Source of the DNA: a virus
Taxonomy: Duplodnaviria; Heunggongvirae; Uroviricota; Caudoviricetes
Strand: one strand, 5' to 3'
Length of the DNA: 64,000 nt
IMG/VR virus record: IMGVR_UViG_3300047160_005224
Coordinates: 96,403 to 160,402 of that record
Shown: positions 1 to 64,000 of the stretch, in pieces
Position numbering within the stretch: position 1 is the stretch's first letter
Layout: every line of letters starts with the position of its first letter
Translations under genes and position numbers: made by a program
Notes under the pieces: model-generated
Told to the model about the DNA's origin: nothing
The model's database searches: none
The model's input: only the letters and a program-made list of their open reading frames with translations

Positions 1-57
1 AGCACACATCTGATCTTCGTAAGAAGCAGGTCTTCTACCTTAGACGAAACCGCAAAC

Positions 58-134
58 TGGCAACCCCACAAGGATTCGAACCTTGGAATGCTGGAATCAA
101 AATCCAGTGCCTTTATCCACTTGGCGATGGGGCT
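58..134 (-). tRNA. tRNA-Gln(UUG)
   Basis: Plus-strand ggattcgaacc is the reverse complement of the T-loop GGUUCGAAUCC. 7-bp acceptor stem with encoded CCA. Anticodon arm CUGGA-UUUUGAU-UCCAG. Confidence 0.7.
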
Positions 135-142
135 ATGAAACT

Positions 143-214
143 TGGCTGGGGTGTAGTGAATCGAACACTATCAGTTCGGGTCAGAGCCGAACCTCAATAC
201 CAATTGTCACCCCA
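143..214 (-). tRNA. tRNA-Gln(CUG), compact D-arm
   Basis: T-arm UAGUG-UUCGAUU-CACUA. Acceptor UGGGGUG/CACCCCA with CCA. Anticodon arm UUCGG-CUCUGAC-CCGAA. Confidence 0.55.
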
Positions 215-293
215 AGAACTAAGCAGAATGCTATTTCCATTATCACGCGTAATCGCCTGAAGAGAAATTGTTTTGCTGGAAGCATTCTTTGTT

Positions 294-369
294 TGGTGGG
301 AGAGGTTGGGATCGAACCAACATCCATGGCTTTTCAGACCACCGCATGAACCATCATTGCTACTCACCC
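294..369 (-). tRNA. tRNA-Phe(GAA)
   Basis: T-arm GUUGG-UUCGAUC-CCAAC, CCA encoded. Anticodon arm GUGGU-CUGAAAA-GCCAU. One acceptor mismatch. Confidence 0.6.
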
Positions 370-375
370 AAAATT

Positions 376-452
376 TGGTACCCCGCACAGGATTCGAACC
401 TGCACCTGACTGATTCGTAGTCAGCCGCTCTATCCAGTTGAGCTAACGAGGC
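376..452 (-). tRNA. tRNA-Arg(ACG)
   Basis: T-arm GCAGG-UUCGAAU-CCUGU. Acceptor GCCUCGU/GCGGGGU plus A-CCA. Anticodon loop CUACGAA. Confidence 0.7.
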
Positions 453-684
453 ATAAACTGTATCATACTGATCATCGCGCTAATAGCAAGCAACATCAGT
501 CAAAAGGTATTGACAGACCGAACTAGGCATCTTGCCAGATGCCGCATCGATTTGGGACTAGCTTCCAAGGCTCTTGATTGGAGAAGGATCGTGCGATCCG
601 GCACCCGTGCTCGGTGTTCTCCTCATTCCCAGGACGCGCAGCACCTTGACACGCCCCTCAGTTCATTCCTGACGCTGACAATTT

Positions 685-761
685 TGGTGCCCCTGGTAGG
701 ATTCGAACCCACAACCCGCGACCTAGAAAGAAGCAGCTCTATCCAGTTGAGCTACAAGGGC
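685..761 (-). tRNA. tRNA-Arg(UCU)?, anticodon stem imperfect
   Basis: Canonical acceptor, D-arm GCUC-AACUGGAUA-GAGC and T-arm GUGGG-UUCGAAU-CCUAC. Anticodon loop UUUCUAG, but the stem has 2 mismatches. Confidence 0.5.
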
Positions 762-766
762 AAATC

Positions 767-841
767 TGGTTGTCGCTACCGGGATTGAACCGATGACCCC
801 TTCCATGTCAAGGAAGTGCTCTACCGCTGAGCTAAGCGACA
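767..841 (-). tRNA. tRNA-Val(GAC)
   Basis: Acceptor UGUCGCU/AGCGACA plus A-CCA. D-arm GCUC-AGCGGUA-GAGC. Anticodon arm CUUCC-UUGACAU-GGAAG. T-loop UUCAAUC. Confidence 0.7.
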
Positions 842-847
842 ATAATC

Positions 848-922
848 TGGTGCCCATAGTGAGGATCGAACTCACGACCTCATTCTTACCAAGAATGTGC
901 ACTACCACTGTGCTACATGGGC
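848..922 (-). tRNA. tRNA-Thr(GGU)
   Basis: Acceptor GCCCAUG/UAUGGGC with CCA. T-arm GUGAG-UUCGAUC-CUCAC. Anticodon arm CAUUC-UUGGUAA-GAAUG. Confidence 0.7.
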
Positions 923-929
923 AAATTTT

Positions 930-1068
930 CTAGAACAATGAGCTCTTGTTTGAGCCCATCAAGGTGTCGCTTTCCCATGTCCCACCAGCGCCCATAATAG
1001 GCAGCAAGGATGCGTTCATAGTCAGCGATCTCTGCCTTCTTGGCAGCAATTGCTTCTTCGTTTGTCAT
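930..1068 (-). CDS. hypothetical small protein (46 aa; MTNEEAIAAKKAEIADYERIL...)
   Basis: Sub-threshold minus-strand ORF in the gap of the tRNA array; protein-like composition. Confidence 0.25.
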
Positions 1069-1274
1069 AGCGTGCCGGATGATACGACTTGGCGTATCTG
1101 ATTGTGGCCAGCAATCCCAACTTGGTGACGGCTAGCCTAGGAACAGCCACCATCCGACATAAAAGGCGCTGAAGCATCCAATTCTTCCTGTTGTGCACAA
1201 CGAGGAATTGGGGAGCTCAATTGAGTCTCGGGATGCAAGGATTGGTACGCCATTCCAATCACTTCAGCATAACT

Positions 1275-1350
1275 TGGCGTTCCCACTGGGGCTCAAACCC
1301 AGTTCTTCTGCTTGAGAGGCAGAGGTTCTAATCCGGTAAACTATGGGAAC
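1275..1350 (-). tRNA. tRNA-Glu(CUC)?
   Basis: Acceptor GUUCCCA/UGGGAAC plus G-CCA. T-arm CUGGG-UUUGAGC-CCCAG. Anticodon arm UCUGC-CUCUCAA-GCAGA. Confidence 0.55.
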
Positions 1351-1354
1351 AAAT

Positions 1355-1428
1355 TGGCGGGAAGTAGGGGTTACGATCCCCTCTGACGGAGTAGACAGCT
1401 CCGTAGACTCACCAGAGTCGAACTCCCC
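1355..1428 (-). tRNA. tRNA-Asp(GUC), short D-arm
   Basis: Acceptor GGGGAGU/ACUUCCC plus G-CCA. T-arm AGGGG-AUCGUAA-CCCCU. Anticodon arm CGGAG-CUGUCUA-CUCCG. Confidence 0.6.
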
Positions 1429-1431
1429 AAT

Positions 1432-1509
1432 TGGAAGCCAGGGTCGGATTCAAACCGACGGGGTTTACGCTTTGCAGGCGCATGCATTGGATCACTCTGC
1501 CACCTGGCC
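1432..1509 (-). tRNA. tRNA-Cys(GCA)
   Basis: Acceptor GGCCAGG/CCUGGCU plus U-CCA. T-arm GUCGG-UUUGAAU-CCGAC. Anticodon arm UGCGC-CUGCAAA-GCGUA. Confidence 0.6.
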
Positions 1510-1511
1510 AT

Positions 1512-1580
1512 AAATCAACAGGATGCGCTATCTTGGTTTGCTTAACAGGCAAATGATAGTGGTTGCTGAAGGCATCCTAA
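1512..1580 (-). other. tRNA-like mini-element bounded by the inverted repeat AGGAUGC...GCAUCCU
   Basis: A 7-bp outer stem encloses an inner stem CUAUC/GAUAG and an anticodon-like hairpin UUUGC-CUGUUAA-GCAAA (GUU). No T-arm. The same IR bounds the element at 9733-9824. Confidence 0.35.
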
Positions 1581-1583
1581 AAC

Positions 1584-1658
1584 TGGTGCTTCCTACAGGG
1601 ATCGAACCTATGACCGTCGTCTTGTAAGGGCGCTGCTCTACCGCTGAGCTAAGGAAGC
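1584..1658 (-). tRNA. tRNA-Val(UAC)
   Basis: Acceptor GCUUCCU/AGGAAGC plus A-CCA. T-arm AUAGG-UUCGAUC-CCUGU. Anticodon arm GCGCC-CUUACAA-GACGA. Confidence 0.7.
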
Positions 1659-1663
1659 AAAAC

Positions 1664-1738
1664 TGGCATCCCGAGTAGGATTCGAACCCACATTGCAAGG
1701 TTTTGGAGACCCGCATCTTGCCGTTAGAAGATCGAGAT
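1664..1738 (-). tRNA. tRNA-Trp(CCA)
   Basis: Acceptor AUCUCGA/UCGGGAU plus G-CCA. T-arm GUGGG-UUCGAAU-CCUAC. Anticodon loop CUCCAAA, stem has one mismatch. Confidence 0.6.
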
Positions 1739-1748
1739 GTAAACAAAT

Positions 1749-1825
1749 TGGTCGGGGCAGAGGGACTCGAACTCTCGACTTTATGCTCCCAAAGCATACG
1801 CTCTACCAAACTGAGCTATACCCCG
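1749..1825 (-). tRNA. tRNA-Pro(UGG)
   Basis: Acceptor CGGGGUA/UGCCCCG plus A-CCA. T-arm GAGAG-UUCGAGU-CCCUC. Anticodon arm UAUGC-UUUGGGA-GCAUA. Confidence 0.7.
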
Positions 1826-1919
1826 ATTGTGAAAATATGCTGGTTAATTCATTCAACGTCATCCGCAGAGATTACCAGCAACCCTCTTGCAGCACATAGG
1901 CGTTGAATTACTATTTGAT

Positions 1920-1992
1920 TGGAGCGTCTAGAGAGAATCGAACTCTCGCCGGCTGCTTGGAAGGCAGTGGTTCTACCATTAAACTACAGACG
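1920..1992 (-). tRNA. tRNA-Gly(UCC)
   Basis: Acceptor GCGUCUG/UAGACGC plus U-CCA. T-arm GAGAG-UUCGAUU-CUCUC. Anticodon loop CUUCCAA. Confidence 0.7.
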
Positions 1993-1998
1993 CATATT

Positions 1999-2074
1999 TG
2001 GAGCGGGTGAAGGGACTCGAACCCTCAACATCTTCCTTGGCAAGGAAGTACTCTACCAATTGAGCTACACACGC
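1999..2074 (-). tRNA. tRNA-Gly(GCC)
   Basis: T-arm GAGGG-UUCGAGU-CCCUU, CCA encoded. Anticodon arm CUUCC-UUGCCAA-GGAAG. One acceptor mismatch. Confidence 0.65.
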
Positions 2075-2268
2075 GTAATTCTTTTCTTCAACAAACGACG
2101 AACTTTCTTCAGCCACTGCTCTCGGCGCGAACGATGCAAGCCATAGGCAGGAACGAAGTCACAATTATGTTCGTCGAACTCTACAATTTCAACAGCTTCT
2201 TGAAGCAGATTGATTAGTGTAGCTTCATTCACCGAAGCAAGCAACAAGTCAAAATCAACCTTCTTCAT
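2065..2268 (-). CDS. hypothetical small protein (~67 aa)
   Basis: Minus ORF between tRNAs; its stop overlaps the tRNA-Gly 5' end by ~10 nt. Confidence 0.25.
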   Translation of the reverse strand: MKKVDFDLLLASVNEATLINLLQEAVEIVEFDEHNCDFVPAYGLHRSRREQWLKKVRRLLKKRITRV

Positions 2269-2271
2269 AAT

Positions 2272-2348
2272 TGGCACCCAGTACGGGATTCGAACCCGTC
2301 ATCGCCGGCGTGACAGGCCAGCATCTTCACCAAGCAGACCCACTGGGT
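2272..2348 (-). tRNA. tRNA-Asp(GUC), second divergent copy
   Basis: Acceptor ACCCAGU/ACUGGGU plus G-CCA. D-stem GUCU/AGAU. Anticodon arm CUGGC-CUGUCAC-GCCGG. T-arm ACGGG-UUCGAAU-CCCGU. Confidence 0.55.
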
Positions 2349-2354
2349 GTAAAA

Positions 2355-2555
2355 TCAATCCGTTACGCCAGTCAACGGATCGAGCACGACACAGGAGTCG
2401 ACATTCTCGAGCTGGATATTGCCATCCGTTACAACAGTATATAGCACTTTGGCTTCATTGAAGAACACACCGACAACTTGTGCACCAATGTAAGCACCAC
2501 TGAAATGGACGGAAACACGATCATTGATCTGATGACGAGACGGAAGAAGCATCAA
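2355..2555 (-). CDS. hypothetical small protein (66 aa)
   Basis: Minus ORF filling the gap between tRNA genes. Confidence 0.3.
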   Translation of the reverse strand: MMLLPSRHQINDRVSVHFSGAYIGAQVVGVFFNEAKVLYTVVTDGNIQLENVDSCVVLDPLTGVTD

Positions 2556-2570
2556 ACAAACCTCATAATT

Positions 2571-2646
2571 TGGCGTCCCCCGTGAGAATCGAACTCACCT
2601 TTGAGTGGTTAACAGCCACTTGCTTACACCAGATAGCTCGAGAGAC
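2571..2646 (-). tRNA. tRNA-Asn(GUU)
   Basis: T-arm GUGAG-UUCGAUU-CUCAC. Acceptor GUCUCUC/GGGGGAC (G-U pairs) plus G-CCA. Anticodon arm AGUGG-CUGUUAA-CCACU. Confidence 0.7.
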
Positions 2647-2652
2647 ATTGAT

Positions 2653-2729
2653 TGGTGGGCAGGGTGGGAATCGAACCCACTTGAATCTGGTTAAGAGCCA
2701 GGTACATAGCGCCGGTCTGTCACCTACCC
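2653..2729 (-). tRNA. tRNA-Lys(CUU)
   Basis: Acceptor GGGUAGG/CCUGCCC plus A-CCA. T-arm GUGGG-UUCGAUU-CCCAC. Anticodon loop CUCUUAA. Confidence 0.6.
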
Positions 2730-2733
2730 GAAT

Positions 2734-2818
2734 TGGTGATGTGCCTTGGACTCGAACCAAGCATGCCCGTTAAGACGCAGGTTTTACAGACCCGCTGGTA
2801 CACCCGTACCTGCACACC
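2734..2818 (-). tRNA. tRNA-Tyr(GUA), type II, 85 nt
   Basis: Acceptor GGUGUGC/GCACAUC plus A-CCA. Anticodon arm CGGGU-CUGUAAA-ACCUG. Long variable arm. T-arm CUUGG-UUCGAGU-CCAAG. Confidence 0.7.
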
Positions 2819-2822
2819 GCAT

Positions 2823-2899
2823 TGGTAGCGAAGCCCGGGAATCGAACCCGGAACCGAAAGCTTATGAGGCTTCCCATCTGCCATTGATTGTAGCTCGCA
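2823..2899 (-). tRNA. tRNA-Met(CAU); initiator, elongator or Ile2 not distinguished
   Basis: T-arm CCGGG-UUCGAUU-CCCGG. Anticodon arm GAAGC-CUCAUAA-GCUUU. Acceptor register ambiguous. Confidence 0.5.
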
Positions 2900-2933
2900 A
2901 CTGCTAGATCAGCGCTCAAAGCGCAAGATCAAT

Positions 2934-3005
2934 TGGTGGACCGCATGGGAATCGAACCCATCGGAGTCTCCTTGCAAGGGAGTCTTGTACCCCAGTACGC
3001 AGCCC
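2934..3005 (-). tRNA. tRNA-Ala(UGC)
   Basis: Acceptor GGGCUGC/GCGGUCC (G3-U70) plus A-CCA. T-arm AUGGG-UUCGAUU-CCCAU. Anticodon loop CUUGCAA. Confidence 0.6.
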
Positions 3006-3012
3006 ATTTGTT

Positions 3013-3089
3013 TGGTACACCGGACGAGAGTCGAACTCGCATTCCAAGGGTGAAAGCCGAGGCGTCCTAAACCATTAGACGACCGGTGT
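3013..3089 (-). tRNA. tRNA (Glu-UUC-like loop CUUUCAC; anticodon stem does not pair; possible pseudo-tRNA)
   Basis: Acceptor ACACCGG/CCGGUGU plus A-CCA is perfect. D-arm GUCU-AAUGGUUUA-GGAC. T-arm GCGAG-UUCGACU-CUCGU. Anticodon stem is defective. Confidence 0.45.
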
Positions 3090-3097
3090 ATATTTTG

Positions 3098-3173
3098 TGC
3101 TGTCTGACGGATTTCGAACCGTCGCTGCAACATCCGAGGGCATCGGCAAATTATTGCATCTTCCAAGGACAAC
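3098..3173 (-). tRNA. tRNA-like element, probable pseudogene
   Basis: T-arm GACGG-UUCGAAAU-CCGUC and a 6/7 acceptor pairing. No credible anticodon arm; no CCA. Confidence 0.3.
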
Positions 3174-3176
3174 ATT

Positions 3177-3251
3177 TGGTTGTCGGACTGAGAATTGAAC
3201 TCAGCTTCAGCGGTTATCAGCCGCGCGCCCACACCAGCAGGCTCTCCGACA
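3177..3251 (-). tRNA. tRNA-Ile(GAU)
   Basis: Acceptor UGUCGGA/UCCGACA plus A-CCA. T-arm CUGAG-UUCAAUU-CUCAG. Anticodon loop CUGAUAA. Confidence 0.6.
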
Positions 3252-3336
3252 AAATTCTTGAGACCGGAAATTATCCTTCTGCCTGTCTCTTGGCGCATGC
3301 ATATCGGGTTGCCTTAACGCACACAACTGTCGTATT

Positions 3337-3413
3337 TGGTGGGATCAGTGGGACTCGAACCCACAACCTTCGACTTAAAAGGACGCTACTCTAACCAGTT
3401 GAGTTATGACCCC
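3337..3413 (-). tRNA. tRNA-Lys(UUU)?, anticodon stem imperfect
   Basis: Acceptor GGGGUCA/UGAUCCC plus A-CCA. D-arm ACUC-AACUGGUUA-GAGU. Loop CUUUUAA. T-arm GUGGG-UUCGAGU-CCCAC. Confidence 0.5.
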
Positions 3414-3522
3414 CAAAAATTTGTGCCCTGCAGAGCCACCCGATGTTCAGTCCGATGGTTGCTTCTCTCGTCCGGGACCAGACAGGCTTCGAGATGATCA
3501 GCGCAATGCGCAAGATCAAATT

Positions 3523-3596
3523 TGGTGCCCCAATACAGAATCGAACTGTACTCAACGGCTTACAAAACCGTTGCATCACCACAATGCTTTAAGGGC
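3523..3596 (-). tRNA. tRNA-Thr(UGU)
   Basis: T-arm UACAG-UUCGAUU-CUGUA with CCA. Anticodon arm ACGGU-UUUGUAA-GCCGU. One acceptor mismatch. Confidence 0.65.
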
Positions 3597-3747
3597 ATGG
3601 ACGCTTCTCAGCGTCAGAACAGTATATATGAAAGATTTTCAAACTCAACCGATCATCTTTCAAACTTTCTGTCTTTTCGAACAGCGCTTCGCGCCACCCG
3701 AGGTTCACTACTTTACTGATCTACATGGAAAAGTAAAGAGGAACAAG

Positions 3748-3776
3748 TCAATGTGAGAAATGGACATCCTTGTCCA
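3748..3776 (-). terminator. putative intrinsic terminator after gene 3785-4018
   Basis: Hairpin ATGGACA-AGGA-TGTCCAT followed on the minus strand by UUUCUCACAUU. Confidence 0.35.
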
Positions 3777-3784
3777 TACAATCC

Positions 3785-4018
3785 TTACTTGTTCAGACCG
3801 TTCGTCATCGCGCAATAACGATCGTACTTCTCGAGGTCGCCACCACGCATTTTGTACGGATTGGCGCGAATCCCCCAAGTCTTGAGATCGTTCTTGACGC
3901 AACTGCCGCCCTTGTCCTTGCCAGGTGTCTGGCTGCGAGCCTTGACGGTCTTGCCACCCATGCGGCGCGAGGTGGTGCAGTCCGCGTAGAAACCGTTGGC
4001 CAAAAGCTTGATGGTCAT
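3785..4018 (-). CDS. hypothetical protein (77 aa, Lys-rich)
   Basis: Minus ORF; protein-like composition. The overlapping plus ORF 3770-4153 reads as an antisense shadow. Confidence 0.45.
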   Translation of the reverse strand: MTIKLLANGFYADCTTSRRMGGKTVKARSQTPGKDKGGSCVKNDLKTWGIRANPYKMRGGDLEKYDRYCAMTNGLNK

Positions 4019-4032
4019 GATGAAATTCCAGT

Positions 4033-4248
4033 TCAGTGGATGGAGAGATTGGGATCGGGAATTTCTTCCCAGATGTTCTCGGCGAGGATTTCCCCGATGA
4101 CCGTAGAAAGAGCAGTCGCAAAGTTGCGCTCACCAGACTTGTCGGTGCAATGAGCGTAGATTGCCTTTCCTTCTTTGTCGAATTCGACTTCAACGAAGTC
4201 GGTGTCGTCGAGGAAACCTTCGGGATGACGATAGAACTTGGTACTCAT
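4033..4248 (-). CDS. hypothetical protein (~71 aa, start MSTKFY)
   Basis: Minus ORF 4033-4284; internal Met chosen to avoid overlap with the upstream gene. Confidence 0.45.
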   Translation of the reverse strand: MSTKFYRHPEGFLDDTDFVEVEFDKEGKAIYAHCTDKSGERNFATALSTVIGEILAENIWEEIPDPNLSIH

Positions 4249-4264
4249 GATGTAATTCCTTGGA

Positions 4265-4429
4265 TCAGGTGTATTTGACTTCACATTCAGATGCGGGACT
4301 CTCGCGCTCGAGTTCTTTCTTCAGAACACGAACAGCGCGAAGAGCATCAGATTTTGCCATCGAATTTGGATATCCATCCAGAACGGCACGGATCAAATCC
4401 AACTCGTCCAACTGTTCCTGCTTAGTCAT
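4265..4429 (-). CDS. hypothetical protein (~54 aa, start MTKQEQ)
   Basis: Minus ORF, tightly packed with its neighbours. Confidence 0.4.
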   Translation of the reverse strand: MTKQEQLDELDLIRAVLDGYPNSMAKSDALRAVRVLKKELERESPASECEVKYT

Positions 4430-4570
4430 GATGCTCTCTGAAATTCCATTTGCGACCCGCCTTGTGAGATTTGATCGCAAGCGGCTTGCTTACAGTGATG
4501 CGAGAATGGCCATAGCGACGGCGAGTGAACCGCCAATCGCTATGGCGCGCACGCTTTGAGCCGAAAGCTT

Positions 4571-5071
4571 TCATGCAGTGATGCCCGAGATTTCCTTGAG
4601 ACGGTCCGCCGCAAACGACGCAGCGAACGAAGGACCACCACCGAAGCCGTCCTTCGACTTCAGGATTGGCGTAACGTTGCACATGCCCTTGATGTAGCCA
4701 ACCGCTGCCGAAGCAGCCACGTTGGAACCATTGACTTCCGTCGAGGAAATGTCCAGATGCACTTCAACCTCGAAGTCGTAGAACAGCTCTTTGCAGAACA
4801 GGTACATTTCGGCGGACTTCTTGGCTTCCGTCATCATTCGATTGAATGGACGATCCTTGCGCTGGTCCAAGTCCTTTTCGCGGGTGACTTCGCCGAAGAC
4901 CTTGGCACCACGACAACCGTCGATGTGAATGACGATTGCGGTGATATAGTCGGCGAACCAGACACCCTTGTACTTGAACCGCTCGCTGTCGGTACCGATG
5001 TACACCTTGGTTTCCGGACCACAACGGGTCAGGAACTCACGGATTTCTTCGAGATTGACTTTCTTGCCCAT
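4571..5071 (-). CDS. hypothetical protein (166 aa)
   Basis: Minus ORF in an operon-like array. Confidence 0.55.
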   Translation of the reverse strand: MGKKVNLEEIREFLTRCGPETKVYIGTDSERFKYKGVWFADYITAIVIHIDGCRGAKVFGEVTREKDLDQRKDRPFNRMMTEAKKSAEMYLFCKELFYDFEVEVHLDISSTEVNGSNVAASAAVGYIKGMCNVTPILKSKDGFGGGPSFAASFAADRLKEISGITA

Positions 5072-5089
5072 GGCACATTCCCAGGTTGG

Positions 5090-5272
5090 TCAGTCATCAA
5101 ACTGACAATTCTTCAAATCCATCTTGCTCTTGCGACGATAGGATCGACGCATGTAGACCTTGTAGTGACGGATGTGCATCGGAATGCAGCACGGGCAATA
5201 CAATCCACCCGGACCGCAGACATGCCCCAACTGTTCGGCATACTGCTTGTTGCCGTGACGCTTACTAGCCAT
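5090..5272 (-). CDS. hypothetical Cys-rich small protein (60 aa; CGPGGLYCPCC)
   Basis: Minus ORF; Cys cluster suggests a Zn ribbon. Confidence 0.4.
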   Translation of the reverse strand: MASKRHGNKQYAEQLGHVCGPGGLYCPCCIPMHIRHYKVYMRRSYRRKSKMDLKNCQFDD

Positions 5273-5345
5273 GTTGTTTCTCCTGTTAGTAGGTTCAACA
5301 ATTCATGGCGTTCTCCAGTTGGTTACCATCATTGATTAGTTATGT

Positions 5346-5567
5346 TCAGTCCCACGCACTTCGCCTGGAAGTTGGGTCTCCCAGAGCGAAATCGATCGCA
5401 TTTTTGTTTGTGTCGAACTGCGTGTCATGCTTGTGAGTCAGCAAGCTAGTACCATCACGCATTTCGATCGCAATGTAGGTCGGACCCCAAACAATGCGGG
5501 TTACATCTTCTGCATTGATGAGAGTAGTTTTCTCTTCTTCCTTGATCTCGAAGTCCTTCATCTTCAT
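5346..5567 (-). CDS. hypothetical protein (~73 aa, start MKMKDFEI)
   Basis: Minus ORF; start trimmed to abut the stop of gene 5564-6316. Confidence 0.45.
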   Translation of the reverse strand: MKMKDFEIKEEEKTTLINAEDVTRIVWGPTYIAIEMRDGTSLLTHKHDTQFDTNKNAIDFALGDPTSRRSAWD

Positions 5568-6316
5568 CGAGCATTCTCCGGAGGCTTGCGGAACGACCAC
5601 TTGTCGAAACCCTTCTTGGCGATTTGCTCTTTGTCACTGAGCTCAACCATTTCTTTGTCGGGTTTCACGAGAGTGCCGAGATACATGGCAATCTCTTGGT
5701 ACGCCGTGTTCGGGTCGATCACGGAAGCGAAATTGGAATCGCGCAAGCGCGGATTGCGTTTCACTACCAGTTCGAGATAGTACCTACCACCATTGTAGGT
5801 TCTTCGTTCCTCAAAAGCAAGAACTGGCGCACCATATTCTTGGTGAACTGCAAGCCAATCATAGTTGGCTATCAGCCGTTCCATCTCCTCACGTTTGACA
5901 ACCGAGAAGTAAGACATCTGATACTTCTCGTCCCTCGGCGGCAGCTTGGCTTTGGCGCGAGCATCGGCTTCGACACCCTTCTTCGAAGGACCCCATGCTT
6001 CGCTGATCACATCGTAGATCGCAGTGATGTTCCCACCCTTCAACTGATTCGCGACTTTCACGACGCAACGAATGCGCGGATAGAACTTGCCGCAGAACAG
6101 CAGACTGTGATCCTCGAACTCAACCACGTACTGAAGACCATGCGCAGTCACATAGTTCTTATCCCACGTGTCACGCATGATCCAGTTGTGCATGTCGCGA
6201 TCGACATTGAATGGTTTCTGACCATCAGCCTGATCTCGAATGTACAAAAGATCGTCTGCAGCACCGTAGCGCTGCAGACCGTCGTAGTAGTCATTGAATT
6301 TCGAGATGATGCGCAT
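5564..6316 (-). CDS. hypothetical protein (250 aa)
   Basis: Long minus ORF. Confidence 0.6.
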   Translation of the reverse strand: MRIISKFNDYYDGLQRYGAADDLLYIRDQADGQKPFNVDRDMHNWIMRDTWDKNYVTAHGLQYVVEFEDHSLLFCGKFYPRIRCVVKVANQLKGGNITAIYDVISEAWGPSKKGVEADARAKAKLPPRDEKYQMSYFSVVKREEMERLIANYDWLAVHQEYGAPVLAFEERRTYNGGRYYLELVVKRNPRLRDSNFASVIDPNTAYQEIAMYLGTLVKPDKEMVELSDKEQIAKKGFDKWSFRKPPENAR

Positions 6317-6684
6317 CAGTGTCTCGTGTCGTTGCTGGTCGCTTGTTGTGCCCGCAGGATTACTTCGGCTTGAGCCAGCATATTGTCGAGATCGACCACC
6401 AACTTCCCGAGATCTTCCGGACCGCCATTGATGAATTTGATCTCGCCAGAATTGGCGCCAGTGAGATAGCGCTTCACGAAGACGCGATTGCCATTGGTTT
6501 GGATGTAGTCGGCATCGTCGTACTTGGCGTAGACATAGAAGCCAGGCAGAGAGTGGACGCTCTTCGGGAACAGCTCGTCGAGGACAGGATCACCAGTCTT
6601 CGGGATCGCGCCATCACGAACCAAGTTCTTGGCGGCGTACGCGAGGGCACCGAAGACAAAATTCAACTGCTCGTTGTTCATCAC
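6316..6684 (-). CDS. hypothetical protein (122 aa)
   Basis: Minus ORF; ATGA stop/start overlap with the downstream gene. Confidence 0.55.
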   Translation of the reverse strand: MMNNEQLNFVFGALAYAAKNLVRDGAIPKTGDPVLDELFPKSVHSLPGFYVYAKYDDADYIQTNGNRVFVKRYLTGANSGEIKFINGGPEDLGKLVVDLDNMLAQAEVILRAQQATSNDTRH

Positions 6685-7214
6685 GAAATCCTTGATTCAA
6701 TTTGATGCTGGAAGGAATAGAAGCGCGTCTTCGGATCGTAATTGAACTGGATCGTCAACACGAACCTGGCCGATGATGTGTCTTCCATCTTCTGCTTGAA
6801 GTCACCGAATTCGTAACGACGAACCTTGCAGAAGTAGTCGTAGACTTTGCTCATCGTGTAGCCACGAGTTCCGCCGCCACTCACGAAGTCATCGACGAAC
6901 ACCGGAAGGAAGTGTTCGTCGATTTCTTCCTTGATGAATTCGAAGATGCTGTGTTCCACAGACTCACCATGAGACTTCTCGTTCTCCTTGCGAACGTAAG
7001 CCATGGCATACTGAAATTTGGGGAAACTGCGCTGAAGCTCGAGGGAGAGGGCGGTCGCCGAGGCAATGCCCGACATGCCGCTGTAACAGAGGATGGGGAT
7101 CTTCTTGTTCTTCTTGGAACGCTGCTTACAGTACTCCACCAACGCCTTTGCCCATACGATTGCCTGTTCATTAAGCTGTGACGGCTTCTGGGCAAGGCTG
7201 TAGTGCGTGGTCAT
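6681..7214 (-). CDS. type I phosphoribosyltransferase-fold protein
   Basis: PRPP-binding-like motif PVFVDDFVSGGGT. ~178 aa from the MTTHYS start; the full ORF runs to 7286. Confidence 0.45.
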   Translation of the reverse strand: MTTHYSLAQKPSQLNEQAIVWAKALVEYCKQRSKKNKKIPILCYSGMSGIASATALSLELQRSFPKFQYAMAYVRKENEKSHGESVEHSIFEFIKEEIDEHFLPVFVDDFVSGGGTRGYTMSKVYDYFCKVRRYEFGDFKQKMEDTSSARFVLTIQFNYDPKTRFYSFQHQIESRIS

Positions 7215-7376
7215 GGCGCGCTGGTCTCCGACGAAGGTTTGGGCGGTACAAAGAAGGGGTGGGCAACTCACACTCCCTACGATCATTATACGCTATGGCG
7301 TCGGAAAAGCTAGAACTTAATTCGTAGTCGGATCAACAACTTACGTAGAAGCGGTCAATGTTCGACTAACATTGAG

Positions 7377-7467
7377 TGGCGGAAGGCATAGGAATCGAAC
7401 CCAAAGCGCCGGTTAGACGCTCAATCCGTTTTCGAAACGGTTCCAAACCCAGTTTGGTTTACCTTCC
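7377..7467 (-). tRNA. tRNA-Ser(CGA), type II, 91 nt
   Basis: Acceptor GGAAGGU/GCCUUCC plus G-CCA. Anticodon arm ACCGU-UUCGAAA-ACGGA. Long variable arm. T-loop UUCGAUU. Confidence 0.55.
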
Positions 7468-7476
7468 AATGTGGAC

Positions 7477-7707
7477 TTACGGATGAAGTCCAGCGTTAAC
7501 ATATCGGTTCAGTTCCACAAAGAAACCGATCCAGCCTAGGATACCGAAAAAGATTGACAGAGAAGCACAGACGATCCTTCCAGTCAGACTCTCTTTCCTC
7601 TCAGCATGCTTCATTCCCTCCAGCAGTAGGAGTCCTAACAGAAGACATCCAACAGTGGAGAAGAACAAGATTTGTGCGGAAGCCAGGAAAGAGATCAATG
7701 CAAGCAT
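7477..7707 (-). CDS. small membrane protein (76 aa, 2 TM segments)
   Basis: Hydrophobic minus ORF. Confidence 0.45.
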   Translation of the reverse strand: MLALISFLASAQILFFSTVGCLLLGLLLLEGMKHAERKESLTGRIVCASLSIFFGILGWIGFFVELNRYVNAGLHP

Positions 7708-7721
7708 GTACCACCTGAAAT

Positions 7722-7800
7722 TGGTGCCCTAGACAGGACTCGAACCTGCATGATTCCAGTTAGCTTTCTCTTCGTTCGGAACGAAGCAGCTTACAAGGGC
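7722..7800 (-). tRNA. aberrant or rearranged tRNA-like gene with Arg(CCG)-type anticodon hairpin
   Basis: Acceptor GCCCUUG/CUAGGGC plus A-CCA. T-arm GCAGG-UUCGAGU-CCUGU. Hairpin CUUCG-UUCCGAA-CGAAG follows the acceptor directly. D-arm-like AGCUAACUGGAAU sits after the anticodon arm. Confidence 0.35.
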
Positions 7801-7805
7801 AATTG

Positions 7806-8030
7806 CTAAAGAGATTCCCAACAATCGATGCAATCAATGATATTATCGACGAGTTCGTTGTAATCTCTACCTGTGGTGTTCAATCCACCATTCGGTTGTT
7901 CACTGATTGCGATGTATTCGCCGTCCAATCCGATGGACACGTCAAACTCATAGGAACAGTTGTTACCATCAACAATCATCTTCATATTGATCACATGCTC
8001 ATAGCCGGGGTTCTGTTCTAGCCTGATCAT
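7806..8030 (-). CDS. hypothetical protein (~74 aa, start MIRLEQ)
   Basis: Minus ORF; N-terminus trimmed. Confidence 0.4.
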   Translation of the reverse strand: MIRLEQNPGYEHVINMKMIVDGNNCSYEFDVSIGLDGEYIAISEQPNGGLNTTGRDYNELVDNIIDCIDCWESL

Positions 8031-8394
8031 TTTTCTCACCGGAACTCGAATCCGGAGACGTCCCAATAGACGTTGCAGCAACCCGAGTCTCTAGAAGGAG
8101 AGTTACCAGACTCTGTTTGCCTTGCATGCTATATCACGGTGGTTTTAGCGATGATTGATGTCCATTTGGTCCAATCATCTCCCACTCGCTCTCCACGCAT
8201 GCCCCGAACTTCCTCTAACAGCAGAATCAAACACTTCGTAGAACTCAAGTAGCTACTCTTGAGCTCAATCAGAAACCGATCTAGCACAGTTCACGTGATT
8301 GGTGTCCAGATCAGAAACCCAAGTTCGGCTTTCCGGGCGTACATTAGGGAAGTGCTTGAGTCTGCTGCCAGCGATCAGTCGGCATGTGAAACTT

Positions 8395-8469
8395 TGGAGC
8401 CCAAGTCGGTGTTCGAATCCGATTCTACTGCTTACGAGGCAGTTGCATCACCACTCATGCTTCATGGGC
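8395..8469 (-). tRNA. tRNA-Thr(CGU)
   Basis: Acceptor GCCCAUG/CUUGGGC plus U-CCA. D-arm GCAU-GAGUGGUG-AUGC. Anticodon arm ACUGC-CUCGUAA-GCAGU. T-arm UCGGA-UUCGAAC-ACCGA. Confidence 0.6.
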
Positions 8470-8481
8470 AAAACTTATGAA

Positions 8482-8922
8482 TCAAAGATCTCTCAGCGCA
8501 AGGTCGCCAGGAAAGATCTTGTTAGAACGCAGTTCTGTGTATCCAATGTACGGATACGACACGTAATGATAGTCTTTCCTCATTTCCTTGTCGATTCGAC
8601 CGTATTCCTCGACCTTCTGACGATAATTGGCATATTCAGGATTGCGAGAACCACCAACAGGATATGGTGGATACGGATTGGCTCGAGAAGCTGCTTCGTA
8701 GTCATACGGAATCTTTGTTTCGCGATGTTCGAACACACGACGAAACTTCTTGATCTGCATGACAACACGATTGCCTCGACGACCAAGATAGCGACCGAAG
8801 TGCAAGTTTGCACTTCCAGCACACTTTGTCACAGCAACAGCCGGATCACCAGGATGGAGAGTCATTCCATAACTGTTGGTGAACGGAACTTCCTCATATG
8901 GCTTGATACGTGGCGTTGCCAT
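8482..8922 (-). CDS. hypothetical protein (~147 aa, start MATPRIK)
   Basis: Minus ORF 8482-9048 trimmed because a tRNA-Ser occupies 8944-9034. Confidence 0.5.
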   Translation of the reverse strand: MATPRIKPYEEVPFTNSYGMTLHPGDPAVAVTKCAGSANLHFGRYLGRRGNRVVMQIKKFRRVFEHRETKIPYDYEAASRANPYPPYPVGGSRNPEYANYRQKVEEYGRIDKEMRKDYHYVSYPYIGYTELRSNKIFPGDLALRDL

Positions 8923-8943
8923 CAGAACCTCATAACAAAGAAT

Positions 8944-9034
8944 TGGCGGAGAGAGGCTGGAATCGAACCGCTGGCGCTTCCGCGCTCGCATGACTTTCAA
9001 GGTCATCGCTGCATCCCCGGCAGCATCACTCTCC
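8944..9034 (-). tRNA. tRNA-Ser(UGA), type II, weak T-stem
   Basis: Acceptor GGAGAGU/UCUCUCC plus G-CCA. D-stem GCUGC/GCAGC. Anticodon arm AUGAC-CUUGAAA-GUCAU. Variable-arm hairpin GCGC-GGAA-GCGC. T-loop UUCGAUU. Confidence 0.5.
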
Positions 9035-9197
9035 AAATAAGTGAGCACTATCTCTAATGCTCATCCACCGACCGAAACCGATGGAGTGGTATTGGTCCCG
9101 TGTTTTACGTGTTGACTCGGGTTCACGCATGGGATACCATGATCTAGGGACGCCATTTCTGGCTAATCCTCCACCACCCAGTTTACGTCTGGGAACG

Positions 9198-9374
9198 TCA
9201 GTCGTCAAGACCCACAAAATCTGCAAGTTCCTGTCGCGCAGCAAGAAAAGCCTCGCGCAGTCGATGGAACTCAACATCCTTGATTTCCGAGAAAGAGGAG
9301 TATGAATTGAAGGCATAATCAAAGCCTTCACATTCAACCACCGTCTGAACGTACTCAAGGTCTTTCTGCTTCAT
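9198..9374 (-). CDS. hypothetical protein (~58 aa, start MKQKDLEY)
   Basis: Minus ORF trimmed to avoid the tRNA at 9390. Confidence 0.4.
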   Translation of the reverse strand: MKQKDLEYVQTVVECEGFDYAFNSYSSFSEIKDVEFHRLREAFLAARQELADFVGLDD

Positions 9375-9389
9375 GACAATTCTCGTAGC

Positions 9390-9466
9390 TGGTACCGGAG
9401 ATGGGAATCGAACCCACACTTTGGAAGATTTTAAGTTTTCCGCCTCTGCCTTTGGGCTACTCCGGC
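9390..9466 (-). tRNA. tRNA with anticodon UAA (Leu codon UUA) in a type-I body
   Basis: Acceptor GCCGGAG/CUCCGGU plus A-CCA. T-arm GUGGG-UUCGAUU-CCCAU. Anticodon arm GAAAA-CUUAAAA-UCUUC. Confidence 0.45.
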
Positions 9467-9470
9467 AAAT

Positions 9471-9562
9471 TGGTGCTTCAGGTAGGAATCGAACCTACAT
9501 CGTTCCCTTATCTGGGGATCATGGCTTATAAGACCACCGCACTACCATTGTGCTACAGAAGC
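9471..9562 (-). tRNA. type II tRNA, 92 nt, anticodon loop CUUAUAA (UAU); isotype uncertain
   Basis: Acceptor GCUUCUG/CUGAAGC plus A-CCA. D-arm GCAC-AAUGGUA-GUGC. Anticodon arm GUGGU-CUUAUAA-GCCAU. 22-nt variable arm. T-arm GUAGG-UUCGAUU-CCUAC. Confidence 0.45.
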
Positions 9563-9646
9563 AAAGGCGTCGACAATCATCATACATGTCGACTGGTCTA
9601 TCAAACGTTGTCCGTTTCGTAATCGTCCGGCGTTTGACAGAACGTT

Positions 9647-9723
9647 TGGTACCCATGACAGGATTCGAACCTGCACTGAACAGAACCTAAATCTGTTGTC
9701 TCTACCAGTTGGACTACATGGGC
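9647..9723 (-). tRNA. tRNA with anticodon UAG (Leu codon CUA) in a type-I body
   Basis: Acceptor GCCCAUG/CAUGGGU plus A-CCA. Anticodon arm ACAGA-UUUAGGU-UCUGU, G37. T-arm GCAGG-UUCGAAU-CCUGU. Confidence 0.5.
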
Positions 9724-9732
9724 AAAACTATC

Positions 9733-9824
9733 AGGATGCGCGATATACGGGATTCGAACCCGTTAAGTTTGCTTTCAAGGCAAAGTGCGAACCAATCGCG
9801 ATTATTGTTTGCTGCAGGCATCCT
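9733..9824 (-). other. tRNA-like element (UGA anticodon hairpin plus T-arm, no D-arm) inside the inverted repeat AGGAUGC...GCAUCCU
   Basis: Inner stem CGCGAU/AUCGCG, anticodon arm UUUGC-CUUGAAA-GCAAA, T-arm ACGGG-UUCGAAU-CCCGU. Bounded by the same IR as 1512-1580. Confidence 0.35.
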
Positions 9825-9897
9825 AGTTACTGATCGATCAGCGCATTAAGCGCCAGGATCATGTTTGGTTCCGGTGTCACTCACACCGGAGAAGAGA

Positions 9898-10068
9898 TCA
9901 CTTCGTGTCGGTAGTCGAAGTGGACGTCGGCGCGGACTGGGCAACCGGAGCCGTCACGACAGGAGCCGGAGCAGCGACCTGAGCAGCCTTGCTCTTGTGA
10001 TACTTGACGACACCAGCGACGATCAGAGCAACAACGGCAACACCGATAAGAACAACAGACAAGGACAT
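9898..10068 (-). CDS. small membrane protein (~56 aa, one TM then Ala/Pro/Thr-rich tail)
   Basis: Minus ORF trimmed to MSLSVVL because a tRNA-Met lies upstream. Confidence 0.4.
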   Translation of the reverse strand: MSLSVVLIGVAVVALIVAGVVKYHKSKAAQVAAPAPVVTAPVAQSAPTSTSTTDTK

Positions 10069-10099
10069 GGCAGAACTCCAGGGTTTGGCGGGTAGAACT

Positions 10100-10170
10100 T
10101 GGTCGTGGTAACAGGAATCGAACCTGTCCAAATCCCTTATGAGGGGATCGTAGCCCCAGGCGATACCACG
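10100..10170 (-). tRNA. tRNA-Met(CAU), second CAU tRNA, 71 nt
   Basis: Acceptor CGUGGUA/UACCACG plus A-CCA is perfect. Anticodon arm AUCCC-CUCAUAA-GGGAU. T-arm ACAGG-UUCGAUU-CCUGU. Confidence 0.6.
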
Positions 10171-10175
10171 ATGAT

Positions 10176-10269
10176 TGGCGGAAGGCATCGTACTCGAAAC
10201 GAATCCGGTGTTTGAGACCGAACAGATCGCTTAGCAGGCGTCCACAGCATCCTAGCTGCTTTACCTTCC
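10176..10269 (-). tRNA. tRNA-Ser(GCU), type II, 94 nt
   Basis: Acceptor GGAAGGU/GCCUUCC plus G-CCA. D-arm CAGC-UAGGAU-GCUG. Anticodon arm GACGC-CUGCUAA-GCGAU. Long variable arm. T-loop UUCGAGU. Confidence 0.55.
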
Positions 10270-10274
10270 AGAAT

Positions 10275-10363
10275 TGGCGGGAAAAGTTGGAGTCGAACCA
10301 TTGGTTGATTTTGCTGTAACGACTCTACTTCAGAGTCAGTCCGGCGCCAGCCGGGCTTTTCCC
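10275..10363 (-). tRNA. type II tRNA, 89 nt; anticodon hairpin GACUC-UGAAGUA-GAGUC, isotype uncertain (Leu-like?)
   Basis: Acceptor GGGAAAA/UUUUCCC plus G-CCA is perfect. D-stem CCGG/CCGG. Weak T-stem. Confidence 0.45.
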
Positions 10364-10373
10364 GTTTGAAACT

Positions 10374-10451
10374 TGGTACCCCTGGTCGGACTCGAACCGA
10401 CAAATCTCCGATTTTTGAGAACGGTGCATCTACCAATTCTGCTACAGGGGC
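10374..10451 (-). tRNA. tRNA with anticodon CAA (Leu codon UUG) in a type-I body
   Basis: Acceptor GCCCCUG/CAGGGGU plus A-CCA. Anticodon loop CUCAAAA. T-arm GUCGG-UUCGAGU-CCGAC. Confidence 0.5.
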
Positions 10452-10539
10452 ATATCAACAATCACAGCGTGTGGTTTGTCGCGAGACAATTCCAATAATA
10501 GTTCGCTAGTGGGTTGCGGAACACACGCTAAAGTCTTTG

Positions 10540-10767
10540 TCAACCGCCGTGTTTGAAGAACTCGATGCTCTTCTCTTGGCTGTTGACCCATTCATCACTT
10601 GGTTTCCCTTCGCCTTTGTAATAGCGCAGTGGTCGCCCAGTGCTCTTTGAGACAATTGCCCACTTACCATCTACTTTCTTCAGATGCTCTTGAAGAGGGA
10701 GTGTCTCAATAAATTCGTTGTAGGTCTTCATCAGTGACTTCCTCTGCTGGTCAGTGTATATAGCCAA
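10540..10767 (-). CDS. hypothetical protein (75 aa)
   Basis: Minus ORF. Confidence 0.45.
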   Translation of the reverse strand: MAIYTDQQRKSLMKTYNEFIETLPLQEHLKKVDGKWAIVSKSTGRPLRYYKGEGKPSDEWVNSQEKSIEFFKHGG

Positions 10768-10790
10768 CCAGCAGAGGAATTAGATGTCGA

Positions 10791-11273
10791 TCAGTGGATT
10801 GTGGTGCCTTCCGGCAGGATGGCATCGAGACCATCCAGACCCAGCTTAGTCAGCTCATCGACGATGTCGGAGCGACGTGCCGGATCATTCTTGATGTTCT
10901 CGATTTCCTCGAGAGCCGCCGCATTGACGGTGGTGCCCGGGAAAGTTTCGACGACGTGCTTGGCCAGGGCGAGGTGATTGATTTCGCGCTGACCATTGCT
11001 CTCGACGATGAACTTGTTGTCGCCGAAAAGCATGTCCACCATCAGAGCTTCGTTACCGACGCCGGAGAGTTCGCGGGCGAGGCATTCGGTGATGATGTGC
11101 AGGTCGAGCGGCAGCACCTTGTTGGTGTCGACGTCTTCCGCGTAGTCGAACTTGAAGTTCTGGCTGATGTACAGCGCAGCATCGTTCGGGCAGCTCAGGC
11201 GCTTCAGCGCATTGAGCAGGGAGTTGGACAGGAAGACCGACTGCAGGTCGGCAGTGACGCGATCGAATGCCAT
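10791..11273 (-). CDS. hypothetical protein (~160 aa, start MAFDRV; alternative start at 11342)
   Basis: Minus ORF directly downstream of the tmRNA terminator. Confidence 0.55.
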   Translation of the reverse strand: MAFDRVTADLQSVFLSNSLLNALKRLSCPNDAALYISQNFKFDYAEDVDTNKVLPLDLHIITECLARELSGVGNEALMVDMLFGDNKFIVESNGQREINHLALAKHVVETFPGTTVNAAALEEIENIKNDPARRSDIVDELTKLGLDGLDAILPEGTTIH

Positions 11274-11336
11274 GATATAGTTCCGTTTTGGTGGTGGAAA
11301 GTTTTCAGAGAACCTATCGTAGCATTCTCGTGCGTC

Positions 11337-11379
11337 AAACAAAAGAGGAGCTGCCCAATGAGGGACCTAGAAGGGCAGC
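11337..11379 (-). terminator. rho-independent terminator at the 3' end of the tmRNA coding piece
   Basis: Hairpin GCUGCCC...GGGCAGC followed on the minus strand by UCCUCUUUUGUUUG. Confidence 0.6.
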
Positions 11380-11700
11380 GAGTCTAGGGAGATTGTCGGT
11401 CAAGACTGCCGATTAGGCAGCGAGACGGACCTCAAACGTGTCATCGTTTGCGTTTACTTTGTTTTATGCCGATTACGTCGGGCATCTCTCGGGCTGTCAG
11501 CTCGCATATCTTCCCACGTCGAAACCTGGTCCACCCCATCAAAAACACAGTGTCCATAACGCGGACTTGTCTCGACTTCGCAGAGTGCACATACCGCTGA
11601 TCGTCTAACTGTGCTTTTGGTGGAGTGGGCGGGAATCGAACCCGCGTCCGCAAGACCTTTTGGTCACATCATACAGCCATAACTTCAAAGATGTACTCTA
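11345..11700 (-). ncRNA. ssrA: tmRNA (ssrA), circularly permuted two-piece form
   Basis: tRNA-like 3' half GGACGCGGGUUCGAUUCCCGCCCACUCCACCA at 11650-11618 lies upstream of the 5' acceptor strand GGGGUGG (11537-11531; G3-U70 pair). Then GACCAGGUUUCGACGUGGGA, close to E. coli GGGGCUGAUUCUGGAUUCGACGGGA. Tag frame GCA-AAC-GAU-GAC-ACG-UUU-GAG-GUC-CGU-CUC-GCU-GCC-UAA reads ANDDTFEVRLAA. Terminator follows. Confidence 0.7.
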
Positions 11701-12044
11701 CCGTGCTTTTGTAGGGGTAAGCAAAGCAGCCATTCTTCAGAGTCCTGCAGAACCCAAGAACGCTTTCTTTACTGCACGCGAAACCATTACGTTTGTCGTA
11801 GAGCACATGTTTGAAACTACTGGGCGCTTCGCCAGTCACACTCGCGAGCTTTCTCGTTTTGAGTATTCGTCAGATGCGCATTAACCTGTTTACATCAGGT
11901 CAGACTAGTCCTCAATTCTTCTTCGCCGGCAAACTTGCCCCATTCGTCAATAGGATTTGCCTTACAGCGGGGTACCACCTTTTGCGGTATCAGACCTGCA
12001 GCAAGCGGGACTGGCGAAGCACCCAGTAGAAACAGTATATAGCT

Positions 12045-12554
12045 TCAATCGAACAAAGAGTTGACATTTCTGATGTAAAACTTGGAACGATTTTCCAAAC
12101 ACTCGATGATGTCATGTTTGTTGACGGCATCATCGATCAGCCAGGTGGCTGTGTGATGGAACATGCTGCTGTTCCGGAGTTTGAACAGAACATCTTCCTT
12201 CTTGCACACGTCAAACAAATCCTGCCGCGATACCTTGCATCGGGTTTCCTCAAACACCGCGCGAGCCCAATCATCCATCGAGAAGATGAGGTCGTCATCG
12301 AATTTGAAGTTCAGACAACCTTCTAGCCACTCGCGATGATGCTTGTTGAAGGTGTCGATGTCGCGGTGATCCCAGATTGCCCAAGACATGATGCCTAGCT
12401 TGCATTGCATCGGAGTGGGATGTGGAAGCCATTCACCATGAAGGAATTTCTTCACCTGTTGACCTTTGAATTGCCAAACAGGATCATCCCAGGAATCGAT
12501 CACCGTCTCTTCGAGATCAAGGAGAACGATGAAGTTTTGTTCGGTATCAAACAT
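12045..12554 (-). CDS. hypothetical protein (169 aa)
   Basis: Minus ORF. Confidence 0.55.
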   Translation of the reverse strand: MFDTEQNFIVLLDLEETVIDSWDDPVWQFKGQQVKKFLHGEWLPHPTPMQCKLGIMSWAIWDHRDIDTFNKHHREWLEGCLNFKFDDDLIFSMDDWARAVFEETRCKVSRQDLFDVCKKEDVLFKLRNSSMFHHTATWLIDDAVNKHDIIECLENRSKFYIRNVNSLFD

Positions 12555-12571
12555 ATCGTTCTCCAGATAGA

Positions 12572-12910
12572 TCAGTAGAGGTCAGTACAAGTTTCGGGAT
12601 CGCCCAGCGTTTCGTCCAGCAAACCTTCGTAGGCATAGTCCTTGGTGGATTTGAACAGGATGCCAGGCTTTCCGTACAAGCAGAATTGGTTGTACTCTTT
12701 CGGAAGCGTTACGCCTGCTTTGATGAGCGCATCGCGGATATTGTTGGAGAAGACACGCGGCGAAAAGTTTGGATCGCCGCCACAGAACCCATTGAGGAAC
12801 AACAGGAACTGCGCTTCCTTCATCGACAACTTCAGTTCAACCTTGACGTCTTCGACGATGGTCGGAACCATGATCGTCTTTGTTTCCACTTTCTTGTTAG
12901 CAGTTGCCAT
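12572..12910 (-). CDS. hypothetical protein (112 aa)
   Basis: Minus ORF. Confidence 0.5.
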   Translation of the reverse strand: MATANKKVETKTIMVPTIVEDVKVELKLSMKEAQFLLFLNGFCGGDPNFSPRVFSNNIRDALIKAGVTLPKEYNQFCLYGKPGILFKSTKDYAYEGLLDETLGDPETCTDLY

Positions 12911-12912
12911 TG

Positions 12913-13323
12913 TTATTCCTTGTACCAGACACAGGCGGTGGTTTCACGATAGCCCGTTTCGTTATTGATGCGGGTCCATGGCTGGCCGAACGCAAGCTTT
13001 CCATCCCGCTTCAGCTTTTGGAGAAAATCATTTTCGTTGGAATTGACTTGGGTGAATCCATCTTCGCCCATACCAGCATACCAGCGCCAGTAGAATCCAA
13101 CAGTCGGTAGAGCCATTCCATCACAACGTTCCTGCCAAACCAATTCTTGCGGCGAACGCATGTGGTTGTGATCTTCGATCATCTTGATGAAAGAACTGGC
13201 AGAAGTGATGATTGAAGATGAATCCTCCAACTCCACCATCCTCTGATAGTCCTTCAACATCGCTGTGACAGTTTCGAGTTGTTGGATTTGATCCGCGATT
13301 TGTTTTGTGTCAAACTTTGACAT
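12913..13323 (-). CDS. hypothetical protein (136 aa)
   Basis: Minus ORF. Confidence 0.5.
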   Translation of the reverse strand: MSKFDTKQIADQIQQLETVTAMLKDYQRMVELEDSSSIITSASSFIKMIEDHNHMRSPQELVWQERCDGMALPTVGFYWRWYAGMGEDGFTQVNSNENDFLQKLKRDGKLAFGQPWTRINNETGYRETTACVWYKE

Positions 13324-13511
13324 TTCTATGCCTCATGCCGTAGGCGCTTATCATAGCTGCCTTTCCATCCAATGAGTGAATGCGAGTGAGGACCCAATCG
13401 TTGGCGGGTCCTCACTCAATGCCGAGTATGTTGTCATTCTCTCAAGAAGGGAAGATCAATTCTACATGGCACGCCTCCTGGGCTCGCAAGCCAGATTGGT
13501 CGGGTTGGACA

Positions 13512-13733
13512 TCACTTCGAAATCGCGCGGGCGCCGGGGAATCGCGGCAAAGGACAGTAGTATTCCGGGGGACCGTCAGCAGGCCAGTTGGCTTCGTTAA
13601 GCCAACCAAAGTGCTTCCCGACCACATGGAAAGTCCAAACCTTTTCACCAGGGCGCTTGAATCGCGAGTGCCACACCACGTACTCACCAGGCGGAGGCAG
13701 ATTGCCTTCGTCCCACTTCCGCCAGGCGTTCAT
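13512..13733 (-). CDS. hypothetical protein (73 aa, Trp-rich)
   Basis: Minus ORF preferred over the low-complexity plus ORF 13380-13790. Confidence 0.4.
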   Translation of the reverse strand: MNAWRKWDEGNLPPPGEYVVWHSRFKRPGEKVWTFHVVGKHFGWLNEANWPADGPPEYYCPLPRFPGARAISK

Positions 13734-14092
13734 TCGCCATCATCCGTGGTGTCTTCCTCTTCATCGCCACCTTCGTCTTCCTGGACGTAGCGGGCGATGT
13801 GATTGGCCACGCGGCTGTCTTCGTCGGAGAAGAAGGTCCAGTCGCCGATGCGAAAGACCGCAGACTCGTCGACGTATTCGAAGCCGCCGTAGTACATGAG
13901 AGCCTTGCGCGCAGCGTCACCACGCACGCCGATGCAGGTGTAGTCGACATCGACGAACAGGTCCCAGCCAGCGCGCGGGTCGAGTCCGAAAACTTCGGGA
14001 CGAAGACCGGTTTCGCCGCTATTGGTGAACGATTCCGCGAGTTCGGTCGCCGCTTCGTACAGCTCAGAGAAGGAAGTAACGTTGTCGTTCAT
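13730..14092 (-). CDS. hypothetical acidic protein (120 aa, poly-Glu/Asp tail)
   Basis: Minus ORF with ATGA overlap. Confidence 0.5.
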   Translation of the reverse strand: MNDNVTSFSELYEAATELAESFTNSGETGLRPEVFGLDPRAGWDLFVDVDYTCIGVRGDAARKALMYYGGFEYVDESAVFRIGDWTFFSDEDSRVANHIARYVQEDEGGDEEEDTTDDGE

Positions 14093-14120
14093 TGTAGTTT
14101 CCAGGTCAACGGGTTAGGCA

Positions 14121-14200
14121 GTTCGCCCTTCCACAATCAATATCATACGCCGACCCGGAAAAAGGTCAAGAACTAAATGTATAGTGAAATCAATAACTTA
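14121..14200 (-). promoter_or_regulatory. sigma70-like promoter (TTGACC-N16-TATGAT) with one AATCAATAACTTAC operator-like motif
   Basis: Minus-strand reading ...TTGACCtttttccgggtcggcgTATGATattg. Member of the 5-copy intergenic cassette. Confidence 0.5.
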
Positions 14201-14222
14201 CGTTAGGCATGAACCTCCGTTG

Positions 14223-14480
14223 TCAGGCGGTTTCAGGTAGCTTTTCGACCGGAAACAGCCGAATAGCGGCTATATGGACTAACTTTGGAACTGCCGTCCA
14301 GCTACGGTTACAGGGCTCACCGTACAGAAAATATTGGCTGTATTGGACATTGATGGAAACGCGCCCTGAATCATGAATCTTTGTAGCAGGTCCAACACAA
14401 ACATGGGTCGTGCTTCCATCCTGATTGGAATAGCCATACAGCCTACCAAGCTCAATCGGATTTCCAAGTGCGTCGCTCAT
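14223..14480 (-). CDS. hypothetical protein (85 aa)
   Basis: Minus ORF. Confidence 0.45.
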   Translation of the reverse strand: MSDALGNPIELGRLYGYSNQDGSTTHVCVGPATKIHDSGRVSINVQYSQYFLYGEPCNRSWTAVPKLVHIAAIRLFPVEKLPETA

Positions 14481-14872
14481 TTCTTCCTCGTACCTTTCAG
14501 GATTGCTACATCGGTGATGAGCGCACCAACTGCTCGTTCCATCTTCTGCAATTGGTCCATCAACAACTTCTGATTGAACTCAAGACGATACTTTTCAGCA
14601 GCCGCGATGTAATCAGAAGCTTCCAAGATCTTGTATGGGATGAAGACGGTCGACTTCTTGTTCCACTCCGAGAAGTATTCAACAACGATACCAGATTGAA
14701 ACGCGTCATCGTTGATGCTCAGAATGTTTGGAGCATGCATCTTGATTCCCATTGCTTCGATGATTTCTCTCAGCAAGGGATCAATATGTTTCATCTTGAA
14801 CGCAATACACGTTCGCGAAAGGGAGTTGTATTCCTGCAAGAAATTCAACACCGTCATCTTTGTATCTGACAT
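14477..14872 (-). CDS. hypothetical protein (131 aa)
   Basis: Minus ORF with ATGA overlap. Confidence 0.5.
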   Translation of the reverse strand: MSDTKMTVLNFLQEYNSLSRTCIAFKMKHIDPLLREIIEAMGIKMHAPNILSINDDAFQSGIVVEYFSEWNKKSTVFIPYKILEASDYIAAAEKYRLEFNQKLLMDQLQKMERAVGALITDVAILKGTRKK

Positions 14873-15135
14873 CAGAGCTTAACCTGGACTTTGGCAGTAA
14901 TGAATGGTGGATGGAAAGGTACACCAGGTCCACCACTACTGCCTGCGGTATGGATAAAGGTGACATCGTTAGGAATGGTACTCATTCCTCTTGTCTTCAA
15001 ATAGTCAGCAACAATTTCTTTCAACTGTTGCTGAGACAATGTCACCGTCGCATCCAACATTATTGATCGCGACGGTGGACCACTGTTTGCGTTCTTCATA
15101 TGTGCTGGACCTGTTGCCATCAACGCCATCACCAA
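14872..15135 (-). CDS. hypothetical protein (87 aa)
   Basis: Minus ORF. Confidence 0.45.
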   Translation of the reverse strand: MVMALMATGPAHMKNANSGPPSRSIMLDATVTLSQQQLKEIVADYLKTRGMSTIPNDVTFIHTAGSSGGPGVPFHPPFITAKVQVKL

Positions 15136-15323
15136 TCCTTGTACATGTCATTGCCCCATGGATCAACACCCATCCCAATGCCCATGATGAATCCAACGGC
15201 AAGAGAAAAGGTTAACAGCGCCAGGAATCCGTGTTGAGTATCAGCCAGTTGGATTGCCAGTGCGCCCAGCAATCCACCAACAATGAACGCGATGATGCGA
15301 ATTGGCCAATCCCTCATCACCAT
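15129..15323 (-). CDS. small membrane protein (~65 aa, 2 TM)
   Basis: Hydrophobic minus ORF, trimmed from 15428. Confidence 0.4.
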   Translation of the reverse strand: MVMRDWPIRIIAFIVGGLLGALAIQLADTQHGFLALLTFSLAVGFIMGIGMGVDPWGNDMYKDW

Positions 15324-16021
15324 CCCTCCATCGGAAACGGCAGATAGACTTGCGCATTCATGCGGATTTCGTTCGTGACGTTCTTTTGACGATCGGTCTG
15401 AATCGAAGCACGACCGAACCAACGCCAACCGTTCTTGCGCGCAGGAATGGCTTGATGGAAGTCGAACGAATCGAACAGGATCAACTGGCGATCCGGGACT
15501 TCGAGTACATCGACGGTTCCGTTCTTGACCATTTCCTCCAGCTCAAGATGCCACTGTCGATAGATGAGTTCGCCATCCGGGACCTGCTTCATCTTGCATG
15601 TGCCATGGATGAATTGGGTCGGTGCGACTTCAGCATTGACCAACCCCATCATATGCACTGCCTTGTACGACATGTTCTCGTAATCAGGCTGCGATGCCGT
15701 CAGGAAATGCTGGCCAGCAGGAATGGGCGGACGAGGAACATCGTCGTGGTGCCAGCCGGGAATGCCAGGATACCAACCAGGCATCAGCATGTGCACACGA
15801 CTGTCGAACACCGCATTGTCCCAGTCGACATGGCCAGGAAGATTGCCGATGAAGGACTTGGTGATCGGTCCGCCATGTTCGAAAGCAAACTTTGCGCTGG
15901 CATTGAAGAACATCGGTTCCTTCTTGATGTCTTCGTTGGGCACCTGCTCAGCAAACCTGACTGGCCTACTAGTAGAACTCATGGCATGCCAGCCGCTGTA
16001 GAAGACCTTGCCTTCCTTCAT
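15317..16021 (-). CDS. putative 2OG-Fe(II) oxygenase superfamily protein (PhyH-like)
   Basis: 234 aa. HxD-like motif GWHHDD and a C-terminal His-x10-Arg (FHQAIPARKNGWRW). Sits immediately upstream of NadV. Confidence 0.4.
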   Translation of the reverse strand: MKEGKVFYSGWHAMSSTSRPVRFAEQVPNEDIKKEPMFFNASAKFAFEHGGPITKSFIGNLPGHVDWDNAVFDSRVHMLMPGWYPGIPGWHHDDVPRPPIPAGQHFLTASQPDYENMSYKAVHMMGLVNAEVAPTQFIHGTCKMKQVPDGELIYRQWHLELEEMVKNGTVDVLEVPDRQLILFDSFDFHQAIPARKNGWRWFGRASIQTDRQKNVTNEIRMNAQVYLPFPMEGW

Positions 16022-17463
16022 ACCGAAGCCCTCTTGCGGATGTTGTCGAAGATGTCGAGGCGAACGTGGGTGTCGGTCGTGTCATGGTGATAGACCGTTT
16101 CGAGTTGATTTCGCGGAGCATCCATGCCGAGCGCGAACCACGCGCTCTTACGCATCGTGCCCCAAACATCGCCATCACGGATCACGGCGAACTGACCGCG
16201 CTTCGACTTCTTGCCTTTGTCGGTCACCGGATCCTTGTAGATGTCGACTTCCTTGCCATTCACGATGCCCCAACTTGCCTTCATCGCCCACTTGAAGGTG
16301 TCACGATTGACTTGCTGGAGCAAACCGCCGCCCATGCCGAAGGCAAGGCAGTCCATCGAGAAGCCACGATTGAGCAAGTTGTCGATGATTTTGGGAATCG
16401 ATGTAACATTGATGCCGTCGCCCTGGATCACGCCGACATACGGCGGAAGGACCTTGTAGCCCTTGTCGTTGATCAGCTTCTCAGGAGTCAGATCCCAAAG
16501 CATCTCGACGATGTCGATCGGAACTACCAACGGATCGCCGCTGTCGGGGCGGATGACGACCTTGCATCCCTTCGCCTTGACTTGTTCCAGAAGACCGGTG
16601 CCGACCCAGAGGTTTCGCACGGCATTGTAGATGTCGTAGGCGTCCGATACCACAGCAAAGATCTTGCCAGGCTCGGTGGCGTACGCATCGATCATTGCCT
16701 GGAAGGCTTCACGTTCGCCTTCCTTGCCGCGGATCGTCATGGTGCTGTGCTCTGCGGCAGGAATCGAGAAGCCGCAGACGTCAGCGTTGTAGTAGTGCAT
16801 GGCAGCAGCGATGCCGGCGATGGTGTCCGAGCCCATGAAATTGATCAGATGGGCAGCACCACCAAGCTGTGCCGACTCATCGCTCGAGACGCCGCGATAA
16901 CCGAAGTCGTGTAGCTTGAACGTGACGCTTGCGGGATCACCAGAACGATCCAGAGCATCAAGGATGTATTCCTTGCAAGTGCGCGAAATCGTGGCGACGG
17001 TCGAACCATACCAGACGCTGCTCAGGATTGCCGGCTCGAAATACGAAGTGAGCCATGCGCACTTGTCGTCGGTGTTGACGATTTGGACCATCGGAGTGCC
17101 GATCGGGACAGGCGTGCCTTCCGGAATGGCTTCGATGTGAAGCGGAAGGAAGCCCTGGTGATGATTGACGATGTACAGCCAGCCATCGAGATTGAACGGC
17201 TCGCCATGAACCTTGGCGAACGCTGCCGCCTCGTTGACTTCTTCGACGGTGATTGGCTGTAACAGGAAGTCCTTGACGAACTTCTGAAGACCGAACATGA
17301 CGACATGTTCGACACCTTGGATGGTCGAGCCACGCGCTTCGATGTACGACGAGATGTACTTGGTACCTTTGGGATACTGCGCGAAATGGCTGAGCTTGTA
17401 GCTGTCCGTCTTCAGGAGACGGTTATTGAGAATCGACATCAGAAACTCCTTCTTGATGGTCAT
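16018..17463 (-). CDS. nadV: nicotinamide phosphoribosyltransferase (NAMPT/NadV family)
   Basis: ~480 aa with the conserved NAMPT N-terminus LLKTDSYKLSHF. PRTase type II length and composition. Confidence 0.75.
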   Translation of the reverse strand: MTIKKEFLMSILNNRLLKTDSYKLSHFAQYPKGTKYISSYIEARGSTIQGVEHVVMFGLQKFVKDFLLQPITVEEVNEAAAFAKVHGEPFNLDGWLYIVNHHQGFLPLHIEAIPEGTPVPIGTPMVQIVNTDDKCAWLTSYFEPAILSSVWYGSTVATISRTCKEYILDALDRSGDPASVTFKLHDFGYRGVSSDESAQLGGAAHLINFMGSDTIAGIAAAMHYYNADVCGFSIPAAEHSTMTIRGKEGEREAFQAMIDAYATEPGKIFAVVSDAYDIYNAVRNLWVGTGLLEQVKAKGCKVVIRPDSGDPLVVPIDIVEMLWDLTPEKLINDKGYKVLPPYVGVIQGDGINVTSIPKIIDNLLNRGFSMDCLAFGMGGGLLQQVNRDTFKWAMKASWGIVNGKEVDIYKDPVTDKGKKSKRGQFAVIRDGDVWGTMRKSAWFALGMDAPRNQLETVYHHDTTDTHVRLDIFDNIRKRASV

Positions 17464-17508
17464 TGGCAGGGAGGCATCTGTTGCCTCCACAGAGTAGATA
17501 GGAGAAGT

Positions 17509-17991
17509 TTAGTCCTTCAGCAGCGGACCAAACACTACATCGCCGGTCAGTTTACGGAACGCCAGCTTCGAGACAATGGACTTGCGTTTCCGCTCGCGCT
17601 CAGAGGCATCCCAATCCTTGCGGAGAGCAGCTTGCTCGATCCGAACATTGATGTGGGCATAGACTTCGAGCATGATGGACACAACTTCCGGATCATCTTC
17701 GCATTGGAAGTAACCATCAAAGAGATTGCCGGAAACTTCCGAGCCGAGTTTGATTTCCTCGTCACCGATCATGTATGTCACACGAACGGAGTTGTATCCA
17801 AATCCACGTTCGAGATAGACCTTGAGAGGACCGCCCGTTGCGGGAATGCTGAACGACAGAGTCCACTCACGATCACGGACCTGACGAGCAGATGGAGCAT
17901 GCCAAGTAAGATGGCGGATAGCTCCTTCCATCATCTTGTCGAACGCCTGCCAGCGTTCACGAATTCTGCGACGCTTCTTGAAGCCAAACAT
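17509..17991 (-). CDS. hypothetical protein (160 aa)
   Basis: Minus ORF. Confidence 0.5.
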   Translation of the reverse strand: MFGFKKRRRIRERWQAFDKMMEGAIRHLTWHAPSARQVRDREWTLSFSIPATGGPLKVYLERGFGYNSVRVTYMIGDEEIKLGSEVSGNLFDGYFQCEDDPEVVSIMLEVYAHINVRIEQAALRKDWDASERERKRKSIVSKLAFRKLTGDVVFGPLLKD

Positions 17992-18443
17992 CAGTAGGTC
18001 TCCGCTTCGCGTTCGATGAGATCGGCAAGCGCGCCGAAATCGAGATTGTAGGTGTCGTTGAGTTCAGAAAGCTCATACTTCCTGGGAAATTTGTCTTCGG
18101 CCGAGGCACCACGCACTCCTTCATCAACTTCTGATGTCAGAGCGTGCACACTCAAAGAGTACCCAACACCATCGTTCCATTGCTGGGACGCTTCCGGAAG
18201 TTCAATACCGTGATCACGATACCAACCCAACGTTGGCAGTGAGCAAGGCTCACTGATGCCGATTGGGGAATTGTATTCGACTTTACCGTCAGCAACCATC
18301 TGCAGGACGCCAAGACAGCAGTAACCGACTTCTCCATCAGGACGTTTTGCTTGGAGGAAATGGCATGCTTGGTTGTATCGTTCCGAGCACAGAGCTTCGA
18401 CCCACTTGGTCAACAGCTCTTTGGGCATTTTGAACAAGCTCAT
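17991..18443 (-). CDS. paralog family member 1 (150 aa; WVEALCSERYNQ...CCLGVLQMVADGK...LNDTYNLDFGALADLIE)
   Basis: Shares N- and C-terminal motifs with five downstream paralogs. Confidence 0.6.
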   Translation of the reverse strand: MSLFKMPKELLTKWVEALCSERYNQACHFLQAKRPDGEVGYCCLGVLQMVADGKVEYNSPIGISEPCSLPTLGWYRDHGIELPEASQQWNDGVGYSLSVHALTSEVDEGVRGASAEDKFPRKYELSELNDTYNLDFGALADLIEREAETY

Positions 18444-18676
18444 GATTCGGTTGCCTTGGTGACAAAGTTATGAACGGTTTCTGACAGTTCGTTCTCGCCC
18501 ATATATCCTAACTTAGACGAAAGCCAATCCATATCAGCCTTCGATACAACCACGAACTCTTCTTCCCAGTTGGTGATCTTTGGAAAGTGAAGGATCGTAC
18601 TTGCCGGAACGGTGCTTGGCAGAAAGACTGCGACCGTGAATCCATTACCAGGAAATGTTCCGACTTCGATCTTCAT
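18440..18676 (-). CDS. hypothetical protein (78 aa), inserted between paralogs
   Basis: Minus ORF. Confidence 0.45.
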   Translation of the reverse strand: MKIEVGTFPGNGFTVAVFLPSTVPASTILHFPKITNWEEEFVVVSKADMDWLSSKLGYMGENELSETVHNFVTKATES

Positions 18677-19131
18677 CAGACACCTTCCACGTACTTCTCG
18701 ACGAGATTGGCGATCTCCACGAACGAGAGACCTACTTCGTCGTTCAGTGCCGAAAGCGAATAACGACCGCCAATCATGTCAACGATGCTGGCGCGTCCAG
18801 TCGGAAGATTGAATGCCTTGATATCAGACAAAGAGACTTCAATCACGATCGGAATTTCATCACACGCCATCATTCCGGCACTGTATTCAAAACCAGGATC
18901 CGGTTCGATGTTGTGCTCTTCATACCAGCGAATGATTGGAAGCGCTGGGCGAGGATTGCCTTCGCTGTCGTCGATCTTGCCATCAGCAACCATCTGCAGG
19001 ACGCCGAGGCAGCAATAGCTGTGTTCACCGGAAGAATCGGTATCCCTCATCGTTCCAGTGCATTGCTTGTATTCGCCAGAACGAAGCGCGGCAATCCAGT
19101 TGTTCTTGAGTTCAGCAGGCATCTTCGACAT
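18676..19131 (-). CDS. paralog family member 2 (151 aa)
   Basis: Motifs WIAALRSGEYKQ, CCLGVLQMVADGK and C-terminal LNDEVGLSFVEIANLVE. Confidence 0.6.
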   Translation of the reverse strand: MSKMPAELKNNWIAALRSGEYKQCTGTMRDTDSSGEHSYCCLGVLQMVADGKIDDSEGNPRPALPIIRWYEEHNIEPDPGFEYSAGMMACDEIPIVIEVSLSDIKAFNLPTGRASIVDMIGGRYSLSALNDEVGLSFVEIANLVEKYVEGV

Positions 19132-19136
19132 GGCGA

Positions 19137-19613
19137 TTAGTCCGTTACTTCGATATTGGGTTCGAGGATATCAGCGATGTGAGCAAAATCGCACTGATAT
19201 TCGTCGTTCAGGATAGGAACGCGAATTGTCCTGATCGCAGATTCGCTTTCCGTCTCGACAATAGCACTCACCAATGGATTGGTGTTTACTATAGCTGCAA
19301 CGGACGCACCCGAGAACGAAATCCCATGTTTGATGAGCCAGTCAGAGCTTGGCAGACCAAGAGAATCACCATCGGGAAAGTGTTCGACTTGGCCATCCAC
19401 GACCATCTGCAGGACGCCGAGGCAGCAGAACTTTCCTTCATTGGTCATCAACTGACCGATGCCCTTTTGGAATTGACCAGAACGAAGACCTTCCAGCCAT
19501 TTCTCTTTGATGATGCGCGGCATACGCATCGTGCATTCGACAGGAGTCTTGACAGGATTGATCACCATGTCGGAGTCGATATGGCAGACGTCGGCAACTT
19601 CGATCTTGTTCAT
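19137..19613 (-). CDS. paralog family member 3 (~159 aa from MNKIEV; ORF extends to 19886)
   Basis: Motifs WLEGLRSGQFQKG, CCLGVLQMVVDGQ and C-terminal LNDEYQCDFAHIADILE. Confidence 0.55.
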   Translation of the reverse strand: MNKIEVADVCHIDSDMVINPVKTPVECTMRMPRIIKEKWLEGLRSGQFQKGIGQLMTNEGKFCCLGVLQMVVDGQVEHFPDGDSLGLPSSDWLIKHGISFSGASVAAIVNTNPLVSAIVETESESAIRTIRVPILNDEYQCDFAHIADILEPNIEVTD

Positions 19614-19623
19614 GACTGATTCC

Positions 19624-20061
19624 TCAGGTGCTCTCGATGGATGCTTCGAGGAAGTCCGCCATTTGCTCGAACGACGCGCCAGCATCGTTGACATGAGCAG
19701 CATTGAACATCCCTTCGTAGCCAGTTCGCTCTTCACGAAGGAACAGCATTGGTGCGCGAAGTGTGCCGTTTGCCAAGTCGCCGGATTGGCGCTGAAACAG
19801 AATGTTGTGTTCCTGCAACCATTCGACAGATGGAAAACTGGCGAATTTGGGCTCGAAGGCCAACGCATCATCCTCGACGCGACCACTCACCACCATCTCG
19901 AGAACACCCAAACAGCAGTAACCGCCCCTGCCGTCACACAAAGAACCGAAGCCCTGTTGATATTCACCAGAACGGAGAGCGCTCAACCACTTTTCCTTGA
20001 TTTCAGCAGGCATCGTGATGCTCTTGCGACCAACAGCAGTGTAACTTTCCATCGACATGAC
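19624..20061 (-). CDS. paralog family member 4 (~146 aa from MSMESY; ORF extends to 20349)
   Basis: Motifs WLSALRSGEYQQG, CCLGVLEMVVSGR and C-terminal VNDAGASFEQMADFLE. Confidence 0.55.
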   Translation of the reverse strand, partial: VMSMESYTAVGRKSITMPAEIKEKWLSALRSGEYQQGFGSLCDGRGGYCCLGVLEMVVSGRVEDDALAFEPKFASFPSVEWLQEHNILFQRQSGDLANGTLRAPMLFLREERTGYEGMFNAAHVNDAGASFEQMADFLEASIEST

Positions 20062-20068
20062 TTGTTCC

Positions 20069-20524
20069 TCAGATGATTTCGATTGCCGTTTCCAGGATAT
20101 CAGCAATCTCCAGGAAGTCATAGCCGTCGTCGTTGAGAGCAGTGACATTGACAACCGTACTGCAACGTGTTCCGGAGATATTTTCCTGCATGCGAATGAA
20201 CGGTGAGCGGCGGTATTCGGAGTCCACCCACAGCTCCTGACCAACAGGCATCGGATACATGAACTTGATGTTGTTCGCGTCCAGCCATGCCATGGTAGGA
20301 ACCCTTTCGTAGTTGCCGGGATGCAGTGCTTCACGTTCGCACTTGCCACTCACCACCATCTGCAGAACGCCCAGGCAACAATATCCACCATTGCCATCAC
20401 ACAAAGCTTTCCTGCCTTGCTGGTATTCACCAGAACGGAGAGCGCTCAACCACTTTTCCTTGATCTCTGCGGACATGAAAACGCTCTTGATGCCGAGGGT
20501 GTCGCTCTTTGTCAGATGACTCAT
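20069..20524 (-). CDS. paralog family member 5 (151 aa)
   Basis: Motifs WLSALRSGEYQQG, CCLGVLQMVVSGK and C-terminal LNDDGYDFLEIADILE. Confidence 0.6.
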   Translation of the reverse strand: MSHLTKSDTLGIKSVFMSAEIKEKWLSALRSGEYQQGRKALCDGNGGYCCLGVLQMVVSGKCEREALHPGNYERVPTMAWLDANNIKFMYPMPVGQELWVDSEYRRSPFIRMQENISGTRCSTVVNVTALNDDGYDFLEIADILETAIEII

Positions 20525-20534
20525 GACCGGTTCC

Positions 20535-21029
20535 TCAGTAGGTCTGGATCAGCGGCTCGAGAAAGTCAGCGATTTCCTCGAACGTGCAGCCGTTGTCGTT
20601 GAGCGAAGCGGCGGATTCGCAGGTTTCCGTCGGAGGAAGCTTGATGAGATTGCCCTCGTCATCTTCTTCCGTGGGTTCGAGTTCCGTGACGTAGATCGTC
20701 GGAACGGTGACGGCATAGCCAAGATGGTCGAAGAACTTGATGCCGTTTGCAGTCAACCACTCCATCGGAGGAACGGCGTCGCAAAGCGGGTTGCCTTGCA
20801 TATCGAATTCGCCGTCCGCTGCGCCGTGCGAAACTTCGCCGCTGACCACTTCCTGCAGGACGCCGAGACAGCAGTAGCTGGCATTGCCATCAGCATCGAA
20901 TCGCTTGAGTCGACCACTGCACTGCTGGAATTCGCCGGAGCGAAGTGCTGCCATCCACTTCTCCTTGATGGCTTCCGGCATGGTGGCAACAAACGGCAGG
21001 TGGGGCTGCGGACGGGCTTCGTACTTGGA
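20535..21029 (-). CDS. paralog family member 6 (~165 aa; ORF extends to 21086)
   Basis: Motifs WMAALRSGEFQQC, CCLGVLQEVVSGE and C-terminal LNDNGCTFEEIADFLE. Confidence 0.55.
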   Translation of the reverse strand, partial: SKYEARPQPHLPFVATMPEAIKEKWMAALRSGEFQQCSGRLKRFDADGNASYCCLGVLQEVVSGEVSHGAADGEFDMQGNPLCDAVPPMEWLTANGIKFFDHLGYAVTVPTIYVTELEPTEEDDEGNLIKLPPTETCESAASLNDNGCTFEEIADFLEPLIQTY

Positions 21030-21133
21030 CATGGGAATTCTCACGATTGGAGCAGCAGGGATTGCCACTCTTCTATTCATACTCACAGTGACTGATTATA
21101 GTCAGTCGACTGACCAAAGAAACGGTTGATGAC

Positions 21134-21469
21134 TCAACGATGGGACTGGTTGTCTTCGTCGCCGGTCAGTTTGTCGATGATGCTGTGGTAGGAAGTCTGC
21201 ATTGCGTGCAGATAGACCAGGCGAGCACAGATGCTCTTGAGGTAGATGCGACAGAACAGGAGCATGACGTCATCCTGCTCCGGAACCAAGTCCGCGATGC
21301 TGGTGGTGAACACCGGATGATCAATCACCACCTCGTAGCTCTTCTCGTCGAACAACGGCGTCAGCCGGCGAACCGTCACGGTATGCTCGGTTTGAGCGAT
21401 GATCTCGAAGATGTGGTACTCATGACCAAAGAGGCGACAGAGCTTGGTCTTCATGACACTTTCCTTCAC
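21134..21469 (-). CDS. hypothetical protein (111 aa)
   Basis: Minus ORF. Confidence 0.5.
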   Translation of the reverse strand: MKESVMKTKLCRLFGHEYHIFEIIAQTEHTVTVRRLTPLFDEKSYEVVIDHPVFTTSIADLVPEQDDVMLLFCRIYLKSICARLVYLHAMQTSYHSIIDKLTGDEDNQSHR

Positions 21470-21936
21470 TGTTCGTAACTGCGGAGTGGGACACGGAGAG
21501 CCGCCATGACCGAAGACTCGAACGCTCGCATGCCAGCAGCGTCGAATCGTTGGGCATGGCGCTGGTATTCACGGCGAAGCGGAAGCAGAGCGCGCTCGAG
21601 TTCATCGACCTTGGTCGCGTCGGTCTGCATCTTCTGCGCGGCGATCTCGGCCAAGGATTCCTGCTCGCGAGCAGCCCAGGCGAGGCGATCAGCTTCGTGT
21701 TCCCAGGTGCGGATCCAGCGAACCTTCTGAAGATTGATCACGCTGGTATCGGTGAACTGGGCGCCAGTGTAGACCTGGCCACAGCGAATCTTGACCTTCT
21801 TCGATTCGAACAGCCATTCGCGGCTTTCGCACTTGCCATCCGCATCGAGAGTCCGCAGAGAGACACCCTTCTTGAAACCCTTGAGGACGACGTAACCGGT
21901 GCAGACGAAATCCTTGGCGATGCCTTCAGTGCTCAT
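21466..21936 (-). CDS. hypothetical protein (156 aa)
   Basis: Minus ORF with ATGA overlap. Confidence 0.5.
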   Translation of the reverse strand: MSTEGIAKDFVCTGYVVLKGFKKGVSLRTLDADGKCESREWLFESKKVKIRCGQVYTGAQFTDTSVINLQKVRWIRTWEHEADRLAWAAREQESLAEIAAQKMQTDATKVDELERALLPLRREYQRHAQRFDAAGMRAFESSVMAALRVPLRSYEQ

Positions 21937-22265
21937 ATGTTTGCCTCAGTCTTTGCTAGACGGCGACGCAGACCACGTTCCGAATCTGCGACAGGAAAGG
22001 GTTGCCAACAAACAGGAGTGATGGCGAGCGGCTTCCATCGCACAGGCAGTGGACCTTCAGAAGGATGCCACCGTGCCACATCGATGCCCCACCAGTCGCC
22101 CAGGCGGTCATTGGGATTGATGTTCTCCGCGCGGTGCGCCATCCAGCATGCCGGCATGACGTTCCAGTGCTCGCCATTCGGCGTCTCGGTCACCAGGATC
22201 ATCGTGCCGTCTTTGGGCGCGCTGGTCATTGGCAACCACTTCGAGCGCTTTCTCTTAGCGGCCAT
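21933..22265 (-). CDS. hypothetical protein (~110 aa, Trp-rich)
   Basis: Minus ORF, N-terminus trimmed. Confidence 0.45.
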   Translation of the reverse strand: MAAKRKRSKWLPMTSAPKDGTMILVTETPNGEHWNVMPACWMAHRAENINPNDRLGDWWGIDVARWHPSEGPLPVRWKPLAITPVCWQPFPVADSERGLRRRLAKTEANI

Positions 22266-22485
22266 CACTTTTCTCCATGTAGCGGCGAGCCGCATACTCA
22301 AGATAACTCGCCGCAATCAACAACTCGACTTCCTTACTATGGTCGAGACCCAGATAGGCGAGACCGAGACAATGCCAACCGACATCTGCTTCGTCCTCGG
22401 TGGCGGTCTGAAGCGACTTCGTGAACTGAGCAGTCAGCTTCTTGAAGCCTTCCAGGTCGACTTTGATGGTGGGTCCGTCGGACAT
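22255..22485 (-). CDS. hypothetical protein (76 aa)
   Basis: Minus ORF. Confidence 0.4.
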   Translation of the reverse strand: MSDGPTIKVDLEGFKKLTAQFTKSLQTATEDEADVGWHCLGLAYLGLDHSKEVELLIAASYLEYAARRYMEKSDGR

Positions 22486-22486
22486 G

Positions 22487-22843
22487 TCACTTCACCAGGT
22501 AATAGTTGGCGAGGAAGTCGAGATGTTCTTCCGTCTTCTCGACTTGTTGTTTGGCTTCTTGCAACATCTTGACACGGCGATTGTACCAGGTCTTGTTGAT
22601 CGGCGCCAACGAGCATTCCGACACCAACGCATACTTGGTACCATCCGGTCCCTTGGTCTTACCAAGGCGCGAAGTGGTTTTGAGAACCGCGCCACTCCAG
22701 CCATCGAGCCAGTAGACCTTGTAGTAGGTGTCGTTGACTTCCTTGACCTGGCACGCTTCCCACGTTCCAGTCCGAGAATTCTTCCGGCGAAGCGCCAAAT
22801 ACCACTGGCCGACCGTCACGTACTCCGGGATCATGCTCTTCAT
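22487..22843 (-). CDS. hypothetical protein (118 aa)
   Basis: Minus ORF. Confidence 0.5.
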   Translation of the reverse strand: MKSMIPEYVTVGQWYLALRRKNSRTGTWEACQVKEVNDTYYKVYWLDGWSGAVLKTTSRLGKTKGPDGTKYALVSECSLAPINKTWYNRRVKMLQEAKQQVEKTEEHLDFLANYYLVK

Positions 22844-23376
22844 TAGAAGCTCTCCGAGAAGACCTTGGTGGTGCCGCGACCGTTCTGGTACAGCACACGC
22901 CCGCCAGTGACCAGATATCCAGCGCCATCCTTGTAGTCACCGTCCGAGAAGGTACGCGGATCCACAACCACACGACTGCCCGGGGCATTGCCCACCACCG
23001 CATGATCGATGTCGGTCGCGGTGTACCAGCGATAGTTCGGGTGGACGTGAATCGACTCGCCGACCCACTTGTAACCTTCGACCACGGCGCCTTCAGGAGT
23101 GGCACAGAATCCATGGGCGTGGACCGTGACCAGGACAACGGACATGTTTCCGGCTTCGTTCGCAGCCAACTGGCCGCATGCCTCGAAGCGAGAGTCGTGA
23201 ATCCACTTATCGAGGATCACGGCGACGCGGTCAATGAACTGAACCTTGGTTTCACCCGGGTTCTGCACGACCTGCTGGATGAACTCCATGCGGACGGTCG
23301 GAACATCATCGGCGCGAGCAAAGCCCGACACCATACCCAGAGCGAAAGCAGCAGCGGCGAACAAGAAGCGTTTCAT
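22843..23376 (-). CDS. secreted hypothetical protein (177 aa, N-terminal signal peptide)
   Basis: N-terminus MKRFLFAAAAFALGMVSGFARA looks like a Sec signal. Confidence 0.5.
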   Translation of the reverse strand: MKRFLFAAAAFALGMVSGFARADDVPTVRMEFIQQVVQNPGETKVQFIDRVAVILDKWIHDSRFEACGQLAANEAGNMSVVLVTVHAHGFCATPEGAVVEGYKWVGESIHVHPNYRWYTATDIDHAVVGNAPGSRVVVDPRTFSDGDYKDGAGYLVTGGRVLYQNGRGTTKVFSESF

Positions 23377-23392
23377 GACGAAAATCCTTGGT

Positions 23393-23500
23393 CAATAGAA
23401 GAGAAGAGCGGCACCAAGCATCACGACCAGATAGATCGCAAAGTCGATCCAGGTGCCTTCGGCATAGAACCAGTTGTGGAACGGATCGTGGATACGCATC
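23393..23500 (-). CDS. small membrane peptide (~35 aa; MRIHDPFHNWFYAEGTWIDFAIYLVVMLGAALLFY)
   Basis: Sub-threshold minus ORF between genes. Confidence 0.25.
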
Positions 23501-23690
23501 ACACAATTTCCACGACTTCGCGAACCTTCATACGCTCATCCACCGGCAGGCGATCGAGAGCATCCAGCGGATCGAGACCCTTGACCGGCATCTCGGAACC
23601 ATCGTGGAGCCAAGCCCGGAACCAGCGCTGGCGCTTACGCGGCAGGCGAGAAACGGAGGAGGTAGCGCGAGCGGTCGAGCGAGATTTCAT
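23499..23690 (-). CDS. hypothetical basic protein (63 aa)
   Basis: Minus ORF with RBS AAAGAGG. A hairpin and the promoter cassette lie upstream. Confidence 0.45.
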   Translation of the reverse strand: MKSRSTARATSSVSRLPRKRQRWFRAWLHDGSEMPVKGLDPLDALDRLPVDERMKVREVVEIV

Positions 23691-23730
23691 TGGTTTAGCC
23701 TCTTTGGTTTATCGAAGCGGGCTTCCCCGC

Positions 23731-23860
23731 TACAGTTACAATCATACGCCCGTTCTTTGGGAAGTCAAGAACTAAAATGCCTGCCGCGTCAATGACTTAC
23801 ACGCTTTTCAACGAGTCAATGTAAGTCACTGATTTGGCAGGCAACGTAAGTCATTGATTC
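23731..23860 (-). promoter_or_regulatory. sigma70-like promoter (TTGACT-N16-TATGAT) with three copies of the AATCA(A/G)TGACTTAC motif
   Basis: Motifs at 23788-23800 (direct), 23821-23834 and 23845-23860 (inverted). -10 at 23741-23746 and -35 at 23764-23769 in minus orientation. Confidence 0.5.
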
Positions 23861-23905
23861 CACTTGGAAACAGGGCTTAACGGAAATTTAACGATTTCTT
23901 AACGT

Positions 23906-24976
23906 TTACAGGCGCGGCAACAATTGGAGCATCGTCTCGATGATTTGGAAGTGATCCTCAAACATGTTCGAAGATCCGATGTCATTCAGCGGAAGCCAGA
24001 AAGAACGCACCACGCCACCATCCGGATCACACTTGGTCTTAAGTTTCGGAAGATCCTTTGTGTCATCCAGCTTGATGAGGAATGCGGTGGTTACAGTTCT
24101 GCCGCGCAAAGAACGTTCCGGATCATCGAAGATCTCTTTGGCGACAATTCGTCCACGAAGAACTTCCTTCTGGATATTGATGCCGGTCTCTTCGTCCAGT
24201 TCGCGAAGCATCGAATCGACAAGCCGATCCTTCTGTTCGACGAAGCCACCAGGGAGACAGTACAATCCCTTGCCTGGTGTCTTACCACGTTCGCATAGAA
24301 GAATGTGACCCGATTGGATCACGACAGCGTCCACCGTCAAAAAGGTCGGTGGATATGGAGCGACTTCCCAACTCTTCTTGTACTTGGAGATGTCTTTGTA
24401 TTCCTCGATCAAACATTGGATCTGATCGGTATTCTTCAACAGCAAAAGCTTGTTGAAGACAGATTGCGGAACACTTCCGTGCGCGTAGGCAAGCTGATCC
24501 GTGAAATAGAACTCACGAATCTTCGTGGCGTCGATGTTGAAGCTTTCACCAGGACCGAGTTCCTTGTACGGAATCTCGCTGAAAGCGAAATTCGGGAACC
24601 AGTCGAGATAACGCGAGGTGTTGTCCTTGTTGTGACCTACCAAGACAACAGATCCCTTGCGCGGAAGCTTGTAGTGGTCCAGAATGACCTTCACACGTCC
24701 ATTGACGCGCGAGATCCACGCCTGATCGCTCGGGCTGTCAAACACATAAGTCACATCCGGCGCAGGAAGACCCAACTCCACGCAGGAGTTCAAGATCATC
24801 TGCTCGCGTTGTGCGATCGTGAATGGATTTTTGATGGTGCGTGGTCCGCCAGTATCACCTAGCAGGACCAGCACTCGATGAGCGATCTTGAACGCTTCCG
24901 AGATCAGATGCATGTGTCCGTTGTGAACAGGATGCATCCGACCGATGACAATTGCGACTTCGTATTGCTTGGACAT
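23906..24976 (-). CDS. natV: bifunctional NMN adenylyltransferase / Nudix ADP-ribose pyrophosphatase (NadM/NatV-like)
   Basis: N-terminal HxGH nucleotidyltransferase motif (HPVHNGH). C-terminal Nudix box GGFVEQKDRLVDSMLRELDEETGI. Confidence 0.75.
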   Translation of the reverse strand: MSKQYEVAIVIGRMHPVHNGHMHLISEAFKIAHRVLVLLGDTGGPRTIKNPFTIAQREQMILNSCVELGLPAPDVTYVFDSPSDQAWISRVNGRVKVILDHYKLPRKGSVVLVGHNKDNTSRYLDWFPNFAFSEIPYKELGPGESFNIDATKIREFYFTDQLAYAHGSVPQSVFNKLLLLKNTDQIQCLIEEYKDISKYKKSWEVAPYPPTFLTVDAVVIQSGHILLCERGKTPGKGLYCLPGGFVEQKDRLVDSMLRELDEETGINIQKEVLRGRIVAKEIFDDPERSLRGRTVTTAFLIKLDDTKDLPKLKTKCDPDGGVVRSFWLPLNDIGSSNMFEDHFQIIETMLQLLPRL

Positions 24977-25033
24977 TGAAACTCCTCCAATGTTTAGTTG
25001 TGAGAGAGGATCAGTTCCTCTCCCAATTATCTA

Positions 25034-25690
25034 TCAACGCTGTTCTTCGACCGGAAGCGCTTCCAAGACACGATGCGCGATATTCCATCGCGCCATCTTC
25101 TCGAAAGCGTCATAGCCCCAACCCGTATGGTAGATACGGTCATTGGTTTCGATGAGTCCCTTGAGGAACTTAGCGTTGCCTACAGCTATCATGTCGTATG
25201 GACGGAACAAAGCATACTCCATTACGACATCATCTGTGTTGTCCTTGAATTGGCGCCAAGGCAATGCCAACGATGCAAGATCAATGTCAAGCATCAGAGC
25301 TTCCAACTCAGTTTCCGGGATGTACTTGCCGTGCTTGGCGGTCGCCAAGATTAAATCTTCGGCATCCCGCTGGATGCTATACCATTCAGGATTGTTTATA
25401 GCAAGTGGATAGTCGACAGCGCAGTAGCGCATGAATTCGATGCTCTCAAATTCACTGTAGCCAGGAGTAACCATCTGAGCTTCTGCGTTGTAGATTGCAT
25501 CATGGAACCAGATGGCAATCTCAAGAGCCGTCCACTGTTCTTCCTTGAAGTGTTTGAACTCATCCTGCTTCTTGGCTTCTTCCATGCGAGCCAAACAGAA
25601 GTTGATGTGATTCAAATTGTGATAATGGCGACCAGGAGCACTATACAGCGCAACGAGTCGATGCATGTTATGAACAATGAAGTAGTTCAT
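25034..25690 (-). CDS. hypothetical protein with His-rich HD-like motifs (possible metal-dependent phosphohydrolase)
   Basis: 218 aa; motifs HYHNLNH and WFHDAIYN. Confidence 0.4.
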   Translation of the reverse strand: MNYFIVHNMHRLVALYSAPGRHYHNLNHINFCLARMEEAKKQDEFKHFKEEQWTALEIAIWFHDAIYNAEAQMVTPGYSEFESIEFMRYCAVDYPLAINNPEWYSIQRDAEDLILATAKHGKYIPETELEALMLDIDLASLALPWRQFKDNTDDVVMEYALFRPYDMIAVGNAKFLKGLIETNDRIYHTGWGYDAFEKMARWNIAHRVLEALPVEEQR

Positions 25691-26394
25691 TCGTCAACCT
25701 CAATCAGCATTGGTGGGTTCTTGCGCTTATAGGAACGATCTAGCATGGCGACATTGTAGAACGTTGTTCCATTCTTGGCGAGCACTCCATAGTTTTCATG
25801 GATGTGTCCACAGATCCAGATCTCGGGCTTAGCAACTTGCTGGAGAAAATTCCACGCTTTCACACCATAATGTGATCCGTCGAGAACGCCGAACGGAGGA
25901 CTATGCGTGACGACGATATCAACATGCTTGATATCCTCAAGCATGAAGTCCAGCATCCTATCCAAGTCTTGTTCAGTTCGATTGAATCCCCAGCCAGGCA
26001 GATCGGTCACGAAAGGAAGACCCAGAACAGTCATGCCGTTTGGCAATTTGTGGGTGAAGTATTTTGGGTGAGTGCCGAGCATTTGGACATGAGCATCAGT
26101 CCGCAGATCTTGGTTAGCAGGTCCGGTGAACAATTCGACGAAGATGTCATGATTGCCTGGAACATATAGCTTCAACGGAGCGTCTACTGTTGCCAGAGAA
26201 TCCACTCGACCATTCCACTCACCTTCGGTTCCATGGTACATCAAATCGCCAGCATGTACAAACACGTCGCATTCAGGAAACCAACGACTCTGACCTCTTA
26301 GTTCGTTGGTCTCATTGATCGCCTGAGCGTCAAAATTGAAGTGCGTGTCGGCAGTCGCCAAAATCTTAAAACTCACAAATCTCTCCATCAACAA
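25687..26394 (-). CDS. calcineurin-like metallophosphoesterase
   Basis: Motifs GDLMYHG, GNHD and GHIHEN. Confidence 0.7.
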   Translation of the reverse strand: MLMERFVSFKILATADTHFNFDAQAINETNELRGQSRWFPECDVFVHAGDLMYHGTEGEWNGRVDSLATVDAPLKLYVPGNHDIFVELFTGPANQDLRTDAHVQMLGTHPKYFTHKLPNGMTVLGLPFVTDLPGWGFNRTEQDLDRMLDFMLEDIKHVDIVVTHSPPFGVLDGSHYGVKAWNFLQQVAKPEIWICGHIHENYGVLAKNGTTFYNVAMLDRSYKRKNPPMLIEVDE

Positions 26395-26980
26395 AATGAT
26401 ATCTGGAACCTACGATCAAGTAATCGTACAGTTCGTGTTTGGTCATTTCACCCGCGTCTTTGTTCGGAGCGAAGTAGAACCAGTCACAACTCGAAGCCAA
26501 CCTTCTGCCCGCAGCATCATTGTCGCAAAAGCCGACCACACGACGAGAAATAGCAGATAGGAAAGAACGGAGACGAACTGGATCGTTGCCAAGAACAGCA
26601 AGGCAAGGATGACCAAGAGCATGAAACTTAACAGCATCGAAGACTCCTTCGACAAGAAAGACATAATGCGGATTGTAGGACAAAGTCTCTGTCCCAAACA
26701 TCGGCAGTTCGCCAGAGACAGCATGCGTGAAGTAGCGCAGGTCTCGTGGATTGAATTCTTTGGATGGCTTGTACTTTGGTGCATCAGGTTTGTATGTTTG
26801 GAAGCCCTGAAGCTTACCAATCTGACTGTACAACAAGAAGGTCGCAGTCCTCGAATCCTCATCAATGATTACATCATGTGATGATAGGATGCCACGTTCC
26901 TTCAGATGTTCACTCAGAGTCGTCAAACAATCGATCCAACAAGGCTGTTGAAAACACAATGATGATGGCAATGAATGCAA
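26366..26980 (-). CDS. Toprim-domain protein (small primase/topoisomerase-like)
   Basis: Toprim-like E...DxD region LVEGVFDAVKFHALG...GFCDNDAAGRR. Confidence 0.4.
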   Translation of the reverse strand: MHSLPSSLCFQQPCWIDCLTTLSEHLKERGILSSHDVIIDEDSRTATFLLYSQIGKLQGFQTYKPDAPKYKPSKEFNPRDLRYFTHAVSGELPMFGTETLSYNPHYVFLVEGVFDAVKFHALGHPCLAVLGNDPVRLRSFLSAISRRVVGFCDNDAAGRRLASSCDWFYFAPNKDAGEMTKHELYDYLIVGSRYHFVDGEICEF

Positions 26981-27054
26981 TGACGAATGTTATGAACATC
27001 GTCCCTGCTATCATAATCACCAAGAAATCAGAGTCACTCATAGTTTACTTCATC

Positions 27055-27093
27055 CATAAAACAAAGAAACCCCAGCCGGTTAGGACTGGGGTT
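27055..27093 (-). terminator. rho-independent terminator after the vWA gene
   Basis: Hairpin CCCCAGUCCUAACCGGCUGGGG followed on the minus strand by UUUCUUUGUUUUAU. Confidence 0.6.
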
Positions 27094-27110
27094 GCTTCGA
27101 GCACTGTCGA

Positions 27111-28544
27111 TCAGAGATCGTAGCGCGGGTTCATCAGGGTCTTCAGCATGACCGACTCGGGAGTCATCAGCTGGGCACCCAGGATCGACTTCGCGATCGA
27201 CGGCGAGAAGCCAGAGATCAGAGCAGCACCAGACTGGTGCTGGGTGACCGGACTGTTGCCGACACGACCGTTGACGTTCCAGAACACCAGCTGCGGCATC
27301 GCGTAACCAGCCGCCTTGTACTTCGCTTCGATGTTCTCGAAGTTGGTAGAGCGGTTGGCAGCGCAGGAGTCGAACTCCATGTCCGAAATCACCAGCACCT
27401 TGGTCGGCAGGTCTTCGTTCGACAGACCGTGCTTCTTCGCGGTGTTGAGGATCAACTCGAACGCAGCCTGGAGATTGGTGTTCATCTCCCACTTCGCGGT
27501 CTCGAGCTGCGACACACGATCACGCAGAGTTCCCTTAACGACCTGGAGCGTCGGAGTGTTCGAGAACGTGATGAACGCATCCTTGAACGGTCCGTTCAGC
27601 TTCTCGGACACGTACAATGCCAGCGAGATGCAGATGTCCATCGGAGTGACGTTGCCGATGTTTCCGCGATTGGTGCCATAGCCCCAGTTAGTCATCGACC
27701 CAGAGGTGTCGGCGACCACGATCAGGCGCTCGTCGGAACCTTCCAGCCAATTCGGCAGAGCCTTCCACTGCTCATTGGCAGCGTCCTGCTCGACCTTGTT
27801 GTAGGAAGCACGCAGCGAACGGATGATGTCGTACGGGAACACCGCCGAGGCGTTGATCTTGGCTTCGCCAGCCTGGACCTTTGTCACGAAGGTCTGGAAC
27901 TTCTCTGGCGCGCGCTTCGAGAAGGCACGCTTGTAGCGAGCGAACGCCACGGACGGAACCTGGTTGTACTTGATTTCGTCCCACTTGCCGGCGCACATCG
28001 CCTGCTCGACGGTGTTCGACAGATTGACGATCGTCTTGCGGTACTGCTTTGGCGTGTAGCCAAGCAAATGACGTAAGCGGACAGCGTCTTCGCCCTTGCG
28101 AGGCAGCCACTTTGCCAACAGACCATTCTTCTGTGCGATACCTTCGCGCACTAGTTCGACGACTTCGTTTTCGATCGGCGAACGCAGACCGATGAGAATG
28201 TCGTCCCAGCGACCGAGTTCCGGAACCTTGGTCAGGACCGCGAGAGCGGCATCCTTGTGGTTGCGGATCAGCCAGCCGAACAGATTGCGAAACTGCTGAC
28301 GTTCACCAGCACCTTCGCGAGCATCACGCAGCCACTGGACCAGGCGCAGAGCCAGGTATTCGTCTTCGGCAAAAGCCTTGGCGAACTGAGCGGTGAGGTC
28401 ATTGCCACGAGACGCGCCGGCGATGAAGAACAGATCCACGAGCGCCGACAGCGAGGACTTGAAGGTCTTTGCGCCATTGTAGGTCTGGGCAGTGTTCTGC
28501 GAGGCAGAAGATGCGATTGCGTTGACGAGCTTGTTACGTGCCAT
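27111..28544 (-). CDS. vWA-domain protein with long alpha-helical N-terminal domain (possibly TROVE/Ro60-like)
   Basis: 477 aa; MIDAS motif VVADTSGSMT in the C-terminal third. TROVE assignment is inference from domain layout only. Confidence 0.5.
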   Translation of the reverse strand: MARNKLVNAIASSASQNTAQTYNGAKTFKSSLSALVDLFFIAGASRGNDLTAQFAKAFAEDEYLALRLVQWLRDAREGAGERQQFRNLFGWLIRNHKDAALAVLTKVPELGRWDDILIGLRSPIENEVVELVREGIAQKNGLLAKWLPRKGEDAVRLRHLLGYTPKQYRKTIVNLSNTVEQAMCAGKWDEIKYNQVPSVAFARYKRAFSKRAPEKFQTFVTKVQAGEAKINASAVFPYDIIRSLRASYNKVEQDAANEQWKALPNWLEGSDERLIVVADTSGSMTNWGYGTNRGNIGNVTPMDICISLALYVSEKLNGPFKDAFITFSNTPTLQVVKGTLRDRVSQLETAKWEMNTNLQAAFELILNTAKKHGLSNEDLPTKVLVISDMEFDSCAANRSTNFENIEAKYKAAGYAMPQLVFWNVNGRVGNSPVTQHQSGAALISGFSPSIAKSILGAQLMTPESVMLKTLMNPRYDL

Positions 28545-28586
28545 GATGTAACTCCTTACGGATTGAGTTGGGTTTGTTTGCGGATT

Positions 28587-29072
28587 TCAATCCCAGTCGT
28601 TCGCACCATGTTGCTCAGGTGCGAACTCCAAGTTTGGACAAAACTTTTGCTTATGAGCCGTGTACAACGTCGATACGAATCCAGGCTCAGGAGTCGTACC
28701 ATTGCGCTTCTTGCGCCTTCTATCCGAAAGATATGTTACGCCTTCATGGACACAAAAGATAGCGCCGATCACCAAAAGAATTGCTTGGAGAATCAGCCCA
28801 ACCATACCCATTGCTTCAACTCCATGAAGTTCTTTGACATAGAAATAGAAGCCAAAGCCTTTGACGATGCACACAATCCAGAAAACAAGAATTGAGAACA
28901 CCGCCGAAGCAGCAAGCATCGCAAAGAACGAAAACAACAACATTCCCAGCGTGATGACGCGAGCATACTTGCAGAAGTTTGGTTGATGCCAACCACGTTG
29001 CATGGAAGTGTAGCTTTGTGAGGTGAAGAAAGAGTAGATCCAGAAGTGCCAGGAATTCTCTTTGATGAACAT
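28587..29072 (-). CDS. integral membrane protein (161 aa, ~4 TM)
   Basis: Hydrophobic minus ORF. Confidence 0.5.
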   Translation of the reverse strand: MFIKENSWHFWIYSFFTSQSYTSMQRGWHQPNFCKYARVITLGMLLFSFFAMLAASAVFSILVFWIVCIVKGFGFYFYVKELHGVEAMGMVGLILQAILLVIGAIFCVHEGVTYLSDRRRKKRNGTTPEPGFVSTLYTAHKQKFCPNLEFAPEQHGANDWD

Positions 29073-29082
29073 GATATAGATC

Positions 29083-29319
29083 TCAGGGTTTGATTGAGAA
29101 ACTCAATTTGCGCTCAACGGTGAGCTCTTCGAGACGGAAAGCACGAAACGACTTTCGCCAGTAAGCGTTCTGTTGTTTGTCGTTGTTCTCGATCCACTCA
29201 AGGAGTTTGATTTCATCATCAAACTCCTTGAGCACTTCCACTTGAACAGACCGTGGATGATCCGGATCGTAGTAATCATGCTCAGCTCGCGTCTCTTTGT
29301 AGATGACGGCGAACTTTGT
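29083..29319 (-). CDS. hypothetical protein (~78 aa, start MTKFAVIYKE)
   Basis: Minus ORF, trimmed from 29400. Confidence 0.4.
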   Translation of the reverse strand, partial: TKFAVIYKETRAEHDYYDPDHPRSVQVEVLKEFDDEIKLLEWIENNDKQQNAYWRKSFRAFRLEELTVERKLSFSIKP

Positions 29320-29324
29320 CATGA

Positions 29325-30314
29325 TCAGAACTTCATCAAGAACGTCTGGCCAGGAATCAGCTTGCGGTTCGTGCTGGTCGATTGGACGTAGATCTGCCAA
29401 TCACCGAAGTCGCCGGGCTTGACATTGGTTTCGTAGCCCGGAAGACCCAGCACATTGCGAGCGTTGGCACCGGAGTAGATCTTGCCGTCCTTGCGGTTGC
29501 GGATCGCGATCTGCTTCTGACCCTGGATCGTTTCCGGCTTGGTCAGTTCGTAGAACACCGAACCGAGGATGTAGCCGCGACCCGTCACCTGCTGAGTGTA
29601 TTCGCGGATCGGCTGCGCACTGGTTGCAGTCACCGAGTATTGACGGAAGGAATTATCTTCGACGAGAGCCGCCTTGACGTCGCTCGTGGTCAGATTCTTG
29701 GTGTCGACGAACAGGCGAGTCGAGCCGACCGAACCGGAAGCACGGCTGACGCTGTAGCTCTGATAAGTGTCGACCAAGCGACGACCAACTTCTTCGAAGC
29801 CAGTACTGGAGCGCGTGTTCCAGACTTCGATGTTGCCAGCCGGGAAGCCGCAGTTCTTGGCATAGTGCACGCCAGAGATGTCCGGAACCAGAGCAGCGAC
29901 AGTCCAGTTTTCCGGCAGAGAACTGATCAGGCTCTTCAGCGTGAAAGCGCTGACCTTGCGAGAAGCGTTCTCCTGGCCATCGGTGATTGCATACAGCAGA
30001 TAGCTGTGATCTTCATCGGCGCCGGTGAGGAGGTTCTTGTGTTCGCTGATGGCTTGTTCGACCGCATCGAGGAGAGCAGTCTGGCCATTGGAATTGAAGC
30101 GGAAATCGGCGAGAGCTTCTGGATGACGCAGATGGAGCTTGCGCTCGACACGGTCATTGAAGGTATAGAGGGAGATGCGGGTGACCTGTTCTGCCTGAGA
30201 CAGCGGGTCCTTGAGACCACGGATCACCTGCTCGACGGCGCGAGCATGGGAGGACATGGAGCCAGAAGCGTCCACGACGAAGATGACATTGTTGACGAGA
30301 GTCTTGTTCGACAT
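29325..30314 (-). CDS. vWA-domain protein (second copy; ~330 aa from MSNKTLVNN)
   Basis: MIDAS motif FVVDASGSMS near the N-terminus. Confidence 0.6.
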   Translation of the reverse strand: MSNKTLVNNVIFVVDASGSMSSHARAVEQVIRGLKDPLSQAEQVTRISLYTFNDRVERKLHLRHPEALADFRFNSNGQTALLDAVEQAISEHKNLLTGADEDHSYLLYAITDGQENASRKVSAFTLKSLISSLPENWTVAALVPDISGVHYAKNCGFPAGNIEVWNTRSSTGFEEVGRRLVDTYQSYSVSRASGSVGSTRLFVDTKNLTTSDVKAALVEDNSFRQYSVTATSAQPIREYTQQVTGRGYILGSVFYELTKPETIQGQKQIAIRNRKDGKIYSGANARNVLGLPGYETNVKPGDFGDWQIYVQSTSTNRKLIPGQTFLMKF

Positions 30315-30477
30315 TGCGGTGTATTCCTTGTATGGATCGTGTGAGATGTATTGCGATGTGTATCGTCGTATGTCTTTGTATCTCGTTGGCGGAAGGAGGA
30401 GGTCTCGATCCCCAGTCAGTTGCCCGACCAGAACGCTTTCCAGGCGCCTCCAGCACCCCGGCTGGTTCACCTTCCAT

Positions 30478-30550
30478 TGGACTCCCCGACAGGACTCGAA
30501 CCTGCAGATGGCTCACTAGGATTAAGCCGTTGATCCAATTCAACGAGGAG
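30478..30550 (-). tRNA. aberrant tRNA-like gene (9-nt loop AAUCCUAGU between GGCUU/GAGCC)
   Basis: Acceptor CUCCUCG/CGGGGAG plus U-CCA is good. T-arm GCAGG-UUCGAGU-CCUGU. D-arm UUGA-AUUGGA-UCAA. Anticodon loop is non-canonical. Confidence 0.35.
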
Positions 30551-30623
30551 ATACTACAAGCATAGCGAGATGGAGCACCAAGGGAAACGAATTTCCCTCA
30601 ATGCTCATCTATATAGCAACGCA

Positions 30624-30884
30624 TCAACCACTTTCGTACGGGACTTTGTACGGATGTGGCCTCAGTTTGCGCAACCAGTCAAGATCGAGACGACGCCTTC
30701 GACCATCACGACAAACATTGAAGCCTGTTGGGAAGAAGTAGTGAGCATAACGAACAGCGTGAGCCAGTTTGAGAGGACGCAATGTCCCGCCCATCTTCAG
30801 CGAGTAGACCACTTCTTCCTGCGGATGCCAGAAGTATCCATGATATCCTGGCACCGCAATCAGTTCTGACGGAAGCGTGTTCAC
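30624..30884 (-). CDS. hypothetical protein (86 aa)
   Basis: Minus ORF. Confidence 0.35.
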   Translation of the reverse strand: MNTLPSELIAVPGYHGYFWHPQEEVVYSLKMGGTLRPLKLAHAVRYAHYFFPTGFNVCRDGRRRRLDLDWLRKLRPHPYKVPYESG

Positions 30885-31489
30885 AAGTTCAAACCCACGA
30901 CCAACGTAAGAATGAGCATGAGGATCGCGAACACGCCAGTGTTGTAGTCATCACGCTCGCGAGTGACGGACGCGACCCGACGAACTTGGAATGCGCCCCA
31001 GAGAATCGGGTGGAACTCGTACGTCACGTCGCGCGAGATCCGGTTGTTGATGAACCACCACATGCCCACCATGAACATCACGAATGGCACCGCGAAGAGC
31101 TTGCCGCCGATGAACTTGATCACCAACACAAACGCAATGAGCGTTCCTGCAGGCGACTTGAGGAATTCGTTGACGGTGACGCCAAGGTTCTTTGCCAGAT
31201 CGGAGATTGCTCCTCCGACGCCTTTGGCTCCTTCGCCGAGACCTTCACCGATTCCCTTGGCGACAGTGGCGACATTTTGGGCGGTCTGCGCAGATTGTGC
31301 CACCTGTTGGGCCACCGTGACCTTGGGTGCACAGGATTCGGCGATGCCTTGGTATTCGATGGTGGACTTCTGCTTGTACAGTTCCGCGAGGTGATCGCAC
31401 GGATTGTAGGAAGTCGCATCGGCAGCATTGGCGAACGAGGGAATGAACGCCAGAACGATCAGGAGCAGAATTGCACGAAGGAAACGCAT
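30881..31489 (-). CDS. secreted/membrane protein (~202 aa; signal peptide then Ala/Gly/Gln-rich region and C-terminal TMs)
   Basis: Start MRFLRAILLLIVLAFIPSFANA. Confidence 0.5.
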   Translation of the reverse strand: MRFLRAILLLIVLAFIPSFANAADATSYNPCDHLAELYKQKSTIEYQGIAESCAPKVTVAQQVAQSAQTAQNVATVAKGIGEGLGEGAKGVGGAISDLAKNLGVTVNEFLKSPAGTLIAFVLVIKFIGGKLFAVPFVMFMVGMWWFINNRISRDVTYEFHPILWGAFQVRRVASVTRERDDYNTGVFAILMLILTLVVGLNL

Positions 31490-31546
31490 GATGTAAATTC
31501 CTTGAATTGAGAAAGAGGGAGTGGCCAAGCCACTCCCTCAGATGGA

Positions 31547-32434
31547 TCACTTGCTGCTTTGCGGAACCTGGAGCAGAAGCTTGCCCTGGTCAGCGCCGAT
31601 GAACAGCGTTCCAGGATAGTGGCCATCCCAACGCTCGGCGAGCGTCAGATTGACCAGTTCCTGGTTCTGTCGCAGAGCATCGCCCTTGATTTGGATCGAC
31701 TGAGCTTCCGCCTTGGCCATCGTCAGCTTGGCATCGGCATCACCCTGTGCTTTGGCGCGTTCGATGTTCGCCTGGGCTTGTGCCTGGGCCACTTCGTTCT
31801 CGCGCGTCAAAGCCTTTTGCGTCGCCGTGATCTTGGCATTCAGGGCTTCCTGGACGGTTTCCGGTAGACCCAGACGACCGATCCACGTCAGCTTCTCGAC
31901 CACCAGACCATCGGAGGCGAGCTGTTTGGCGACATCGATCTGTACATCCTGCAACAGCCGGGACTTCTGCGGTCCGTTGATTTCTTCGACGGACATCACC
32001 GAGGCATGGCGTACCAGGGAATCCTGCACATAGCGCCGGATCACCAATTGCGAGATCTCGTCGATGCCCTTGCGATACTTCTGGAACAGGACCGCTGCCT
32101 TGGACGGATCGACGTGGTAGCTGATGCCGATGTCGGAGCTGATGTTCAGTCCGTCCTTGTCCTGGAAGGTCATGCCTTCATTGCCGGTCCAGGAATCGTT
32201 CTGGGTGAACGTCGGGTACAGGTACAGTTCCTGCTGCCAGCCGATCCACTGGCGACCGACGCCTAGCACTTCGTTGTCGACGCCACGATCGGTGCCGAGC
32301 AGGTAGACCTTGATACCGACATTGCCAGCGGGAACCTTCTCCCAGCAGGAAACGGTGTAGACGCCGAACACCAGGACCAGCACAGCCACGATGGTGGCAA
32401 CCAAACGACCTAACATGATGTAGATACTCCTCAC
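31547..32434 (-). CDS. SPFH/band-7 (stomatin/prohibitin/HflKC-like) membrane protein
   Basis: N-terminal TM, band-7 core, C-terminal coiled coil (QAQAQANIERAKAQGDADAKL). Confidence 0.65.
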   Translation of the reverse strand: MRSIYIMLGRLVATIVAVLVLVFGVYTVSCWEKVPAGNVGIKVYLLGTDRGVDNEVLGVGRQWIGWQQELYLYPTFTQNDSWTGNEGMTFQDKDGLNISSDIGISYHVDPSKAAVLFQKYRKGIDEISQLVIRRYVQDSLVRHASVMSVEEINGPQKSRLLQDVQIDVAKQLASDGLVVEKLTWIGRLGLPETVQEALNAKITATQKALTRENEVAQAQAQANIERAKAQGDADAKLTMAKAEAQSIQIKGDALRQNQELVNLTLAERWDGHYPGTLFIGADQGKLLLQVPQSSK

Positions 32435-32452
32435 TTTGGGTTGATGAAGCGG

Positions 32453-32674
32453 TTACGACTTGGGTGCAGAATCCTTGCGCAAGAGATTGCGGATCAGATT
32501 CAGGAAGCACGTCGCCGCGATGGCAACGAGCAGGATCAGCGATGCCACGGCAGCACCTACCGTCCAGTTGGATGGATAGGAGAGCAGATATGGCAAACCG
32601 ATGCGGCAGAACACGAAGCCAGCAACGACTGCGAGCAGCGTGCTGAAGATGTCGAAGAACGAAACCTTGTTCAT
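32453..32674 (-). CDS. small membrane protein (73 aa, 2 TM)
   Basis: Hydrophobic minus ORF. Confidence 0.4.
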   Translation of the reverse strand: MNKVSFFDIFSTLLAVVAGFVFCRIGLPYLLSYPSNWTVGAAVASLILLVAIAATCFLNLIRNLLRKDSAPKS

Positions 32675-32796
32675 GGTGAATCCTTAGGGATGAGCAGGCG
32701 GATCTTTGGTGATCTCACGGACAATGAACAGCACCACGAGGAGCATCAGTGCTCCGATCCAAAACGCGTTGCTGTATTCAATGTACACGATTGACC

Positions 32797-33447
32797 TCAA
32801 ATGATTGTGTTCTTCATTGCCTGCGACAGCAGCTCGTAGAAGACAGCCGTCAGAATTGGGTTCTGGTTTTCGGGATGCTTGAGATTGCGGAGCGCGAACT
32901 CTTTCTCCTCGAGATACTTCACCGCGAAACCAGGATCATTGTCCACGATGGATTTGGTGTTGGACTGGATGTCGCAGAGCTTGATGATCTTGGCTTCCAG
33001 CGGCGCATGGGCGAGCTTGTAAGCCTCCAGCCTCTTGCGCGTCGCACGGTTGCCTTGCTCCTTGGTGATCGTGTCCGTAAGCCAGAACAGCAGGTCCGTC
33101 GTGGCTTCGCCGAACTCGCGATCGATCTCGGTGAAGGTCACGTTACAATCCTCCACGGTATCGTGAAGAAGTGCTGCAGCAAAGACATGTTCGAAGTTCA
33201 GCTTGGCGCGAACACGAACCAGATCATTGGGGCAGTTGCGCATGATCGCATCATGGCAAAGGGTGGCGACTTCGATCGGGTGAACGATGTACGGTTCGCC
33301 GGTGTACTTGCGTTCCTGGCCATCGTGAGCCTTGGTGGCGAAAACGACAGCAGATTGCAGGAAAGGAGACTCCGCCCACGACGGCATAGCGGGGTAGATT
33401 GCTTGAGGCATAGCACTGTGGGTCATGGACGGAGTTCCTTGGTTCAA
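32797..33447 (-). CDS. HD-domain hydrolase, RelA/SpoT-hydrolase-like (candidate small alarmone hydrolase)
   Basis: HD motif LLHDTVEDC and conserved His/Asp spacing typical of SpoT/Mesh1 hydrolases. Confidence 0.5.
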   Translation of the reverse strand: MNQGTPSMTHSAMPQAIYPAMPSWAESPFLQSAVVFATKAHDGQERKYTGEPYIVHPIEVATLCHDAIMRNCPNDLVRVRAKLNFEHVFAAALLHDTVEDCNVTFTEIDREFGEATTDLLFWLTDTITKEQGNRATRKRLEAYKLAHAPLEAKIIKLCDIQSNTKSIVDNDPGFAVKYLEEKEFALRNLKHPENQNPILTAVFYELLSQAMKNTII

Positions 33448-33460
33448 GTGATAGATTGGA

Positions 33461-33664
33461 TCAGGAGTCGCGGCGCACGTAGATGTCCTGGGCGCCGCCT
33501 ATGAGCAGAAACTCACCAGGCTTGAGGTCGGCGATTTCGTCGACTTCCTCGGCGCTGTAATCCGTCATCTCGTACACCTGCTGGAGATTGAGACCCGGAT
33601 CAATACGATTGACAACACCACCGGACCGATCCTGCATCGTGTAACGCTTCATGGCTTCCTCCAA
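33461..33664 (-). CDS. hypothetical protein (67 aa)
   Basis: Minus ORF. Confidence 0.4.
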   Translation of the reverse strand: MEEAMKRYTMQDRSGGVVNRIDPGLNLQQVYEMTDYSAEEVDEIADLKPGEFLLIGGAQDIYVRRDS

Positions 33665-33858
33665 CGCTTCATGGTTTTGGTGATAGCAGACTTGGCAGAA
33701 GGCAGGCGGCTATAAGCCCGGATGAACCAACTGCTAGTCGGCAACTTCAGCATCACCGTGTATCGCCCTTGGCGGCACTCGATGAAACCGTCTTTGTAGC
33801 GAATCGTGAACCAGATTCCCATTGGAGCACCTCCATCACCCTTGGGAAATCCGGACCC

Positions 33859-34830
33859 TTAGCGGGTCCGGAGCAGCGTGTTACGGGCGAGCAGCTGCCA
33901 GTCCTTGGTGACCTTCATGAAGCCGGCGACCTGCATCACAGTACGCAGAGAGATCGCGCGCAGGTTACCCATGTTAGCCTCCAGCCAGTCCAAAATCAAC
34001 TGGGTCTGAGCCTTCGTGATATCCATGCCCATGTCGGTCGTCTCGAGCACCTGGCGGATGCGGATCATGATCTGCTCCGGCGAGTGGATCCCGAGATCCA
34101 GGTAGACGGCACGACTCATCAGCGCACCCATGTGCGGAGCCATCCGACCACCCTTGTCCGAAACGTTCTGCAGGTCGACATTGGTCAGGAAAACGATCTG
34201 CCCTTCGTAGTCGAAGCTGTTCGGGATGTCCTGGTCGCGCAGGAAGCGGCTGTCCTTGATCCAGGAGATCGTACGACGACCGTTGGTATCCAGCGCACCC
34301 TTGAGGATGTTCATGGCTTCCTCGTCGCCGTAGATCGAGTCGATGTCGTCCAGGATCACGACGTCGCCCTTGGCGTTGTTCTCCCAGAGCGTCATGTAGA
34401 GACCGATCGGGCTGATCGTGCCCTTGATCGACTGGACCTTGGAGAGCTTGTCGTCCTCCAGCGCCTCGTTGAGCTTCTTCTCGAGGAGGTAGGACTTGCC
34501 GACGCCAGCAGCACCGGAGACGACGAGGGAGCGGATGTTGCCGGAAGTCACGGCATCGGCGAGGAGGTCGAGCGCGTCGAAGCGGCTCCGGATCTCCTCA
34601 GCGGTCGCCAGCCGTTCGGCTTCGATTTCCGCCTTGGACTTCTTGACCTTCTTCTCGACATCGCCCACCAGCGAAAACACGCCGTGAGCCTTCTTTGCGA
34701 GAGCGCCCTTTCGAGCGGCGAACAGGAGGTGAGGGTTGAACGCGTAGAGTTCGCCGGAGGAAACAGAGTCACCAAACTTCTCTCGAAGCTCGGACATCTG
34801 CGCCGTGGTGATCGTACGGTCGCGAGCCAT
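33859..34830 (-). CDS. AAA+ ATPase
   Basis: Walker A GAAGVGKS and Walker B VVILDDIDS. ~323 aa from MARDRTI. Confidence 0.6.
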   Translation of the reverse strand: MARDRTITTAQMSELREKFGDSVSSGELYAFNPHLLFAARKGALAKKAHGVFSLVGDVEKKVKKSKAEIEAERLATAEEIRSRFDALDLLADAVTSGNIRSLVVSGAAGVGKSYLLEKKLNEALEDDKLSKVQSIKGTISPIGLYMTLWENNAKGDVVILDDIDSIYGDEEAMNILKGALDTNGRRTISWIKDSRFLRDQDIPNSFDYEGQIVFLTNVDLQNVSDKGGRMAPHMGALMSRAVYLDLGIHSPEQIMIRIRQVLETTDMGMDITKAQTQLILDWLEANMGNLRAISLRTVMQVAGFMKVTKDWQLLARNTLLRTR

Positions 34831-34930
34831 CGTAGGTTCCTTAGTAGATTGAGTAAGATAGGGTGGCGGTTCTGGACTTCGTACCAAGGCAGGTCAACCG
34901 TTACCGGTTACATCCCGCTGCCGCCACCCT

Positions 34931-35063
34931 ACGCAATCATTGTACCTTACTTTCCAGGGAAGTAAAGAGCTAAATCCCTAGTGAAATCAGTGACTTAGCG
35001 CTGCCTTCCAAACCCCTTATGAATCAGTGACTTACGTTTCCTTTAAAATCAATGACTTACGGG
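34931..35063 (-). promoter_or_regulatory. sigma70-like promoter (TTTACT-N16-TACAAT) with three direct copies of AATCA(G/A)TGACTTA(G/C)
   Basis: Motifs at 34985-34998, 35021-35036 and 35048-35063. Confidence 0.5.
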
Positions 35064-35112
35064 TGCCTAGCTGAAACCAAGCTGCCAGGCGGGTTCTGGG
35101 CGGTCCAGCGGC

Positions 35113-35469
35113 TTAAACCTTACGCCCAAGGGTCTGGACTACCTCAGGCGGTGCATCGCCGACGTATTGGTAACCGCCCTTGTTGCAGATTGGAGCAACC
35201 ATCGTCTTCTTCCTCTCGATCTCTCTTTGTGCAGCCGCTTCACGTTCAGCCATCTCGCCTTCGTAGCGGATTGGCTTCTCGAGAACTGGATCGTTGGCGT
35301 TCATGTACTCGATCATCATTGATGAATATCGAGAAGTCGACTCAGCTCGCTCCATGTATTCACGAGGCGTGAGTTCTATGAACGGTTGCTTCTTCTTGCG
35401 CGGTTTCGGAGAGACCTTTGGTTGTCCTCGCCGGCGCTTGAATTTGGTTGTAGTGTAGACGATCACCAA
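35113..35469 (-). CDS. hypothetical protein (118 aa)
   Basis: Minus ORF. Confidence 0.5.
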   Translation of the reverse strand: MVIVYTTTKFKRRRGQPKVSPKPRKKKQPFIELTPREYMERAESTSRYSSMMIEYMNANDPVLEKPIRYEGEMAEREAAAQREIERKKTMVAPICNKGGYQYVGDAPPEVVQTLGRKV

Positions 35470-36053
35470 TTGCTCTCTTCAAATCTCGCCAAAGACCCGA
35501 AAGGATTGATAGACGAAACTGCAGTCCAAAGAAATTCGGTCTTGTCATTGGCGGCGTTGTTAGCATCACGCTCAATCTTCTTCTTGCGCGCATACTCGAA
35601 GTTGGCTTGCAACTCGTTGATGTGTTTGAGCTTCACCGGGACATGCATAGACTTGGTTTGGCATCCCGGCAAACTCCACTTCTCGAAGTTATAGAATGGA
35701 ACAGCCATTCCGTGTCGGTCGCAATATTCCTTGACAGAATTGCCGACGCCTTGCATGTAGAAGCGACCAAACCTTCCACAAAGAGGAAACGAAGTGACGC
35801 TGATACGGACTTCTTGAGGACCAGAAATGTCTACCTCGACATGGTAGAAGACTTTCTTCTGGATGTACGCATACTGTGCGCGAGGTTCCGGAGGACTCCG
35901 TCTCTCGTAGTTTTCTGGATTGGTCCATTCATACTTGTGGGTGTCATTGACATTCCACATGATTTCCCAAATCAGGTCGCGCTCCATCTCCGAAAGGTCG
36001 AGCCATGATTTGTTGATCGGAGTTTCTTCGTCACCATTGTCATAGACCATCAT
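35463..36053 (-). CDS. hypothetical protein (196 aa)
   Basis: Minus ORF. Confidence 0.55.
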   Translation of the reverse strand: MMVYDNGDEETPINKSWLDLSEMERDLIWEIMWNVNDTHKYEWTNPENYERRSPPEPRAQYAYIQKKVFYHVEVDISGPQEVRISVTSFPLCGRFGRFYMQGVGNSVKEYCDRHGMAVPFYNFEKWSLPGCQTKSMHVPVKLKHINELQANFEYARKKKIERDANNAANDKTEFLWTAVSSINPFGSLARFEESNW

Positions 36054-36271
36054 GATAGCGTTGCCTCAAGTTGAAATTTGTCACACACGAAAGAAGACAC
36101 GGCTCCCTTCTTGTACGATTGGTTGATCTCTAGAGATCGAATCTCATCGCCATACTCGTCAAGGATGAGCACACGAGTGTATGTTGCACTGTAACGAACC
36201 GTCACTCCAGCGCAACGACCTTCAACGACCTGGCCATCCTGGATGAACTTGTATTTGATCGTTTTGGACAT
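36050..36271 (-). CDS. hypothetical protein (73 aa)
   Basis: Minus ORF with ATGA overlap. Confidence 0.45.
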   Translation of the reverse strand: MSKTIKYKFIQDGQVVEGRCAGVTVRYSATYTRVLILDEYGDEIRSLEINQSYKKGAVSSFVCDKFQLEATLS

Positions 36272-36341
36272 TGTTGATCCTGTAAAGACAATTGGAGCCA
36301 GTCGCTTTCACGACTGGCTCATTCCTGGGTCCGCTTTGTGT

Positions 36342-36767
36342 TCAGCGTGCTCGTTCGCAGTTGTGCAACAGTTCATGGAACCGTTCTTTGTCTGTCTTTG
36401 GCTGCGGCGGAAACGTTTGCGGAAATCGAGCCGGTTGAGAACGATAATACTCTTCCGGAACCACAAGAGCAACGCAAGTCAACGCGCCATTGAGCGCATC
36501 CTTCGACTCGTAGAAGCGAGCAATGGGCAGATCGAACTGCTTCGCAAACTCACGAAGCATCTGATAACGAGACCAGAGCATGGAAGACAATCCGCCATTA
36601 TAGACATAGATTGTCTTGTGATCTGCTGCCCATTCGACAAGGCGACTGTATGCCTTGCCCGGATCGGTGGCATCGTATTTGACCCACAGTTCATTGACGG
36701 CATGCGAGGTTTGGATACCTGCGTGAATGCCCTCCATGTACATGTTGGTGTAGGAGTAGAGGCGCAT
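36342..36767 (-). CDS. hypothetical protein (~141 aa from MRLYSY; ORF extends to 36857)
   Basis: Minus ORF. Confidence 0.45.
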   Translation of the reverse strand: MRLYSYTNMYMEGIHAGIQTSHAVNELWVKYDATDPGKAYSRLVEWAADHKTIYVYNGGLSSMLWSRYQMLREFAKQFDLPIARFYESKDALNGALTCVALVVPEEYYRSQPARFPQTFPPQPKTDKERFHELLHNCERAR

Positions 36768-36769
36768 GG

Positions 36770-36967
36770 TCAGCGGGGCTTGATGAGCAGGTAGAACCCA
36801 AAGCCCAGGATCAGAGCGATCAAGACCGGAGCCCAGATCGGCGCGAAGACCAGCCACCAGGACCAGTTAATGACGCCGACGAGCTTGAGCACCAGGAACA
36901 CGATGAACAACACACCGAAGAATCCGATGCCGCCATTGGCGTTGGAGCTGGAATTGGAAGTCGACAT
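36770..36967 (-). CDS. small membrane protein (65 aa, 2 TM)
   Basis: Hydrophobic minus ORF. Confidence 0.45.
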   Translation of the reverse strand: MSTSNSSSNANGGIGFFGVLFIVFLVLKLVGVINWSWWLVFAPIWAPVLIALILGFGFYLLIKPR

Positions 36968-37008
36968 GGAATTTCCTTGTCAGAGAGATTGTAGAAAACC
37001 AGCACCCA

Positions 37009-37569
37009 TTACAGGGTGCTGGCGATGAGCTTGACGAACTGACGGATCGTAACGTCTTCCTTGGATGCCGCCACCAACGAACCCATCAACCGGATGGCAG
37101 TACTGATGCCGACATTGGTTTCATCGACGATGTAGACATTCGCATTGGCAGCGTTTTTGCCATCTTCCTTGGTGGAATTGGAACCCGTCGCACTGGTGAT
37201 GTTGCCAGCATTGCTCTTCACGATCGAGGCCACCAGACGATCCGGTTGCGCCGGCGGCGTTGGTCGCCAGCGAGGCGGCTTGTACACCAGACCGTAGGCA
37301 TTGGGCACCAGGGCGCCGCGATACTTCACGTCCAGCCGAACATTGCCGGCAGCAGCCTGGACGACATGGTTGTATTCGATGACGCGGACGGCGGTATCCG
37401 GATCGCCAGCCAGTCGGCACAACGCAATGTACTCGTGTGTGCGAGCACGACCGTTCTTGAGACCGGAGTAGTTCTTGCGCAGAACGTTCACGACGGTGAT
37501 GCCGTTGAACATTTTGCCGATGAAGCGCGATGACGCCTGGCTATAGCCAGCGTAGCTGTGATTGCTCAT
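37009..37569 (-). CDS. hypothetical protein (186 aa)
   Basis: Minus ORF. Confidence 0.5.
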   Translation of the reverse strand: MSNHSYAGYSQASSRFIGKMFNGITVVNVLRKNYSGLKNGRARTHEYIALCRLAGDPDTAVRVIEYNHVVQAAAGNVRLDVKYRGALVPNAYGLVYKPPRWRPTPPAQPDRLVASIVKSNAGNITSATGSNSTKEDGKNAANANVYIVDETNVGISTAIRLMGSLVAASKEDVTIRQFVKLIASTL

Positions 37570-37642
37570 GATGTAGATCTCTTGAAATGGGAAAGGAGAG
37601 GGCTGAAGGATTTTGGTCCCTCAGCCCTCAAGCCAGCAGGCA

Positions 37643-38287
37643 TTACGCCGTCTTCTTGGCGGATGCCTTCTTCGTGGTCGACTTGCGGGAAGCGACCGGC
37701 GCCTTCTTGGCAGCAGCCTTCTTCGTCGCCGGACGCTTGCGCGCCGCCTTGGTGGTCTCGGCGGGAGCGTTTGCCCGGATGACTTCAGCTTCGTGCTGAG
37801 CCTTGTTGGAGATCTTCTGGATCTTCTCGAAGGCTTCGTCGGCCAGCGCCTTGATGGCATCGGCGCCTGCGACACCGCCCTTCGGGTGCTTGCCGGTCGT
37901 CACCGCCTTGCGAGCCAGCTTGAGCTGTTCGCGCTGCGCCTTGCGCTCGGCACGCTGACGCTCACGGTCGGCACGAGCAGCCGCCTTTTCTTCGGGCGTG
38001 CGGTTGGGCTTGCGTTCGGCGACACGGTTGTACGACTTGAAGTCGCGACCGGTGACGCGCTTGTCGGCGATGCTGAAGTACATGCCGATGGTGCCGGAGT
38101 TTTCCAGACCCAGCTTCTTGCGGAACTCTTCGACCACCAGAGCGCGGAAGTCCCGCTTGGACAGCTTCTCCTTCTTCGGCAGAAGCTTCTGGTAGATCTC
38201 GACCGCTTGGGTCATCTTCTTTTCCTTGCGGTCCGCCTTGCTTTCGGTGACCGCCTTCTTCTTGGCAGTGGTCTTTGCAGCGTTCAT
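37643..38287 (-). CDS. Lys/Ala-rich basic protein, histone H1-like or nucleoid-associated DNA-binding
   Basis: 214 aa; AKK/KKA repeats at both termini. Confidence 0.45.
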   Translation of the reverse strand: MNAAKTTAKKKAVTESKADRKEKKMTQAVEIYQKLLPKKEKLSKRDFRALVVEEFRKKLGLENSGTIGMYFSIADKRVTGRDFKSYNRVAERKPNRTPEEKAAARADRERQRAERKAQREQLKLARKAVTTGKHPKGGVAGADAIKALADEAFEKIQKISNKAQHEAEVIRANAPAETTKAARKRPATKKAAAKKAPVASRKSTTKKASAKKTA

Positions 38288-38381
38288 GATGTAGTTGCCT
38301 TCTTCACGTTGATGGGAACAGCTTCCGAGGCTATAGGATAGCCCGAATTGAGCGACGGGTCAAGACCCGCCGATCAATCTT

Positions 38382-38723
38382 TTACGCGATTCGCTCGAAG
38401 CCCAGAGCTTCCAGGTCATCCAGCACCGGGTTGATATGTTCGCCGATACGGATGAGGAGTTCCTTGGACTTGTTTTCGACCAGCAGGGTGTAGGACATCC
38501 ACTGATCAGCGTCATCGACCGACGCCGGCAGAAAGTCCACCTGGATGCCGTTCTTGTCGACCAGGATCACCCAGCAACCTTTGCTGTCGTTGATTTCCTC
38601 GGAAATCTTCGGTGGCGTCCCATCGGCGAAATTCTCGGCACCAGCGTAACCGTACCAATCCTCGCGAGAGAAATCGCGGAATACGTTTGCCATGATATTG
38701 CTCCATTTGCAAGGGAAGCACAT
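38382..38723 (-). CDS. hypothetical protein (113 aa)
   Basis: Minus ORF. Confidence 0.5.
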   Translation of the reverse strand: MCFPCKWSNIMANVFRDFSREDWYGYAGAENFADGTPPKISEEINDSKGCWVILVDKNGIQVDFLPASVDDADQWMSYTLLVENKSKELLIRIGEHINPVLDDLEALGFERIA

Positions 38724-38740
38724 CGCCGCCCTTCCACGAT

Positions 38741-38856
38741 CAATATCATACCCCCGTCAACCAAAAAGTCAAGAAGAAAATTCCCTTATAAATCAACAAC
38801 TTAGCTGCCTACCTGTAAGTCATTGATTCATAAGGGAGCGTAAGTCACTGATTTCA
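38741..38856 (-). promoter_or_regulatory. sigma70-like promoter (TTGACT-N16-TATGAT) with one degenerate and two inverted copies of the GTAAGTCA(T/C)TGATT motif
   Basis: Motifs at 38791-38805, 38816-38830 and 38840-38856. -10 atatcata at 38744-38750 (plus). Confidence 0.5.
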
Positions 38857-38881
38857 CTAGGGTTCCCGTAAACCCTTGATT

Positions 38882-39160
38882 TTAGCCCAGGAACCGGGCT
38901 AGGTCAGCCCCGGCACCCCTTCCAACTAGTCTTGCGGCGCGGCATTCCGCTTCAAGCTTTTCTTTGATAGCGGTAGCGCGCTTGACGAGAGGCGCGATTG
39001 ACTCGACTTCCATTTTGTTTTCTTCGCAGAACAGAACGATGGCGTCGAGGTATCCAAGGTGGCGGAACCGGACATATTCCTCGATCGTCTTTGCGAAAGA
39101 AGCTGAGTCGAATTTCTTTGCGAGTTTCTCAACAGTCACTCTTTGAACTCCAGCGAACAA
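38882..39160 (-). CDS. hypothetical protein (92 aa)
   Basis: Minus ORF. Confidence 0.45.
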   Translation of the reverse strand: MFAGVQRVTVEKLAKKFDSASFAKTIEEYVRFRHLGYLDAIVLFCEENKMEVESIAPLVKRATAIKEKLEAECRAARLVGRGAGADLARFLG

Positions 39161-39627
39161 AGGTCAACTTCTTCGTGAACGATGTCCACTTGGACGCCAG
39201 CCTGCTCGAACATGCGTAGGGAAAGATCAAAGCAGTACATCGGATCAGTCAGTCGATGCTTGAACTTTGACGGAACAACGGCAACTACTCGCGAGATGCC
39301 GCGTTGAATGATATCACCAGCACAATGAGTGCATGGTGGGAGAGGATAGACGTAGAGGACATATCCTTCCAATTCTTCACGCGCGAAAAGAATGGCGTTC
39401 TCTTCGGCGTGCTTTGTGATAGCGAGCTTCATGGTACGGTTCTCGTAGTGCTCCGGGTTATCCGGAACACCACGAGGAAAACCGTTGAACCCAATAGACG
39501 CAACAGTCTTATTGGGTCTGACTATGACGGAACCAACTTTGGTCGAAGGATCCTTCGACCATGTCGAAACCAGCTTAGCCATCTGGGAGAAACGCAAGTC
39601 CCAATGAATCAAAGACTTCTCTGTCAC
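39136..39627 (-). CDS. dCMP / cytidine deaminase family protein
   Basis: Zinc motifs HAEENAI and PCTHCAGDI. Confidence 0.7.
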   Translation of the reverse strand: MTEKSLIHWDLRFSQMAKLVSTWSKDPSTKVGSVIVRPNKTVASIGFNGFPRGVPDNPEHYENRTMKLAITKHAEENAILFAREELEGYVLYVYPLPPCTHCAGDIIQRGISRVVAVVPSKFKHRLTDPMYCFDLSLRMFEQAGVQVDIVHEEVDLCSLEFKE

Positions 39628-40274
39628 AATTTTGCTACCAAGGTATAGAAGACATGGTTGTCGATGCGAGCGACGACCCTCTTACCTCTGTAAGCAACAT
39701 CGACTGTTCGTTCATGGAAATAGAGTGCTCCATTCACGATATCAGGATACGATGTGCCCATGTAGTAATTGTCATAGAGGTCCTCAGCAATATCCATGAT
39801 CCTTGTATAGGTCTCTTGATCGACAATCTTGTGTTTCGAACCATTGCAGAACCATTCAAACTGGCACCCAACTGGTTGATTGCGATAAGTGGAATTGTGT
39901 TGATGGACGACGCCGCAGATGGAATCTTCGAACGTTCCCGCCTTCACGCGATTGATCGTTACCTGACCAACAGCAATCTTGCCAGCTTTGGACTCACCAC
40001 GAGCCTCAAAGTAGATGTTGTTGGCGAGGCACTTCACTTCTCGCTGACGGATCTCAACTTCCTTCTGCTTGACAATCTCATTGAGCTGATCTTGTACAGC
40101 AGGAAGCGGAACGAATCCAACAGATGAAGATGTAACAGGTTCCAGATAAGGAACTTGCACAGTCGACACTGTGGTGAATTCGAAGATAGATGATTGGCTG
40201 GCTTTCGCTGTGGTGTACATTGATCCCAGCCCAAGAATCAATGTAGCGATTGCTACAAGGATTGTCATCCGCAT
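39624..40274 (-). CDS. SleB/CwlJ-type cell wall hydrolase (candidate endolysin) with N-terminal TM/signal anchor
   Basis: Hydrolase_2-like core CLANNIYFEARGESKAGKIAVGQVTINRV. Hydrophobic N-terminus. Confidence 0.6.
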   Translation of the reverse strand: MRMTILVAIATLILGLGSMYTTAKASQSSIFEFTTVSTVQVPYLEPVTSSSVGFVPLPAVQDQLNEIVKQKEVEIRQREVKCLANNIYFEARGESKAGKIAVGQVTINRVKAGTFEDSICGVVHQHNSTYRNQPVGCQFEWFCNGSKHKIVDQETYTRIMDIAEDLYDNYYMGTSYPDIVNGALYFHERTVDVAYRGKRVVARIDNHVFYTLVAKL

Positions 40275-40352
40275 AGTAACCTCCTTTGGAAAGGCGGGGT
40301 CAGGATTCTTTCTATATCCACCCCGCCAAAAGCCTTACGCGAACGTCAGGCT

Positions 40353-40604
40353 TTAGTTGAAATAACGCGCTCCAGTGGAATTGTAAACGCGCTTGATCAT
40401 CGAACGCGTCGGAGTGCCCAGGCGATAGCTGGCAGCATTGCCAGCGTTTTTGTTGCGATTGGTGTAGATCACATGACCTTCCTCACGCAGCTGACGAATC
40501 ACTTCACGAGGATTCGCGATGTGCATGCGATTCTCCGCATGGTACTTCGTCAGATTCTTACCAGACTGCAAGTAGTTCAAAACACGCTGCTTTTGTGTTG
40601 CCAT
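40353..40604 (-). CDS. hypothetical small basic protein (83 aa, possible DNA-binding)
   Basis: Minus ORF. Confidence 0.4.
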   Translation of the reverse strand: MATQKQRVLNYLQSGKNLTKYHAENRMHIANPREVIRQLREEGHVIYTNRNKNAGNAASYRLGTPTRSMIKRVYNSTGARYFN

Positions 40605-40661
40605 TCTTTACCTCACATTCATTGTGCCAACAAGGCACGATCATCCAACTCGTATTGTACG

Positions 40662-41405
40662 TCAGTATCCGTTCAAAGAGTAAAACGCCTTCCTTGTTTC
40701 AATCAAGGTGCTCATCATTGAGCCGAATGGTTCTACGAACACCTGTGCTTCTTTCATTCCATCAACAGCGATGATGATAACGATTTGTTCAATCGGTTCC
40801 ATCTGATGCGTCAATTCATTCCACATCGTACCATAGCCGTCTCCCTGAATGAAATAGGAATCAATCCACTCACGCTTCTTTTGTTTGCGTGACGTCTTGA
40901 AGTCAACAACAGAGACTTTGTTGTCGAACACACCGATCAAGTCGGTGGTTCCAGCTATCCTTAGCTTGCGGGAGAAAAGTTGACACTCAGAGGCGCGAAG
41001 CTCTTGAAGTCTGGTGTCCAATACCTGTTTGATGCCGTTCCAATTTTCACGAGCATCAGGCATTGCTTTACGATAGGCTTCCTGAAAGCCTTCGATGTTT
41101 CGGCAGATGTAGTGTTCTGCCAACAAGTGAACGCGAGTTCCGCGTTTGACGGCATGATTGCCGATTCGGTTTACTTCTTCCTCACCAACTCTTTCTCGCC
41201 ATTCCTTCAGCTCGTCTCCCTTACGAACTGATAGAACAGTAGACATGGACGGCAACTTCAAGCCGTCCTCTGTCGTGTAGTAACGAGGACCATCACCGTT
41301 CACCTGAATAATTTTGGGGAACGAGTATTCCTTTCTACGATCAACAGCCTGGTGAGTTACATATGAGCTGTCAAAGGTCGGTCTCTGTAACTTGAACTCA
41401 CTCAT
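40662..41405 (-). CDS. PD-(D/E)xK-type nuclease (phage exonuclease/Cas4-like)
   Basis: 247 aa; motif GTTDLIGVFDNKVSVVDFKTS fits D...(D/E)xK. Confidence 0.45.
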   Translation of the reverse strand: MSEFKLQRPTFDSSYVTHQAVDRRKEYSFPKIIQVNGDGPRYYTTEDGLKLPSMSTVLSVRKGDELKEWRERVGEEEVNRIGNHAVKRGTRVHLLAEHYICRNIEGFQEAYRKAMPDARENWNGIKQVLDTRLQELRASECQLFSRKLRIAGTTDLIGVFDNKVSVVDFKTSRKQKKREWIDSYFIQGDGYGTMWNELTHQMEPIEQIVIIIAVDGMKEAQVFVEPFGSMMSTLIETRKAFYSLNGY

Positions 41406-41889
41406 TTTGTTTCAAGTACTCAATCTTGCTCAGAAGCACCGACTCGACATCATCAAGATCATCGAACAACGGAATACCAAACCGATTGCACATCACCTCG
41501 ATGTTTCCACGACGCCAGAAACCAGGCTCACATGCCACGATGAAGTGTTCGATGTCGTCATTGCCAAGGCAGTAGCCGAATTCCAGCAACGAGATAGGAG
41601 ACTTGGATTCCGCAGTGATGTACATGATCACGATGTCAGCAGAATCGATGTTCTCAATTTCCCAATTGACTTGAGAAACGAAGTCATCATTCTGCAAACT
41701 TTGCTCGCCGGAGAAACCACTCGAACGGCGAGGATTGTAAAACGAGATAGCATCTTCATCATTGAAGCGATTGATGAATGCTTGTTGCCAGTTCGGGCTA
41801 TTGCCCATCTCAATTGTTCCGGCAAGAAACACAGAATAGTTGAGAGCATCGCCCTTGCGGCGAAGCGGCGGATAGATCACTTCCTTCAT
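41398..41889 (-). CDS. nucleoside 2-deoxyribosyltransferase-like (NDT/Rcl family) protein
   Basis: Motifs VFLAG and ADIVIMYITAESKSPISLLEFGY resemble NDT catalytic-Glu context. Confidence 0.45.
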   Translation of the reverse strand: MKEVIYPPLRRKGDALNYSVFLAGTIEMGNSPNWQQAFINRFNDEDAISFYNPRRSSGFSGEQSLQNDDFVSQVNWEIENIDSADIVIMYITAESKSPISLLEFGYCLGNDDIEHFIVACEPGFWRRGNIEVMCNRFGIPLFDDLDDVESVLLSKIEYLKQNE

Positions 41890-41930
41890 AACAAACCTCA
41901 ATGAGATGGGGACCGAAGTCCCCATCGTTG

Positions 41931-42644
41931 TCAGAGACCAAGTTCAATCTTGGCGATGATGTATGCTTTCACAAAGTCAGAACGAACAATATCACAGGCT
42001 TGAAACTCAACATGCTCAATTCTCTTGCCCATCGTGTCGATAATCTTGATGAAATCGCGTAGACCTTCCTTCTCTGCTTTCTTCAAGTCAGATTGACGGT
42101 AGTCACCAGCAAAGATCACCTTCGTGCTATCACCAAGTCTAGTTGAAATCATGTCCAATTCTTGGAAGGACATGTTACCAATTTCATCAGCGATTACGAT
42201 CGAATCATTCAACGTGATACCACGAGAGAACGAAGTGCTTTCAAATTCGATCACTCCATGCGATTTGAGAATAGTGTATGCATCTCCGCGTCCGAACAAC
42301 TCGTTCACGGCTTCGCGATACGGCTTCTCAAATCCAGCCATCTTTTCATCTTCGGTACCAGGCATGAATCCCATGTCGCGTGTTTGCACGCAGGAACGAA
42401 AGATGACGACCTTGCGGAATGTCTCATGTTCAATAACTTCTCTCAACGCAAGGTACAGCGCGAGGAAAGTCTTACCTGTTCCAGGATAACCATGAAGAAG
42501 CAAATTGTTTTCATAGAATGCTTCGAAGACTTGTTCCTGGGCATGAGTCTTCGGCTTGATTACAGAGAGTTGCATCCCGAAGGCGTTCTGTTGCTTACGA
42601 CCTCTGGCGGATGTGTTACCTTTTCTCTTTTGTTTTTGTGCCAT
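41931..42644 (-). CDS. phoH: PhoH-like ATPase
   Basis: Walker A GYPGTGKT; PhoH-like length and motifs (IVIADEIGN, DYRQSDL). Confidence 0.8.
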   Translation of the reverse strand: MAQKQKRKGNTSARGRKQQNAFGMQLSVIKPKTHAQEQVFEAFYENNLLLHGYPGTGKTFLALYLALREVIEHETFRKVVIFRSCVQTRDMGFMPGTEDEKMAGFEKPYREAVNELFGRGDAYTILKSHGVIEFESTSFSRGITLNDSIVIADEIGNMSFQELDMISTRLGDSTKVIFAGDYRQSDLKKAEKEGLRDFIKIIDTMGKRIEHVEFQACDIVRSDFVKAYIIAKIELGL

Positions 42645-42685
42645 CTAGCACCAATCCTGTCTTAGGAATAGACAGGTCATCCAAA

Positions 42686-42931
42686 TTAGAAGGTGTTGAT
42701 GGTTCCACCCTTGTTGATGCGATGCTTCTTCATGTGCTTCAATAAATCACGGAAGCCATCATCTGGCTTCTTCATACCCATTCTCACAGGATCGCCGATC
42801 GGAATAGAACCAGTTATCTGGATGACCCAGTCGGGATTTTCTGCTAGGAATTGCTCCATCGCAGAAATGGACATCATCTGATTTTCTCTGACCTCTCCTG
42901 TCTGCGTGTTTTTGAAATCATAGAACGGCAT
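42686..42931 (-). CDS. hypothetical protein (81 aa)
   Basis: Minus ORF. Confidence 0.45.
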   Translation of the reverse strand: MPFYDFKNTQTGEVRENQMMSISAMEQFLAENPDWVIQITGSIPIGDPVRMGMKKPDDGFRDLLKHMKKHRINKGGTINTF

Positions 42932-42934
42932 TGA

Positions 42935-43171
42935 TCAACCTTCTTCGTCTTCTTGTTTCGAATCCCAATACTTCTGGATCTGTTCCTGCATCGCATCATG
43001 CGATTTGATGATCTTGGCATCAATAAGAACCGTCACAAGAGCGAAATAGCCGTTGGTCTGGCCCATCTTGTACATCACATAACCATACAACGTAGCGATC
43101 GTCAGATAGACAAGGAACCACTCATTGGGCATTTCTCTTCTCCTGTGATGTGTTCGAGGATCTGGTACCAA
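42935..43171 (-). CDS. small membrane protein (78 aa)
   Basis: Hydrophobic minus ORF. Confidence 0.4.
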   Translation of the reverse strand: MVPDPRTHHRRREMPNEWFLVYLTIATLYGYVMYKMGQTNGYFALVTVLIDAKIIKSHDAMQEQIQKYWDSKQEDEEG

Positions 43172-43710
43172 GTGTCGGCAACAAAGACCTTATCACTTAT
43201 GTAGTCGCGGGTGTGGTCTGCACGAATAAGAATTCCTTTGAGTCCAAGAGAAATTCCATCCAGGCAGTTTTCGACTTTGTCTTCGATCCATGGCGCACCA
43301 GAATCCTTCCAGCGCGACAAGATATCACGCTTCGTTGCATCCAACGGAAGGATGTGCACATTCTCAGACCGAATGCGAAAATAATCCCACAGGAGTTTTT
43401 GACGTTGAAGTTGCGAGTACATGTCACCACCAAATGCGGTGATGCAATGTGGCTCATAGCCAATTTCGCGCAACTTGTTGACTACGAAAACAGCTCCGGG
43501 CATCGGGAACAAATAGGAAACTGCAGCAGAGCAGTTATATTCATGCACCAGTTTGCCGATTTCTTCTCGGCTCATGTCGTAACACTTACTCAAGCTGTAG
43601 TCGTTGGAACATGCTTGAACAAAACCGCGTTGCTTCATCCAAGAATTGAATCCACGATTCCAGTTGAGTAGGACGCCATCGGCATCCATCAACAATGGTT
43701 TGGAGTTCAC
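43102..43710 (-). CDS. HAD-superfamily 5'(3')-deoxyribonucleotidase-like protein
   Basis: N-terminal motif LMDADGVLLNW, HAD motif I DxDG. Confidence 0.55.
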   Translation of the reverse strand: MNSKPLLMDADGVLLNWNRGFNSWMKQRGFVQACSNDYSLSKCYDMSREEIGKLVHEYNCSAAVSYLFPMPGAVFVVNKLREIGYEPHCITAFGGDMYSQLQRQKLLWDYFRIRSENVHILPLDATKRDILSRWKDSGAPWIEDKVENCLDGISLGLKGILIRADHTRDYISDKVFVADTWYQILEHITGEEKCPMSGSLSI

Positions 43711-43712
43711 CA

Positions 43713-43886
43713 GGTTTCATCCTCGAACCCGAGATCGTCGAGTTCATCATCATCTAAATGTGCAGCGAGATTGTTGGACCGGAAAGCATTGCGCAGATGT
43801 TTCTCTTTGCGCTTGTTCTCTGGTTTGTGGTGCTTCTTTTCGAGAGCACGATCGCCTTCTTTCTTTTGATCAACAGTCATGAGCTT
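43713..43886 (-). CDS. hypothetical small basic/acidic protein (~58 aa)
   Basis: Sub-threshold minus ORF; MTVDQKKEGDRALEKKHHKPENKRKEKH... Confidence 0.3.
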
Positions 43887-44293
43887 TAGAACAGATCAGG
43901 GAATGCTGCCAGTACCACTTCAGTTTTGAGACCAGCCGGGAGTTGCTTGTCTTTGATCAAGTCAAGGAGCTTTGCATCATCCTTGTGCACGGCACCAAGC
44001 AAATCCACCCAGAGAGTCTCACGACGATGTTGCTTCAACCCAGGCTTGCCGCCTTCGAGGAAGATGTACAACCGACGGACTTCTGCATAGAGAATGCCAG
44101 GCTCATCGAACTCGGATGGTTTGTATGGAGATTCACCATCCGGTAAAGCGAACTTGATATTCGGATCAAGCGCCAAACGCAACAACGTGCGGATGATTGG
44201 TTGATCGATCTGCTTCAGAGCAACGACGCGATCAGCCTTCTTAGCATGAGCGCCTGCTTCTGTGAGAAGATGCGAAATGGGTTTCTTCACTAC
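43886..44293 (-). CDS. hypothetical protein (~135 aa, putative GTG start)
   Basis: Minus ORF 43886-44518 trimmed to avoid overlap with the RNase H gene. Confidence 0.4.
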   Translation of the reverse strand, partial: VVKKPISHLLTEAGAHAKKADRVVALKQIDQPIIRTLLRLALDPNIKFALPDGESPYKPSEFDEPGILYAEVRRLYIFLEGGKPGLKQHRRETLWVDLLGAVHKDDAKLLDLIKDKQLPAGLKTEVVLAAFPDLF

Positions 44294-44306
44294 TTGAATC
44301 CTGTTA

Positions 44307-45197
44307 TCAGTAGAAATCGTTGATGAGTTCGTGCATGTGCTTGAGTCGCTTGCTGATGAAATAATTCGTAAGCTTTGAGCGGCTCTTACCAGCTTGTGCT
44401 TCGTACTGTAGTAGAACTTGATCGCGGATAGTTTTTGGCGTGAAAGAAAGGTCAATAAGTTCTTCATTGCGTTTCCAGTTCCGCAACGAGAATGCATCAT
44501 CAGCGACCAACTTGTCAACTGGCGTTGCTAGCCAATTCTGAAGTTTGTCGTCGAAGATGGATCGTTGGCGACCCTTGTTGACAAACACATCGTCCGGACT
44601 GAGGACGTTCGGGACACCATCACCCTTGTCGCCTCTGATGATATGCTCTTTCAGATACAAGGAGGGATGGTCACACACGATCTTCTTCTTTTGCTTCGGA
44701 TCGAATTGTGAGACATTCGAGAACTTCTGCAGCTGACGGAAGTCGTGATCACCAGAAAGAATCAGGATGGATTCCTTGCGCTCAAACACCGGGATGATCG
44801 GAGAATCGTTGTCGTCTCTAAATTCATGAGAGAGAACACCGATGATGTCGTCAGCCTCAGCTCCGTCAACATCAATCACGCGCCAAGGAAAGAATTCCTT
44901 CAGCTCCTCGCGAACGACATTGAAAGTCTCGAAGATTGTCTTCCAATCCATCTCAGATTCTTCGCGATGCTTGTGGCGCATGGCTTTGTAATACGGGAAC
45001 ACTTTCTTCCGCCAGGAAGAACGCGTGTCGGTCGCGATTACCATCTCACCGTATTCTTTGAACTTCACCCGGAACGAGCGAAGCTGGTTGAGGATCATGT
45101 GCCTCAACATGCTTTCATCAAGTTGCGCATTCTGATGGTTGCCTAGTTGTACAGATAGATTGGCAATCATCGTCTGCTGCAAATCACAGATTATCAC
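44307..45197 (-). CDS. RNase H / 5'-3' flap endonuclease (T4 rnh-like)
   Basis: 296 aa; FEN-family acidic motifs VIDVDGAEADDIIG and GDHDFRQL. Confidence 0.6.
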   Translation of the reverse strand: MIICDLQQTMIANLSVQLGNHQNAQLDESMLRHMILNQLRSFRVKFKEYGEMVIATDTRSSWRKKVFPYYKAMRHKHREESEMDWKTIFETFNVVREELKEFFPWRVIDVDGAEADDIIGVLSHEFRDDNDSPIIPVFERKESILILSGDHDFRQLQKFSNVSQFDPKQKKKIVCDHPSLYLKEHIIRGDKGDGVPNVLSPDDVFVNKGRQRSIFDDKLQNWLATPVDKLVADDAFSLRNWKRNEELIDLSFTPKTIRDQVLLQYEAQAGKSRSKLTNYFISKRLKHMHELINDFY

Positions 45198-45491
45198 TTA
45201 CGATTCCTTTGGCTCATCATCACCAAATGTGGATACAAATTCCTGAGTGAACTCTTGAAGAGGATGGTAAGTGTTCTTTTGACGCATGACCAAACTCATG
45301 ATAGACTCACGCAGCATAAATGTATCATACGGATGCGCGGTTTCAATATCAACTCTATCGGCCAACTCTGCGATCACTGAGTTGGTGAGTGCACAAACAA
45401 CCTCATAATGCTCTCGATAGGATTCTTCGAAAGCATCATAAGGTGTTTGTGGTTTATCTTTGGTTCGGAAGAAATCTACAACATCGCCCAT
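45198..45491 (-). CDS. hypothetical protein (97 aa)
   Basis: Minus ORF. Confidence 0.5.
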   Translation of the reverse strand: MGDVVDFFRTKDKPQTPYDAFEESYREHYEVVCALTNSVIAELADRVDIETAHPYDTFMLRESIMSLVMRQKNTYHPLQEFTQEFVSTFGDDEPKES

Positions 45492-45520
45492 TGGCGGCTC
45501 CAGTGGTTATCCACTGGTAG

Positions 45521-45754
45521 TTATACCGTCTTAGGAATCTCCGCCAGGAAGCGCTTGGGGATGGTGTTGCTGGGATAGTTGCCGGTTTCGCTGTACGTCA
45601 TAGACCAGTGCTCGACGCCAGTCATCCTGCTATCGTCATTGGCGACGCCATAGTCGGCATACATGAGCCGATACACTTTCTCACCAGCTTTGAAGGGTGG
45701 CGAATCCACCAACACCATGTACGCCGGCTTGGTTGTGGGATCGAACGACATCAC
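45521..45754 (-). CDS. hypothetical protein (77 aa)
   Basis: Minus ORF. Confidence 0.45.
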   Translation of the reverse strand: MMSFDPTTKPAYMVLVDSPPFKAGEKVYRLMYADYGVANDDSRMTGVEHWSMTYSETGNYPSNTIPKRFLAEIPKTV

Positions 45755-45984
45755 GAAAGGGTCTCCAAATTGTTATAGTCAGTGGGAGTTTCGAACAGCG
45801 GACCGTCGCACAGCTCCATGATGCCCGTGCCGTCTTCCAAAGGATCGGGCACGACGAAGCCCATTTCCTCGTACTCGTCACGGAGCCGGAGAGTCTCCAT
45901 CCGGCTCGTGTTGGTGACTTCACCCAGAAAGACTTCGCCCTTCTCGTCGTAGTAGTGAAAGGCGTAGTAGCGACCTTTGCTCAT
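45751..45984 (-). CDS. hypothetical protein (77 aa)
   Basis: Minus ORF with ATGA overlap. Confidence 0.45.
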   Translation of the reverse strand: MSKGRYYAFHYYDEKGEVFLGEVTNTSRMETLRLRDEYEEMGFVVPDPLEDGTGIMELCDGPLFETPTDYNNLETLS

Positions 45985-47123
45985 TGGAACACCCTCAGGA
46001 GAATCGTATCGGTGGACGTACGGCAGTTGGATTCGAACTCGTTGGTCGTCAACCGATTGTACTGCGTGCCGCAGCTTGATCGGGTCATGCTCATCAGCGA
46101 CGCCAAGAATTCGGCAGGCTTGCGCACCTTCTTTGCGCGACCCTTGGCGTTCACGATGTTCGTTCGCCGGACCTGGATGCCCTTCTCGTCGTTGGCTTCG
46201 AAGATGGTCACAATCCGGCGCTTGGTGTCGAACGTGATCAGAGCCTTGGCGCCGACGATTCGGGAGGGATCGATGGACGCCACCTTGTATTCGGTGTTGT
46301 CCTTCTGGAAGCGCAGCCTGGAAACCTGCTTCGCTGCCGGGACTTCCTTCTTCTTGCGCGGCTTGCGAACGCGTTCCTTCTTCGCTTTGACGAGCGCCTC
46401 GAGATCACGCTTGAGGTTCACCACGAACATTGCCAGGCGCTGCTTGGTGTTCTTCTTCAGGAACTCGTAGCCTTCATTGAGCTGATCATCGCGACCACTG
46501 TAGAGGGCAAGGAATTCCGTGATGGTGTGCTCGAAGTGATCCAGCAACAGCTTGGCTTGCGTGGCAGAACAACTCTGGCGCGTCAGGGCTTCGTAGAAGT
46601 TGACGTCGATATCCTTGTCGGACTGGACCTGTTCGATCAGGTCCTCGATGTAGTTCACCATCGGCGCGATGCCGGTATTCACCGGACGCTCACGCTTGGG
46701 CTTTTCGACCGGCATGCCGTCGTCATCCAGTTCGACCACCGATTTGTCGCGAGCCAGAAACTTTGCGACTTCTTCGTTGAGGCGAACCTTGATGTCGTCA
46801 TCCAGGATCGTGCCGTTGCACAGCATCCGAGAGACGTAAGCCCAGGTTTCGGGGAACTTCTTCCCCCTGCGATCAGCGAACGCGATCTGATCCTTCGTGT
46901 ATCCACCCTCGGTTTCGAGGTAAGCAACGAGGAATTTCGCACGCTGGTCCGGTTCGACGCATTGCGCGTACCAGTTGAAAGCTCGGACCAGCTCCATCTT
47001 TCCCGGGAACATCCCAAGGGAAGGTTCCCCGCCCAGCTTGATCTGGGCAACCGAAATAGCACGTCCAACAAACTTTGGCTTCTTCGGCTTCGGCGCCCTG
47101 AGCACCGACTTTTTCGTTGACAT
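45981..47123 (-). CDS. hypothetical protein (380 aa, Lys-rich)
   Basis: Long minus ORF. Confidence 0.6.
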   Translation of the reverse strand: MSTKKSVLRAPKPKKPKFVGRAISVAQIKLGGEPSLGMFPGKMELVRAFNWYAQCVEPDQRAKFLVAYLETEGGYTKDQIAFADRRGKKFPETWAYVSRMLCNGTILDDDIKVRLNEEVAKFLARDKSVVELDDDGMPVEKPKRERPVNTGIAPMVNYIEDLIEQVQSDKDIDVNFYEALTRQSCSATQAKLLLDHFEHTITEFLALYSGRDDQLNEGYEFLKKNTKQRLAMFVVNLKRDLEALVKAKKERVRKPRKKKEVPAAKQVSRLRFQKDNTEYKVASIDPSRIVGAKALITFDTKRRIVTIFEANDEKGIQVRRTNIVNAKGRAKKVRKPAEFLASLMSMTRSSCGTQYNRLTTNEFESNCRTSTDTILLRVFQ

Positions 47124-47194
47124 AATTTTGACCCCCTTTCACTTACGTGGGTGACTTCGTTCTACGGAAGTAAGTCTGCCCTAGGAAGCCTCGG

Positions 47195-47262
47195 AAAGCA
47201 AGAACTATTTGACCTTTAGGATCAATAACTTACAAAGATAGGCAGCTAAGTCATTGATTCAT
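47195..47262 (-). promoter_or_regulatory. intergenic cassette copy with two AATCAATAACTTAC / GTAAGTCATTGATT motifs
   Basis: Motifs at 47221-47237 and 47246-47260. Upstream element agttcttgc resembles the agttcttgac -35 context of the other copies. Confidence 0.4.
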
Positions 47263-47790
47263 AAAGCCAAATTTAGCCATGTAGTAGGAGTCAATGATGT
47301 CCGAACTAGGGTTTGACCCCTTAGTTTGGTTGATAGCCGTACGAAGGTCGGCGTAACCGGTTTCGGCTACGAAGGCTTCCTCCATTTTGGCTTTATCGGA
47401 GTTGCCCTTGCCGGTCGCAAACTTTTTGACGGTGGTTGGCGCGGGCGTGATGAACGAGATACCTTCTTCCCACAAGATCTGCTTCAAAACACCGGTGTTC
47501 TCTGCAATGTTGAAGACCAATCCCTTAGCGCCAAGAGCGTAACCTTCTATCACTACTAAGTGTGGCTTCCAAGAAGCCATCAAAGAACGAACCCATTCAG
47601 CACTTTGGCGGAACCGCTGTTCTTGCGAATCATAGAAGTCTATAGTGTAGTGATGGAAACGACCAGAGCTTTGTAGCTTCTTGCCATCGTTTCTGAAGTA
47701 GAATTCGCAATTGGAAAAATCCCAGCTGTCGCTTTTGTGAAAGCAAACAGCTGGGCTTGTCATCGAGTAGTCAATACCAGCAATAATCAC
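47251..47790 (-). CDS. RuvC/YqgF-like Holliday junction resolvase
   Basis: N-terminus MIIAGIDYSMTSPAV and acidic residues at VVIEGYA fit the RNase H-like resolvase fold. Confidence 0.45.
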   Translation of the reverse strand: MIIAGIDYSMTSPAVCFHKSDSWDFSNCEFYFRNDGKKLQSSGRFHHYTIDFYDSQEQRFRQSAEWVRSLMASWKPHLVVIEGYALGAKGLVFNIAENTGVLKQILWEEGISFITPAPTTVKKFATGKGNSDKAKMEEAFVAETGYADLRTAINQTKGSNPSSDIIDSYYMAKFGFMNQ

Positions 47791-47826
47791 AGTCGATCCT
47801 TGTAGAGGGTTCGACTGTAACTATCC

Positions 47827-48162
47827 TCAGAGGAAACCGAATCCGCCGGTGTTCTTAGCCTTGGCTTCAAGATGTTCAATGAATGCTTCAGCAGCACGGA
47901 GAACTGCCTTGACGCGAGCTTCAGCCGTGTAAAACGTTTCTTGACTCTGCGCGACTACTTGGTGAGCGAGCTGCAGAATGTCAAAATGCAGATGTGGAGC
48001 AGAATCAAGAAGAGTGGTTACCTTCTTGTCAGCTTCGGCAATTGCATGGTCAGCAGCATGCTCAACTGTACCAGCAGAAACGCCAGTCAGAGCGGAAACA
48101 GTCGAAGCAGCAACGTCTTCAACCTTTTGGGCATCGATGCCCAGAGAACCAGTTGTGTTCAT
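47827..48162 (-). CDS. hypothetical protein (111 aa, Ala-rich)
   Basis: Minus ORF. Confidence 0.5.
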   Translation of the reverse strand: MNTTGSLGIDAQKVEDVAASTVSALTGVSAGTVEHAADHAIAEADKKVTTLLDSAPHLHFDILQLAHQVVAQSQETFYTAEARVKAVLRAAEAFIEHLEAKAKNTGGFGFL

Positions 48163-49301
48163 AGTTGGTAACCTTCAAAATCAGAATCATCAATCTTAGT
48201 GTCCAGAACGCCGATTCTATACGACGTGATCTGGGTTTCTTGTGGGGCGACTTGTACATCACCACCGGAAATCCATTTCTTTGTCCACGGCATCGGATCA
48301 GACGCCGCGTGCTTGTAGTCACTCTCGTACCCAAGCAAACTCATGCATTTGTGTGCTCGATGCTCAACAAACAACTCAAGCATCTCATAGCTCAGACCAA
48401 GCATCGATCCGTGCTGGAACAAATATTTTGCCCAAGCCTTTTCTTGATCAACTGCTCGTTTGAACATCTCCTTCACTTCATCAGTCGTCTCTTCAATGAT
48501 TTCCTGATAGTCAGGATCGTCAGAGAGAATTTTGATGATGTGCTGGGTTCCAGCAAGATGCAGATTTTCATCACGAGCGATGAACTTGATCACCTTCGCG
48601 TTGCCTTCCATCATCTTCTTCTGTTCAGCAAATGCCCAGGAACAAGCAAAGCTGACGTAGAACCTGATACCTTCCAAGATGTTCATCTGGACGAAAGCCA
48701 GATAGATCAATTTCTTCAATTCAAAGACAGAGATCGATAGGCTTTCGACCTTTTTGTCATTGAGGATCTGAAACTCACCTTCACCGAACAAGTTGTAGAA
48801 CGCACCGTACTTGTACAGCTTGTCGAAGATATCACTGGTGTCACGTACAGAATCCACAACCTCTGGAATGGTCAGAATGCTATCAAGCACCTTGCCTGGA
48901 TCAGTGGGAAACACGGTTTGAATGATATGCGTGTACGAACGCGAGTGGATGGTCTCGAAGAATGCCCAGGTTGAAATCCATACCTCAAGCTCTGGTTGAC
49001 TAACCAATGGTAGAATGGTGATAGAAGGACCACGAGCAGCAAACGTATCGGAAAGGATCTGTCGCTTCAAATTGCTGACAAAGATGTGTTGTTCAGCTTC
49101 AAGCAATTTGCGGAAGTCCTTTTGATCTCGAGTTAGATCGATTTCGTCAGGAATCCAGTTGTATGAGTGAGCACGCTGCGTCAGTTTCAACAGCTGTGGA
49201 TAGCGCACTCTATCATATCGTGCAATACCAACCGTTGCACCAAGGAACAACGGTTGATCAAGTTGATTCGTTTCTGCAGAACCAAGCGTGCTGTATGTCA
49301 T
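48159..49301 (-). CDS. nrdB: ribonucleotide reductase class Ia small subunit (NrdB)
   Basis: 380 aa; ferritin-like di-iron motifs and conserved C-terminal tail. Confidence 0.85.
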   Translation of the reverse strand: MTYSTLGSAETNQLDQPLFLGATVGIARYDRVRYPQLLKLTQRAHSYNWIPDEIDLTRDQKDFRKLLEAEQHIFVSNLKRQILSDTFAARGPSITILPLVSQPELEVWISTWAFFETIHSRSYTHIIQTVFPTDPGKVLDSILTIPEVVDSVRDTSDIFDKLYKYGAFYNLFGEGEFQILNDKKVESLSISVFELKKLIYLAFVQMNILEGIRFYVSFACSWAFAEQKKMMEGNAKVIKFIARDENLHLAGTQHIIKILSDDPDYQEIIEETTDEVKEMFKRAVDQEKAWAKYLFQHGSMLGLSYEMLELFVEHRAHKCMSLLGYESDYKHAASDPMPWTKKWISGGDVQVAPQETQITSYRIGVLDTKIDDSDFEGYQL

Positions 49302-49687
49302 TAATCTTGTAGCCTTGTTACCAGTCGGTCGAGTTTGAATTTGCGTTCTGCAACAAAATCATCGCGCACATCTAGAATATGAATGAGCTGATCGACCATG
49401 ATAGAAACGTCGGCAAGCTCAGAAACGATTCCAGAACCTTCAACTCCCTTTCCACGGAAGAAGCACTTGCTGATGGCAACCATCAATTCGCCAAGCTCTT
49501 CCATAGACTGTTGGGCTTGTGCAACATGTCCATACTTCACGAGAGCCATCTGATAAATGGCAGCCTCATTGATTGGAACTGCTGCACATGGGCCATCGTG
49601 GCCAGCAGAACGAGTGCAATTCCAATCACCAAAAGTGATTTTGGTCAAGATAGAACAGCATTCATTTTCAGAAACTTTAATATCCAT
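49301..49687 (-). CDS. MazG-like nucleotide pyrophosphohydrolase domain protein
   Basis: EExxE-type motifs EELGELMVAISKCFFRGKG and ELADVSIMVDQL. Located between nrdB and nrdA. Confidence 0.45.
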   Translation of the reverse strand: MDIKVSENECCSILTKITFGDWNCTRSAGHDGPCAAVPINEAAIYQMALVKYGHVAQAQQSMEELGELMVAISKCFFRGKGVEGSGIVSELADVSIMVDQLIHILDVRDDFVAERKFKLDRLVTRLQD

Positions 49688-49696
49688 AACGAATCC

Positions 49697-52003
49697 TCAG
49701 ATTGAGCAGGTTTCACAATAATCGTCTTGTTCAGGAACCTGCACTTGAACAGGAGCGTCAGCTTTCTTCACTTCAACGTTATGTTCGCCAGCACCGTCAT
49801 GAATATTGTTGTAGTAGAGAGTCTTACCACCATACTTGTAGTGGAACAATATATCAGCAATCAATTCACGCATCGGAAGTTTGGCATCTTCATAGAACTC
49901 TGGGTTGTACGAAGTGTTAACTGAAATAGCTTGGTCAATCCATTTCTGGATCACAGCCATGATCTTCAGATAGCCACGAGGCGATCTCTGATCCCAACGT
50001 AGATCATACTTGTTCTTCAGGCGACGAATCTCAGGAACAACTTGAGCGAGGATACCATCCTTAGACTGCTTAATGGTTACCAAGCTCTGTGCAGGTTCAA
50101 CACCATTTGTTGCATTCAGAAGCTGCGCGGAAGATTCCCCGGGCATACACGCCATCAACGTAGAATTGCGCAACCCATACTTCTTTGCGTCTTCTTCAAG
50201 AGCATTCCAATCATAACGTTCTACGAACGAAACAAGCTCATCAATGTTCTTCTTACGAAGCTTGTGGGGGAACAATCCCTGTGCATAGCGCGTATCATTG
50301 ATCTTATCACAAGCACCTTTCTCTTGTGCAAGTTCAATCGAAGCTTTGATTGTCCAATAAGACATTCCTTCGAACAGCTCATCAACTCGCTGCAATCCTT
50401 CTTCATCAATGTGCTGATAAGTCAGATCATTCTTGGCAAGCCAGTAAGCCAAATTCACTACGCCGATGCCGAGGAAACGTCGCGAATGAGTAGCATTGCG
50501 TGCGGCTTCCATCGGATAGGTCTGCAGATCAATCAATTCATCGAGCGCACGAACAAGCAATTGTGCTGGACGCTTGAAATCTTCTGGAGCCTTTATGTGA
50601 CCGAGGTTGTACGCACCAAGAATACAAGTAGCGATTTCACCGGTTGGATCATCAACATTGTAAATTGGCTTTGTTGGAAGAACCACTTCAGTACAGAGGT
50701 TCGACATACGAACTGGCGCAACTTCAGGAATGAACGGACCTTGGGTGTTGACGTTGTCAACATTCATGTTGTAGATGCGACCAACTTCTGCGCGGTTCTT
50801 TACGAACAACTCCATAAGATCACGAGCACGGACTTTCTTTTTCTTCAGTCGCGGATTCTTTTCCGCGCGCTCGTACAACTCCTCGAACTTTTCTTGATCA
50901 GAAAAGAACGCTTCGTACATACCAGGCACATCCTTGTGATTGAACAAGTAAACGTGCTTATTGTCGATGAAGCGCTGATAGAACAGACGGTTCAATTGAA
51001 TGTCGAAATCTAGATGGAACAGGCGGTTCTCATGCGTTCCAGCATTGTTCTTCAGAACAAGAAGGTCTTCAACTTCACCGTGGAACCATGGGTAGTAGAG
51101 AGTTGCAGAACCTCCACGAACGCCACCCTGTGAGCAAGACTTTACAGCATCTTGCCAGTAGCGATAGTATGGCATTACACCAGTGGTAACAGCATCACCA
51201 TTGCGCACTTGCGAATTGACAGGACGTAGTTTGCCTCCGCCGATGCCAATTCCAGCCTTTTGGCTGACGTAGAGCATGATGGCAGAACCAGTTGCAGCAA
51301 TTGATTTAAGATCGTCATCGGATTCAATCAGAACACATGATGCAAATTGACGCTGAGGAGTACGAACACCAGCAAGAATTGGAGTCGGGAGGTTGATAAC
51401 ATGCTTAGAAGCATAGTCATAGAATTCCAACACCCAGTCCATACGCGTTTCCTTTGGATAGCGTTGGAACAGATACGCTGCTACAAGCATGTAGAGCATC
51501 TGTGGCGTTTCAAGAATTTCACCAGTTGCGCGATTCTTTACGAGATATTTGCCGCGCAACTGTTCCATACCAGCGTAAGCAAACAACAAATCACGATCAT
51601 GATCAATATGATCCTGCATCTGCTGCCATTCTTGTTCGTCATAAACGTCAAGAAGGATCTTGTCATAGAAGCCAGCTTCCACGACAGAATGCACGTGATC
51701 GATGATGGTTGGTGGCTCAAACTGACCATACACTTGCTTGCGCAAGCCATAGCTGATCAGACGACCAGCAACAAACTGATAGTTCGGTTTGTCTTCAGAA
51801 ATCTTTTCTGCAGCCGAACGAATGAGAGCTTCCTGAATCTCGGAAGTTTTGATGCCATTGCGGAAATTCAATTGAGCGGACATTTCCACGTCCGATGCAG
51901 ACACACCGGAAAGACCTTCACATGCCCAGAGTACAACCTTGTGGAGCTTGTTGAGATCGAGTGGCTCTTGTGAGCCATTTCTTTTTGTTACAAGAATTGT
52001 CAT
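49697..52003 (-). CDS. nrdA: ribonucleotide reductase class Ia large subunit (NrdA) with N-terminal ATP-cone
   Basis: 768 aa; ATP-cone VTKRNGSQEPLDLNKLHKVV; catalytic Cys, PFL-like core and C-terminal Cys pair. Confidence 0.9.
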   Translation of the reverse strand: MTILVTKRNGSQEPLDLNKLHKVVLWACEGLSGVSASDVEMSAQLNFRNGIKTSEIQEALIRSAAEKISEDKPNYQFVAGRLISYGLRKQVYGQFEPPTIIDHVHSVVEAGFYDKILLDVYDEQEWQQMQDHIDHDRDLLFAYAGMEQLRGKYLVKNRATGEILETPQMLYMLVAAYLFQRYPKETRMDWVLEFYDYASKHVINLPTPILAGVRTPQRQFASCVLIESDDDLKSIAATGSAIMLYVSQKAGIGIGGGKLRPVNSQVRNGDAVTTGVMPYYRYWQDAVKSCSQGGVRGGSATLYYPWFHGEVEDLLVLKNNAGTHENRLFHLDFDIQLNRLFYQRFIDNKHVYLFNHKDVPGMYEAFFSDQEKFEELYERAEKNPRLKKKKVRARDLMELFVKNRAEVGRIYNMNVDNVNTQGPFIPEVAPVRMSNLCTEVVLPTKPIYNVDDPTGEIATCILGAYNLGHIKAPEDFKRPAQLLVRALDELIDLQTYPMEAARNATHSRRFLGIGVVNLAYWLAKNDLTYQHIDEEGLQRVDELFEGMSYWTIKASIELAQEKGACDKINDTRYAQGLFPHKLRKKNIDELVSFVERYDWNALEEDAKKYGLRNSTLMACMPGESSAQLLNATNGVEPAQSLVTIKQSKDGILAQVVPEIRRLKNKYDLRWDQRSPRGYLKIMAVIQKWIDQAISVNTSYNPEFYEDAKLPMRELIADILFHYKYGGKTLYYNNIHDGAGEHNVEVKKADAPVQVQVPEQDDYCETCSI

Positions 52004-52275
52004 CGTGACCCTTCGTACTTTTCAAAGACCGGAAGTCCACTAACCAGCGAATAGTGGTGAAATAGATAGCCTGCCAAATCGCGTTCAATATACTCGCGAT
52101 CAACGTACATTGTACGACTATCATACTCATCAGGTTCATCCGTGTACATCCTTCCTGGGATGCGTTCACGAACAACACAGACAAGGTATCTTCCTTGTTG
52201 GTCTTCGAAGTGTTTAAGAAACGGAGACTCAGCCGCCAGTGGAATAGATGCGTGAGATGGTGACTGATCCGTCAT
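52000..52275 (-). CDS. hypothetical protein (91 aa)
   Basis: Minus ORF with ATGA overlap. Confidence 0.45.
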   Translation of the reverse strand: MTDQSPSHASIPLAAESPFLKHFEDQQGRYLVCVVRERIPGRMYTDEPDEYDSRTMYVDREYIERDLAGYLFHHYSLVSGLPVFEKYEGSR

Positions 52276-52420
52276 CGTTGAATGTCCAACAGAGCGTTGC
52301 GCCTGGCAACAAATTCAGCTTCTTGAAAAGTTCTGGTGGCATGTCCACCGCGATTGCTCCATCAACGTCGATCACATGAGTGACGAAGCACTTTTGTTCT
52401 TGTGTCATACTTTCTTCCAT
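52229..52420 (-). CDS. hypothetical protein (63 aa)
   Basis: Minus ORF. Confidence 0.35.
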   Translation of the reverse strand: MEESMTQEQKCFVTHVIDVDGAIAVDMPPELFKKLNLLPGATLCWTFNDDGSVTISRIYSTGG

Positions 52421-53457
52421 TCCGTCAAACGCAAATGAGCGGATAGACCGCTGTAAATGTTACGGTGGATCATAACTGAAATCTCCTCCAATTCAAATCC
52501 ACCTTCCAAAATCATCTCGTTGATGTCCTTCTCTTCAACAGCATTCGGGAACACGACAACGCGAAATCCTTCCTTGATTCGCTTCTCCATCTTGGAGACT
52601 ATGACGTTGCTTCTTGGCTCGTTGTCGTAGACGAAGATTGCTTTTCTGGGATCCTTCAGAACCTGATCAACATGGACGTCTGAACCTGCCATTGCGATGC
52701 TGTTTGGAAGGAACAGAGAGTCGATTGGTCCTTCTACCACGAACACATCGTTTTTGTCATTCAGGCGATCAAGTCCAAACGCCTTCGGCATGTTATCATC
52801 TAACATGATGGTGATGTATCGAGTTCCAGAATTGGAAAACGACCTTCCCTGAAAGCCAAAAAGCCTACCATCCCGATCGAGAAACGGAATGATAAGCCTC
52901 GGATGATCTTTTTCTGTCGCAGGCAGTTTGCCTGGCACCAGTTGATTGACTAGCTTTACAAAGCCAGGTGTGAAGTAAAGAAGATACTGCTTGGATGGTT
53001 CGATCTTGCGCCCATCCACATACTTCTTAGCGAAGTGATCTGCAGGAAGCGAACTCACCTTCACACAGTTCGTTCCTTCAAACATCTTCTGCACACGATG
53101 CTTGGAATAGCGACCGATATCGCTCTTGAATTCCTTGGCAGGTGCAGAAGTTACACGTCTTGTATCAAAGGAACTGCTAGACTCCTTGATACACTCCAGA
53201 CGATACTCGTCATGCAGACGCGTGTCCAGATCCTTGAGGAACTTCGCGAAAATGTGACTAGCACCACAGTTGTGGCAGTAGAAGAACATCTTGCCAGCTT
53301 TTTCAAGGAGATAACCGCGCGCTTTGTTCTTGTTGTAATCCGAGTCACCACAATACGGACAACGGCAATTGGCAAGGTAAGGCGAATTGCGCTTCAACTT
53401 GAAGTTCTGCAACCTTACAGAAATCATGTTGGCGTATTTTGTATCAATCCACATCAT
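52405..53457 (-). CDS. DNA primase (T4 gp61-like: zinc ribbon plus Toprim)
   Basis: Zn motif CRCPYCGDS...CHNCGAS. Toprim VVEGPIDSLFL...DNEPRS. Confidence 0.6.
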   Translation of the reverse strand: MMWIDTKYANMISVRLQNFKLKRNSPYLANCRCPYCGDSDYNKNKARGYLLEKAGKMFFYCHNCGASHIFAKFLKDLDTRLHDEYRLECIKESSSSFDTRRVTSAPAKEFKSDIGRYSKHRVQKMFEGTNCVKVSSLPADHFAKKYVDGRKIEPSKQYLLYFTPGFVKLVNQLVPGKLPATEKDHPRLIIPFLDRDGRLFGFQGRSFSNSGTRYITIMLDDNMPKAFGLDRLNDKNDVFVVEGPIDSLFLPNSIAMAGSDVHVDQVLKDPRKAIFVYDNEPRSNVIVSKMEKRIKEGFRVVVFPNAVEEKDINEMILEGGFELEEISVMIHRNIYSGLSAHLRLTEWKKV

Positions 53458-53534
53458 GAAACTAGCACTCTCCTAACTCAACGCGACAGTGCCTGATTAT
53501 AGTCAGTTGTTACAACAAGAGCAACTGAATTCAC

Positions 53535-54083
53535 TTAACCGAAGAACTTTTGAACTGTGCTGAAATTGCCAGCGATGAAACCAATTACTACACCACCACC
53601 AGCAATAACCCAGCGCCAAGCCTCGAGCTTACGAACGCGCTCTTCTAGACTCGCAAATTCCTCATCAGAACTAATCTGAATATTGGTGATCTTCGTTTCG
53701 ATGCGAGCAGCAAAAGTATCTTGAGCTTCACGCAGAGAATTCACCGAAGACTTCATGTCAGCATACTGTTCTTTGATTTCTTCCTTGAGTTGCTTACGCA
53801 GTTCATCAACGCTATTGCCCAGCTGCTGATGGACCTTTTCCAAACCACGATCGTGCTCTTCTTTTCTTCTCTCAATCAACTCATAGAAACTACGAGTTCC
53901 ATTTTCCTGTTGCTGGAGGCGCTGCTCATGTACAGCAAGCATTTCCTTAACAGATGAGTTGGTTTCAATGATCTTTTCAACCGCAGCTTCAAAGCGGCTG
54001 AACATCTGATACATGCCATCGACTTGACGTTCGACGACTGCTACACGTGTGGTTGTGTCATTTGCTGGAAGTGGTGTTGTCAT
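53535..54083 (-). CDS. coiled-coil protein with C-terminal TM (182 aa)
   Basis: Minus ORF in the lysis cluster. Confidence 0.5.
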   Translation of the reverse strand: MTTPLPANDTTTRVAVVERQVDGMYQMFSRFEAAVEKIIETNSSVKEMLAVHEQRLQQQENGTRSFYELIERRKEEHDRGLEKVHQQLGNSVDELRKQLKEEIKEQYADMKSSVNSLREAQDTFAARIETKITNIQISSDEEFASLEERVRKLEAWRWVIAGGGVVIGFIAGNFSTVQKFFG

Positions 54084-54438
54084 CTGTTTTAGCCTTCAGC
54101 TGATCGGTTGCTTGTTTGCAAGAGATAGACGTCTGTTTGTTGGCGTCCTTTTCAGCTGCGATAAGACAATCGTCCTTCACAGCACACATTATGTATTGTT
54201 GCTGCAACTTTGTGATTAGTTTGAGTGCCTGACCTAGATCAAGCGTCGAAATGTCTACATCGAGTTGTGGACAAGCTACAAGCAAACTCGAATCTACTTT
54301 CGGCGGATTATTTGCCGCTTCTAATAGAATTGAGCTGTTGGGCTTGATCTCTGATGATTTGCACGCCACTAGGAGGCATAGTGCAAGACTGATAAACAGG
54401 ATTCGATTGAATTTCTTTAACAATCTTAGTTTTGACAT
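54058..54438 (-). CDS. o-spanin (outer-membrane lipoprotein, Rz1-like), overlapped architecture
   Basis: Start MSKLRLLKKFNRILFISLALCLLVAC with lipobox LVAC. +1 frame relative to the i-spanin, extending past its stop. Confidence 0.55.
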   Translation of the reverse strand: MSKLRLLKKFNRILFISLALCLLVACKSSEIKPNSSILLEAANNPPKVDSSLLVACPQLDVDISTLDLGQALKLITKLQQQYIMCAVKDDCLIAAEKDANKQTSISCKQATDQLKAKTDDNTTSSK

Positions 54439-54715
54439 TTTTCTTTTCCTCGGCCAGCTGGTTCTGAGTAGTTTGAAGCTCAGCAGCCAAGCTATCGTAT
54501 TTGTCCTGAAGTTGCTTCTTCTGTGCATCTAGAGCATCGCGTGCTTTCATGTCAGCATTTTGCTGAGCGATGATTTCAGCTTTTGCAGCAACATCACGTT
54601 TGTTGTAACCGTAGGTGTAGCTCGTATGAGCAGTCCATCCAAGGATTACAGCGAGCACAACACCAGCAACCGCAAATTTAACCCAAGGAGGAATAACGTA
54701 ACCGAGAAGACTCAT
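54308..54715 (-). CDS. i-spanin (Rz-like: N-terminal TM plus periplasmic coiled coil)
   Basis: N-terminal TM VKFAVAGVVLAVILGW, then a coiled coil (AKAEIIAQQNADMKARDALDAQKKQLQDKY). Confidence 0.55.
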   Translation of the reverse strand: MSLLGYVIPPWVKFAVAGVVLAVILGWTAHTSYTYGYNKRDVAAKAEIIAQQNADMKARDALDAQKKQLQDKYDSLAAELQTTQNQLAEEKKNVKTKIVKEIQSNPVYQSCTMPPSGVQIIRDQAQQLNSIRSGK

Positions 54716-55254
54716 TGTAGATTCCCCTTCATGATTCTGCGGAGAGAGTTGATATTTGGTTTAGGAGCAGCTTCTTTGTTGCTCTCTTTGTATTTCTTCA
54801 TTGTTTTTGGAGTGAAGCCAGGTTCACCAGAAGGTCCAACACCAGTGGATGCAATAGCACCGCCACCAATGTTGTTTGCTGGAACACCATCTTCTTTCAG
54901 ATGCTTCACTTCTTCAAGGCATTCCTCAAAGATGAACGGCAGTTCGTTGAACAATGCATAGTCTTCCTTGACAACTTTTGGATACTGCTTCAACAATAGA
55001 AGAGCTGCCGCGTATGTTCCAAACTTGGTATCACCACCAGGAACCTTTGCGAGAATTTGCTTCAAATGCAAAATCAGAAGGTCAAAGTAGCCAAAGGCTT
55101 CCTTCTCCTTCTGAGTTTTCAGATCCTGAATCAACTTCAACTGATTTCCATCAGTATCGATGATTCCCAACTTGTGTGCCTCCCACTGATCGAACGGCGT
55201 CGTCAGCTTTCTCAAAAACTCATAAGAGAGGTACAAGTCTTTCAGGGTTGCCAT
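54712..55254 (-). CDS. hypothetical protein (180 aa)
   Basis: Minus ORF. Confidence 0.5.
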   Translation of the reverse strand: MATLKDLYLSYEFLRKLTTPFDQWEAHKLGIIDTDGNQLKLIQDLKTQKEKEAFGYFDLLILHLKQILAKVPGGDTKFGTYAAALLLLKQYPKVVKEDYALFNELPFIFEECLEEVKHLKEDGVPANNIGGGAIASTGVGPSGEPGFTPKTMKKYKESNKEAAPKPNINSLRRIMKGNLQ

Positions 55255-55255
55255 C

Positions 55256-55636
55256 TTAGATTCTACGCAGAAGGTTGACTATGGTCGGATCCATTGGAAT
55301 TTCAATTGTATCTAGTACATCATGTTTTCCGACTCCAAACATTTTGTCAGGCAGTCGATTCAGATATACCAGGAATGGTTTCAAGAATTGCCATTGTCCT
55401 TCCAATTTGAAGAACAACATTCGAGTACATTCGCTACCGAAAAGATTGTATAGAACGATCATGTGATTCAACACAAGTCGTTCCTTAATCTCTCCGCTTT
55501 GTTGATATTTGGTGAACAATCGCTTCACATAGCGAAATCGCGCCAGATCGTCATGGAATTCCTCTATGTCACAACAAGAGGGATTGTCATAACTCTTAGC
55601 AGCGATGAGCTCAAATGTATCTTCGGTCAATTTCAT
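55256..55636 (-). CDS. hypothetical protein (126 aa)
   Basis: Minus ORF. Confidence 0.5.
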   Translation of the reverse strand: MKLTEDTFELIAAKSYDNPSCCDIEEFHDDLARFRYVKRLFTKYQQSGEIKERLVLNHMIVLYNLFGSECTRMLFFKLEGQWQFLKPFLVYLNRLPDKMFGVGKHDVLDTIEIPMDPTIVNLLRRI

Positions 55637-55836
55637 GCTACCAGATTTTGTTCTTCAGCTGTTGGAGCTGGAATGCTTCGGATGATGTGTAGATCTTCAA
55701 TGCACTTGTAGACCTTGTCGACACATTCTTGTGTATGCTTCAAGACAGCAAGCTGTGTAGCTTGCGGCATCTTCTCGATGTATTCCTGAATCAACGCAGC
55801 CAAAAATTCAAGTTCTTCTTTACCAGTCACTTTCAT
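55633..55836 (-). CDS. hypothetical protein (67 aa)
   Basis: Minus ORF. Confidence 0.4.
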   Translation of the reverse strand: MKVTGKEELEFLAALIQEYIEKMPQATQLAVLKHTQECVDKVYKCIEDLHIIRSIPAPTAEEQNLVA

Positions 55837-55869
55837 AGCTTATCTCAAATGCAGTTATCTGCTCATTAG

Positions 55870-56316
55870 TTATGTCGACCACCCGAAGTCTTCTGGTTTT
55901 GGCAATAGAGCCATAACTGAAGCTGGTGTAGGCAACGGATCAGGAATATTTGCAGTCCATTGTGCTTGAAGGTTGTAACATTCTGACCACACAGCGTCAC
56001 GCCAGTGAAGCATAGAGTTGGCTTCTGCTTGAAACTTGGTATTGCTGCTGTTGATATACGAAATACAAGAGATCGAAGAATCATATCCCTTGCTCTGCGC
56101 AGTTGTATCAAGCCAGAATTGAACACCATCTTGAATAGACTGAATAATCTGAGCATGAGTTGGTTGGACACTTGGTGCAGGCAATGGAGTGTTACCTGCA
56201 GCAACCCAATCCAAATACTCCATGTACATTCCATTACCGTGATCACATGGAATCCATGAGTTGGTGTCTAACAAAATAATGAATTGGTCGTTATACAGTT
56301 GATAGTTCATTATCAA
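55870..56316 (-). CDS. putative tail fibre assembly/chaperone protein
   Basis: 148 aa; position immediately downstream of the tail fibre gene. Confidence 0.4.
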   Translation of the reverse strand: MIMNYQLYNDQFIILLDTNSWIPCDHGNGMYMEYLDWVAAGNTPLPAPSVQPTHAQIIQSIQDGVQFWLDTTAQSKGYDSSISCISYINSSNTKFQAEANSMLHWRDAVWSECYNLQAQWTANIPDPLPTPASVMALLPKPEDFGWST

Positions 56317-57635
56317 TATCCAGTGTCAGCCGTCCAGTTTCCCTGAGCAGTGTATCCTGCGCCATTTGCAAGAGTGGTACCAAATGTGATATCTGCAGAG
56401 AAACCAGCTTGTGAAACACGAGCAACTGCAGTTGCTCCGGCAGTTATCCAACTACTAGCCAGCAATCCCTGCCATTGATTGTTTGGAGAAGATGCAGAAT
56501 CACTGGAATAAAATGTGATTGTCGGATTGGACTTCTTTTGGACTTTGAATGGGATGTATTGCGAGCCAGCGACACCACCAGGACCAATCTTGGTCGTAAT
56601 GACGTAATAGTGAGAAGTGTTTCCAGGCATAGGAGTACCATCAGGACTGAACACATTTACACCAGCGAAATTGTGTTCGTAGTATCTCTGAAGAATTGGC
56701 AATTCGACCGCAAGAGGCATCACTTCAAAATCAGTAGCAACATTTCCATACTCGAGCTGAACTTGAGCAATAGAAAATGTACCAGATTGGTTTCCTAGAG
56801 AACCAGTTCGCGAATTGTTAGAACTGCCAGCATCCATCCAAAATCCAATTTGGGTGAATGTTGCATTAGACGAGTTAATGGTCTTTCCAGTTGCAGGAAT
56901 AGATGTAAAGGTGTAATTGAATTTCTGCCAACTTGTCGAAAGCGTGAATTGAGTGACACCAATAGCAAGATCTGGAGCAGATCCCAAATAGACCTGCGCC
57001 ATTTCAAATGCCAGTTTCTTTCCAGCAGTATCTGCCTTTGCATAGAACGAAAGTGTCATCGTTCTACCAGTGGTAGTTCTTACATCTTCGATCCATTGAC
57101 GAAGCAACGTGCTATCAGAAGCACCGTTGTTGGATGTAACCACGCATTGCCAATAATAGACAGGCTCATTAGGAACATCCGTTTGACCAGCAGTAAACGG
57201 TTGACGGCTGACAGAAATGGTGGTTCCGCCAGCGGTAAGATTGGACCATCTATCTGCTAGGAATAATCCACCAGGAGCAGTATTACCTGTCGTACCACGT
57301 TGCCAAAAGTTGAAGTTGCCATTGTGAAGGATATTCTTGAATCGTGTGATTCCTTCATCGCCTTTCGGGATGCCGAAATTCAAAACAAGACTAGTGGAAT
57401 TGCCAGTTGAATTTACAGTGGCAGTCGATCCTGGTGTTAGAGTGATGGTGTTTCCTACAGTGATAGTAGGCGATACACCATTCGCACCTGGTGCTCCATC
57501 GGAGCCATCAGCTCCAGGTGGTCCCGGAGGACCTGGCGGTCCAGCACTTCCTGAACCTGTGACTTCGTCACCCTCGCGAGCAACGGGCATGCCATTAACA
57601 GTGACATTTGGAGAGCCACCAAGAATAACGCCCAT
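56313..57635 (-). CDS. tail fibre protein with collagen-like Gly-X-Y repeat
   Basis: GSGSAGPPGPPGPPGADGSDGAPGANG near the N-terminus; Ser/Thr/Gly/Asn-rich beta-rich body. Confidence 0.6.
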   Translation of the reverse strand: MGVILGGSPNVTVNGMPVAREGDEVTGSGSAGPPGPPGPPGADGSDGAPGANGVSPTITVGNTITLTPGSTATVNSTGNSTSLVLNFGIPKGDEGITRFKNILHNGNFNFWQRGTTGNTAPGGLFLADRWSNLTAGGTTISVSRQPFTAGQTDVPNEPVYYWQCVVTSNNGASDSTLLRQWIEDVRTTTGRTMTLSFYAKADTAGKKLAFEMAQVYLGSAPDLAIGVTQFTLSTSWQKFNYTFTSIPATGKTINSSNATFTQIGFWMDAGSSNNSRTGSLGNQSGTFSIAQVQLEYGNVATDFEVMPLAVELPILQRYYEHNFAGVNVFSPDGTPMPGNTSHYYVITTKIGPGGVAGSQYIPFKVQKKSNPTITFYSSDSASSPNNQWQGLLASSWITAGATAVARVSQAGFSADITFGTTLANGAGYTAQGNWTADTGY

Positions 57636-57638
57636 CGA

Positions 57639-58082
57639 TTACCTTCCTACAAGAATTCCATCTACCTTCAAGAAGGCAGTTCTTCCTGCCTGAAGAACAG
57701 TAGGTGTATTGATTGTGTGCAGAGTGCTGTATGTAAAATTCACATTTGCTGTATTGGATAGATTCACAATATCAATGTGAAAGTTGTCAGAAATGGTGTT
57801 AGCAAATGCCAGAGTGACATCGCTAACACCATTGTAATACAAAGTCTGACCATTGAAGGAATCATTCACCGTCACGTTTGCCAAAAACTCGCTGCTGAAT
57901 ACACGAACTTGGGTCGCATTCAAAGGCAGGAGTTGCGAAGAAACGTACTGAATGATGACGGAAGGCGCTACTTGCCAGTTTGTTCCGGCTGCAGAATCTG
58001 CCACCAAGAAAACCATGTTGGCTGTCAAGGTGTTTGCAATCGGGAAATTCGAAATTTTCTTAGGTGCTGGAACGCCTGCCAT
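57639..58082 (-). CDS. tail fibre-associated / structural protein (147 aa)
   Basis: Adjacent to the fibre gene; Asn/Thr/Val-rich. Confidence 0.45.
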   Translation of the reverse strand: MAGVPAPKKISNFPIANTLTANMVFLVADSAAGTNWQVAPSVIIQYVSSQLLPLNATQVRVFSSEFLANVTVNDSFNGQTLYYNGVSDVTLAFANTISDNFHIDIVNLSNTANVNFTYSTLHTINTPTVLQAGRTAFLKVDGILVGR

Positions 58083-58096
58083 CTTCTATTCCTCTA

Positions 58097-58567
58097 TTAG
58101 CCCACACCAGCCGTGGTGTCATCGAACGAACCTGCTACCAGAACTTCGCGGAACATACGACCGACTCGACCTGCGTTCATGAACGCACCAGTCAAAACGG
58201 CGCCAGTTCCACCAGTGGTTGTTACACCAATAGTTGGTACAACATTCGACGAATAGACTGGAACGACCTGAACAGTCAGAGCAGTGATAGCACCGTTTCC
58301 GTTGACGTTTGCTACGAACACATAAGCATTCGATGCATTCACCGGCGAACCACCAGTGAAGGTCAGAGTGTCGCCAGGACCGTATCCTGTACCACCAGCA
58401 GTAATTGTGATGGTAAGAGTCGTGGTGTTGGTCTGTTGAACAACCCATCCAGCGTGTGGGATGGAATGATTTGCCTGTTCGGTGGCAACATTAACTGCTG
58501 TCACAAACGAAGCGTTTGCGTAATACTTCGGCTTGATGCCAGAAGTTAGAGATCCCCAAAGAGACAT
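58097..58567 (-). CDS. structural protein, Thr/Gly/Val-rich (156 aa)
   Basis: Minus ORF. Confidence 0.45.
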   Translation of the reverse strand: MSLWGSLTSGIKPKYYANASFVTAVNVATEQANHSIPHAGWVVQQTNTTTLTITITAGGTGYGPGDTLTFTGGSPVNASNAYVFVANVNGNGAITALTVQVVPVYSSNVVPTIGVTTTGGTGAVLTGAFMNAGRVGRMFREVLVAGSFDDTTAGVG

Positions 58568-58571
58568 GTGT

Positions 58572-60584
58572 TTACTCCTTCGATGAATGAACGATTGACT
58601 TGATCTTCTTAACTTTCAATGCCTTAGCAGCAGCGTCTTCGCCAATTGCTTTTGTAGGATCATCGTAAGTCTTCATGGTTTGGGTCGCGCCACCACTCTC
58701 CAGATCAGGAATGCCCACTGCCTCGGCAACGTGTTTTCCATGCTGGTTCTTACGCACAATGAAATACTTTCCGGAACGGCGACCCTGCACAACCTCATGC
58801 ATCGTTCGCGGATGCTTCTTATCTAGGTATTCTTTTCGCGAGGAAGCTTGCTCGTGCGAATTGAATTCCTCATCAAGAATGTCATTGGTATAGGTCTCAA
58901 CCTCTTCACCAATATGGTCTTGAACCTTGAATTTATGGACTTGTCCATCGAAACTGTTCTTCATATGGATTTCCGACTTTCCCTTATGTACCACTTCACC
59001 GTCGGTCTTCTTACCAGTGTTCGGGTGATGATAAGAATGACTGCGACCCTTCATCATAGGACTTGCTGAACGAGAATGCATGATTCCCTTCTTAGCAGCG
59101 GCTCCATGATCGAACATGTCCTCAGAGATTCCAGAAGCGAACAGGTCTCCCTTCTGATCCTGAGGTAGAGGAATCTGATCAGTGTCAGCATCCAGGATCG
59201 GAGATTCAGTAGTCAGACGCTTAGCACGCGAATCAGAAGTTGATGGAGATGCTTCGTTTTGCATCGCTTGGCCAGGTGCCGATGTTGCAGCAACTTGTGC
59301 ATCAGGCAACGGCAGTGGATCAGTGTTGCCATCATCAGCACCATAGAACGATGTTTCCTTTAGGAAATCGAATTCTTCATCCAGTTCTTCGCCGAGAGCG
59401 CGCTTGGTTGCTACAGCGTACATCACAGACTTAGAACGTTCTCCATAACGCTTCTCAAAATCAGCCTTTGGAAGCTTATCAACCAACTTGTCGCGCTTCT
59501 TGCGCTGATCATCAGACATCTTTTCCTCAAGCTCTTCCTCTTCTTTCAGCTTTTGGCCAGCAGGCTTGAAATGTACTTGAGTGTTATACCAACCACCAGA
59601 AAGTGGCGCTGTATTGATGTGAATAGAAGGATGACCAGTTCGTGAAGTCTTTGAGTTCAAAACTTCACCTGCTTTGTCACGAATGCCTTGATCGTGCGCA
59701 TAACGAACATCACGCAGAACCTTTACGACGTTATCAGTCTGAGGCTTTGTGTGACGAATGTGCCAAGTAGAAGAACCATCTTCATTGTGATCCAAATTAT
59801 GGATGGTGCCATCCAAAGCCTTCTTGTGATCACGAGCATGCTTTTGAGCGATCTTGTGTGTTTCAGATTCAGCAGTACCAGAAACCTTAGCTTCAATCAG
59901 AACCGATTCACCAACTGTCCAGTATCCTTCAGTTTCAGTTGCTTCTGCAAGTTCATACTGCTCAGCAATGGATGAACCATTCTTGTAACCAGCAAGGAAA
60001 TCTTGCATCAACTTGATGTATTCCGGAGAGTCCACCTTGTGACCCTTCGTTTGCAACATCGTGTGATAAATGGAGCGCGCGGCATTCAGATTATGATTTT
60101 CCTTCTCTTCCAACACAGATTCGGTCAGAGTAAGAGAGGCATCATCATACAAGAACGTCTCATGCAGTGATGGATCATAGTCACGCATGAAGTGATGAGC
60201 ACGCGAAGACATTGCAGCCGGATCATTGTGGTGCTTCTGGCCAGAATTTAGAGCATCGGCGATGTGACGACCGTGCGCGGAATCCAGAAAGTGACCGACA
60301 ACCTTATTTGTCACCTTCATCTTGGCGCGGCGATCCTGTGCACTCGTCTTTACACCAAATTTGCTACGGAAGCTAGAATCCGTCGATTGATGCTTCGCGA
60401 GAGCATGAGTCAGAGCAGCCTTGGCGTGAGGAACGATCTTAGTCAGATGATCCTTCTTAGAAAGATCATTACCATGGAGAGTTCCAAGGAATCCATATTG
60501 CGCATTCTTCAAATGGACTGGCGCAGATTCAGCAATCACCTGTGTGACTGCGGAAACCATGCTTGTAGGAATAAGCTTAGACAT
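58572..60584 (-). CDS. large His/Lys-rich hypothetical protein (670 aa; possible internal virion protein)
   Basis: Long minus ORF. Confidence 0.6.
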   Translation of the reverse strand: MSKLIPTSMVSAVTQVIAESAPVHLKNAQYGFLGTLHGNDLSKKDHLTKIVPHAKAALTHALAKHQSTDSSFRSKFGVKTSAQDRRAKMKVTNKVVGHFLDSAHGRHIADALNSGQKHHNDPAAMSSRAHHFMRDYDPSLHETFLYDDASLTLTESVLEEKENHNLNAARSIYHTMLQTKGHKVDSPEYIKLMQDFLAGYKNGSSIAEQYELAEATETEGYWTVGESVLIEAKVSGTAESETHKIAQKHARDHKKALDGTIHNLDHNEDGSSTWHIRHTKPQTDNVVKVLRDVRYAHDQGIRDKAGEVLNSKTSRTGHPSIHINTAPLSGGWYNTQVHFKPAGQKLKEEEELEEKMSDDQRKKRDKLVDKLPKADFEKRYGERSKSVMYAVATKRALGEELDEEFDFLKETSFYGADDGNTDPLPLPDAQVAATSAPGQAMQNEASPSTSDSRAKRLTTESPILDADTDQIPLPQDQKGDLFASGISEDMFDHGAAAKKGIMHSRSASPMMKGRSHSYHHPNTGKKTDGEVVHKGKSEIHMKNSFDGQVHKFKVQDHIGEEVETYTNDILDEEFNSHEQASSRKEYLDKKHPRTMHEVVQGRRSGKYFIVRKNQHGKHVAEAVGIPDLESGGATQTMKTYDDPTKAIGEDAAAKALKVKKIKSIVHSSKE

Positions 60585-60593
60585 TGTTGTTCC

Positions 60594-62456
60594 TTAGATA
60601 TCCGTGTTTGATCTAATTGCATCGCGGTGTAGATCGGCTTTAGCGAACGAGCGCTCAGCTGCTGTGATTCTTCCATTCTGGCGATGCCACTCACCAACAA
60701 GTTGGTGATGATGTGCCATGTGATAATGATGTTCTCGAGAATCCTTTCCATGCGCATTAGCAATCAACTTATGAGCTGCTGCATTCGCGTAGACATCTTC
60801 ATGTAGTTTCTTGGCACCAACGTATGGCTTATCCTTCAAAAAGTCCATAAGATCAACATGCTTCATTCCAACTTTGCGAGCACTGATCGCAGAACCTTCT
60901 TGTTTAGAAGCCATCCAACGGTGGTGACCATCGATGATCTTGTTGTCAGAAGAAATGATGATGGGTTTACGATCCTTCTGCTGCTTCATCAAATCAACCT
61001 TCTTCTGGTTGAAGTGCTTTTGCAGAGGAGAAAGATCAGAAGCTTTGTAAGAACGAGGCTCCACCAAAGGTGAACCATGAGCTTGCAAGTCCTTTACAAA
61101 AGCATCAAAGTCATTGATTTGTGGCATATCGATTCGACGAACGCCTTTGCCATCCTTGATGCCAGGAACGGAATCTTCCTTGATGTTTTCAATGATTTTG
61201 CGAATTTGCTGAACCTTGTTAACCTTTCCAGGCTTCACCGGATTGCGATGCTTGCCTTTCGTGTCATTGCGATTTGGTTGAGCAACTTGGATTGGAACAT
61301 CGATGTCACCAACAAAACCTTCAAACAGATCATCATCCAGATTAGATCCACCATTCAACATAGCATTGACACGGTTGAACGCGAACTGTTGATGATCAAG
61401 GATGGTTTCCGTCAGAGTCCAAGAATTGATTCCACGCTTGTAGGATTCTACGATCACATCTACAGGGAAGCCAGACTCATCAGCCTTTTCATGCAGAGAA
61501 CGAATCTCTGCCTCAGAAAGCTCATAGTCTGCAACAACTCTATTTTCGCGATTGAAATCAACAACCTCAAAAAGATTCTTGACTGTTAGGGAAACGACCA
61601 TATCAACGCCTTCACTAATTCGAGTTGCTTTGAAAACTTGCTTTCCGATTCCACGAAGCTTCTCAGGCAGACCCAGAACAAATGCTTCTTCATCACCAGC
61701 TGCAGCAAGCTTGCGCAGACTGGATGCTGATGCGCCGGCAACTCCCGCATCATCTGGATCGCGAGTGCCAGCTGAAACTACTTTGATTGAATCGAAATGG
61801 AACTCAGTACCATTGTACTTCTTGACTTTTTCGGCAAGCTCATCAACTCGGTCTGAACCGACAACAAGGATGACGTCATGGTATTGAGTTTCGAGGTGCT
61901 TCAAAATTCCAAAAATGGAAGAAGCATCCTTTGGAGTTGGCTGCACGATTGAACCGAACGCTCGACGAGCGAACTGCAGCTTCTTCAAATATGGAATTGG
62001 GTTCTTTTTCTTGTCTTCAGAACGAGACAAGAAAACGAGCGGAGTTGCCTGCTTCTTCTTTGCGATGGAGCAGACTTGATCCACCAAATGCTCGTGACCG
62101 AGAGTCGGCGGATTCATGCGACCGAATGTCACGACCGCGCATGAAGACTTGGCCTCAGTGACATTCATCTTATCGATGGTCGTTGGGTCCATGTCAATTT
62201 TGTTTGCTGGCTCGCCAGTCAGAGTCTTTCCATTAGTCGGAACTTCTGCCTTTAGCGAGCCATCGTCATTACGTTCTGTATCAGCCTTCTGAAGACCACC
62301 TTCCTTCTTCGGCTTATCCTTCGCAGGATCAACAACCTTCTTGCTCTTATCCTTAGATGGACCAACAGCTCCGTCAGAAGCTTCACGGGTCTTCTTGTCA
62401 AGATCGGTGTTTTCGTTGTTTTTCTCAAGCAGATGCTTGATGAATGAAATTTGCAT
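60594..62456 (-). CDS. multidomain protein: HxGH nucleotidyltransferase (cytidylyltransferase-like) plus ParB/Srx-like nuclease domain
   Basis: Nucleotidyltransferase motif FGRMNPPTLGHEHL. ParB motif IIDGHHRWMASK near the C-terminus. Confidence 0.45.
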   Translation of the reverse strand: MQISFIKHLLEKNNENTDLDKKTREASDGAVGPSKDKSKKVVDPAKDKPKKEGGLQKADTERNDDGSLKAEVPTNGKTLTGEPANKIDMDPTTIDKMNVTEAKSSCAVVTFGRMNPPTLGHEHLVDQVCSIAKKKQATPLVFLSRSEDKKKNPIPYLKKLQFARRAFGSIVQPTPKDASSIFGILKHLETQYHDVILVVGSDRVDELAEKVKKYNGTEFHFDSIKVVSAGTRDPDDAGVAGASASSLRKLAAAGDEEAFVLGLPEKLRGIGKQVFKATRISEGVDMVVSLTVKNLFEVVDFNRENRVVADYELSEAEIRSLHEKADESGFPVDVIVESYKRGINSWTLTETILDHQQFAFNRVNAMLNGGSNLDDDLFEGFVGDIDVPIQVAQPNRNDTKGKHRNPVKPGKVNKVQQIRKIIENIKEDSVPGIKDGKGVRRIDMPQINDFDAFVKDLQAHGSPLVEPRSYKASDLSPLQKHFNQKKVDLMKQQKDRKPIIISSDNKIIDGHHRWMASKQEGSAISARKVGMKHVDLMDFLKDKPYVGAKKLHEDVYANAAAHKLIANAHGKDSREHHYHMAHHHQLVGEWHRQNGRITAAERSFAKADLHRDAIRSNTDI

Positions 62457-62506
62457 TAGATGTTCCCAGGTTTACCGTAGCCTCACTGGCAACATCTATT
62501 TATGCT

Positions 62507-63715
62507 TCATCTCTCCCAACTATGTTGGACGGAAGGATCGCGATTGAGAAAGGAAAATTCATTGCGATCCACCAATTTTACTGCTGGACTGTGTGTGCTA
62601 GACATCACAAATCCTTCATGAAAGGTTGGATGCAATTCCTCATTATTCTTGTATCGATAGAAGGTTTTGAAGTCACCAAACTCGCACTGAAACAGATTCT
62701 CCAGCATCAAATGTTTGAGGTTTGTTAGGCGCCAGATCAAATCTCTCACACGATGCCAACCCTCAGACTTAACAAACAGTATGATGGAATCCCAAATAGC
62801 ACAAAGGTCGTTCTTTCCCTTCGGACTCTTGCGCAATTGGATTTCCTTCATGAAGTATTCATTGAGCCAATACTCAAACGAATATCTGAACAATGCACGG
62901 CTGCGATCATTCTGATATTGCTTGAACAACTTTGGAAGTTGTGGATGGTTCATCATCCAATCCAACGTTACACCTAATTCATCAATATCACGATTCACCG
63001 AATCCAACATTCTGCGGAAATGAGCGGTGTTCAAGCCAAAATTTTGAATCTGTTTGATGTCGGCGTCAATGCTTTTTGCATGATACACAGAAGATGCCGG
63101 AAATGGGCGTTCATGGGATTTCAACAGAGCGTCCGGCGTTCCACTATAAGAAGTGTGCCATGCGATTCCCAATGTTCCAAAAGGCAGATTACAAGGATCT
63201 ACTTGTTCAGGAATCGGAAGCGCATAGATTATTGTATTTGGTTGGAAACAAATATGTTTCTTGCCATCAATTTCCATTGTTTCAAGGTCTGTAGCATCGT
63301 ACAGAAAATCACCCTGAAAGATTCCTTCACCAAAGAAGGTAGATGGCAACATCATATGCGACCATACGAACTTGGTCTTCAAATCATCCGAGAGATCAGA
63401 ATTTTGAATCTCCTGAGTCGACTTGAAGTAAACAGGTTGTTTATTGAAGATGCTCTTCTTTGCGACGAAGAATTTTCCGTCACGTGGATCATATCCGGCG
63501 ACGATGCTGAAGGATCCGTCGTATTTCAACGAAAGGTTGAAGTTTGGATCAATTGCTGATCCTTCGATCATCTTCACCAATTCGGTCAGATAAGCAGTCG
63601 CTGCACAAGCGCCGTGCCATCCATGCAGAACCGGCAAATCTTCAAGGTGTTCAATGTGATCAACAATGAAGCCGGTAAATCCGGCTTCATGTACATGATA
63701 TAGAGGATTTGTCAT
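62507..63715 (-). CDS. ATP-dependent polynucleotide ligase (KxDG nucleotidyltransferase; RNA ligase-like)
   Basis: 402 aa; motif I LKYDGSF. Confidence 0.5.
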   Translation of the reverse strand: MTNPLYHVHEAGFTGFIVDHIEHLEDLPVLHGWHGACAATAYLTELVKMIEGSAIDPNFNLSLKYDGSFSIVAGYDPRDGKFFVAKKSIFNKQPVYFKSTQEIQNSDLSDDLKTKFVWSHMMLPSTFFGEGIFQGDFLYDATDLETMEIDGKKHICFQPNTIIYALPIPEQVDPCNLPFGTLGIAWHTSYSGTPDALLKSHERPFPASSVYHAKSIDADIKQIQNFGLNTAHFRRMLDSVNRDIDELGVTLDWMMNHPQLPKLFKQYQNDRSRALFRYSFEYWLNEYFMKEIQLRKSPKGKNDLCAIWDSIILFVKSEGWHRVRDLIWRLTNLKHLMLENLFQCEFGDFKTFYRYKNNEELHPTFHEGFVMSSTHSPAVKLVDRNEFSFLNRDPSVQHSWER

Positions 63716-64000
63716 TAGTCGTGACCAGATTTTGCTCGTGTCAAAATATCGTGAATTGCTGCAAGGTGATGTGGCTTCAACTCAGAATGATGCATCGAAG
63801 ACAAGCGGCTAATCGCGTCCTGATGAGAACTCTGATGCTGTGAATCTGCTTGTTTCTTATCAGAAATTTGCTTCAAATGATCCTTGTGTTCATCATTCGT
63901 AAGCTTCTTGGTAACACCAATTCCCTTTGAAGGATCATGGACAACGTTGTGGCGAATAGCAGTCGCATAAGAATCATTGTGTTCTCCGACCTTGCGACCA
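63716..64000 (-). CDS. hypothetical protein, 3' portion (gene continues beyond the window)
   Basis: Minus reading frame open to the window edge. Stop TAA overlaps the ATG of the ligase (TAATG). Lys/His-rich. Confidence 0.4.

Follow-up and report, generated by a model that had tools for sequence, protein, structure and literature searches.

Here, six intergenic cassettes were identified in a 64,000-nt window of a T4-superfamily phage genome that is collinear with Stenotrophomonas phage DLP6. These cassettes are probably pre-replicative (early-type) sigma70 promoters with 1 to 4 putative IHF sites upstream. IHF, a heterodimeric host nucleoid protein belonging to the HU/IHF family, introduces a bend of about 160 degrees into DNA, and we consider it reasonably probable, judging from the sequence, that host IHF binds these phased arrays and shapes the early promoters.

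Five of the cassettes had been described in an initial annotation, and all five were present. When up to two mismatches to the 14-mer AATCARTGACTTAC were allowed, 13 matches were found in the window versus 1.08 ± 1.11 expected from shuffled sequences, and none of 100 shuffles gave 13 matches. Eleven of the 13 fell inside the five intervals first described, although in cassette 1 the site runs to 14201, one base past the stated 14200. A sixth cassette at 7285-7344 had been missed, and the one to three copies originally counted per cassette did not cover cassette 4, which has a fourth site (38868-38881) outside its interval. As described, the cassettes lie upstream of minus-strand genes: all window genes are on the minus strand, and every cassette occupies an intergenic gap. 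The features are as follows, with the strand of each site being the one that reads (G)ATCAACAACTTAC.

7331-7344, plus strand: cassette 6, single promoter-proximal site; minus strand GTAAGTTGTTGATC, one mismatch (W) to WATCARNNNNTTR
7285-7312, minus strand: cassette 6, core promoter; TAGCTT (7307-7312), 16-nt spacer, TATAAT (7285-7290)
14188-14201, plus strand: cassette 1, single proximal site; AATCAATAACTTAC, minus strand GTAAGTTATTGATT
14142-14169, minus strand: cassette 1, core promoter; TTGACC (14164-14169), N16, TATGAT (14142-14147), then gene 13730-14092
23846-23859, minus strand: cassette 2, distal site 1; AATCAATGACTTAC in promoter-ward reading
23821-23834, minus strand: cassette 2, distal site 2; AATCAGTGACTTAC, 25 bp past site 1
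23787-23800, plus strand: cassette 2, degenerate proximal site; CGTCAATGACTTAC, minus strand GTAAGTCATTGACG
23741-23768, minus strand: cassette 2, core promoter; TTGACT, N16, TATGAT, then gene 23499-23690
35047-35060, plus strand: cassette 3, distal site; minus strand GTAAGTCATTGATT
35022-35035, plus strand: cassette 3, middle site; 25 bp from distal site
34985-34998, plus strand: cassette 3, proximal site; 37 bp from middle site
34939-34966, minus strand: cassette 3, core promoter; TTTACT, N16, TACAAT, then gene 33859-34887
38868-38881, minus strand: cassette 4, extra distal site; AATCAAGGGTTTAC
38840-38853, minus strand: cassette 4, distal site; AATCAGTGACTTAC
38815-38828, minus strand: cassette 4, distal site; AATCAATGACTTAC, 25 bp past site 38840-38853
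38791-38804, plus strand: cassette 4, proximal site; AATCAACAACTTAG, minus strand CTAAGTTGTTGATT
38745-38772, minus strand: cassette 4, core promoter; TTGACT, N16, TATGAT, then gene 38382-38723
47246-47259, minus strand: cassette 5, distal site; AATCAATGACTTAG
47220-47233, plus strand: cassette 5, proximal site; GATCAATAACTTAC
47173-47201, minus strand: cassette 5, promoter position; TTGCTT at the conserved 18-nt offset

The TTGAC-N16-TATGAT promoter proposed for the cassettes holds for cassettes 1, 2, and 4, whereas cassette 3 has TTTACT-N16-TACAAT, cassette 6 has TAGCTT-N16-TATAAT, and cassette 5 has TTGCTT with no convincing -10 (CAGACT at that position). The plus-strand block caatcaatatcatac, thought to be a further conserved element, occurs in cassettes 1 and 4 only and is merely the reverse complement of the -10 region (GTATGATATTGATTG). 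The broader proposal of a phage regulon of host-RNAP (sigma70-type) promoters was supported, with each promoter having upstream copies of the predicted binding motif and the arrangement being conserved in relatives. The -10 of cassette 6 is overlapped by the listed ATG of the downstream gene 6681-7286, and the promoter position of cassette 5 lies between a RuvC-like gene (47251-47790) and gene 45981-47123.

The motif is bipartite and asymmetric, AATCAR-N4-TTAS, with CCYT(N3)R ahead. It fits the published IHF consensus, WATCARNNNNTTR (PMC9820253), exactly. The nine positions that the IHF 13-mer specifies were all matched, the spacing and degeneracy were also right, and the A/G alternative noted at the outset is the R of the consensus; by our own estimate, an arbitrary motif would match this well by chance with a probability of about 1e-4. 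Exact consensus matches numbered 17 in the window versus 4.0 ± 2.2 expected, with 12 of them inside cassettes. The accessory IHF elements defined previously (PMC1874591) were also found, namely, an AA/TT/TG step that lies 9 bp ahead of the motif (94 to 98% of sites have A or T at the position 9 bp before the CAA step) and an A-rich tract in array-leading sites (u10 to u13, 53 to 71% A). The dimeric protein originally envisaged on a TCA(A/G)TGA half-palindrome was not supported: the right half sits in the spacer of AATCAR-N4-TTAS, and the palindrome varies freely in orthologous or related sites (TCAATAA, TCAACAA, and TCAAGGG).

In all six window cassettes, the proximal site reads GTAAG..TTGAT promoter-ward and ends exactly 18 nt from the -35 hexamer; in DLP6 this gap is 10 to 11, 20 to 21, or 31 nt. 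Adjacent sites are 25 or 37 bp apart. The site-promoter distance is fixed per genome, and across genomes it falls into classes about 10.5 bp apart: for 74 non-identical cassettes, distances to the -10 clustered at 29/40/50/61 or 32/42/52, with a Rayleigh R of about 0.7 and 0.44 for a 10.5-bp period. The sites lie at about -53 to -120, upstream of the -35, and never overlap the core promoter, which argues against the operator-like gating first suggested; the helical phasing is likewise that of an architectural or activating element.

The same design was found in relatives. DLP6 has 34 exact consensus matches versus 5.6 ± 2.3 expected, 30 of which lie in 15 intergenic cassettes; the structural modules of DLP6 contain none. 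Such cassettes are also present in more than 60 contigs of uncultivated phages. Orthologous cassettes were compared with those of contigs L057 and L059 (70 to 80% amino acid identity) and of DLP6, L003, and L004 (36 to 53%). YAA..YTGATT, the 25/37-bp spacing, and the distance to the -35 were all kept, while N4, with drift at its first two positions, and the spacers varied. The three-site cassette 3 is syntenic in all five, cassette 4 has an orthologue in L057 and L059 and at DLP6 84008, and the position of cassette 5 matches that of DLP6 cassette 74439. This conservation in related phages argues for a function. The tmRNA of the window is of the betaproteobacterial permuted type, and exact matches in phage and plasmid collections were mostly in elements of Proteobacteria.

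IHF sites are known in attP arms and iteron origins (lambda H' and the pSC101/R6K type). The identical extended sequence, CCTAATAA-AATCAATGACTTAS, was found beside tRNA-derived att cores and iterons in unrelated elements: in Psychrobacter phage Psymv2, at about 50 bp from the annotated end of attP and within a set of inverted TGTGATA repeats; 6 nt past tRNA-Arg(CCG) on Sinorhizobium meliloti pSymB, followed by GCTACGTTTT direct repeats; on a Klebsiella phage-like plasmid, where it adjoins a tRNA 3' fragment; and, alongside iteron-like repeats, in a 4.9-kb Acinetobacter plasmid and Vibrio phage 1.076.O. Such attP arms at tRNA ends and iteron origins are settings typical of IHF. The att and origin sites are single and serve recombination or replication, whereas the phage cassettes contain tandem arrays phased with promoters.

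A fairly unlikely alternative is that a phage-encoded, possibly virion-delivered protein binds the bipartite 14-mer, with AATCAR and ASTTAS in adjacent major grooves, and activates or times the promoters. The motif has a higher information content than the E. coli IHF consensus: W is invariably A, TTR occurs only as TTA with C or G next, about 90% of sites have A at the third position of N4, the fourth position is C or G, and u7 is C in 82 to 93%. In addition, N4 is almost uniform per genome (CGAC in DLP6, TGAC in the window; 20 different forms in 60 further contigs), which could reflect a dedicated protein co-evolving with the motif, as opposed to gene conversion. The design is restricted to a single T4-like lineage comprising DLP6, the window, and IMG/VR relatives; it was not found in 596 Gb of bacterial genomes, and it is considered lineage-specific because phiM12, which has an IHF-containing host, has no cassettes in its first 50 kb. 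When the bend centre is put at the start of WATCAR, opposite-orientation sites are about half a helical turn out of phase relative to the -10, whereas with a centre inside the 14-mer the phases of both orientations coincide, which would better suit a conventional face-binding activator. The 25-bp site spacing, smaller than the roughly 34-bp IHF footprint, also counts against IHF. The most concrete candidate is the 83-aa protein at 40353-40604; it matches the winged-helix family HTH_39 of Pfam (E 1.8e-9) and has conserved counterparts in both DLP6 (AAY80_108) and L057. However, HTVC008M has a homologue and no cassettes in the surrounding 50 kb examined. The other regulators put forward initially, the 63-aa (23499-23690) and K/A-rich (37643-38287) proteins, match no DNA-binding family, and none of the candidates tracks the motif. 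The gene following the conserved triple site (33859-34887) encodes an AAA ATPase of the T4 nrdC.10/11 type, a general T4-family protein found in T4 too. Moreover, a phage-made activator would be missing at time zero for immediate-early-looking promoters, and the extended sequence occurs in att arms and iteron origins of unrelated alpha- and gammaproteobacterial temperate phages and plasmids; a T4-lineage protein therefore cannot account for these occurrences.

Binding by a conserved host DNA-binding protein other than IHF is improbable. The spread of the motif over elements of several proteobacterial classes and the conserved positions beyond those explained by the IHF consensus would suit such a protein, but the IHF 13-mer is matched at 9/9 positions, the att-arm and origin contexts are classic for IHF, and no further host factor is known to us to have such a consensus.

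It is also quite improbable that the repeats persist mainly as mobile or recombinogenic homology, copied and pasted like PeSL (promoter-early stem-loop) cassettes, without a binding function. T4-type phages do have such cassettes, which mediate shuffling (Arbiol 2010, PMC2839356; Comeau 2014, PMC4122927). Those elements and the cassettes described here are alike repeated and composite, with sigma70-like early promoters (T4/PST TTTACW-N17-TAYWAT) before small genes. DLP6 cassettes have a GC hairpin, a stem-loop just upstream of the -35, plus a TTTACT-N16-TATAAT promoter, and in the window the proximal site occupies that place. N4 is homogenised per genome, and the triple-site cassette and its gene moved jointly between DLP6 and the window. 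PeSL elements as described, unlike the cassettes, have only an AT-rich upstream region without IHF-type repeats. Furthermore, the consensus positions remain exact at 36 to 53% protein identity while spacers drift, indicating selection on the sequence itself, and helical phasing is meaningless for recombination. The concern that the motif belongs to a longer mobile repeat at non-promoter sites was borne out in part: the motif belongs to a longer composite cassette resembling PeSL elements but stands in promoter context within this phage lineage. A recombinogenic role is compatible with IHF binding as a second role.

Late promoters in T4-type phages have a -10 of the TATAAATA type. The DLP6 paper (Peters et al. 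2017, PMC5349666) labeled PHIRE repeats preceding gene clusters as "25 phage promoters, 22 in groups of two"; by position and pairing (before AAY80_058, 060, 113, 121, 131, and others) these are the cassette repeats, and the IHF consensus, adjacent sigma70 promoter, phasing, and wider distribution are all unmentioned there. That the motif itself is a phage-specific promoter is highly improbable, with the motif occurring in both orientations before co-directional genes and in tandem at 25 bp, a canonical -35/-10 following it at fixed phase, and no phage RNA polymerase annotated in DLP6.

The window, the related loci, and the complete DLP6 genome yielded no HU/IHF homologue; therefore, any IHF acting here would have to be the host's. 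Promoters with consensus -35/-10 elements firing at time zero could use only host or virion-borne factors. At infection, before any phage protein exists, host IHF would fill the arrays and bend the upstream DNA, fixing its rotational setting relative to RNA polymerase, with the proximal bend centre near -53 if the start of WATCAR is taken as the centre. Consecutive bend centres about n+0.5 helical turns apart (25, 37 to 39, and 47 bp) would fold this DNA into a compact zigzag. Bending may increase recruitment or open-complex formation, as for IHF at Mu Pe, and activation seems likelier than repression. The repeated cassettes probably double as homology for modular gene shuffling, like PeSL elements.

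Lambda pL is an IHF-stimulated phage early promoter. In Mu, removal of the IHF site reduces Pe transcription (PMC3820752); Pe, like the cassettes with their putative sites, is a sigma70 early promoter preceded by a site for host IHF. In contrast to both, the cassettes form a regulon with 1 to 4 sites per promoter, fixed 25/37-bp spacing, and a putative proximal bend centre near -53 in a lytic T4-type phage. MotA/AsiA middle promoters of T4 similarly mark a promoter class by an extra DNA motif, but the MotA box lies at -30, replaces the -35, and requires phage MotA/AsiA, which are not annotated in DLP6, whereas the cassettes keep the -35 intact with the motif at -53 and beyond. These features suggest that the phage may drive its early genes via a host protein, not its own repressor. 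If so, a whole regulon would be involved, with 6 cassettes across the 64-kb window and 15 in the DLP6 genome.

Direct reading of the sequence and a motif search confirmed the five intervals in which the initial annotation had reported a repeated motif, and the set was extended by a sixth cassette. With up to two mismatches, AATCARTGACTTAC matched 13 times in the window against 1.08 expected. A codon-usage gene call placed 97 of the 98 genes of the window on the minus strand and all of the cassettes in intergenic regions. On the minus strand, each cassette has a proximal site (GTAAGnnnYTGAT), exactly 18 nt beyond it a -35 hexamer and, after a spacer of 16 nt, a -10 hexamer. In cassettes 2, 4, and 5, there are also one to three distal sites with the orientation opposite to that of the proximal site.

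7285-7344, minus strand: cassette 6, site at 7331-7344, then TAGCTT-N16-TATAAT, found once the four central positions of the site (N4) were relaxed
14121-14201, minus strand: cassette 1, proximal site and promoter
23731-23860, minus strand: cassette 2, proximal and opposed distal sites and promoter
34931-35063, minus strand: cassette 3, three sites of the same orientation at spacings of 25 and 37 bp
38741-38881, minus strand: cassette 4, proximal and opposed distal sites and promoter, with a fourth site at 38868-38881 found once N4 was relaxed
47195-47262, minus strand: cassette 5, proximal and opposed distal sites, no convincing -10 found

The pattern TTGAC-N16-19-TAYRAT occurred just three times in the 64 kb, each time in a cassette. 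The part of the earlier interpretation that described a phage regulon, in which promoters of host type are accompanied by sites for a protein, was retained. The listed ATG of the gene at 6681-7286 is built from the last bases of a predicted -10 (TATAATG), and the true start codon must thus be further downstream. A conserved block was also seen directly 3' of the -10, in what is predicted to be the start region or leader (14124-14141 and 38727-38744, also 34925-34938, 7270-7284 and the cassettes of the Stenotrophomonas phage DLP6). Its sequence ATTGAT(T/C)GTGGAAGGGCG is identical between cassettes 1 and 4 despite unrelated downstream genes; paralogy of these genes was considered as the source of the identical 18-nt leader and was rejected, as they share no similarity. 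The GTAGGG(Y)G core was seen again in cassettes 3 and 6, in the viral contig L057 and in many DLP6 cassettes (tGTAGGGTGAGG).

DLP6 is the closest cultured relative (primase, 55% identity), followed by Sinorhizobium phiM12-type phages and cyanomyoviruses, and its 52-110 kb region is collinear with the window. PHROG matches in the window included NrdA, NrdB, a gp61-type primase, nicotinamide phosphoribosyltransferase, a tail fibre protein and a RuvC-like resolvase. ARAGORN found 33 tRNA genes packed at 58-11727 together with a permuted two-piece tmRNA, and Rfam added tRNA candidates at 7725-7800 and 8398-8469. The tmRNA matched the betaproteobacterial model RF01850 (100 bits) and also RF04321, and carries the tag ANDDTFEVRLAA; judging from this tmRNA type, the host of the window phage may be a betaproteobacterium. 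Both Betaproteobacteria and Stenotrophomonas, the host of DLP6, have integration host factor (IHF). The T4 late promoter TATAAATA was absent from the window, and neither MotA nor AsiA is annotated in DLP6. The window promoters differ from MotA middle promoters, in which an activator box at -30 stands in for the -35, in that their -35 hexamers (TTGAC/TTTAC) are present, 16 nt from the -10.

The 14-mer, including the A/G alternative noted initially, fits the published 13-bp IHF consensus WATCARNNNNTTR (WATCAR-N4-TTR) (PMC9820253). Exact matches to this pattern number 17 in the window, where 4.0 are expected, and 12 of the 17 lie within cassettes. In the complete DLP6 genome, 34 matches were found against 5.6 expected; 30 lie within 15 intergenic cassettes, none of which falls in the structural gene modules. 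An isolated exact match to the IHF consensus (AATCAATCCGTTAC) lies at 2353-2366, 5 nt upstream of tRNA-Asp (2272-2348) and without a recognisable promoter, and may be due to chance, as about 4 matches are expected in the window.

Canonical IHF sites have a second AA-type step nine bp upstream, where the second proline intercalates, and some carry an A-tract in the 5' half (PMC1874591). A position matrix was built from 158 non-identical sites. Position u5, 9 bp 5' of the CAA step, was A/T in 94-98% of the sites, with steps of TG, TT or AA. Positions u10-u13, where the A-tract would be expected, were 53-71% A in array-leading sites; in following sites they are overlapped by the previous site. 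N4 took 20 forms across related contigs and differed between orthologous sites, yet its third position was A in about 90% and its fourth was C/G. In DLP6 almost all of these spacers read CGAC (a few CCAC or GGAC), and in the window TGAC, TAAC or CAAC. This genome-wise uniformity indicates that the cassettes of one genome evolve in concert.

The distance between site and promoter was also restricted. In DLP6, the gap from the second site to the -35 was 10-11, 20-21 or 31 nt. Among 74 non-identical cassettes, the interval between proximal site and -10 clustered at 29, 40-41, 49-52 and 61 in one orientation and at 32-33, 41-43 and 52-53 in the other. For a period of 10.5 bp the Rayleigh R came to about 0.7 and 0.44, compared with 0.14-0.23 at a control period; because related cassettes are not independent, the multi-peak pattern outweighs the p-values as evidence. 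Clustering at this period indicates that the rotational setting of the sites relative to the promoter is constrained, as with architectural or class-I-type elements.

When viral contigs were searched with the two-site pattern, the exact 14-mer gave nine stretches in contigs of 34-53% GC, and a free spacer gave 60 stretches with 20 spacers, nearly all with the flank CCYTnnnR before AATCAR. T4-like relatives of the window make up many of these contigs. In orthologous cassettes of contigs L057 and L059 (70-80% protein identity), the spacers and N4 had changed, while the consensus positions were intact, the sites were still spaced at 25/37 bp and the -35 was at an unchanged distance. The triple-site cassette upstream of the AAA ATPase gene was kept in DLP6, L003 and L004 at 36-53% protein identity. 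Retention of the cassette at such divergence, with drifting spacers, shows selection on the DNA sequence itself. A TAAG/GGGG-type variant was not found in cultured phages, and the first 50 kb of phiM12 held no cassettes.

Other arrangements were also encountered. In contig L007 (14731-14958), five tandem sites at 27-28-bp spacing lead directly into tandem repeats of GAATCCGTT, where the contig ends. In L030, a viral contig of 26% GC, a 25-bp unit (AATCAAATGATTAC CCTAATCACCT) is repeated head to tail about 20 times at about 10338-10480; it fits the search pattern but looks like a different tandem repeat. Klebsiella phage S9a has a single exact site in a 680-bp divergent intergenic region (2076-2760), along with several copies of another short repeat (ttcaagtaag / ccaagtaag).

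A host regulon with tandem sites was rejected: the 43 matches met in 596 Gb are scattered, all lack the CCYT flank and amount to chance. The tandem design did not exceed chance in 185,579 bacterial and archaeal species genomes, E. coli genomes gave no meaningful match to the motif, and the literal motif strings met only chance matches in the literature. The absence of the tandem design from bacterial and archaeal genomes beyond chance indicates that phages invented it around a site of host type.

A two-site 50-mer was further compared with cultured phages and plasmids by BLAST. The short exact matches were mostly intergenic and mostly in elements of Proteobacteria. Three of the ten contexts inspected were att-type: in Psychrobacter phage Psymv2, among inverted repeats at a distance of about 50 bp from where attP is annotated to end; in S. 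meliloti pSymB, 6 nt after tRNA-Arg(CCG) and before direct GCTACGTTTT repeats; and in a Klebsiella phage-like plasmid, adjoining a tRNA 3' fragment. Two others adjoin iteron-like repeats, one, in a pelagiphage, precedes a sigma70 promoter, and four had no clear assignment. Att-type and iteron contexts are classic places for IHF sites, and matches there are not explicable by a protein specific to one T4 lineage.

This bears on the chief alternative, in which a dedicated and possibly virion-borne phage factor reads the sites. In its favor, the motif allows less variation than the E. coli consensus, each genome has a homogeneous N4, a full IHF footprint would need more than the 25 bp between sites, and a bend centre at the start of WATCAR puts the two orientations about half a turn out of phase. 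We consider such a factor improbable. The initial annotation had proposed three phage-encoded regulators, a 63-aa protein (23499-23690), an 83-aa protein (40353-40604) and a K/A-rich protein (37643-38287), and none of them was upheld. The 83-aa protein is a winged helix (HTH_39) whose homologues are limited to DLP6, Melnitz/Mosig and HTVC008M, pelagimyophages among them; it does not track the cassettes, as HTVC008M has a homologue and no cassettes in its 50-100 kb, the segment with that copy. The 63-aa and K/A-rich proteins had no family match, and viral-contig searches with the winged helix and the K/A-rich protein returned only close relatives or nothing. The K/A-rich protein (214 aa) has lysine/alanine-rich tails at both ends, which recall histone H1-like or nucleoid proteins, and has a partial DLP6 homologue, AAY80_116. 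The AAA ATPase (33859-34887), whose triple-site cassette is kept in four lineages, was rejected as an autoregulating binder because it is a general T4-family gene of the nrdC.10/11 type, present in T4 and 1310 records; its family matches were weak P-loop/Hda-like models. No phage-encoded HU/IHF was detected by tblastn in the window, the 65 loci or DLP6, and a recurrent weak HU hit was discarded, as the ORF around it has 320 aa, far more than the ~90 aa of the HU query, and was assumed to encode a glycosyltransferase. The putative sites are most likely not bound by a phage protein.

The DLP6 repeats had been detected with PHIRE and published as "phage promoters," numbering 25, of which 22 are paired (PMC5349666). 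Their orientation, tandem arrangement and adjacent -35/-10 speak against phage-specific promoters, and in the window both site orientations occur within single cassettes (2, 4, and 5), unlike in such promoters. The cassette reading would correct that published view. The operator-like gating and the half-palindrome TCA(A/G)TGA proposed initially did not hold: in each of the six cassettes, 18 nt separate the end of the proximal site from the -35 downstream, and the weaker sites of the window and those of relatives read TCAATAA, TCAACAA or TCAAGGG, so the half-palindrome appears to be an accident of the local spacer. A dimeric-repressor operator was dismissed, since dyad symmetry is not conserved and neither the core promoter nor the transcription start is overlapped by a site.

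The cassettes are probably a variant of two things already described, promoters assisted by IHF and cassettes of the PeSL type. Mu offers a case of IHF sites acting on an early promoter (PMC3820752), and the PeSL cassettes of T4-type phages consist of a stem-loop and a sigma70 early promoter (PMC4122927). Like these, the window cassettes are repeated, intergenic and equipped with a sigma70-like early promoter, and those of DLP6 combine a stem-loop and a sigma70 promoter with two sites. The window cassettes differ in carrying the proximal site at the stem-loop position, and no terminator-like stem-loop was found at cassettes 1 and 2 in a scan of 14000-33999. The stretch 27010-27093 consists of a strong terminator hairpin (27068-27093) and, after it, GTGACT-N16-TATGAT without IHF-type sites, which looks like a PeSL-like unit lacking sites; the corresponding position in DLP6 (95508, after a Ro-like RNA-binding protein gene) holds a two-site cassette.

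In a further reading, which seems unlikely, a whole lineage of T4-like phages swapped the UP-element/MotA logic of T4 for tandem, helically phased arrays of host-IHF sites. The upstream DNA would then be shaped by these arrays into a nucleoprotein zigzag of defined form that enhances early transcription, and phage take-off would depend on the IHF level of the host and hence on its growth state. As an alternative within this reading, a virion-borne phage protein that converged on IHF-like specificity would read the arrays. Pre-replicative transcription is poorly known in T4-superfamily phages beyond the enteric group, and the conserved upstream module would allow direct annotation of early promoters in this lineage, many uncultivated phages included. 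A natural set of phased multi-IHF arrays would also help to show how promoter architecture uses consecutive sharp bends. The module would likewise offer a testable case of a lytic phage that depends on a host nucleoid protein, with relevance to the choice of host strain for Stenotrophomonas phage therapy with DLP6-like phages.

What the first reader, a model, noticed from the sequence alone, without database searches (positions are those of the whole stretch)
15317..24976. NAD+ salvage pair (NAMPT/NadV and bifunctional NMNAT-Nudix/NatV) framing an accessory island
16018-17463 encodes a nicotinamide phosphoribosyltransferase. 23906-24976 encodes an HxGH NMN adenylyltransferase fused to a Nudix ADP-ribose pyrophosphatase. 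Together they can rebuild NAD+ from nicotinamide and ADP-ribose, the route described for phages resisting NAD-depleting immunity (NARP2-type). Here the two genes are 6.4 kb apart. Between them sit a 2OG-oxygenase-like gene, the six-paralog array, about 10 small ORFs, a secreted protein and a promoter cassette, so the whole block reads like an anti-defence island.
Basis: partly seen in the sequence, partly recalled or inferred. Interest (0 to 1): 0.7.

Follow-up and report, generated by a model that had tools for sequence, protein, structure and literature searches.

The report
Split NAD+ salvage pair in phage
An uncultured soil phage carries the two well-known phage enzymes that rebuild NAD+ from nicotinamide (the "NARP2" pair), separated by a 6.5-kb block of small genes of unknown function that close relatives also carry, and nothing shows that this block fights host defences.

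Summary
The two enzymes are real and intact. NadV is 16018-17439 on the minus strand. It is a full-length NAMPT with every catalytic residue of human NAMPT. NatV is 23906-24976 on the minus strand. It is an end-to-end NadM-Nudix homologue with H18-x-G-H21 and the REx2EE Nudix box. Together they are a new member of the known NARP2 / KVP40-type salvage pathway, which many large phages encode.

The 6.5 kb between them holds 16 minus-strand genes: six DUF8296 paralogues and ten others. It is not random cargo. Five metagenomic relatives (NatV 52-73% identical) share the frame: a conserved terminator-promoter cassette, a 63-aa protein, a signal-peptide protein, a DUF8296 array, a ~160-aa gene, NadV, then a 2OG-oxygenase-like gene. 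In the more distant phage DLP_6 the two enzymes are adjacent. In other lineages the gap holds unrelated genes.

No block protein matches a known anti-defence or defence family. DUF8296 is a large uncharacterised family whose confident model matches no solved fold. In 33 of 36 other viral loci it has no NadV or NatV gene within 10 kb.

The 2OG-oxygenase-like gene is real at fold level, but it lies downstream of NadV, not between the pair. The NARP2 reading is supported. The "anti-defence island" reading remains speculation.

The parts
16018..17439 (-). NadV: nicotinamide phosphoribosyltransferase (NAMPT), 473 aa
   Evidence: Pfam NAMPT_N 4.7e-24 and NAPRTase 7.9e-48. NCBIfam NF006629 at 549.7 bits against a cut-off of 405. 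PDB: bacterial NAMPT 7yqo 2.9e-120, human NAMPT 2gvg 4.5e-104. Catalytic residues conserved: D12, Y14, F179, R182, D205, H231, R297, D299, D341, G370-372, R379. The start is supported by an AGGAG Shine-Dalgarno sequence.
23906..24976 (-). NatV: bifunctional NMN adenylyltransferase (NadM type) fused to a Nudix ADP-ribose pyrophosphatase, 356 aa
   Evidence: Pfam CTP_transf_like plus NUDIX. Aligns end to end with Synechocystis NadM-Nudix 2qjo (6.5e-61) and Francisella 2qjt (7e-52). Motifs: H18-N-G-H21, T151..R154, and Nudix box G244-x5-D250-x7-R258-E259-L-x-E262-E263-x-G265-I266. About 30% identical over residues 8-347 to NatV of KVP40-like Vibrio phages.
15317..16021 (-). 2OG-Fe(II)-oxygenase-like protein (phrog_1843, 234 aa). 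Its start overlaps the NadV stop by 4 nt. It lies outside the pair.
17509..17991 (-). 160-aa basic protein directly upstream of NadV, function unknown
   Evidence: ORF with a GGAG Shine-Dalgarno sequence. No family hit. A gene of 156-162 aa sits at the same position in relatives, 30% identical in L009.
17991..21080 (-). Tandem array of six DUF8296 (PF26948 / phrog_18067) paralogues: P1 17991-18443, P2 18676-19131, P3 19137-19613, P4 19624-20058, P5 20069-20524, P6 20535-21080. A 78-aa ORF (18440-18676) sits between P1 and P2.
21134..22843 (-). Five small ORFs of unknown function: 21134-21454 (106 aa), 21466-21936 (156 aa), 21933-22265 (110 aa), 22255-22485 (76 aa), 22487-22843 (118 aa)
   Evidence: ORFs; no family hits. 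The 106-aa frame is conserved in four relatives while its antisense frame is not. tblastn finds no counterpart of the other four in relatives L009-L011 and L013.
22843..23376 (-). 177-aa protein with an N-terminal Sec-type signal peptide (phrog_16374, function unknown)
   Evidence: phrog_16374 2e-14. The signal peptide MKRFLFAAAAFALGMVSGFARA/DD was read directly from the sequence. 39-44% identical in relatives.
23392..23690 (-). Two overlapping small genes: a 63-aa very basic protein (23499-23690) and a 35-aa hydrophobic peptide (23392-23499)
   Evidence: Translations. The 63-aa protein is 76-79% identical in relatives, more conserved than NatV. The family is very narrow: 2 hits among 1.84 billion representatives.
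23691..23905 (-). Intergenic cassette: a long terminator-like hairpin (TGCCTGCC..GGCAGGCA followed by UUUUAG), then the promoter TTGACT-16-TATGAT (23768-23741), then a short GC hairpin
   Evidence: Promoter scan 10 of 12. Fold -70.4 kcal/mol, z = -4.2. Sequence blocks and the positions of the hairpin arms are conserved in four relatives.

Best explanation
The window comes from a phage of about 167 kb, a distant T4-like relative of Stenotrophomonas phage DLP_6. It was assembled from several metagenome samples, apparently soil or forest soil judging from one record name (JS_forest) and my recollection of a JGI sample (not verified).

The phage encodes a complete NARP2-type NAD+ salvage pathway:
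- NadV condenses nicotinamide with PRPP to give NMN.
- The N-terminal NadM domain of NatV adenylylates NMN to NAD+.
- The C-terminal Nudix domain of NatV hydrolyses ADP-ribose (and possibly NAD(H)) to AMP plus ribose-5-phosphate, which a host PRPP synthetase could recycle.

By analogy with KVP40, the pair keeps NAD+ available during infection. This would also blunt NAD+-depleting defences such as Thoeris, DSR and SIR2-HerA.

In this clade an ancestrally adjacent NatV-NadV pair, as seen in DLP_6, has been pushed apart by a block of small genes. The block starts with its own terminator-promoter cassette and is dominated by a tandem, fast-diverging array of DUF8296 genes. I read this block as the lineage's version of the T4-type hyperplastic early region next to the tRNA array. 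It is inherited vertically, with gain and loss of copies. It is not a mechanistic part of NAD+ salvage, and it is not shown to be anti-defence.

Shown here: gene identities, catalytic motifs, synteny and conservation. Inferred: enzyme activities, the counter-defence role, transcription units, and the direction of the rearrangement.
For: Enzymes:
- Family and structure-sequence matches with all catalytic residues.
- Homology to NatV of KVP40-like phages.
- Published NARP2 biochemistry and phenotypes (10.1101/2024.02.11.579819).
- NadV plus NadM co-occurrence across phages (PMC9503650).

Synteny:
- DLP_6 has MPE-NatV-33aa-NadV.
- Five relatives have NatV, 63-aa gene, signal-peptide protein, DUF8296 x4, a ~160-aa gene, NadV, then the 2OG-like gene, with gaps of 3.6-4.9 kb.
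- The terminator-promoter cassette is conserved.
- The neighbourhood resembles the T4-like tRNA / e.x / nudE region, where the 2OG-like gene also sits in RB69 and a Klebsiella phage, with 33 tRNAs and a tmRNA just downstream here.

No functional link between the block and NAD+:
- 33 of 36 viral DUF8296 loci have no NadV or NatV within 10 kb.
- The gap holds unrelated genes in B23, RAS14 and X1.
Against: - In every clade member seen, the DUF8296 array sits exactly between the two NAD+ genes. The cyanophage B23 also has a DUF8296 array about 7.5 kb from NadV. A functional link therefore cannot be excluded. The clade members are related enough (DUF2828 protein 74-82% identical) that shared position may simply be inheritance.
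- No activity, expression or host data exist.
- The polarity (insertion in this clade versus deletion in DLP_6) rests on one outgroup plus the usual adjacency in other phages.
- The window covers only 64 of about 167 kb, so a NARP1 Adps gene elsewhere is not excluded.
Confidence: 0.65

Rival explanations
1. The whole 15317-24976 stretch is one anti-defence island. NARP2 restores NAD+, while the DUF8296 array, the secreted protein and the small ORFs inhibit other or the same defence systems, for example as a diversified set of inhibitors of NADase effectors.
For: - DUF8296 paralogues are acidic (pI 4.4-5.0).
- They have a conserved scaffold with a hypervariable middle.
- Copy number varies (four copies in each relative inspected, two of them fused into one gene in L010 and L011, versus six here) and they diverge faster than flanking genes, 32-48% against 68-82%.
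- There are signs of recombination among copies.
- There is a precedent for extended NARP operons, NARP1-AP with an added phosphatase (10.64898/2026.01.28.702374).
- The array lies between the NAD+ genes in all clade members.
Against: - No block protein matches any annotated family in Pfam, PHROGs, NCBIfam or PADLOC.
- The DUF8296 fold has no informative match.
- DUF8296 mostly occurs away from NAD+ genes.
- The frame of the block is conserved, not shuffled as in typical anti-defence hotspots.
- No dedicated anti-defence HMM set or co-folding tool was available.
Confidence: 0.17
2. The pair is mainly an auxiliary metabolic module. It raises NAD+ supply for phage replication in nutrient-poor soil hosts, serving NAD+-dependent host and phage enzymes. 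Counter-defence is incidental. The intervening genes are unrelated early genes.
For: - NARP2 raises NAD+ even without a defence system, because it starts from PRPP.
- NadV is present in 22% of medium-sized and 33% of jumbo phages (PMC9503650), which fits a general metabolic benefit.
- The region sits among nucleotide-metabolism genes (RNR subunits) and a large tRNA/tmRNA set.
Against: - The KVP40 pair abolished Thoeris and DSR2 defence experimentally.
- No NAD+-dependent ligase or other obvious NAD+ consumer was found among the ten large ORFs scanned in the window.
- The two roles are not mutually exclusive.
Confidence: 0.15
3. The 2OG-oxygenase-like gene, translationally coupled to NadV, together with the metallophosphoesterase and HD-type hydrolase genes just upstream of NatV, extends the pathway. 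They might process modified ADP-ribose or nicotinamide derivatives into usable substrates.
For: - The NadV stop and the 2OG-like start overlap by 4 nt, and the gene follows NadV in all four relatives whose DNA was fetched.
- MPE-HD-NatV is conserved in the clade, and MPE is adjacent to NatV in DLP_6.
- The 2OG-like homologues lie 2-4 genes from the Nudix gene nudE in RB69 and PhiKpNIH-6.
- Precedent: the NARP1-AP phosphatase.
Against: - The 2OG-like family is found in 470 phage records, and in the two records inspected (RB69, PhiKpNIH-6) no NadV or NatV is annotated nearby.
- DLP_6 has no copy next to NadV.
- The associations could reflect shared T4-like synteny.
- No substrate can be inferred from the fold.
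Confidence: 0.08

Closest known systems
NARP2 (NadV/Nampt plus NatV/Nmnat-Nudix) of Vibrio phage KVP40; Lee et al. 2017 (PMC5388814, cited within PMC9503650); Osterman et al. preprint 10.1101/2024.02.11.579819
   Same: The same two enzyme families with intact catalytic motifs, both encoded in one large T4-like phage genome. NatV has the same NadM-Nudix fusion.
   Different: Only about 30% (NatV) identity to KVP40-like proteins. The phage is uncultured and its host is unknown. Activities and counter-defence were not tested. The genes are in different transcription units, separated by 16 genes.
NatV-NadV locus of Stenotrophomonas phage vB_SmaS-DLP_6 (KU682439.2), the nearest cultured relative
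   Same: The gene order DUF2828-like, Toprim, metallophosphoesterase, NatV, NadV, small ORFs, tRNAs is shared. Identities: NatV 44%, NadV 52%, DUF2828 62%.
   Different: In DLP_6 the two genes are 0.1 kb apart with one 33-aa ORF between them. There is no DUF8296 array, no 63-aa gene, no HD218 gene and no 2OG-like gene at this locus.
Bacterial NadM-Nudix enzymes (Synechocystis slr0787, PDB 2qjo; Francisella tularensis, PDB 2qjt)
   Same: Full-length collinear alignment with the HxGH motif and the Nudix box.
   Different: The first Glu of the Nudix box is Asp (D250) here. The context is a phage genome.
T4-type hyperplastic early region between the tRNA genes and nudE/e (seen here in RB69 and Klebsiella phage PhiKpNIH-6)
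   Same: A run of small same-strand ORFs of unknown function next to a tRNA array. It includes the same 2OG-oxygenase-like family (58-62% identical) and a Nudix ADP-ribose hydrolase.
   Different: Here the Nudix domain is fused to NadM, NadV is present, and the region carries a DUF8296 array and a tmRNA.
NARP1-AP, the extended NARP1 operon with an added Macro-domain phosphatase (10.64898/2026.01.28.702374)
   Same: It is a precedent for extra genes embedded in a phage NAD+ reconstitution locus.
   Different: It is a different pathway (Adps/Namat). The added gene there has a recognisable domain and a demonstrated activity. Nothing comparable is recognisable here.

Membership tests
NARP2 (phage Nampt + Nmnat NAD+ reconstitution pathway) | A Nampt (NadV) homologue with the NAMPT N-terminal domain and a PRTase barrel | tested here: met
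   Pfam NAMPT_N and NAPRTase. NF006629 at 549.7 bits against a cut-off of 405. PDB NAMPT hits down to 2.9e-120.
NARP2 (phage Nampt + Nmnat NAD+ reconstitution pathway) | NAMPT catalytic and substrate-binding residues (human D16, Y18, F193, R196, D219, H247, R311, D313, D354, G383-384, R392) | tested here: met
   All are conserved in the alignment to human NAMPT 2gvg/3dgr: D12, Y14, F179, R182, D205, H231, R297, D299, D341, G370-372, R379. The list of human residues is from my own knowledge of the enzyme.
NARP2 (phage Nampt + Nmnat NAD+ reconstitution pathway) | An Nmnat (NadM-type HIGH nucleotidyltransferase) with an HxGH motif, encoded in the same genome | tested here: met
   GRMHPVH18NGH21 and IDATKIR motifs. 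End-to-end match to 2qjo and 2qjt. Both genes lie on one contig.
NARP2 (phage Nampt + Nmnat NAD+ reconstitution pathway) | A Nudix domain fused to Nmnat, with the Nudix box (GX5EX7REUXEEXGU), as in KVP40 NatV | tested here: met
   Pfam NUDIX 2.8e-15. The box G244..D250..R258 E259 L x E262 E263 x G265 I266 has a conservative E-to-D change at the first acidic position.
NARP2 (phage Nampt + Nmnat NAD+ reconstitution pathway) | No Adps (the PRPS-like NARP1 enzyme) in the same genome; the Nampt belongs to the Nampt clade rather than the Namat clade | tested here: inconclusive
   None of the gene calls or family scans made on parts of 11-35 kb of the window and its matching contigs shows a PRPS-like gene, though not every ORF there was scanned. 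Only 64 of about 167 kb is available and no Namat/Nampt tree was built. The nearest phage homologues by tblastn are mostly annotated nicotinamide phosphoribosyltransferase, and several of those phages also carry NatV.
NARP2 (phage Nampt + Nmnat NAD+ reconstitution pathway) | Restores NAD+ during infection and overcomes NAD+-depleting defence | not testable with these tools
   This needs enzymology and infection assays. It has been shown only for the KVP40 genes.
Phage anti-defence island | Contains homologues of experimentally known anti-defence proteins, other than NARP2 itself | tested here: not met
   No annotated hit for any of the 16 intervening proteins in the Pfam, PHROG, NCBIfam or PADLOC scans made (not every protein was scanned against every library). 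No dedicated anti-defence HMM library was available.
Phage anti-defence island | Gene content varies between close relatives at a fixed genomic position | tested here: inconclusive
   The frame is conserved in five relatives. DUF8296 copy number (4 to 6) and four or five small ORFs differ, and the gap length is 3.6-6.4 kb.
DUF8296 (PF26948) / phrog_18067 | A significant match to the family profile | tested here: met
   phrog_18067 hits from 4e-7 to 5e-18 for all six. Precomputed PF26948 hits on all six. The local Pfam copy lacks this model, or at least returns no hit.
2OG-Fe(II) oxygenase superfamily (for 15317-16021) | A double-stranded beta-helix fold | tested here: met
2OG-Fe(II) oxygenase superfamily (for 15317-16021) | An HxD/E...H iron triad and a basic residue that binds 2OG | tested here: inconclusive
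   Invariant H91 H92 D93 D94, H189, R200 and R204 in 28 homologues fit the pattern. Their placement in the model's active site was not inspected, and no Pfam 2OG model matches.

The most novel reading that the evidence does not exclude
In this phage clade NARP2 has become the frame of a larger counter-defence module. The tandem, fast-diverging, acidic DUF8296 proteins have a confident predicted fold that matches nothing in the PDB. They could be a diversified set of binders or inhibitors of host immune effectors, possibly NADases, that act together with NAD+ resynthesis. The co-conserved 63-aa basic protein would regulate the module from the conserved promoter cassette. DUF8296 has more than 6,500 members and often occurs in arrays, so it would then be a large, unrecognised anti-defence family.
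Probability: 0.1. Interest if true: 0.7.

Novelty: new member of a known kind. Interest (0 to 1): 0.28.

Why it matters
The NAD+ salvage pair adds one more, divergent, soil-phage example of a pathway that is already characterised and widespread, so it changes little.

The useful by-product is a defined, testable locus. It contains a clade-conserved block between the two NARP2 genes, made mostly of a tandem DUF8296 array whose confident model matches no solved fold. It also contains a 2OG-oxygenase-like gene coupled to NadV, and a conserved terminator-promoter cassette. If any of these proved to cooperate with NAD+ reconstitution, it would extend NARP2 in the way NARP1-AP extended NARP1. It would also give a first function to a family of thousands of phage proteins.

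Tried and rejected
1. DNA-level search of phage genomes with the whole region found only a 60-120 nt patch inside the 2OG-like gene. There is no close cultured relative.
2. A single-protein scan of IMG/VR with NatV found nothing. Relatives were reached through the protein database and contig look-ups instead.
3. Function of DUF8296:
   - The best BFVD match is an uncharacterised phage protein at E 1.5e-3.
   - AFDB50 was not available.
   - The literature has nothing on DUF8296, PF26948 or the PHROG ids.
4. I tested a general linkage between DUF8296 and NARP2 and rejected it. Of 36 viral loci, only the same-clade locus has both genes, and two others have weak NadV-like hits.
5. The genes lying between NatV and NadV in B23 and RAS14 were compared with those here. 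None is similar.
6. The 2OG-Fe(II) oxygenase of Xanthomonas phage X1, which lies near that phage's NARP2, is not detectably related to the 2OG-like gene here (E 0.21).
7. An Rfam scan of 11-29 kb found only the tmRNA.
8. PADLOC gave no hits.
9. I looked for a NAD+-dependent ligase among ten large ORFs in the window and found none.
10. The antisense ORF over the 106-aa gene was rejected, because only the minus-strand frame is conserved.
11. The 63-aa protein has almost no relatives outside the clade, so its function could not be approached by homology.

Full report
**Context**

The 64-kb window is phage DNA. It carries 33 tRNA genes and a tmRNA at its left end, RNR subunits, and almost all genes on the minus strand. 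There is no close cultured relative at the DNA level. The nearest is Stenotrophomonas phage DLP_6, with NrdA 57% identical. Exactly the same proteins occur on metagenomic contigs from several samples, the longest 166,771 bp. The element is therefore an uncultured phage of about 167 kb. The tmRNA matches the betaproteobacterial tmRNA model, which hints at the host group.

**The two enzymes**

*NadV.* The minus-strand ORF 16018..17490 hits Pfam NAMPT_N and NAPRTase. It passes the NCBIfam equivalog NF006629 at 549.7 bits against a cut-off of 405. It matches solved NAMPT structures: 7yqo (depositor name 'Pre-B cell enhancing factor related protein') at 2.9e-120 and human 2gvg at 4.5e-104.

The alignment to human NAMPT shows that every residue I know to be catalytic or substrate-binding is conserved:

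| Here | Human NAMPT |
|---|---|
| D12, Y14 | D16, Y18 |
| F179, R182 | F193, R196 |
| D205 | D219 |
| H231 | H247 |
| R297, D299 | R311, D313 |
| D341 | D354 |
| G370-372 | G383-384 |
| R379 | R392 |

. The likely start is the ATG at 17439, which has an AGGAG Shine-Dalgarno sequence and was also chosen by gene callers, giving 473 aa.

*NatV.* 23906-24976 (356 aa) hits CTP_transf_like and NUDIX. It aligns end to end with the solved bifunctional NadM-Nudix enzymes of Synechocystis (2qjo, 6.5e-61) and Francisella (2qjt, 7e-52). It has H18-N-G-H21, the T151..R154 motif, and a Nudix box with RE-L-D-EE intact and a conservative E-to-D change at the first acidic position. It is about 30% identical over nearly its full length to NatV of KVP40-like Vibrio phages.

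**What the pair is**

This is the NadV/NatV pathway shown biochemically in Vibrio phage KVP40. It was later named NARP2 and shown to abolish type I Thoeris and DSR2 defence (preprint 10.1101/2024.02.11.579819). It is widespread:
- tblastn finds NadV in 2,020 phage records and NatV in 468.
- A survey reports NadV in 22% of medium-sized and 33% of jumbo phages, and that every NadM phage also has NadV (PMC9503650).

NARP2 starts from PRPP and nicotinamide. ADP-ribose is not a direct substrate.

**What lies between the two genes**

Sixteen minus-strand genes fill the 6,466 nt between the pair. In the order of transcription they are:
1. A 215-nt intergenic cassette.
2. A 63-aa very basic protein.
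3. A 35-aa hydrophobic peptide.
4. A 177-aa protein with a clear Sec-type signal peptide (phrog_16374).
5. Five small ORFs of 118, 76, 110, 156 and 106 aa.
6. Six DUF8296 paralogues, with a 78-aa ORF between the last two.
7. A 160-aa basic protein.

NadV follows. The cassette folds into a long hairpin ending in UUUUAG (z = -4.2), followed by TTGACT-16-TATGAT. Its sequence blocks and hairpin arms are conserved in four relatives. NatV therefore probably ends one transcription unit (DUF2828-Toprim-MPE-HD-NatV) and the block begins another. That is inference.

**Is the block an accessory or anti-defence island?**

Three lines of evidence bear on this.

*1. Synteny.* In DLP_6 the genes are adjacent: MPE, NatV, a 33-aa ORF, NadV. 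In Mendera, RpAliso, X1 and B23 at most two small genes separate them. Five metagenomic relatives of the window phage (NatV 52-73% identical) all carry the same frame: NatV, the 63-aa gene, the ~35-aa gene, the ~190-aa signal-peptide protein, one to three small ORFs, four DUF8296 copies (two of them fused into one 332-343 aa gene in L010 and L011), a ~85-aa ORF, a ~160-aa ORF, NadV, then the 2OG-like gene. The gaps are 3.6-4.9 kb.

Conservation is uneven:

| Gene | Identity to relatives |
|---|---|
| 63-aa protein | 76-79% |
| NadV | 68-73% |
| NatV | 52-57% |
| Signal-peptide protein | 39-44% |
| DUF8296 (best match) | 32-48% |
| 106-aa ORF | 27-43% |

The 118, 76, 110 and 156-aa ORFs have no detectable counterpart in the four relatives with DNA. 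So the block is a vertically inherited module with local gain and loss. It is not a mosaic of recently acquired cargo.

*2. Homology.* None of the 16 proteins matches an annotated family in Pfam, PHROGs, NCBIfam or PADLOC.

In other lineages where NatV and NadV are apart (RAS14 and CM1, 5.7 kb), the intervening genes are unrelated to those here. In KVP40-like ValKK3, NadV is not within the 4 kb fetched on either side of NatV.

**Reading**

The neighbourhood matches the T4-type hyperplastic early region next to the tRNA genes. Homologues of the 2OG-like gene (58-62% identical) sit 2-4 genes from the Nudix gene nudE, between the tRNA genes and lysozyme e, in RB69 and a Klebsiella phage.

The best-supported account is a bona fide NARP2 pair whose genes were separated, in one clade, by expansion of such a region. 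The acidic pI, fast divergence, copy-number change and recombination traces of the DUF8296 array fit an arms-race function. The traces are a 41-nt exact identity between P4 and P5 and a 24-nt perfect inverted repeat between P2 and P4. The constant position of the array between the NAD+ genes keeps a functional link possible. None of this shows anti-defence activity.

**Verdict**

- The NARP2 interpretation is supported.
- The 'anti-defence island' interpretation is not supported by any test available here. It survives only as a low-probability hypothesis.
- The finding is a new, divergent member of a known system, in a genomic setting that offers some well-defined targets for experiment.

Noticed in passing
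window 18774-18797 and 19673-19696: A 24-nt perfect inverted repeat lies inside two DUF8296 paralogues, 875 nt apart. In P4 it encodes the conserved AHVNDAGAS motif. In P2 its reverse complement encodes GRASIVDM in the variable region. My estimate of the chance expectation is about 1e-7. Only one other distant exact inverted repeat of at least 18 nt exists in the 64 kb. It could be a templated strand-switch mutation or an inversion site. The contigs L003 and L005 show the same, non-inverted arrangement.
   Followed up: partly
window 19961-20001 and 20424-20464: A 41-nt exact direct identity in the N-terminal motif region of neighbouring paralogues P4 and P5, which are otherwise 46% identical at protein level. 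This suggests gene conversion within the array.
   Followed up: no
window 58-10451 and 11322-11727: 33 tRNA genes are followed by a phage-encoded tmRNA (tag ANDDTFEVRLAA). The tmRNA matches the Rfam betaproteobacterial tmRNA model (100 bits) and the permuted tmRNA model, which suggests a betaproteobacterial host.
   Followed up: partly
window 25034-26388 (HD-type hydrolase 25034-25690; metallophosphoesterase 25687-26388): Two phosphohydrolase genes sit directly upstream of NatV in the same apparent operon. MPE-HD-NatV is conserved in all clade relatives, and MPE is adjacent to NatV in DLP_6. This may be an accessory part of NAD+/ADP-ribose metabolism, by analogy with the NARP1-AP phosphatase. 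It was not tested.
   Followed up: partly
window 23499-23690: The 63-aa protein (pI 10.8) is the most conserved gene of the block, at 76-79% identity in relatives whose NatV is 52-57% identical. It has only 2 distant relatives among 1.84 billion representative proteins. It is the first gene after the conserved terminator-promoter cassette and may be a regulator.
   Followed up: partly
window 21086-21134: A perfect 14-nt palindrome, GTCAGTCGACTGAC, abuts a TATAAT hexamer just upstream of DUF8296 paralogue P6. It may be an operator or internal promoter for the array.
   Followed up: no
window 34976-34997 and 38841-38862: A second long exact inverted repeat, 22 nt with arms 3.8 kb apart, lies elsewhere in the window.
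   Followed up: no
window 27111-34887: A conserved upstream cluster also seen in DLP_6 and the relatives: DUF2828/DUF7788 protein (PHROG 'RNA-binding protein', 477 aa), a VWA protein, an SPFH/Band_7 protein, an HD_4 hydrolase and a weak AAA_16 protein. The function of the cluster is unknown.
   Followed up: no
locus L001 (Stenotrophomonas phage RAS14) 5573-6172: In RAS14, where NatV and NadV are 5.7 kb apart, one intervening gene is annotated COG3236, which I recall to be the NADAR domain, fused to GTP cyclohydrolase II. This fits the published link between NADAR domains and phage NAD+ salvage neighbourhoods (PMC9503650).
   Followed up: no
window 18655-21095, plus strand: Long antisense ORFs (146-190 aa) span paralogues P2, P3, P4 and P6 on the plus strand. 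Family homology is on the minus strand, so these are probably codon-bias artefacts. Only the antisense ORF over the 106-aa gene was formally tested and rejected.
   Followed up: partly
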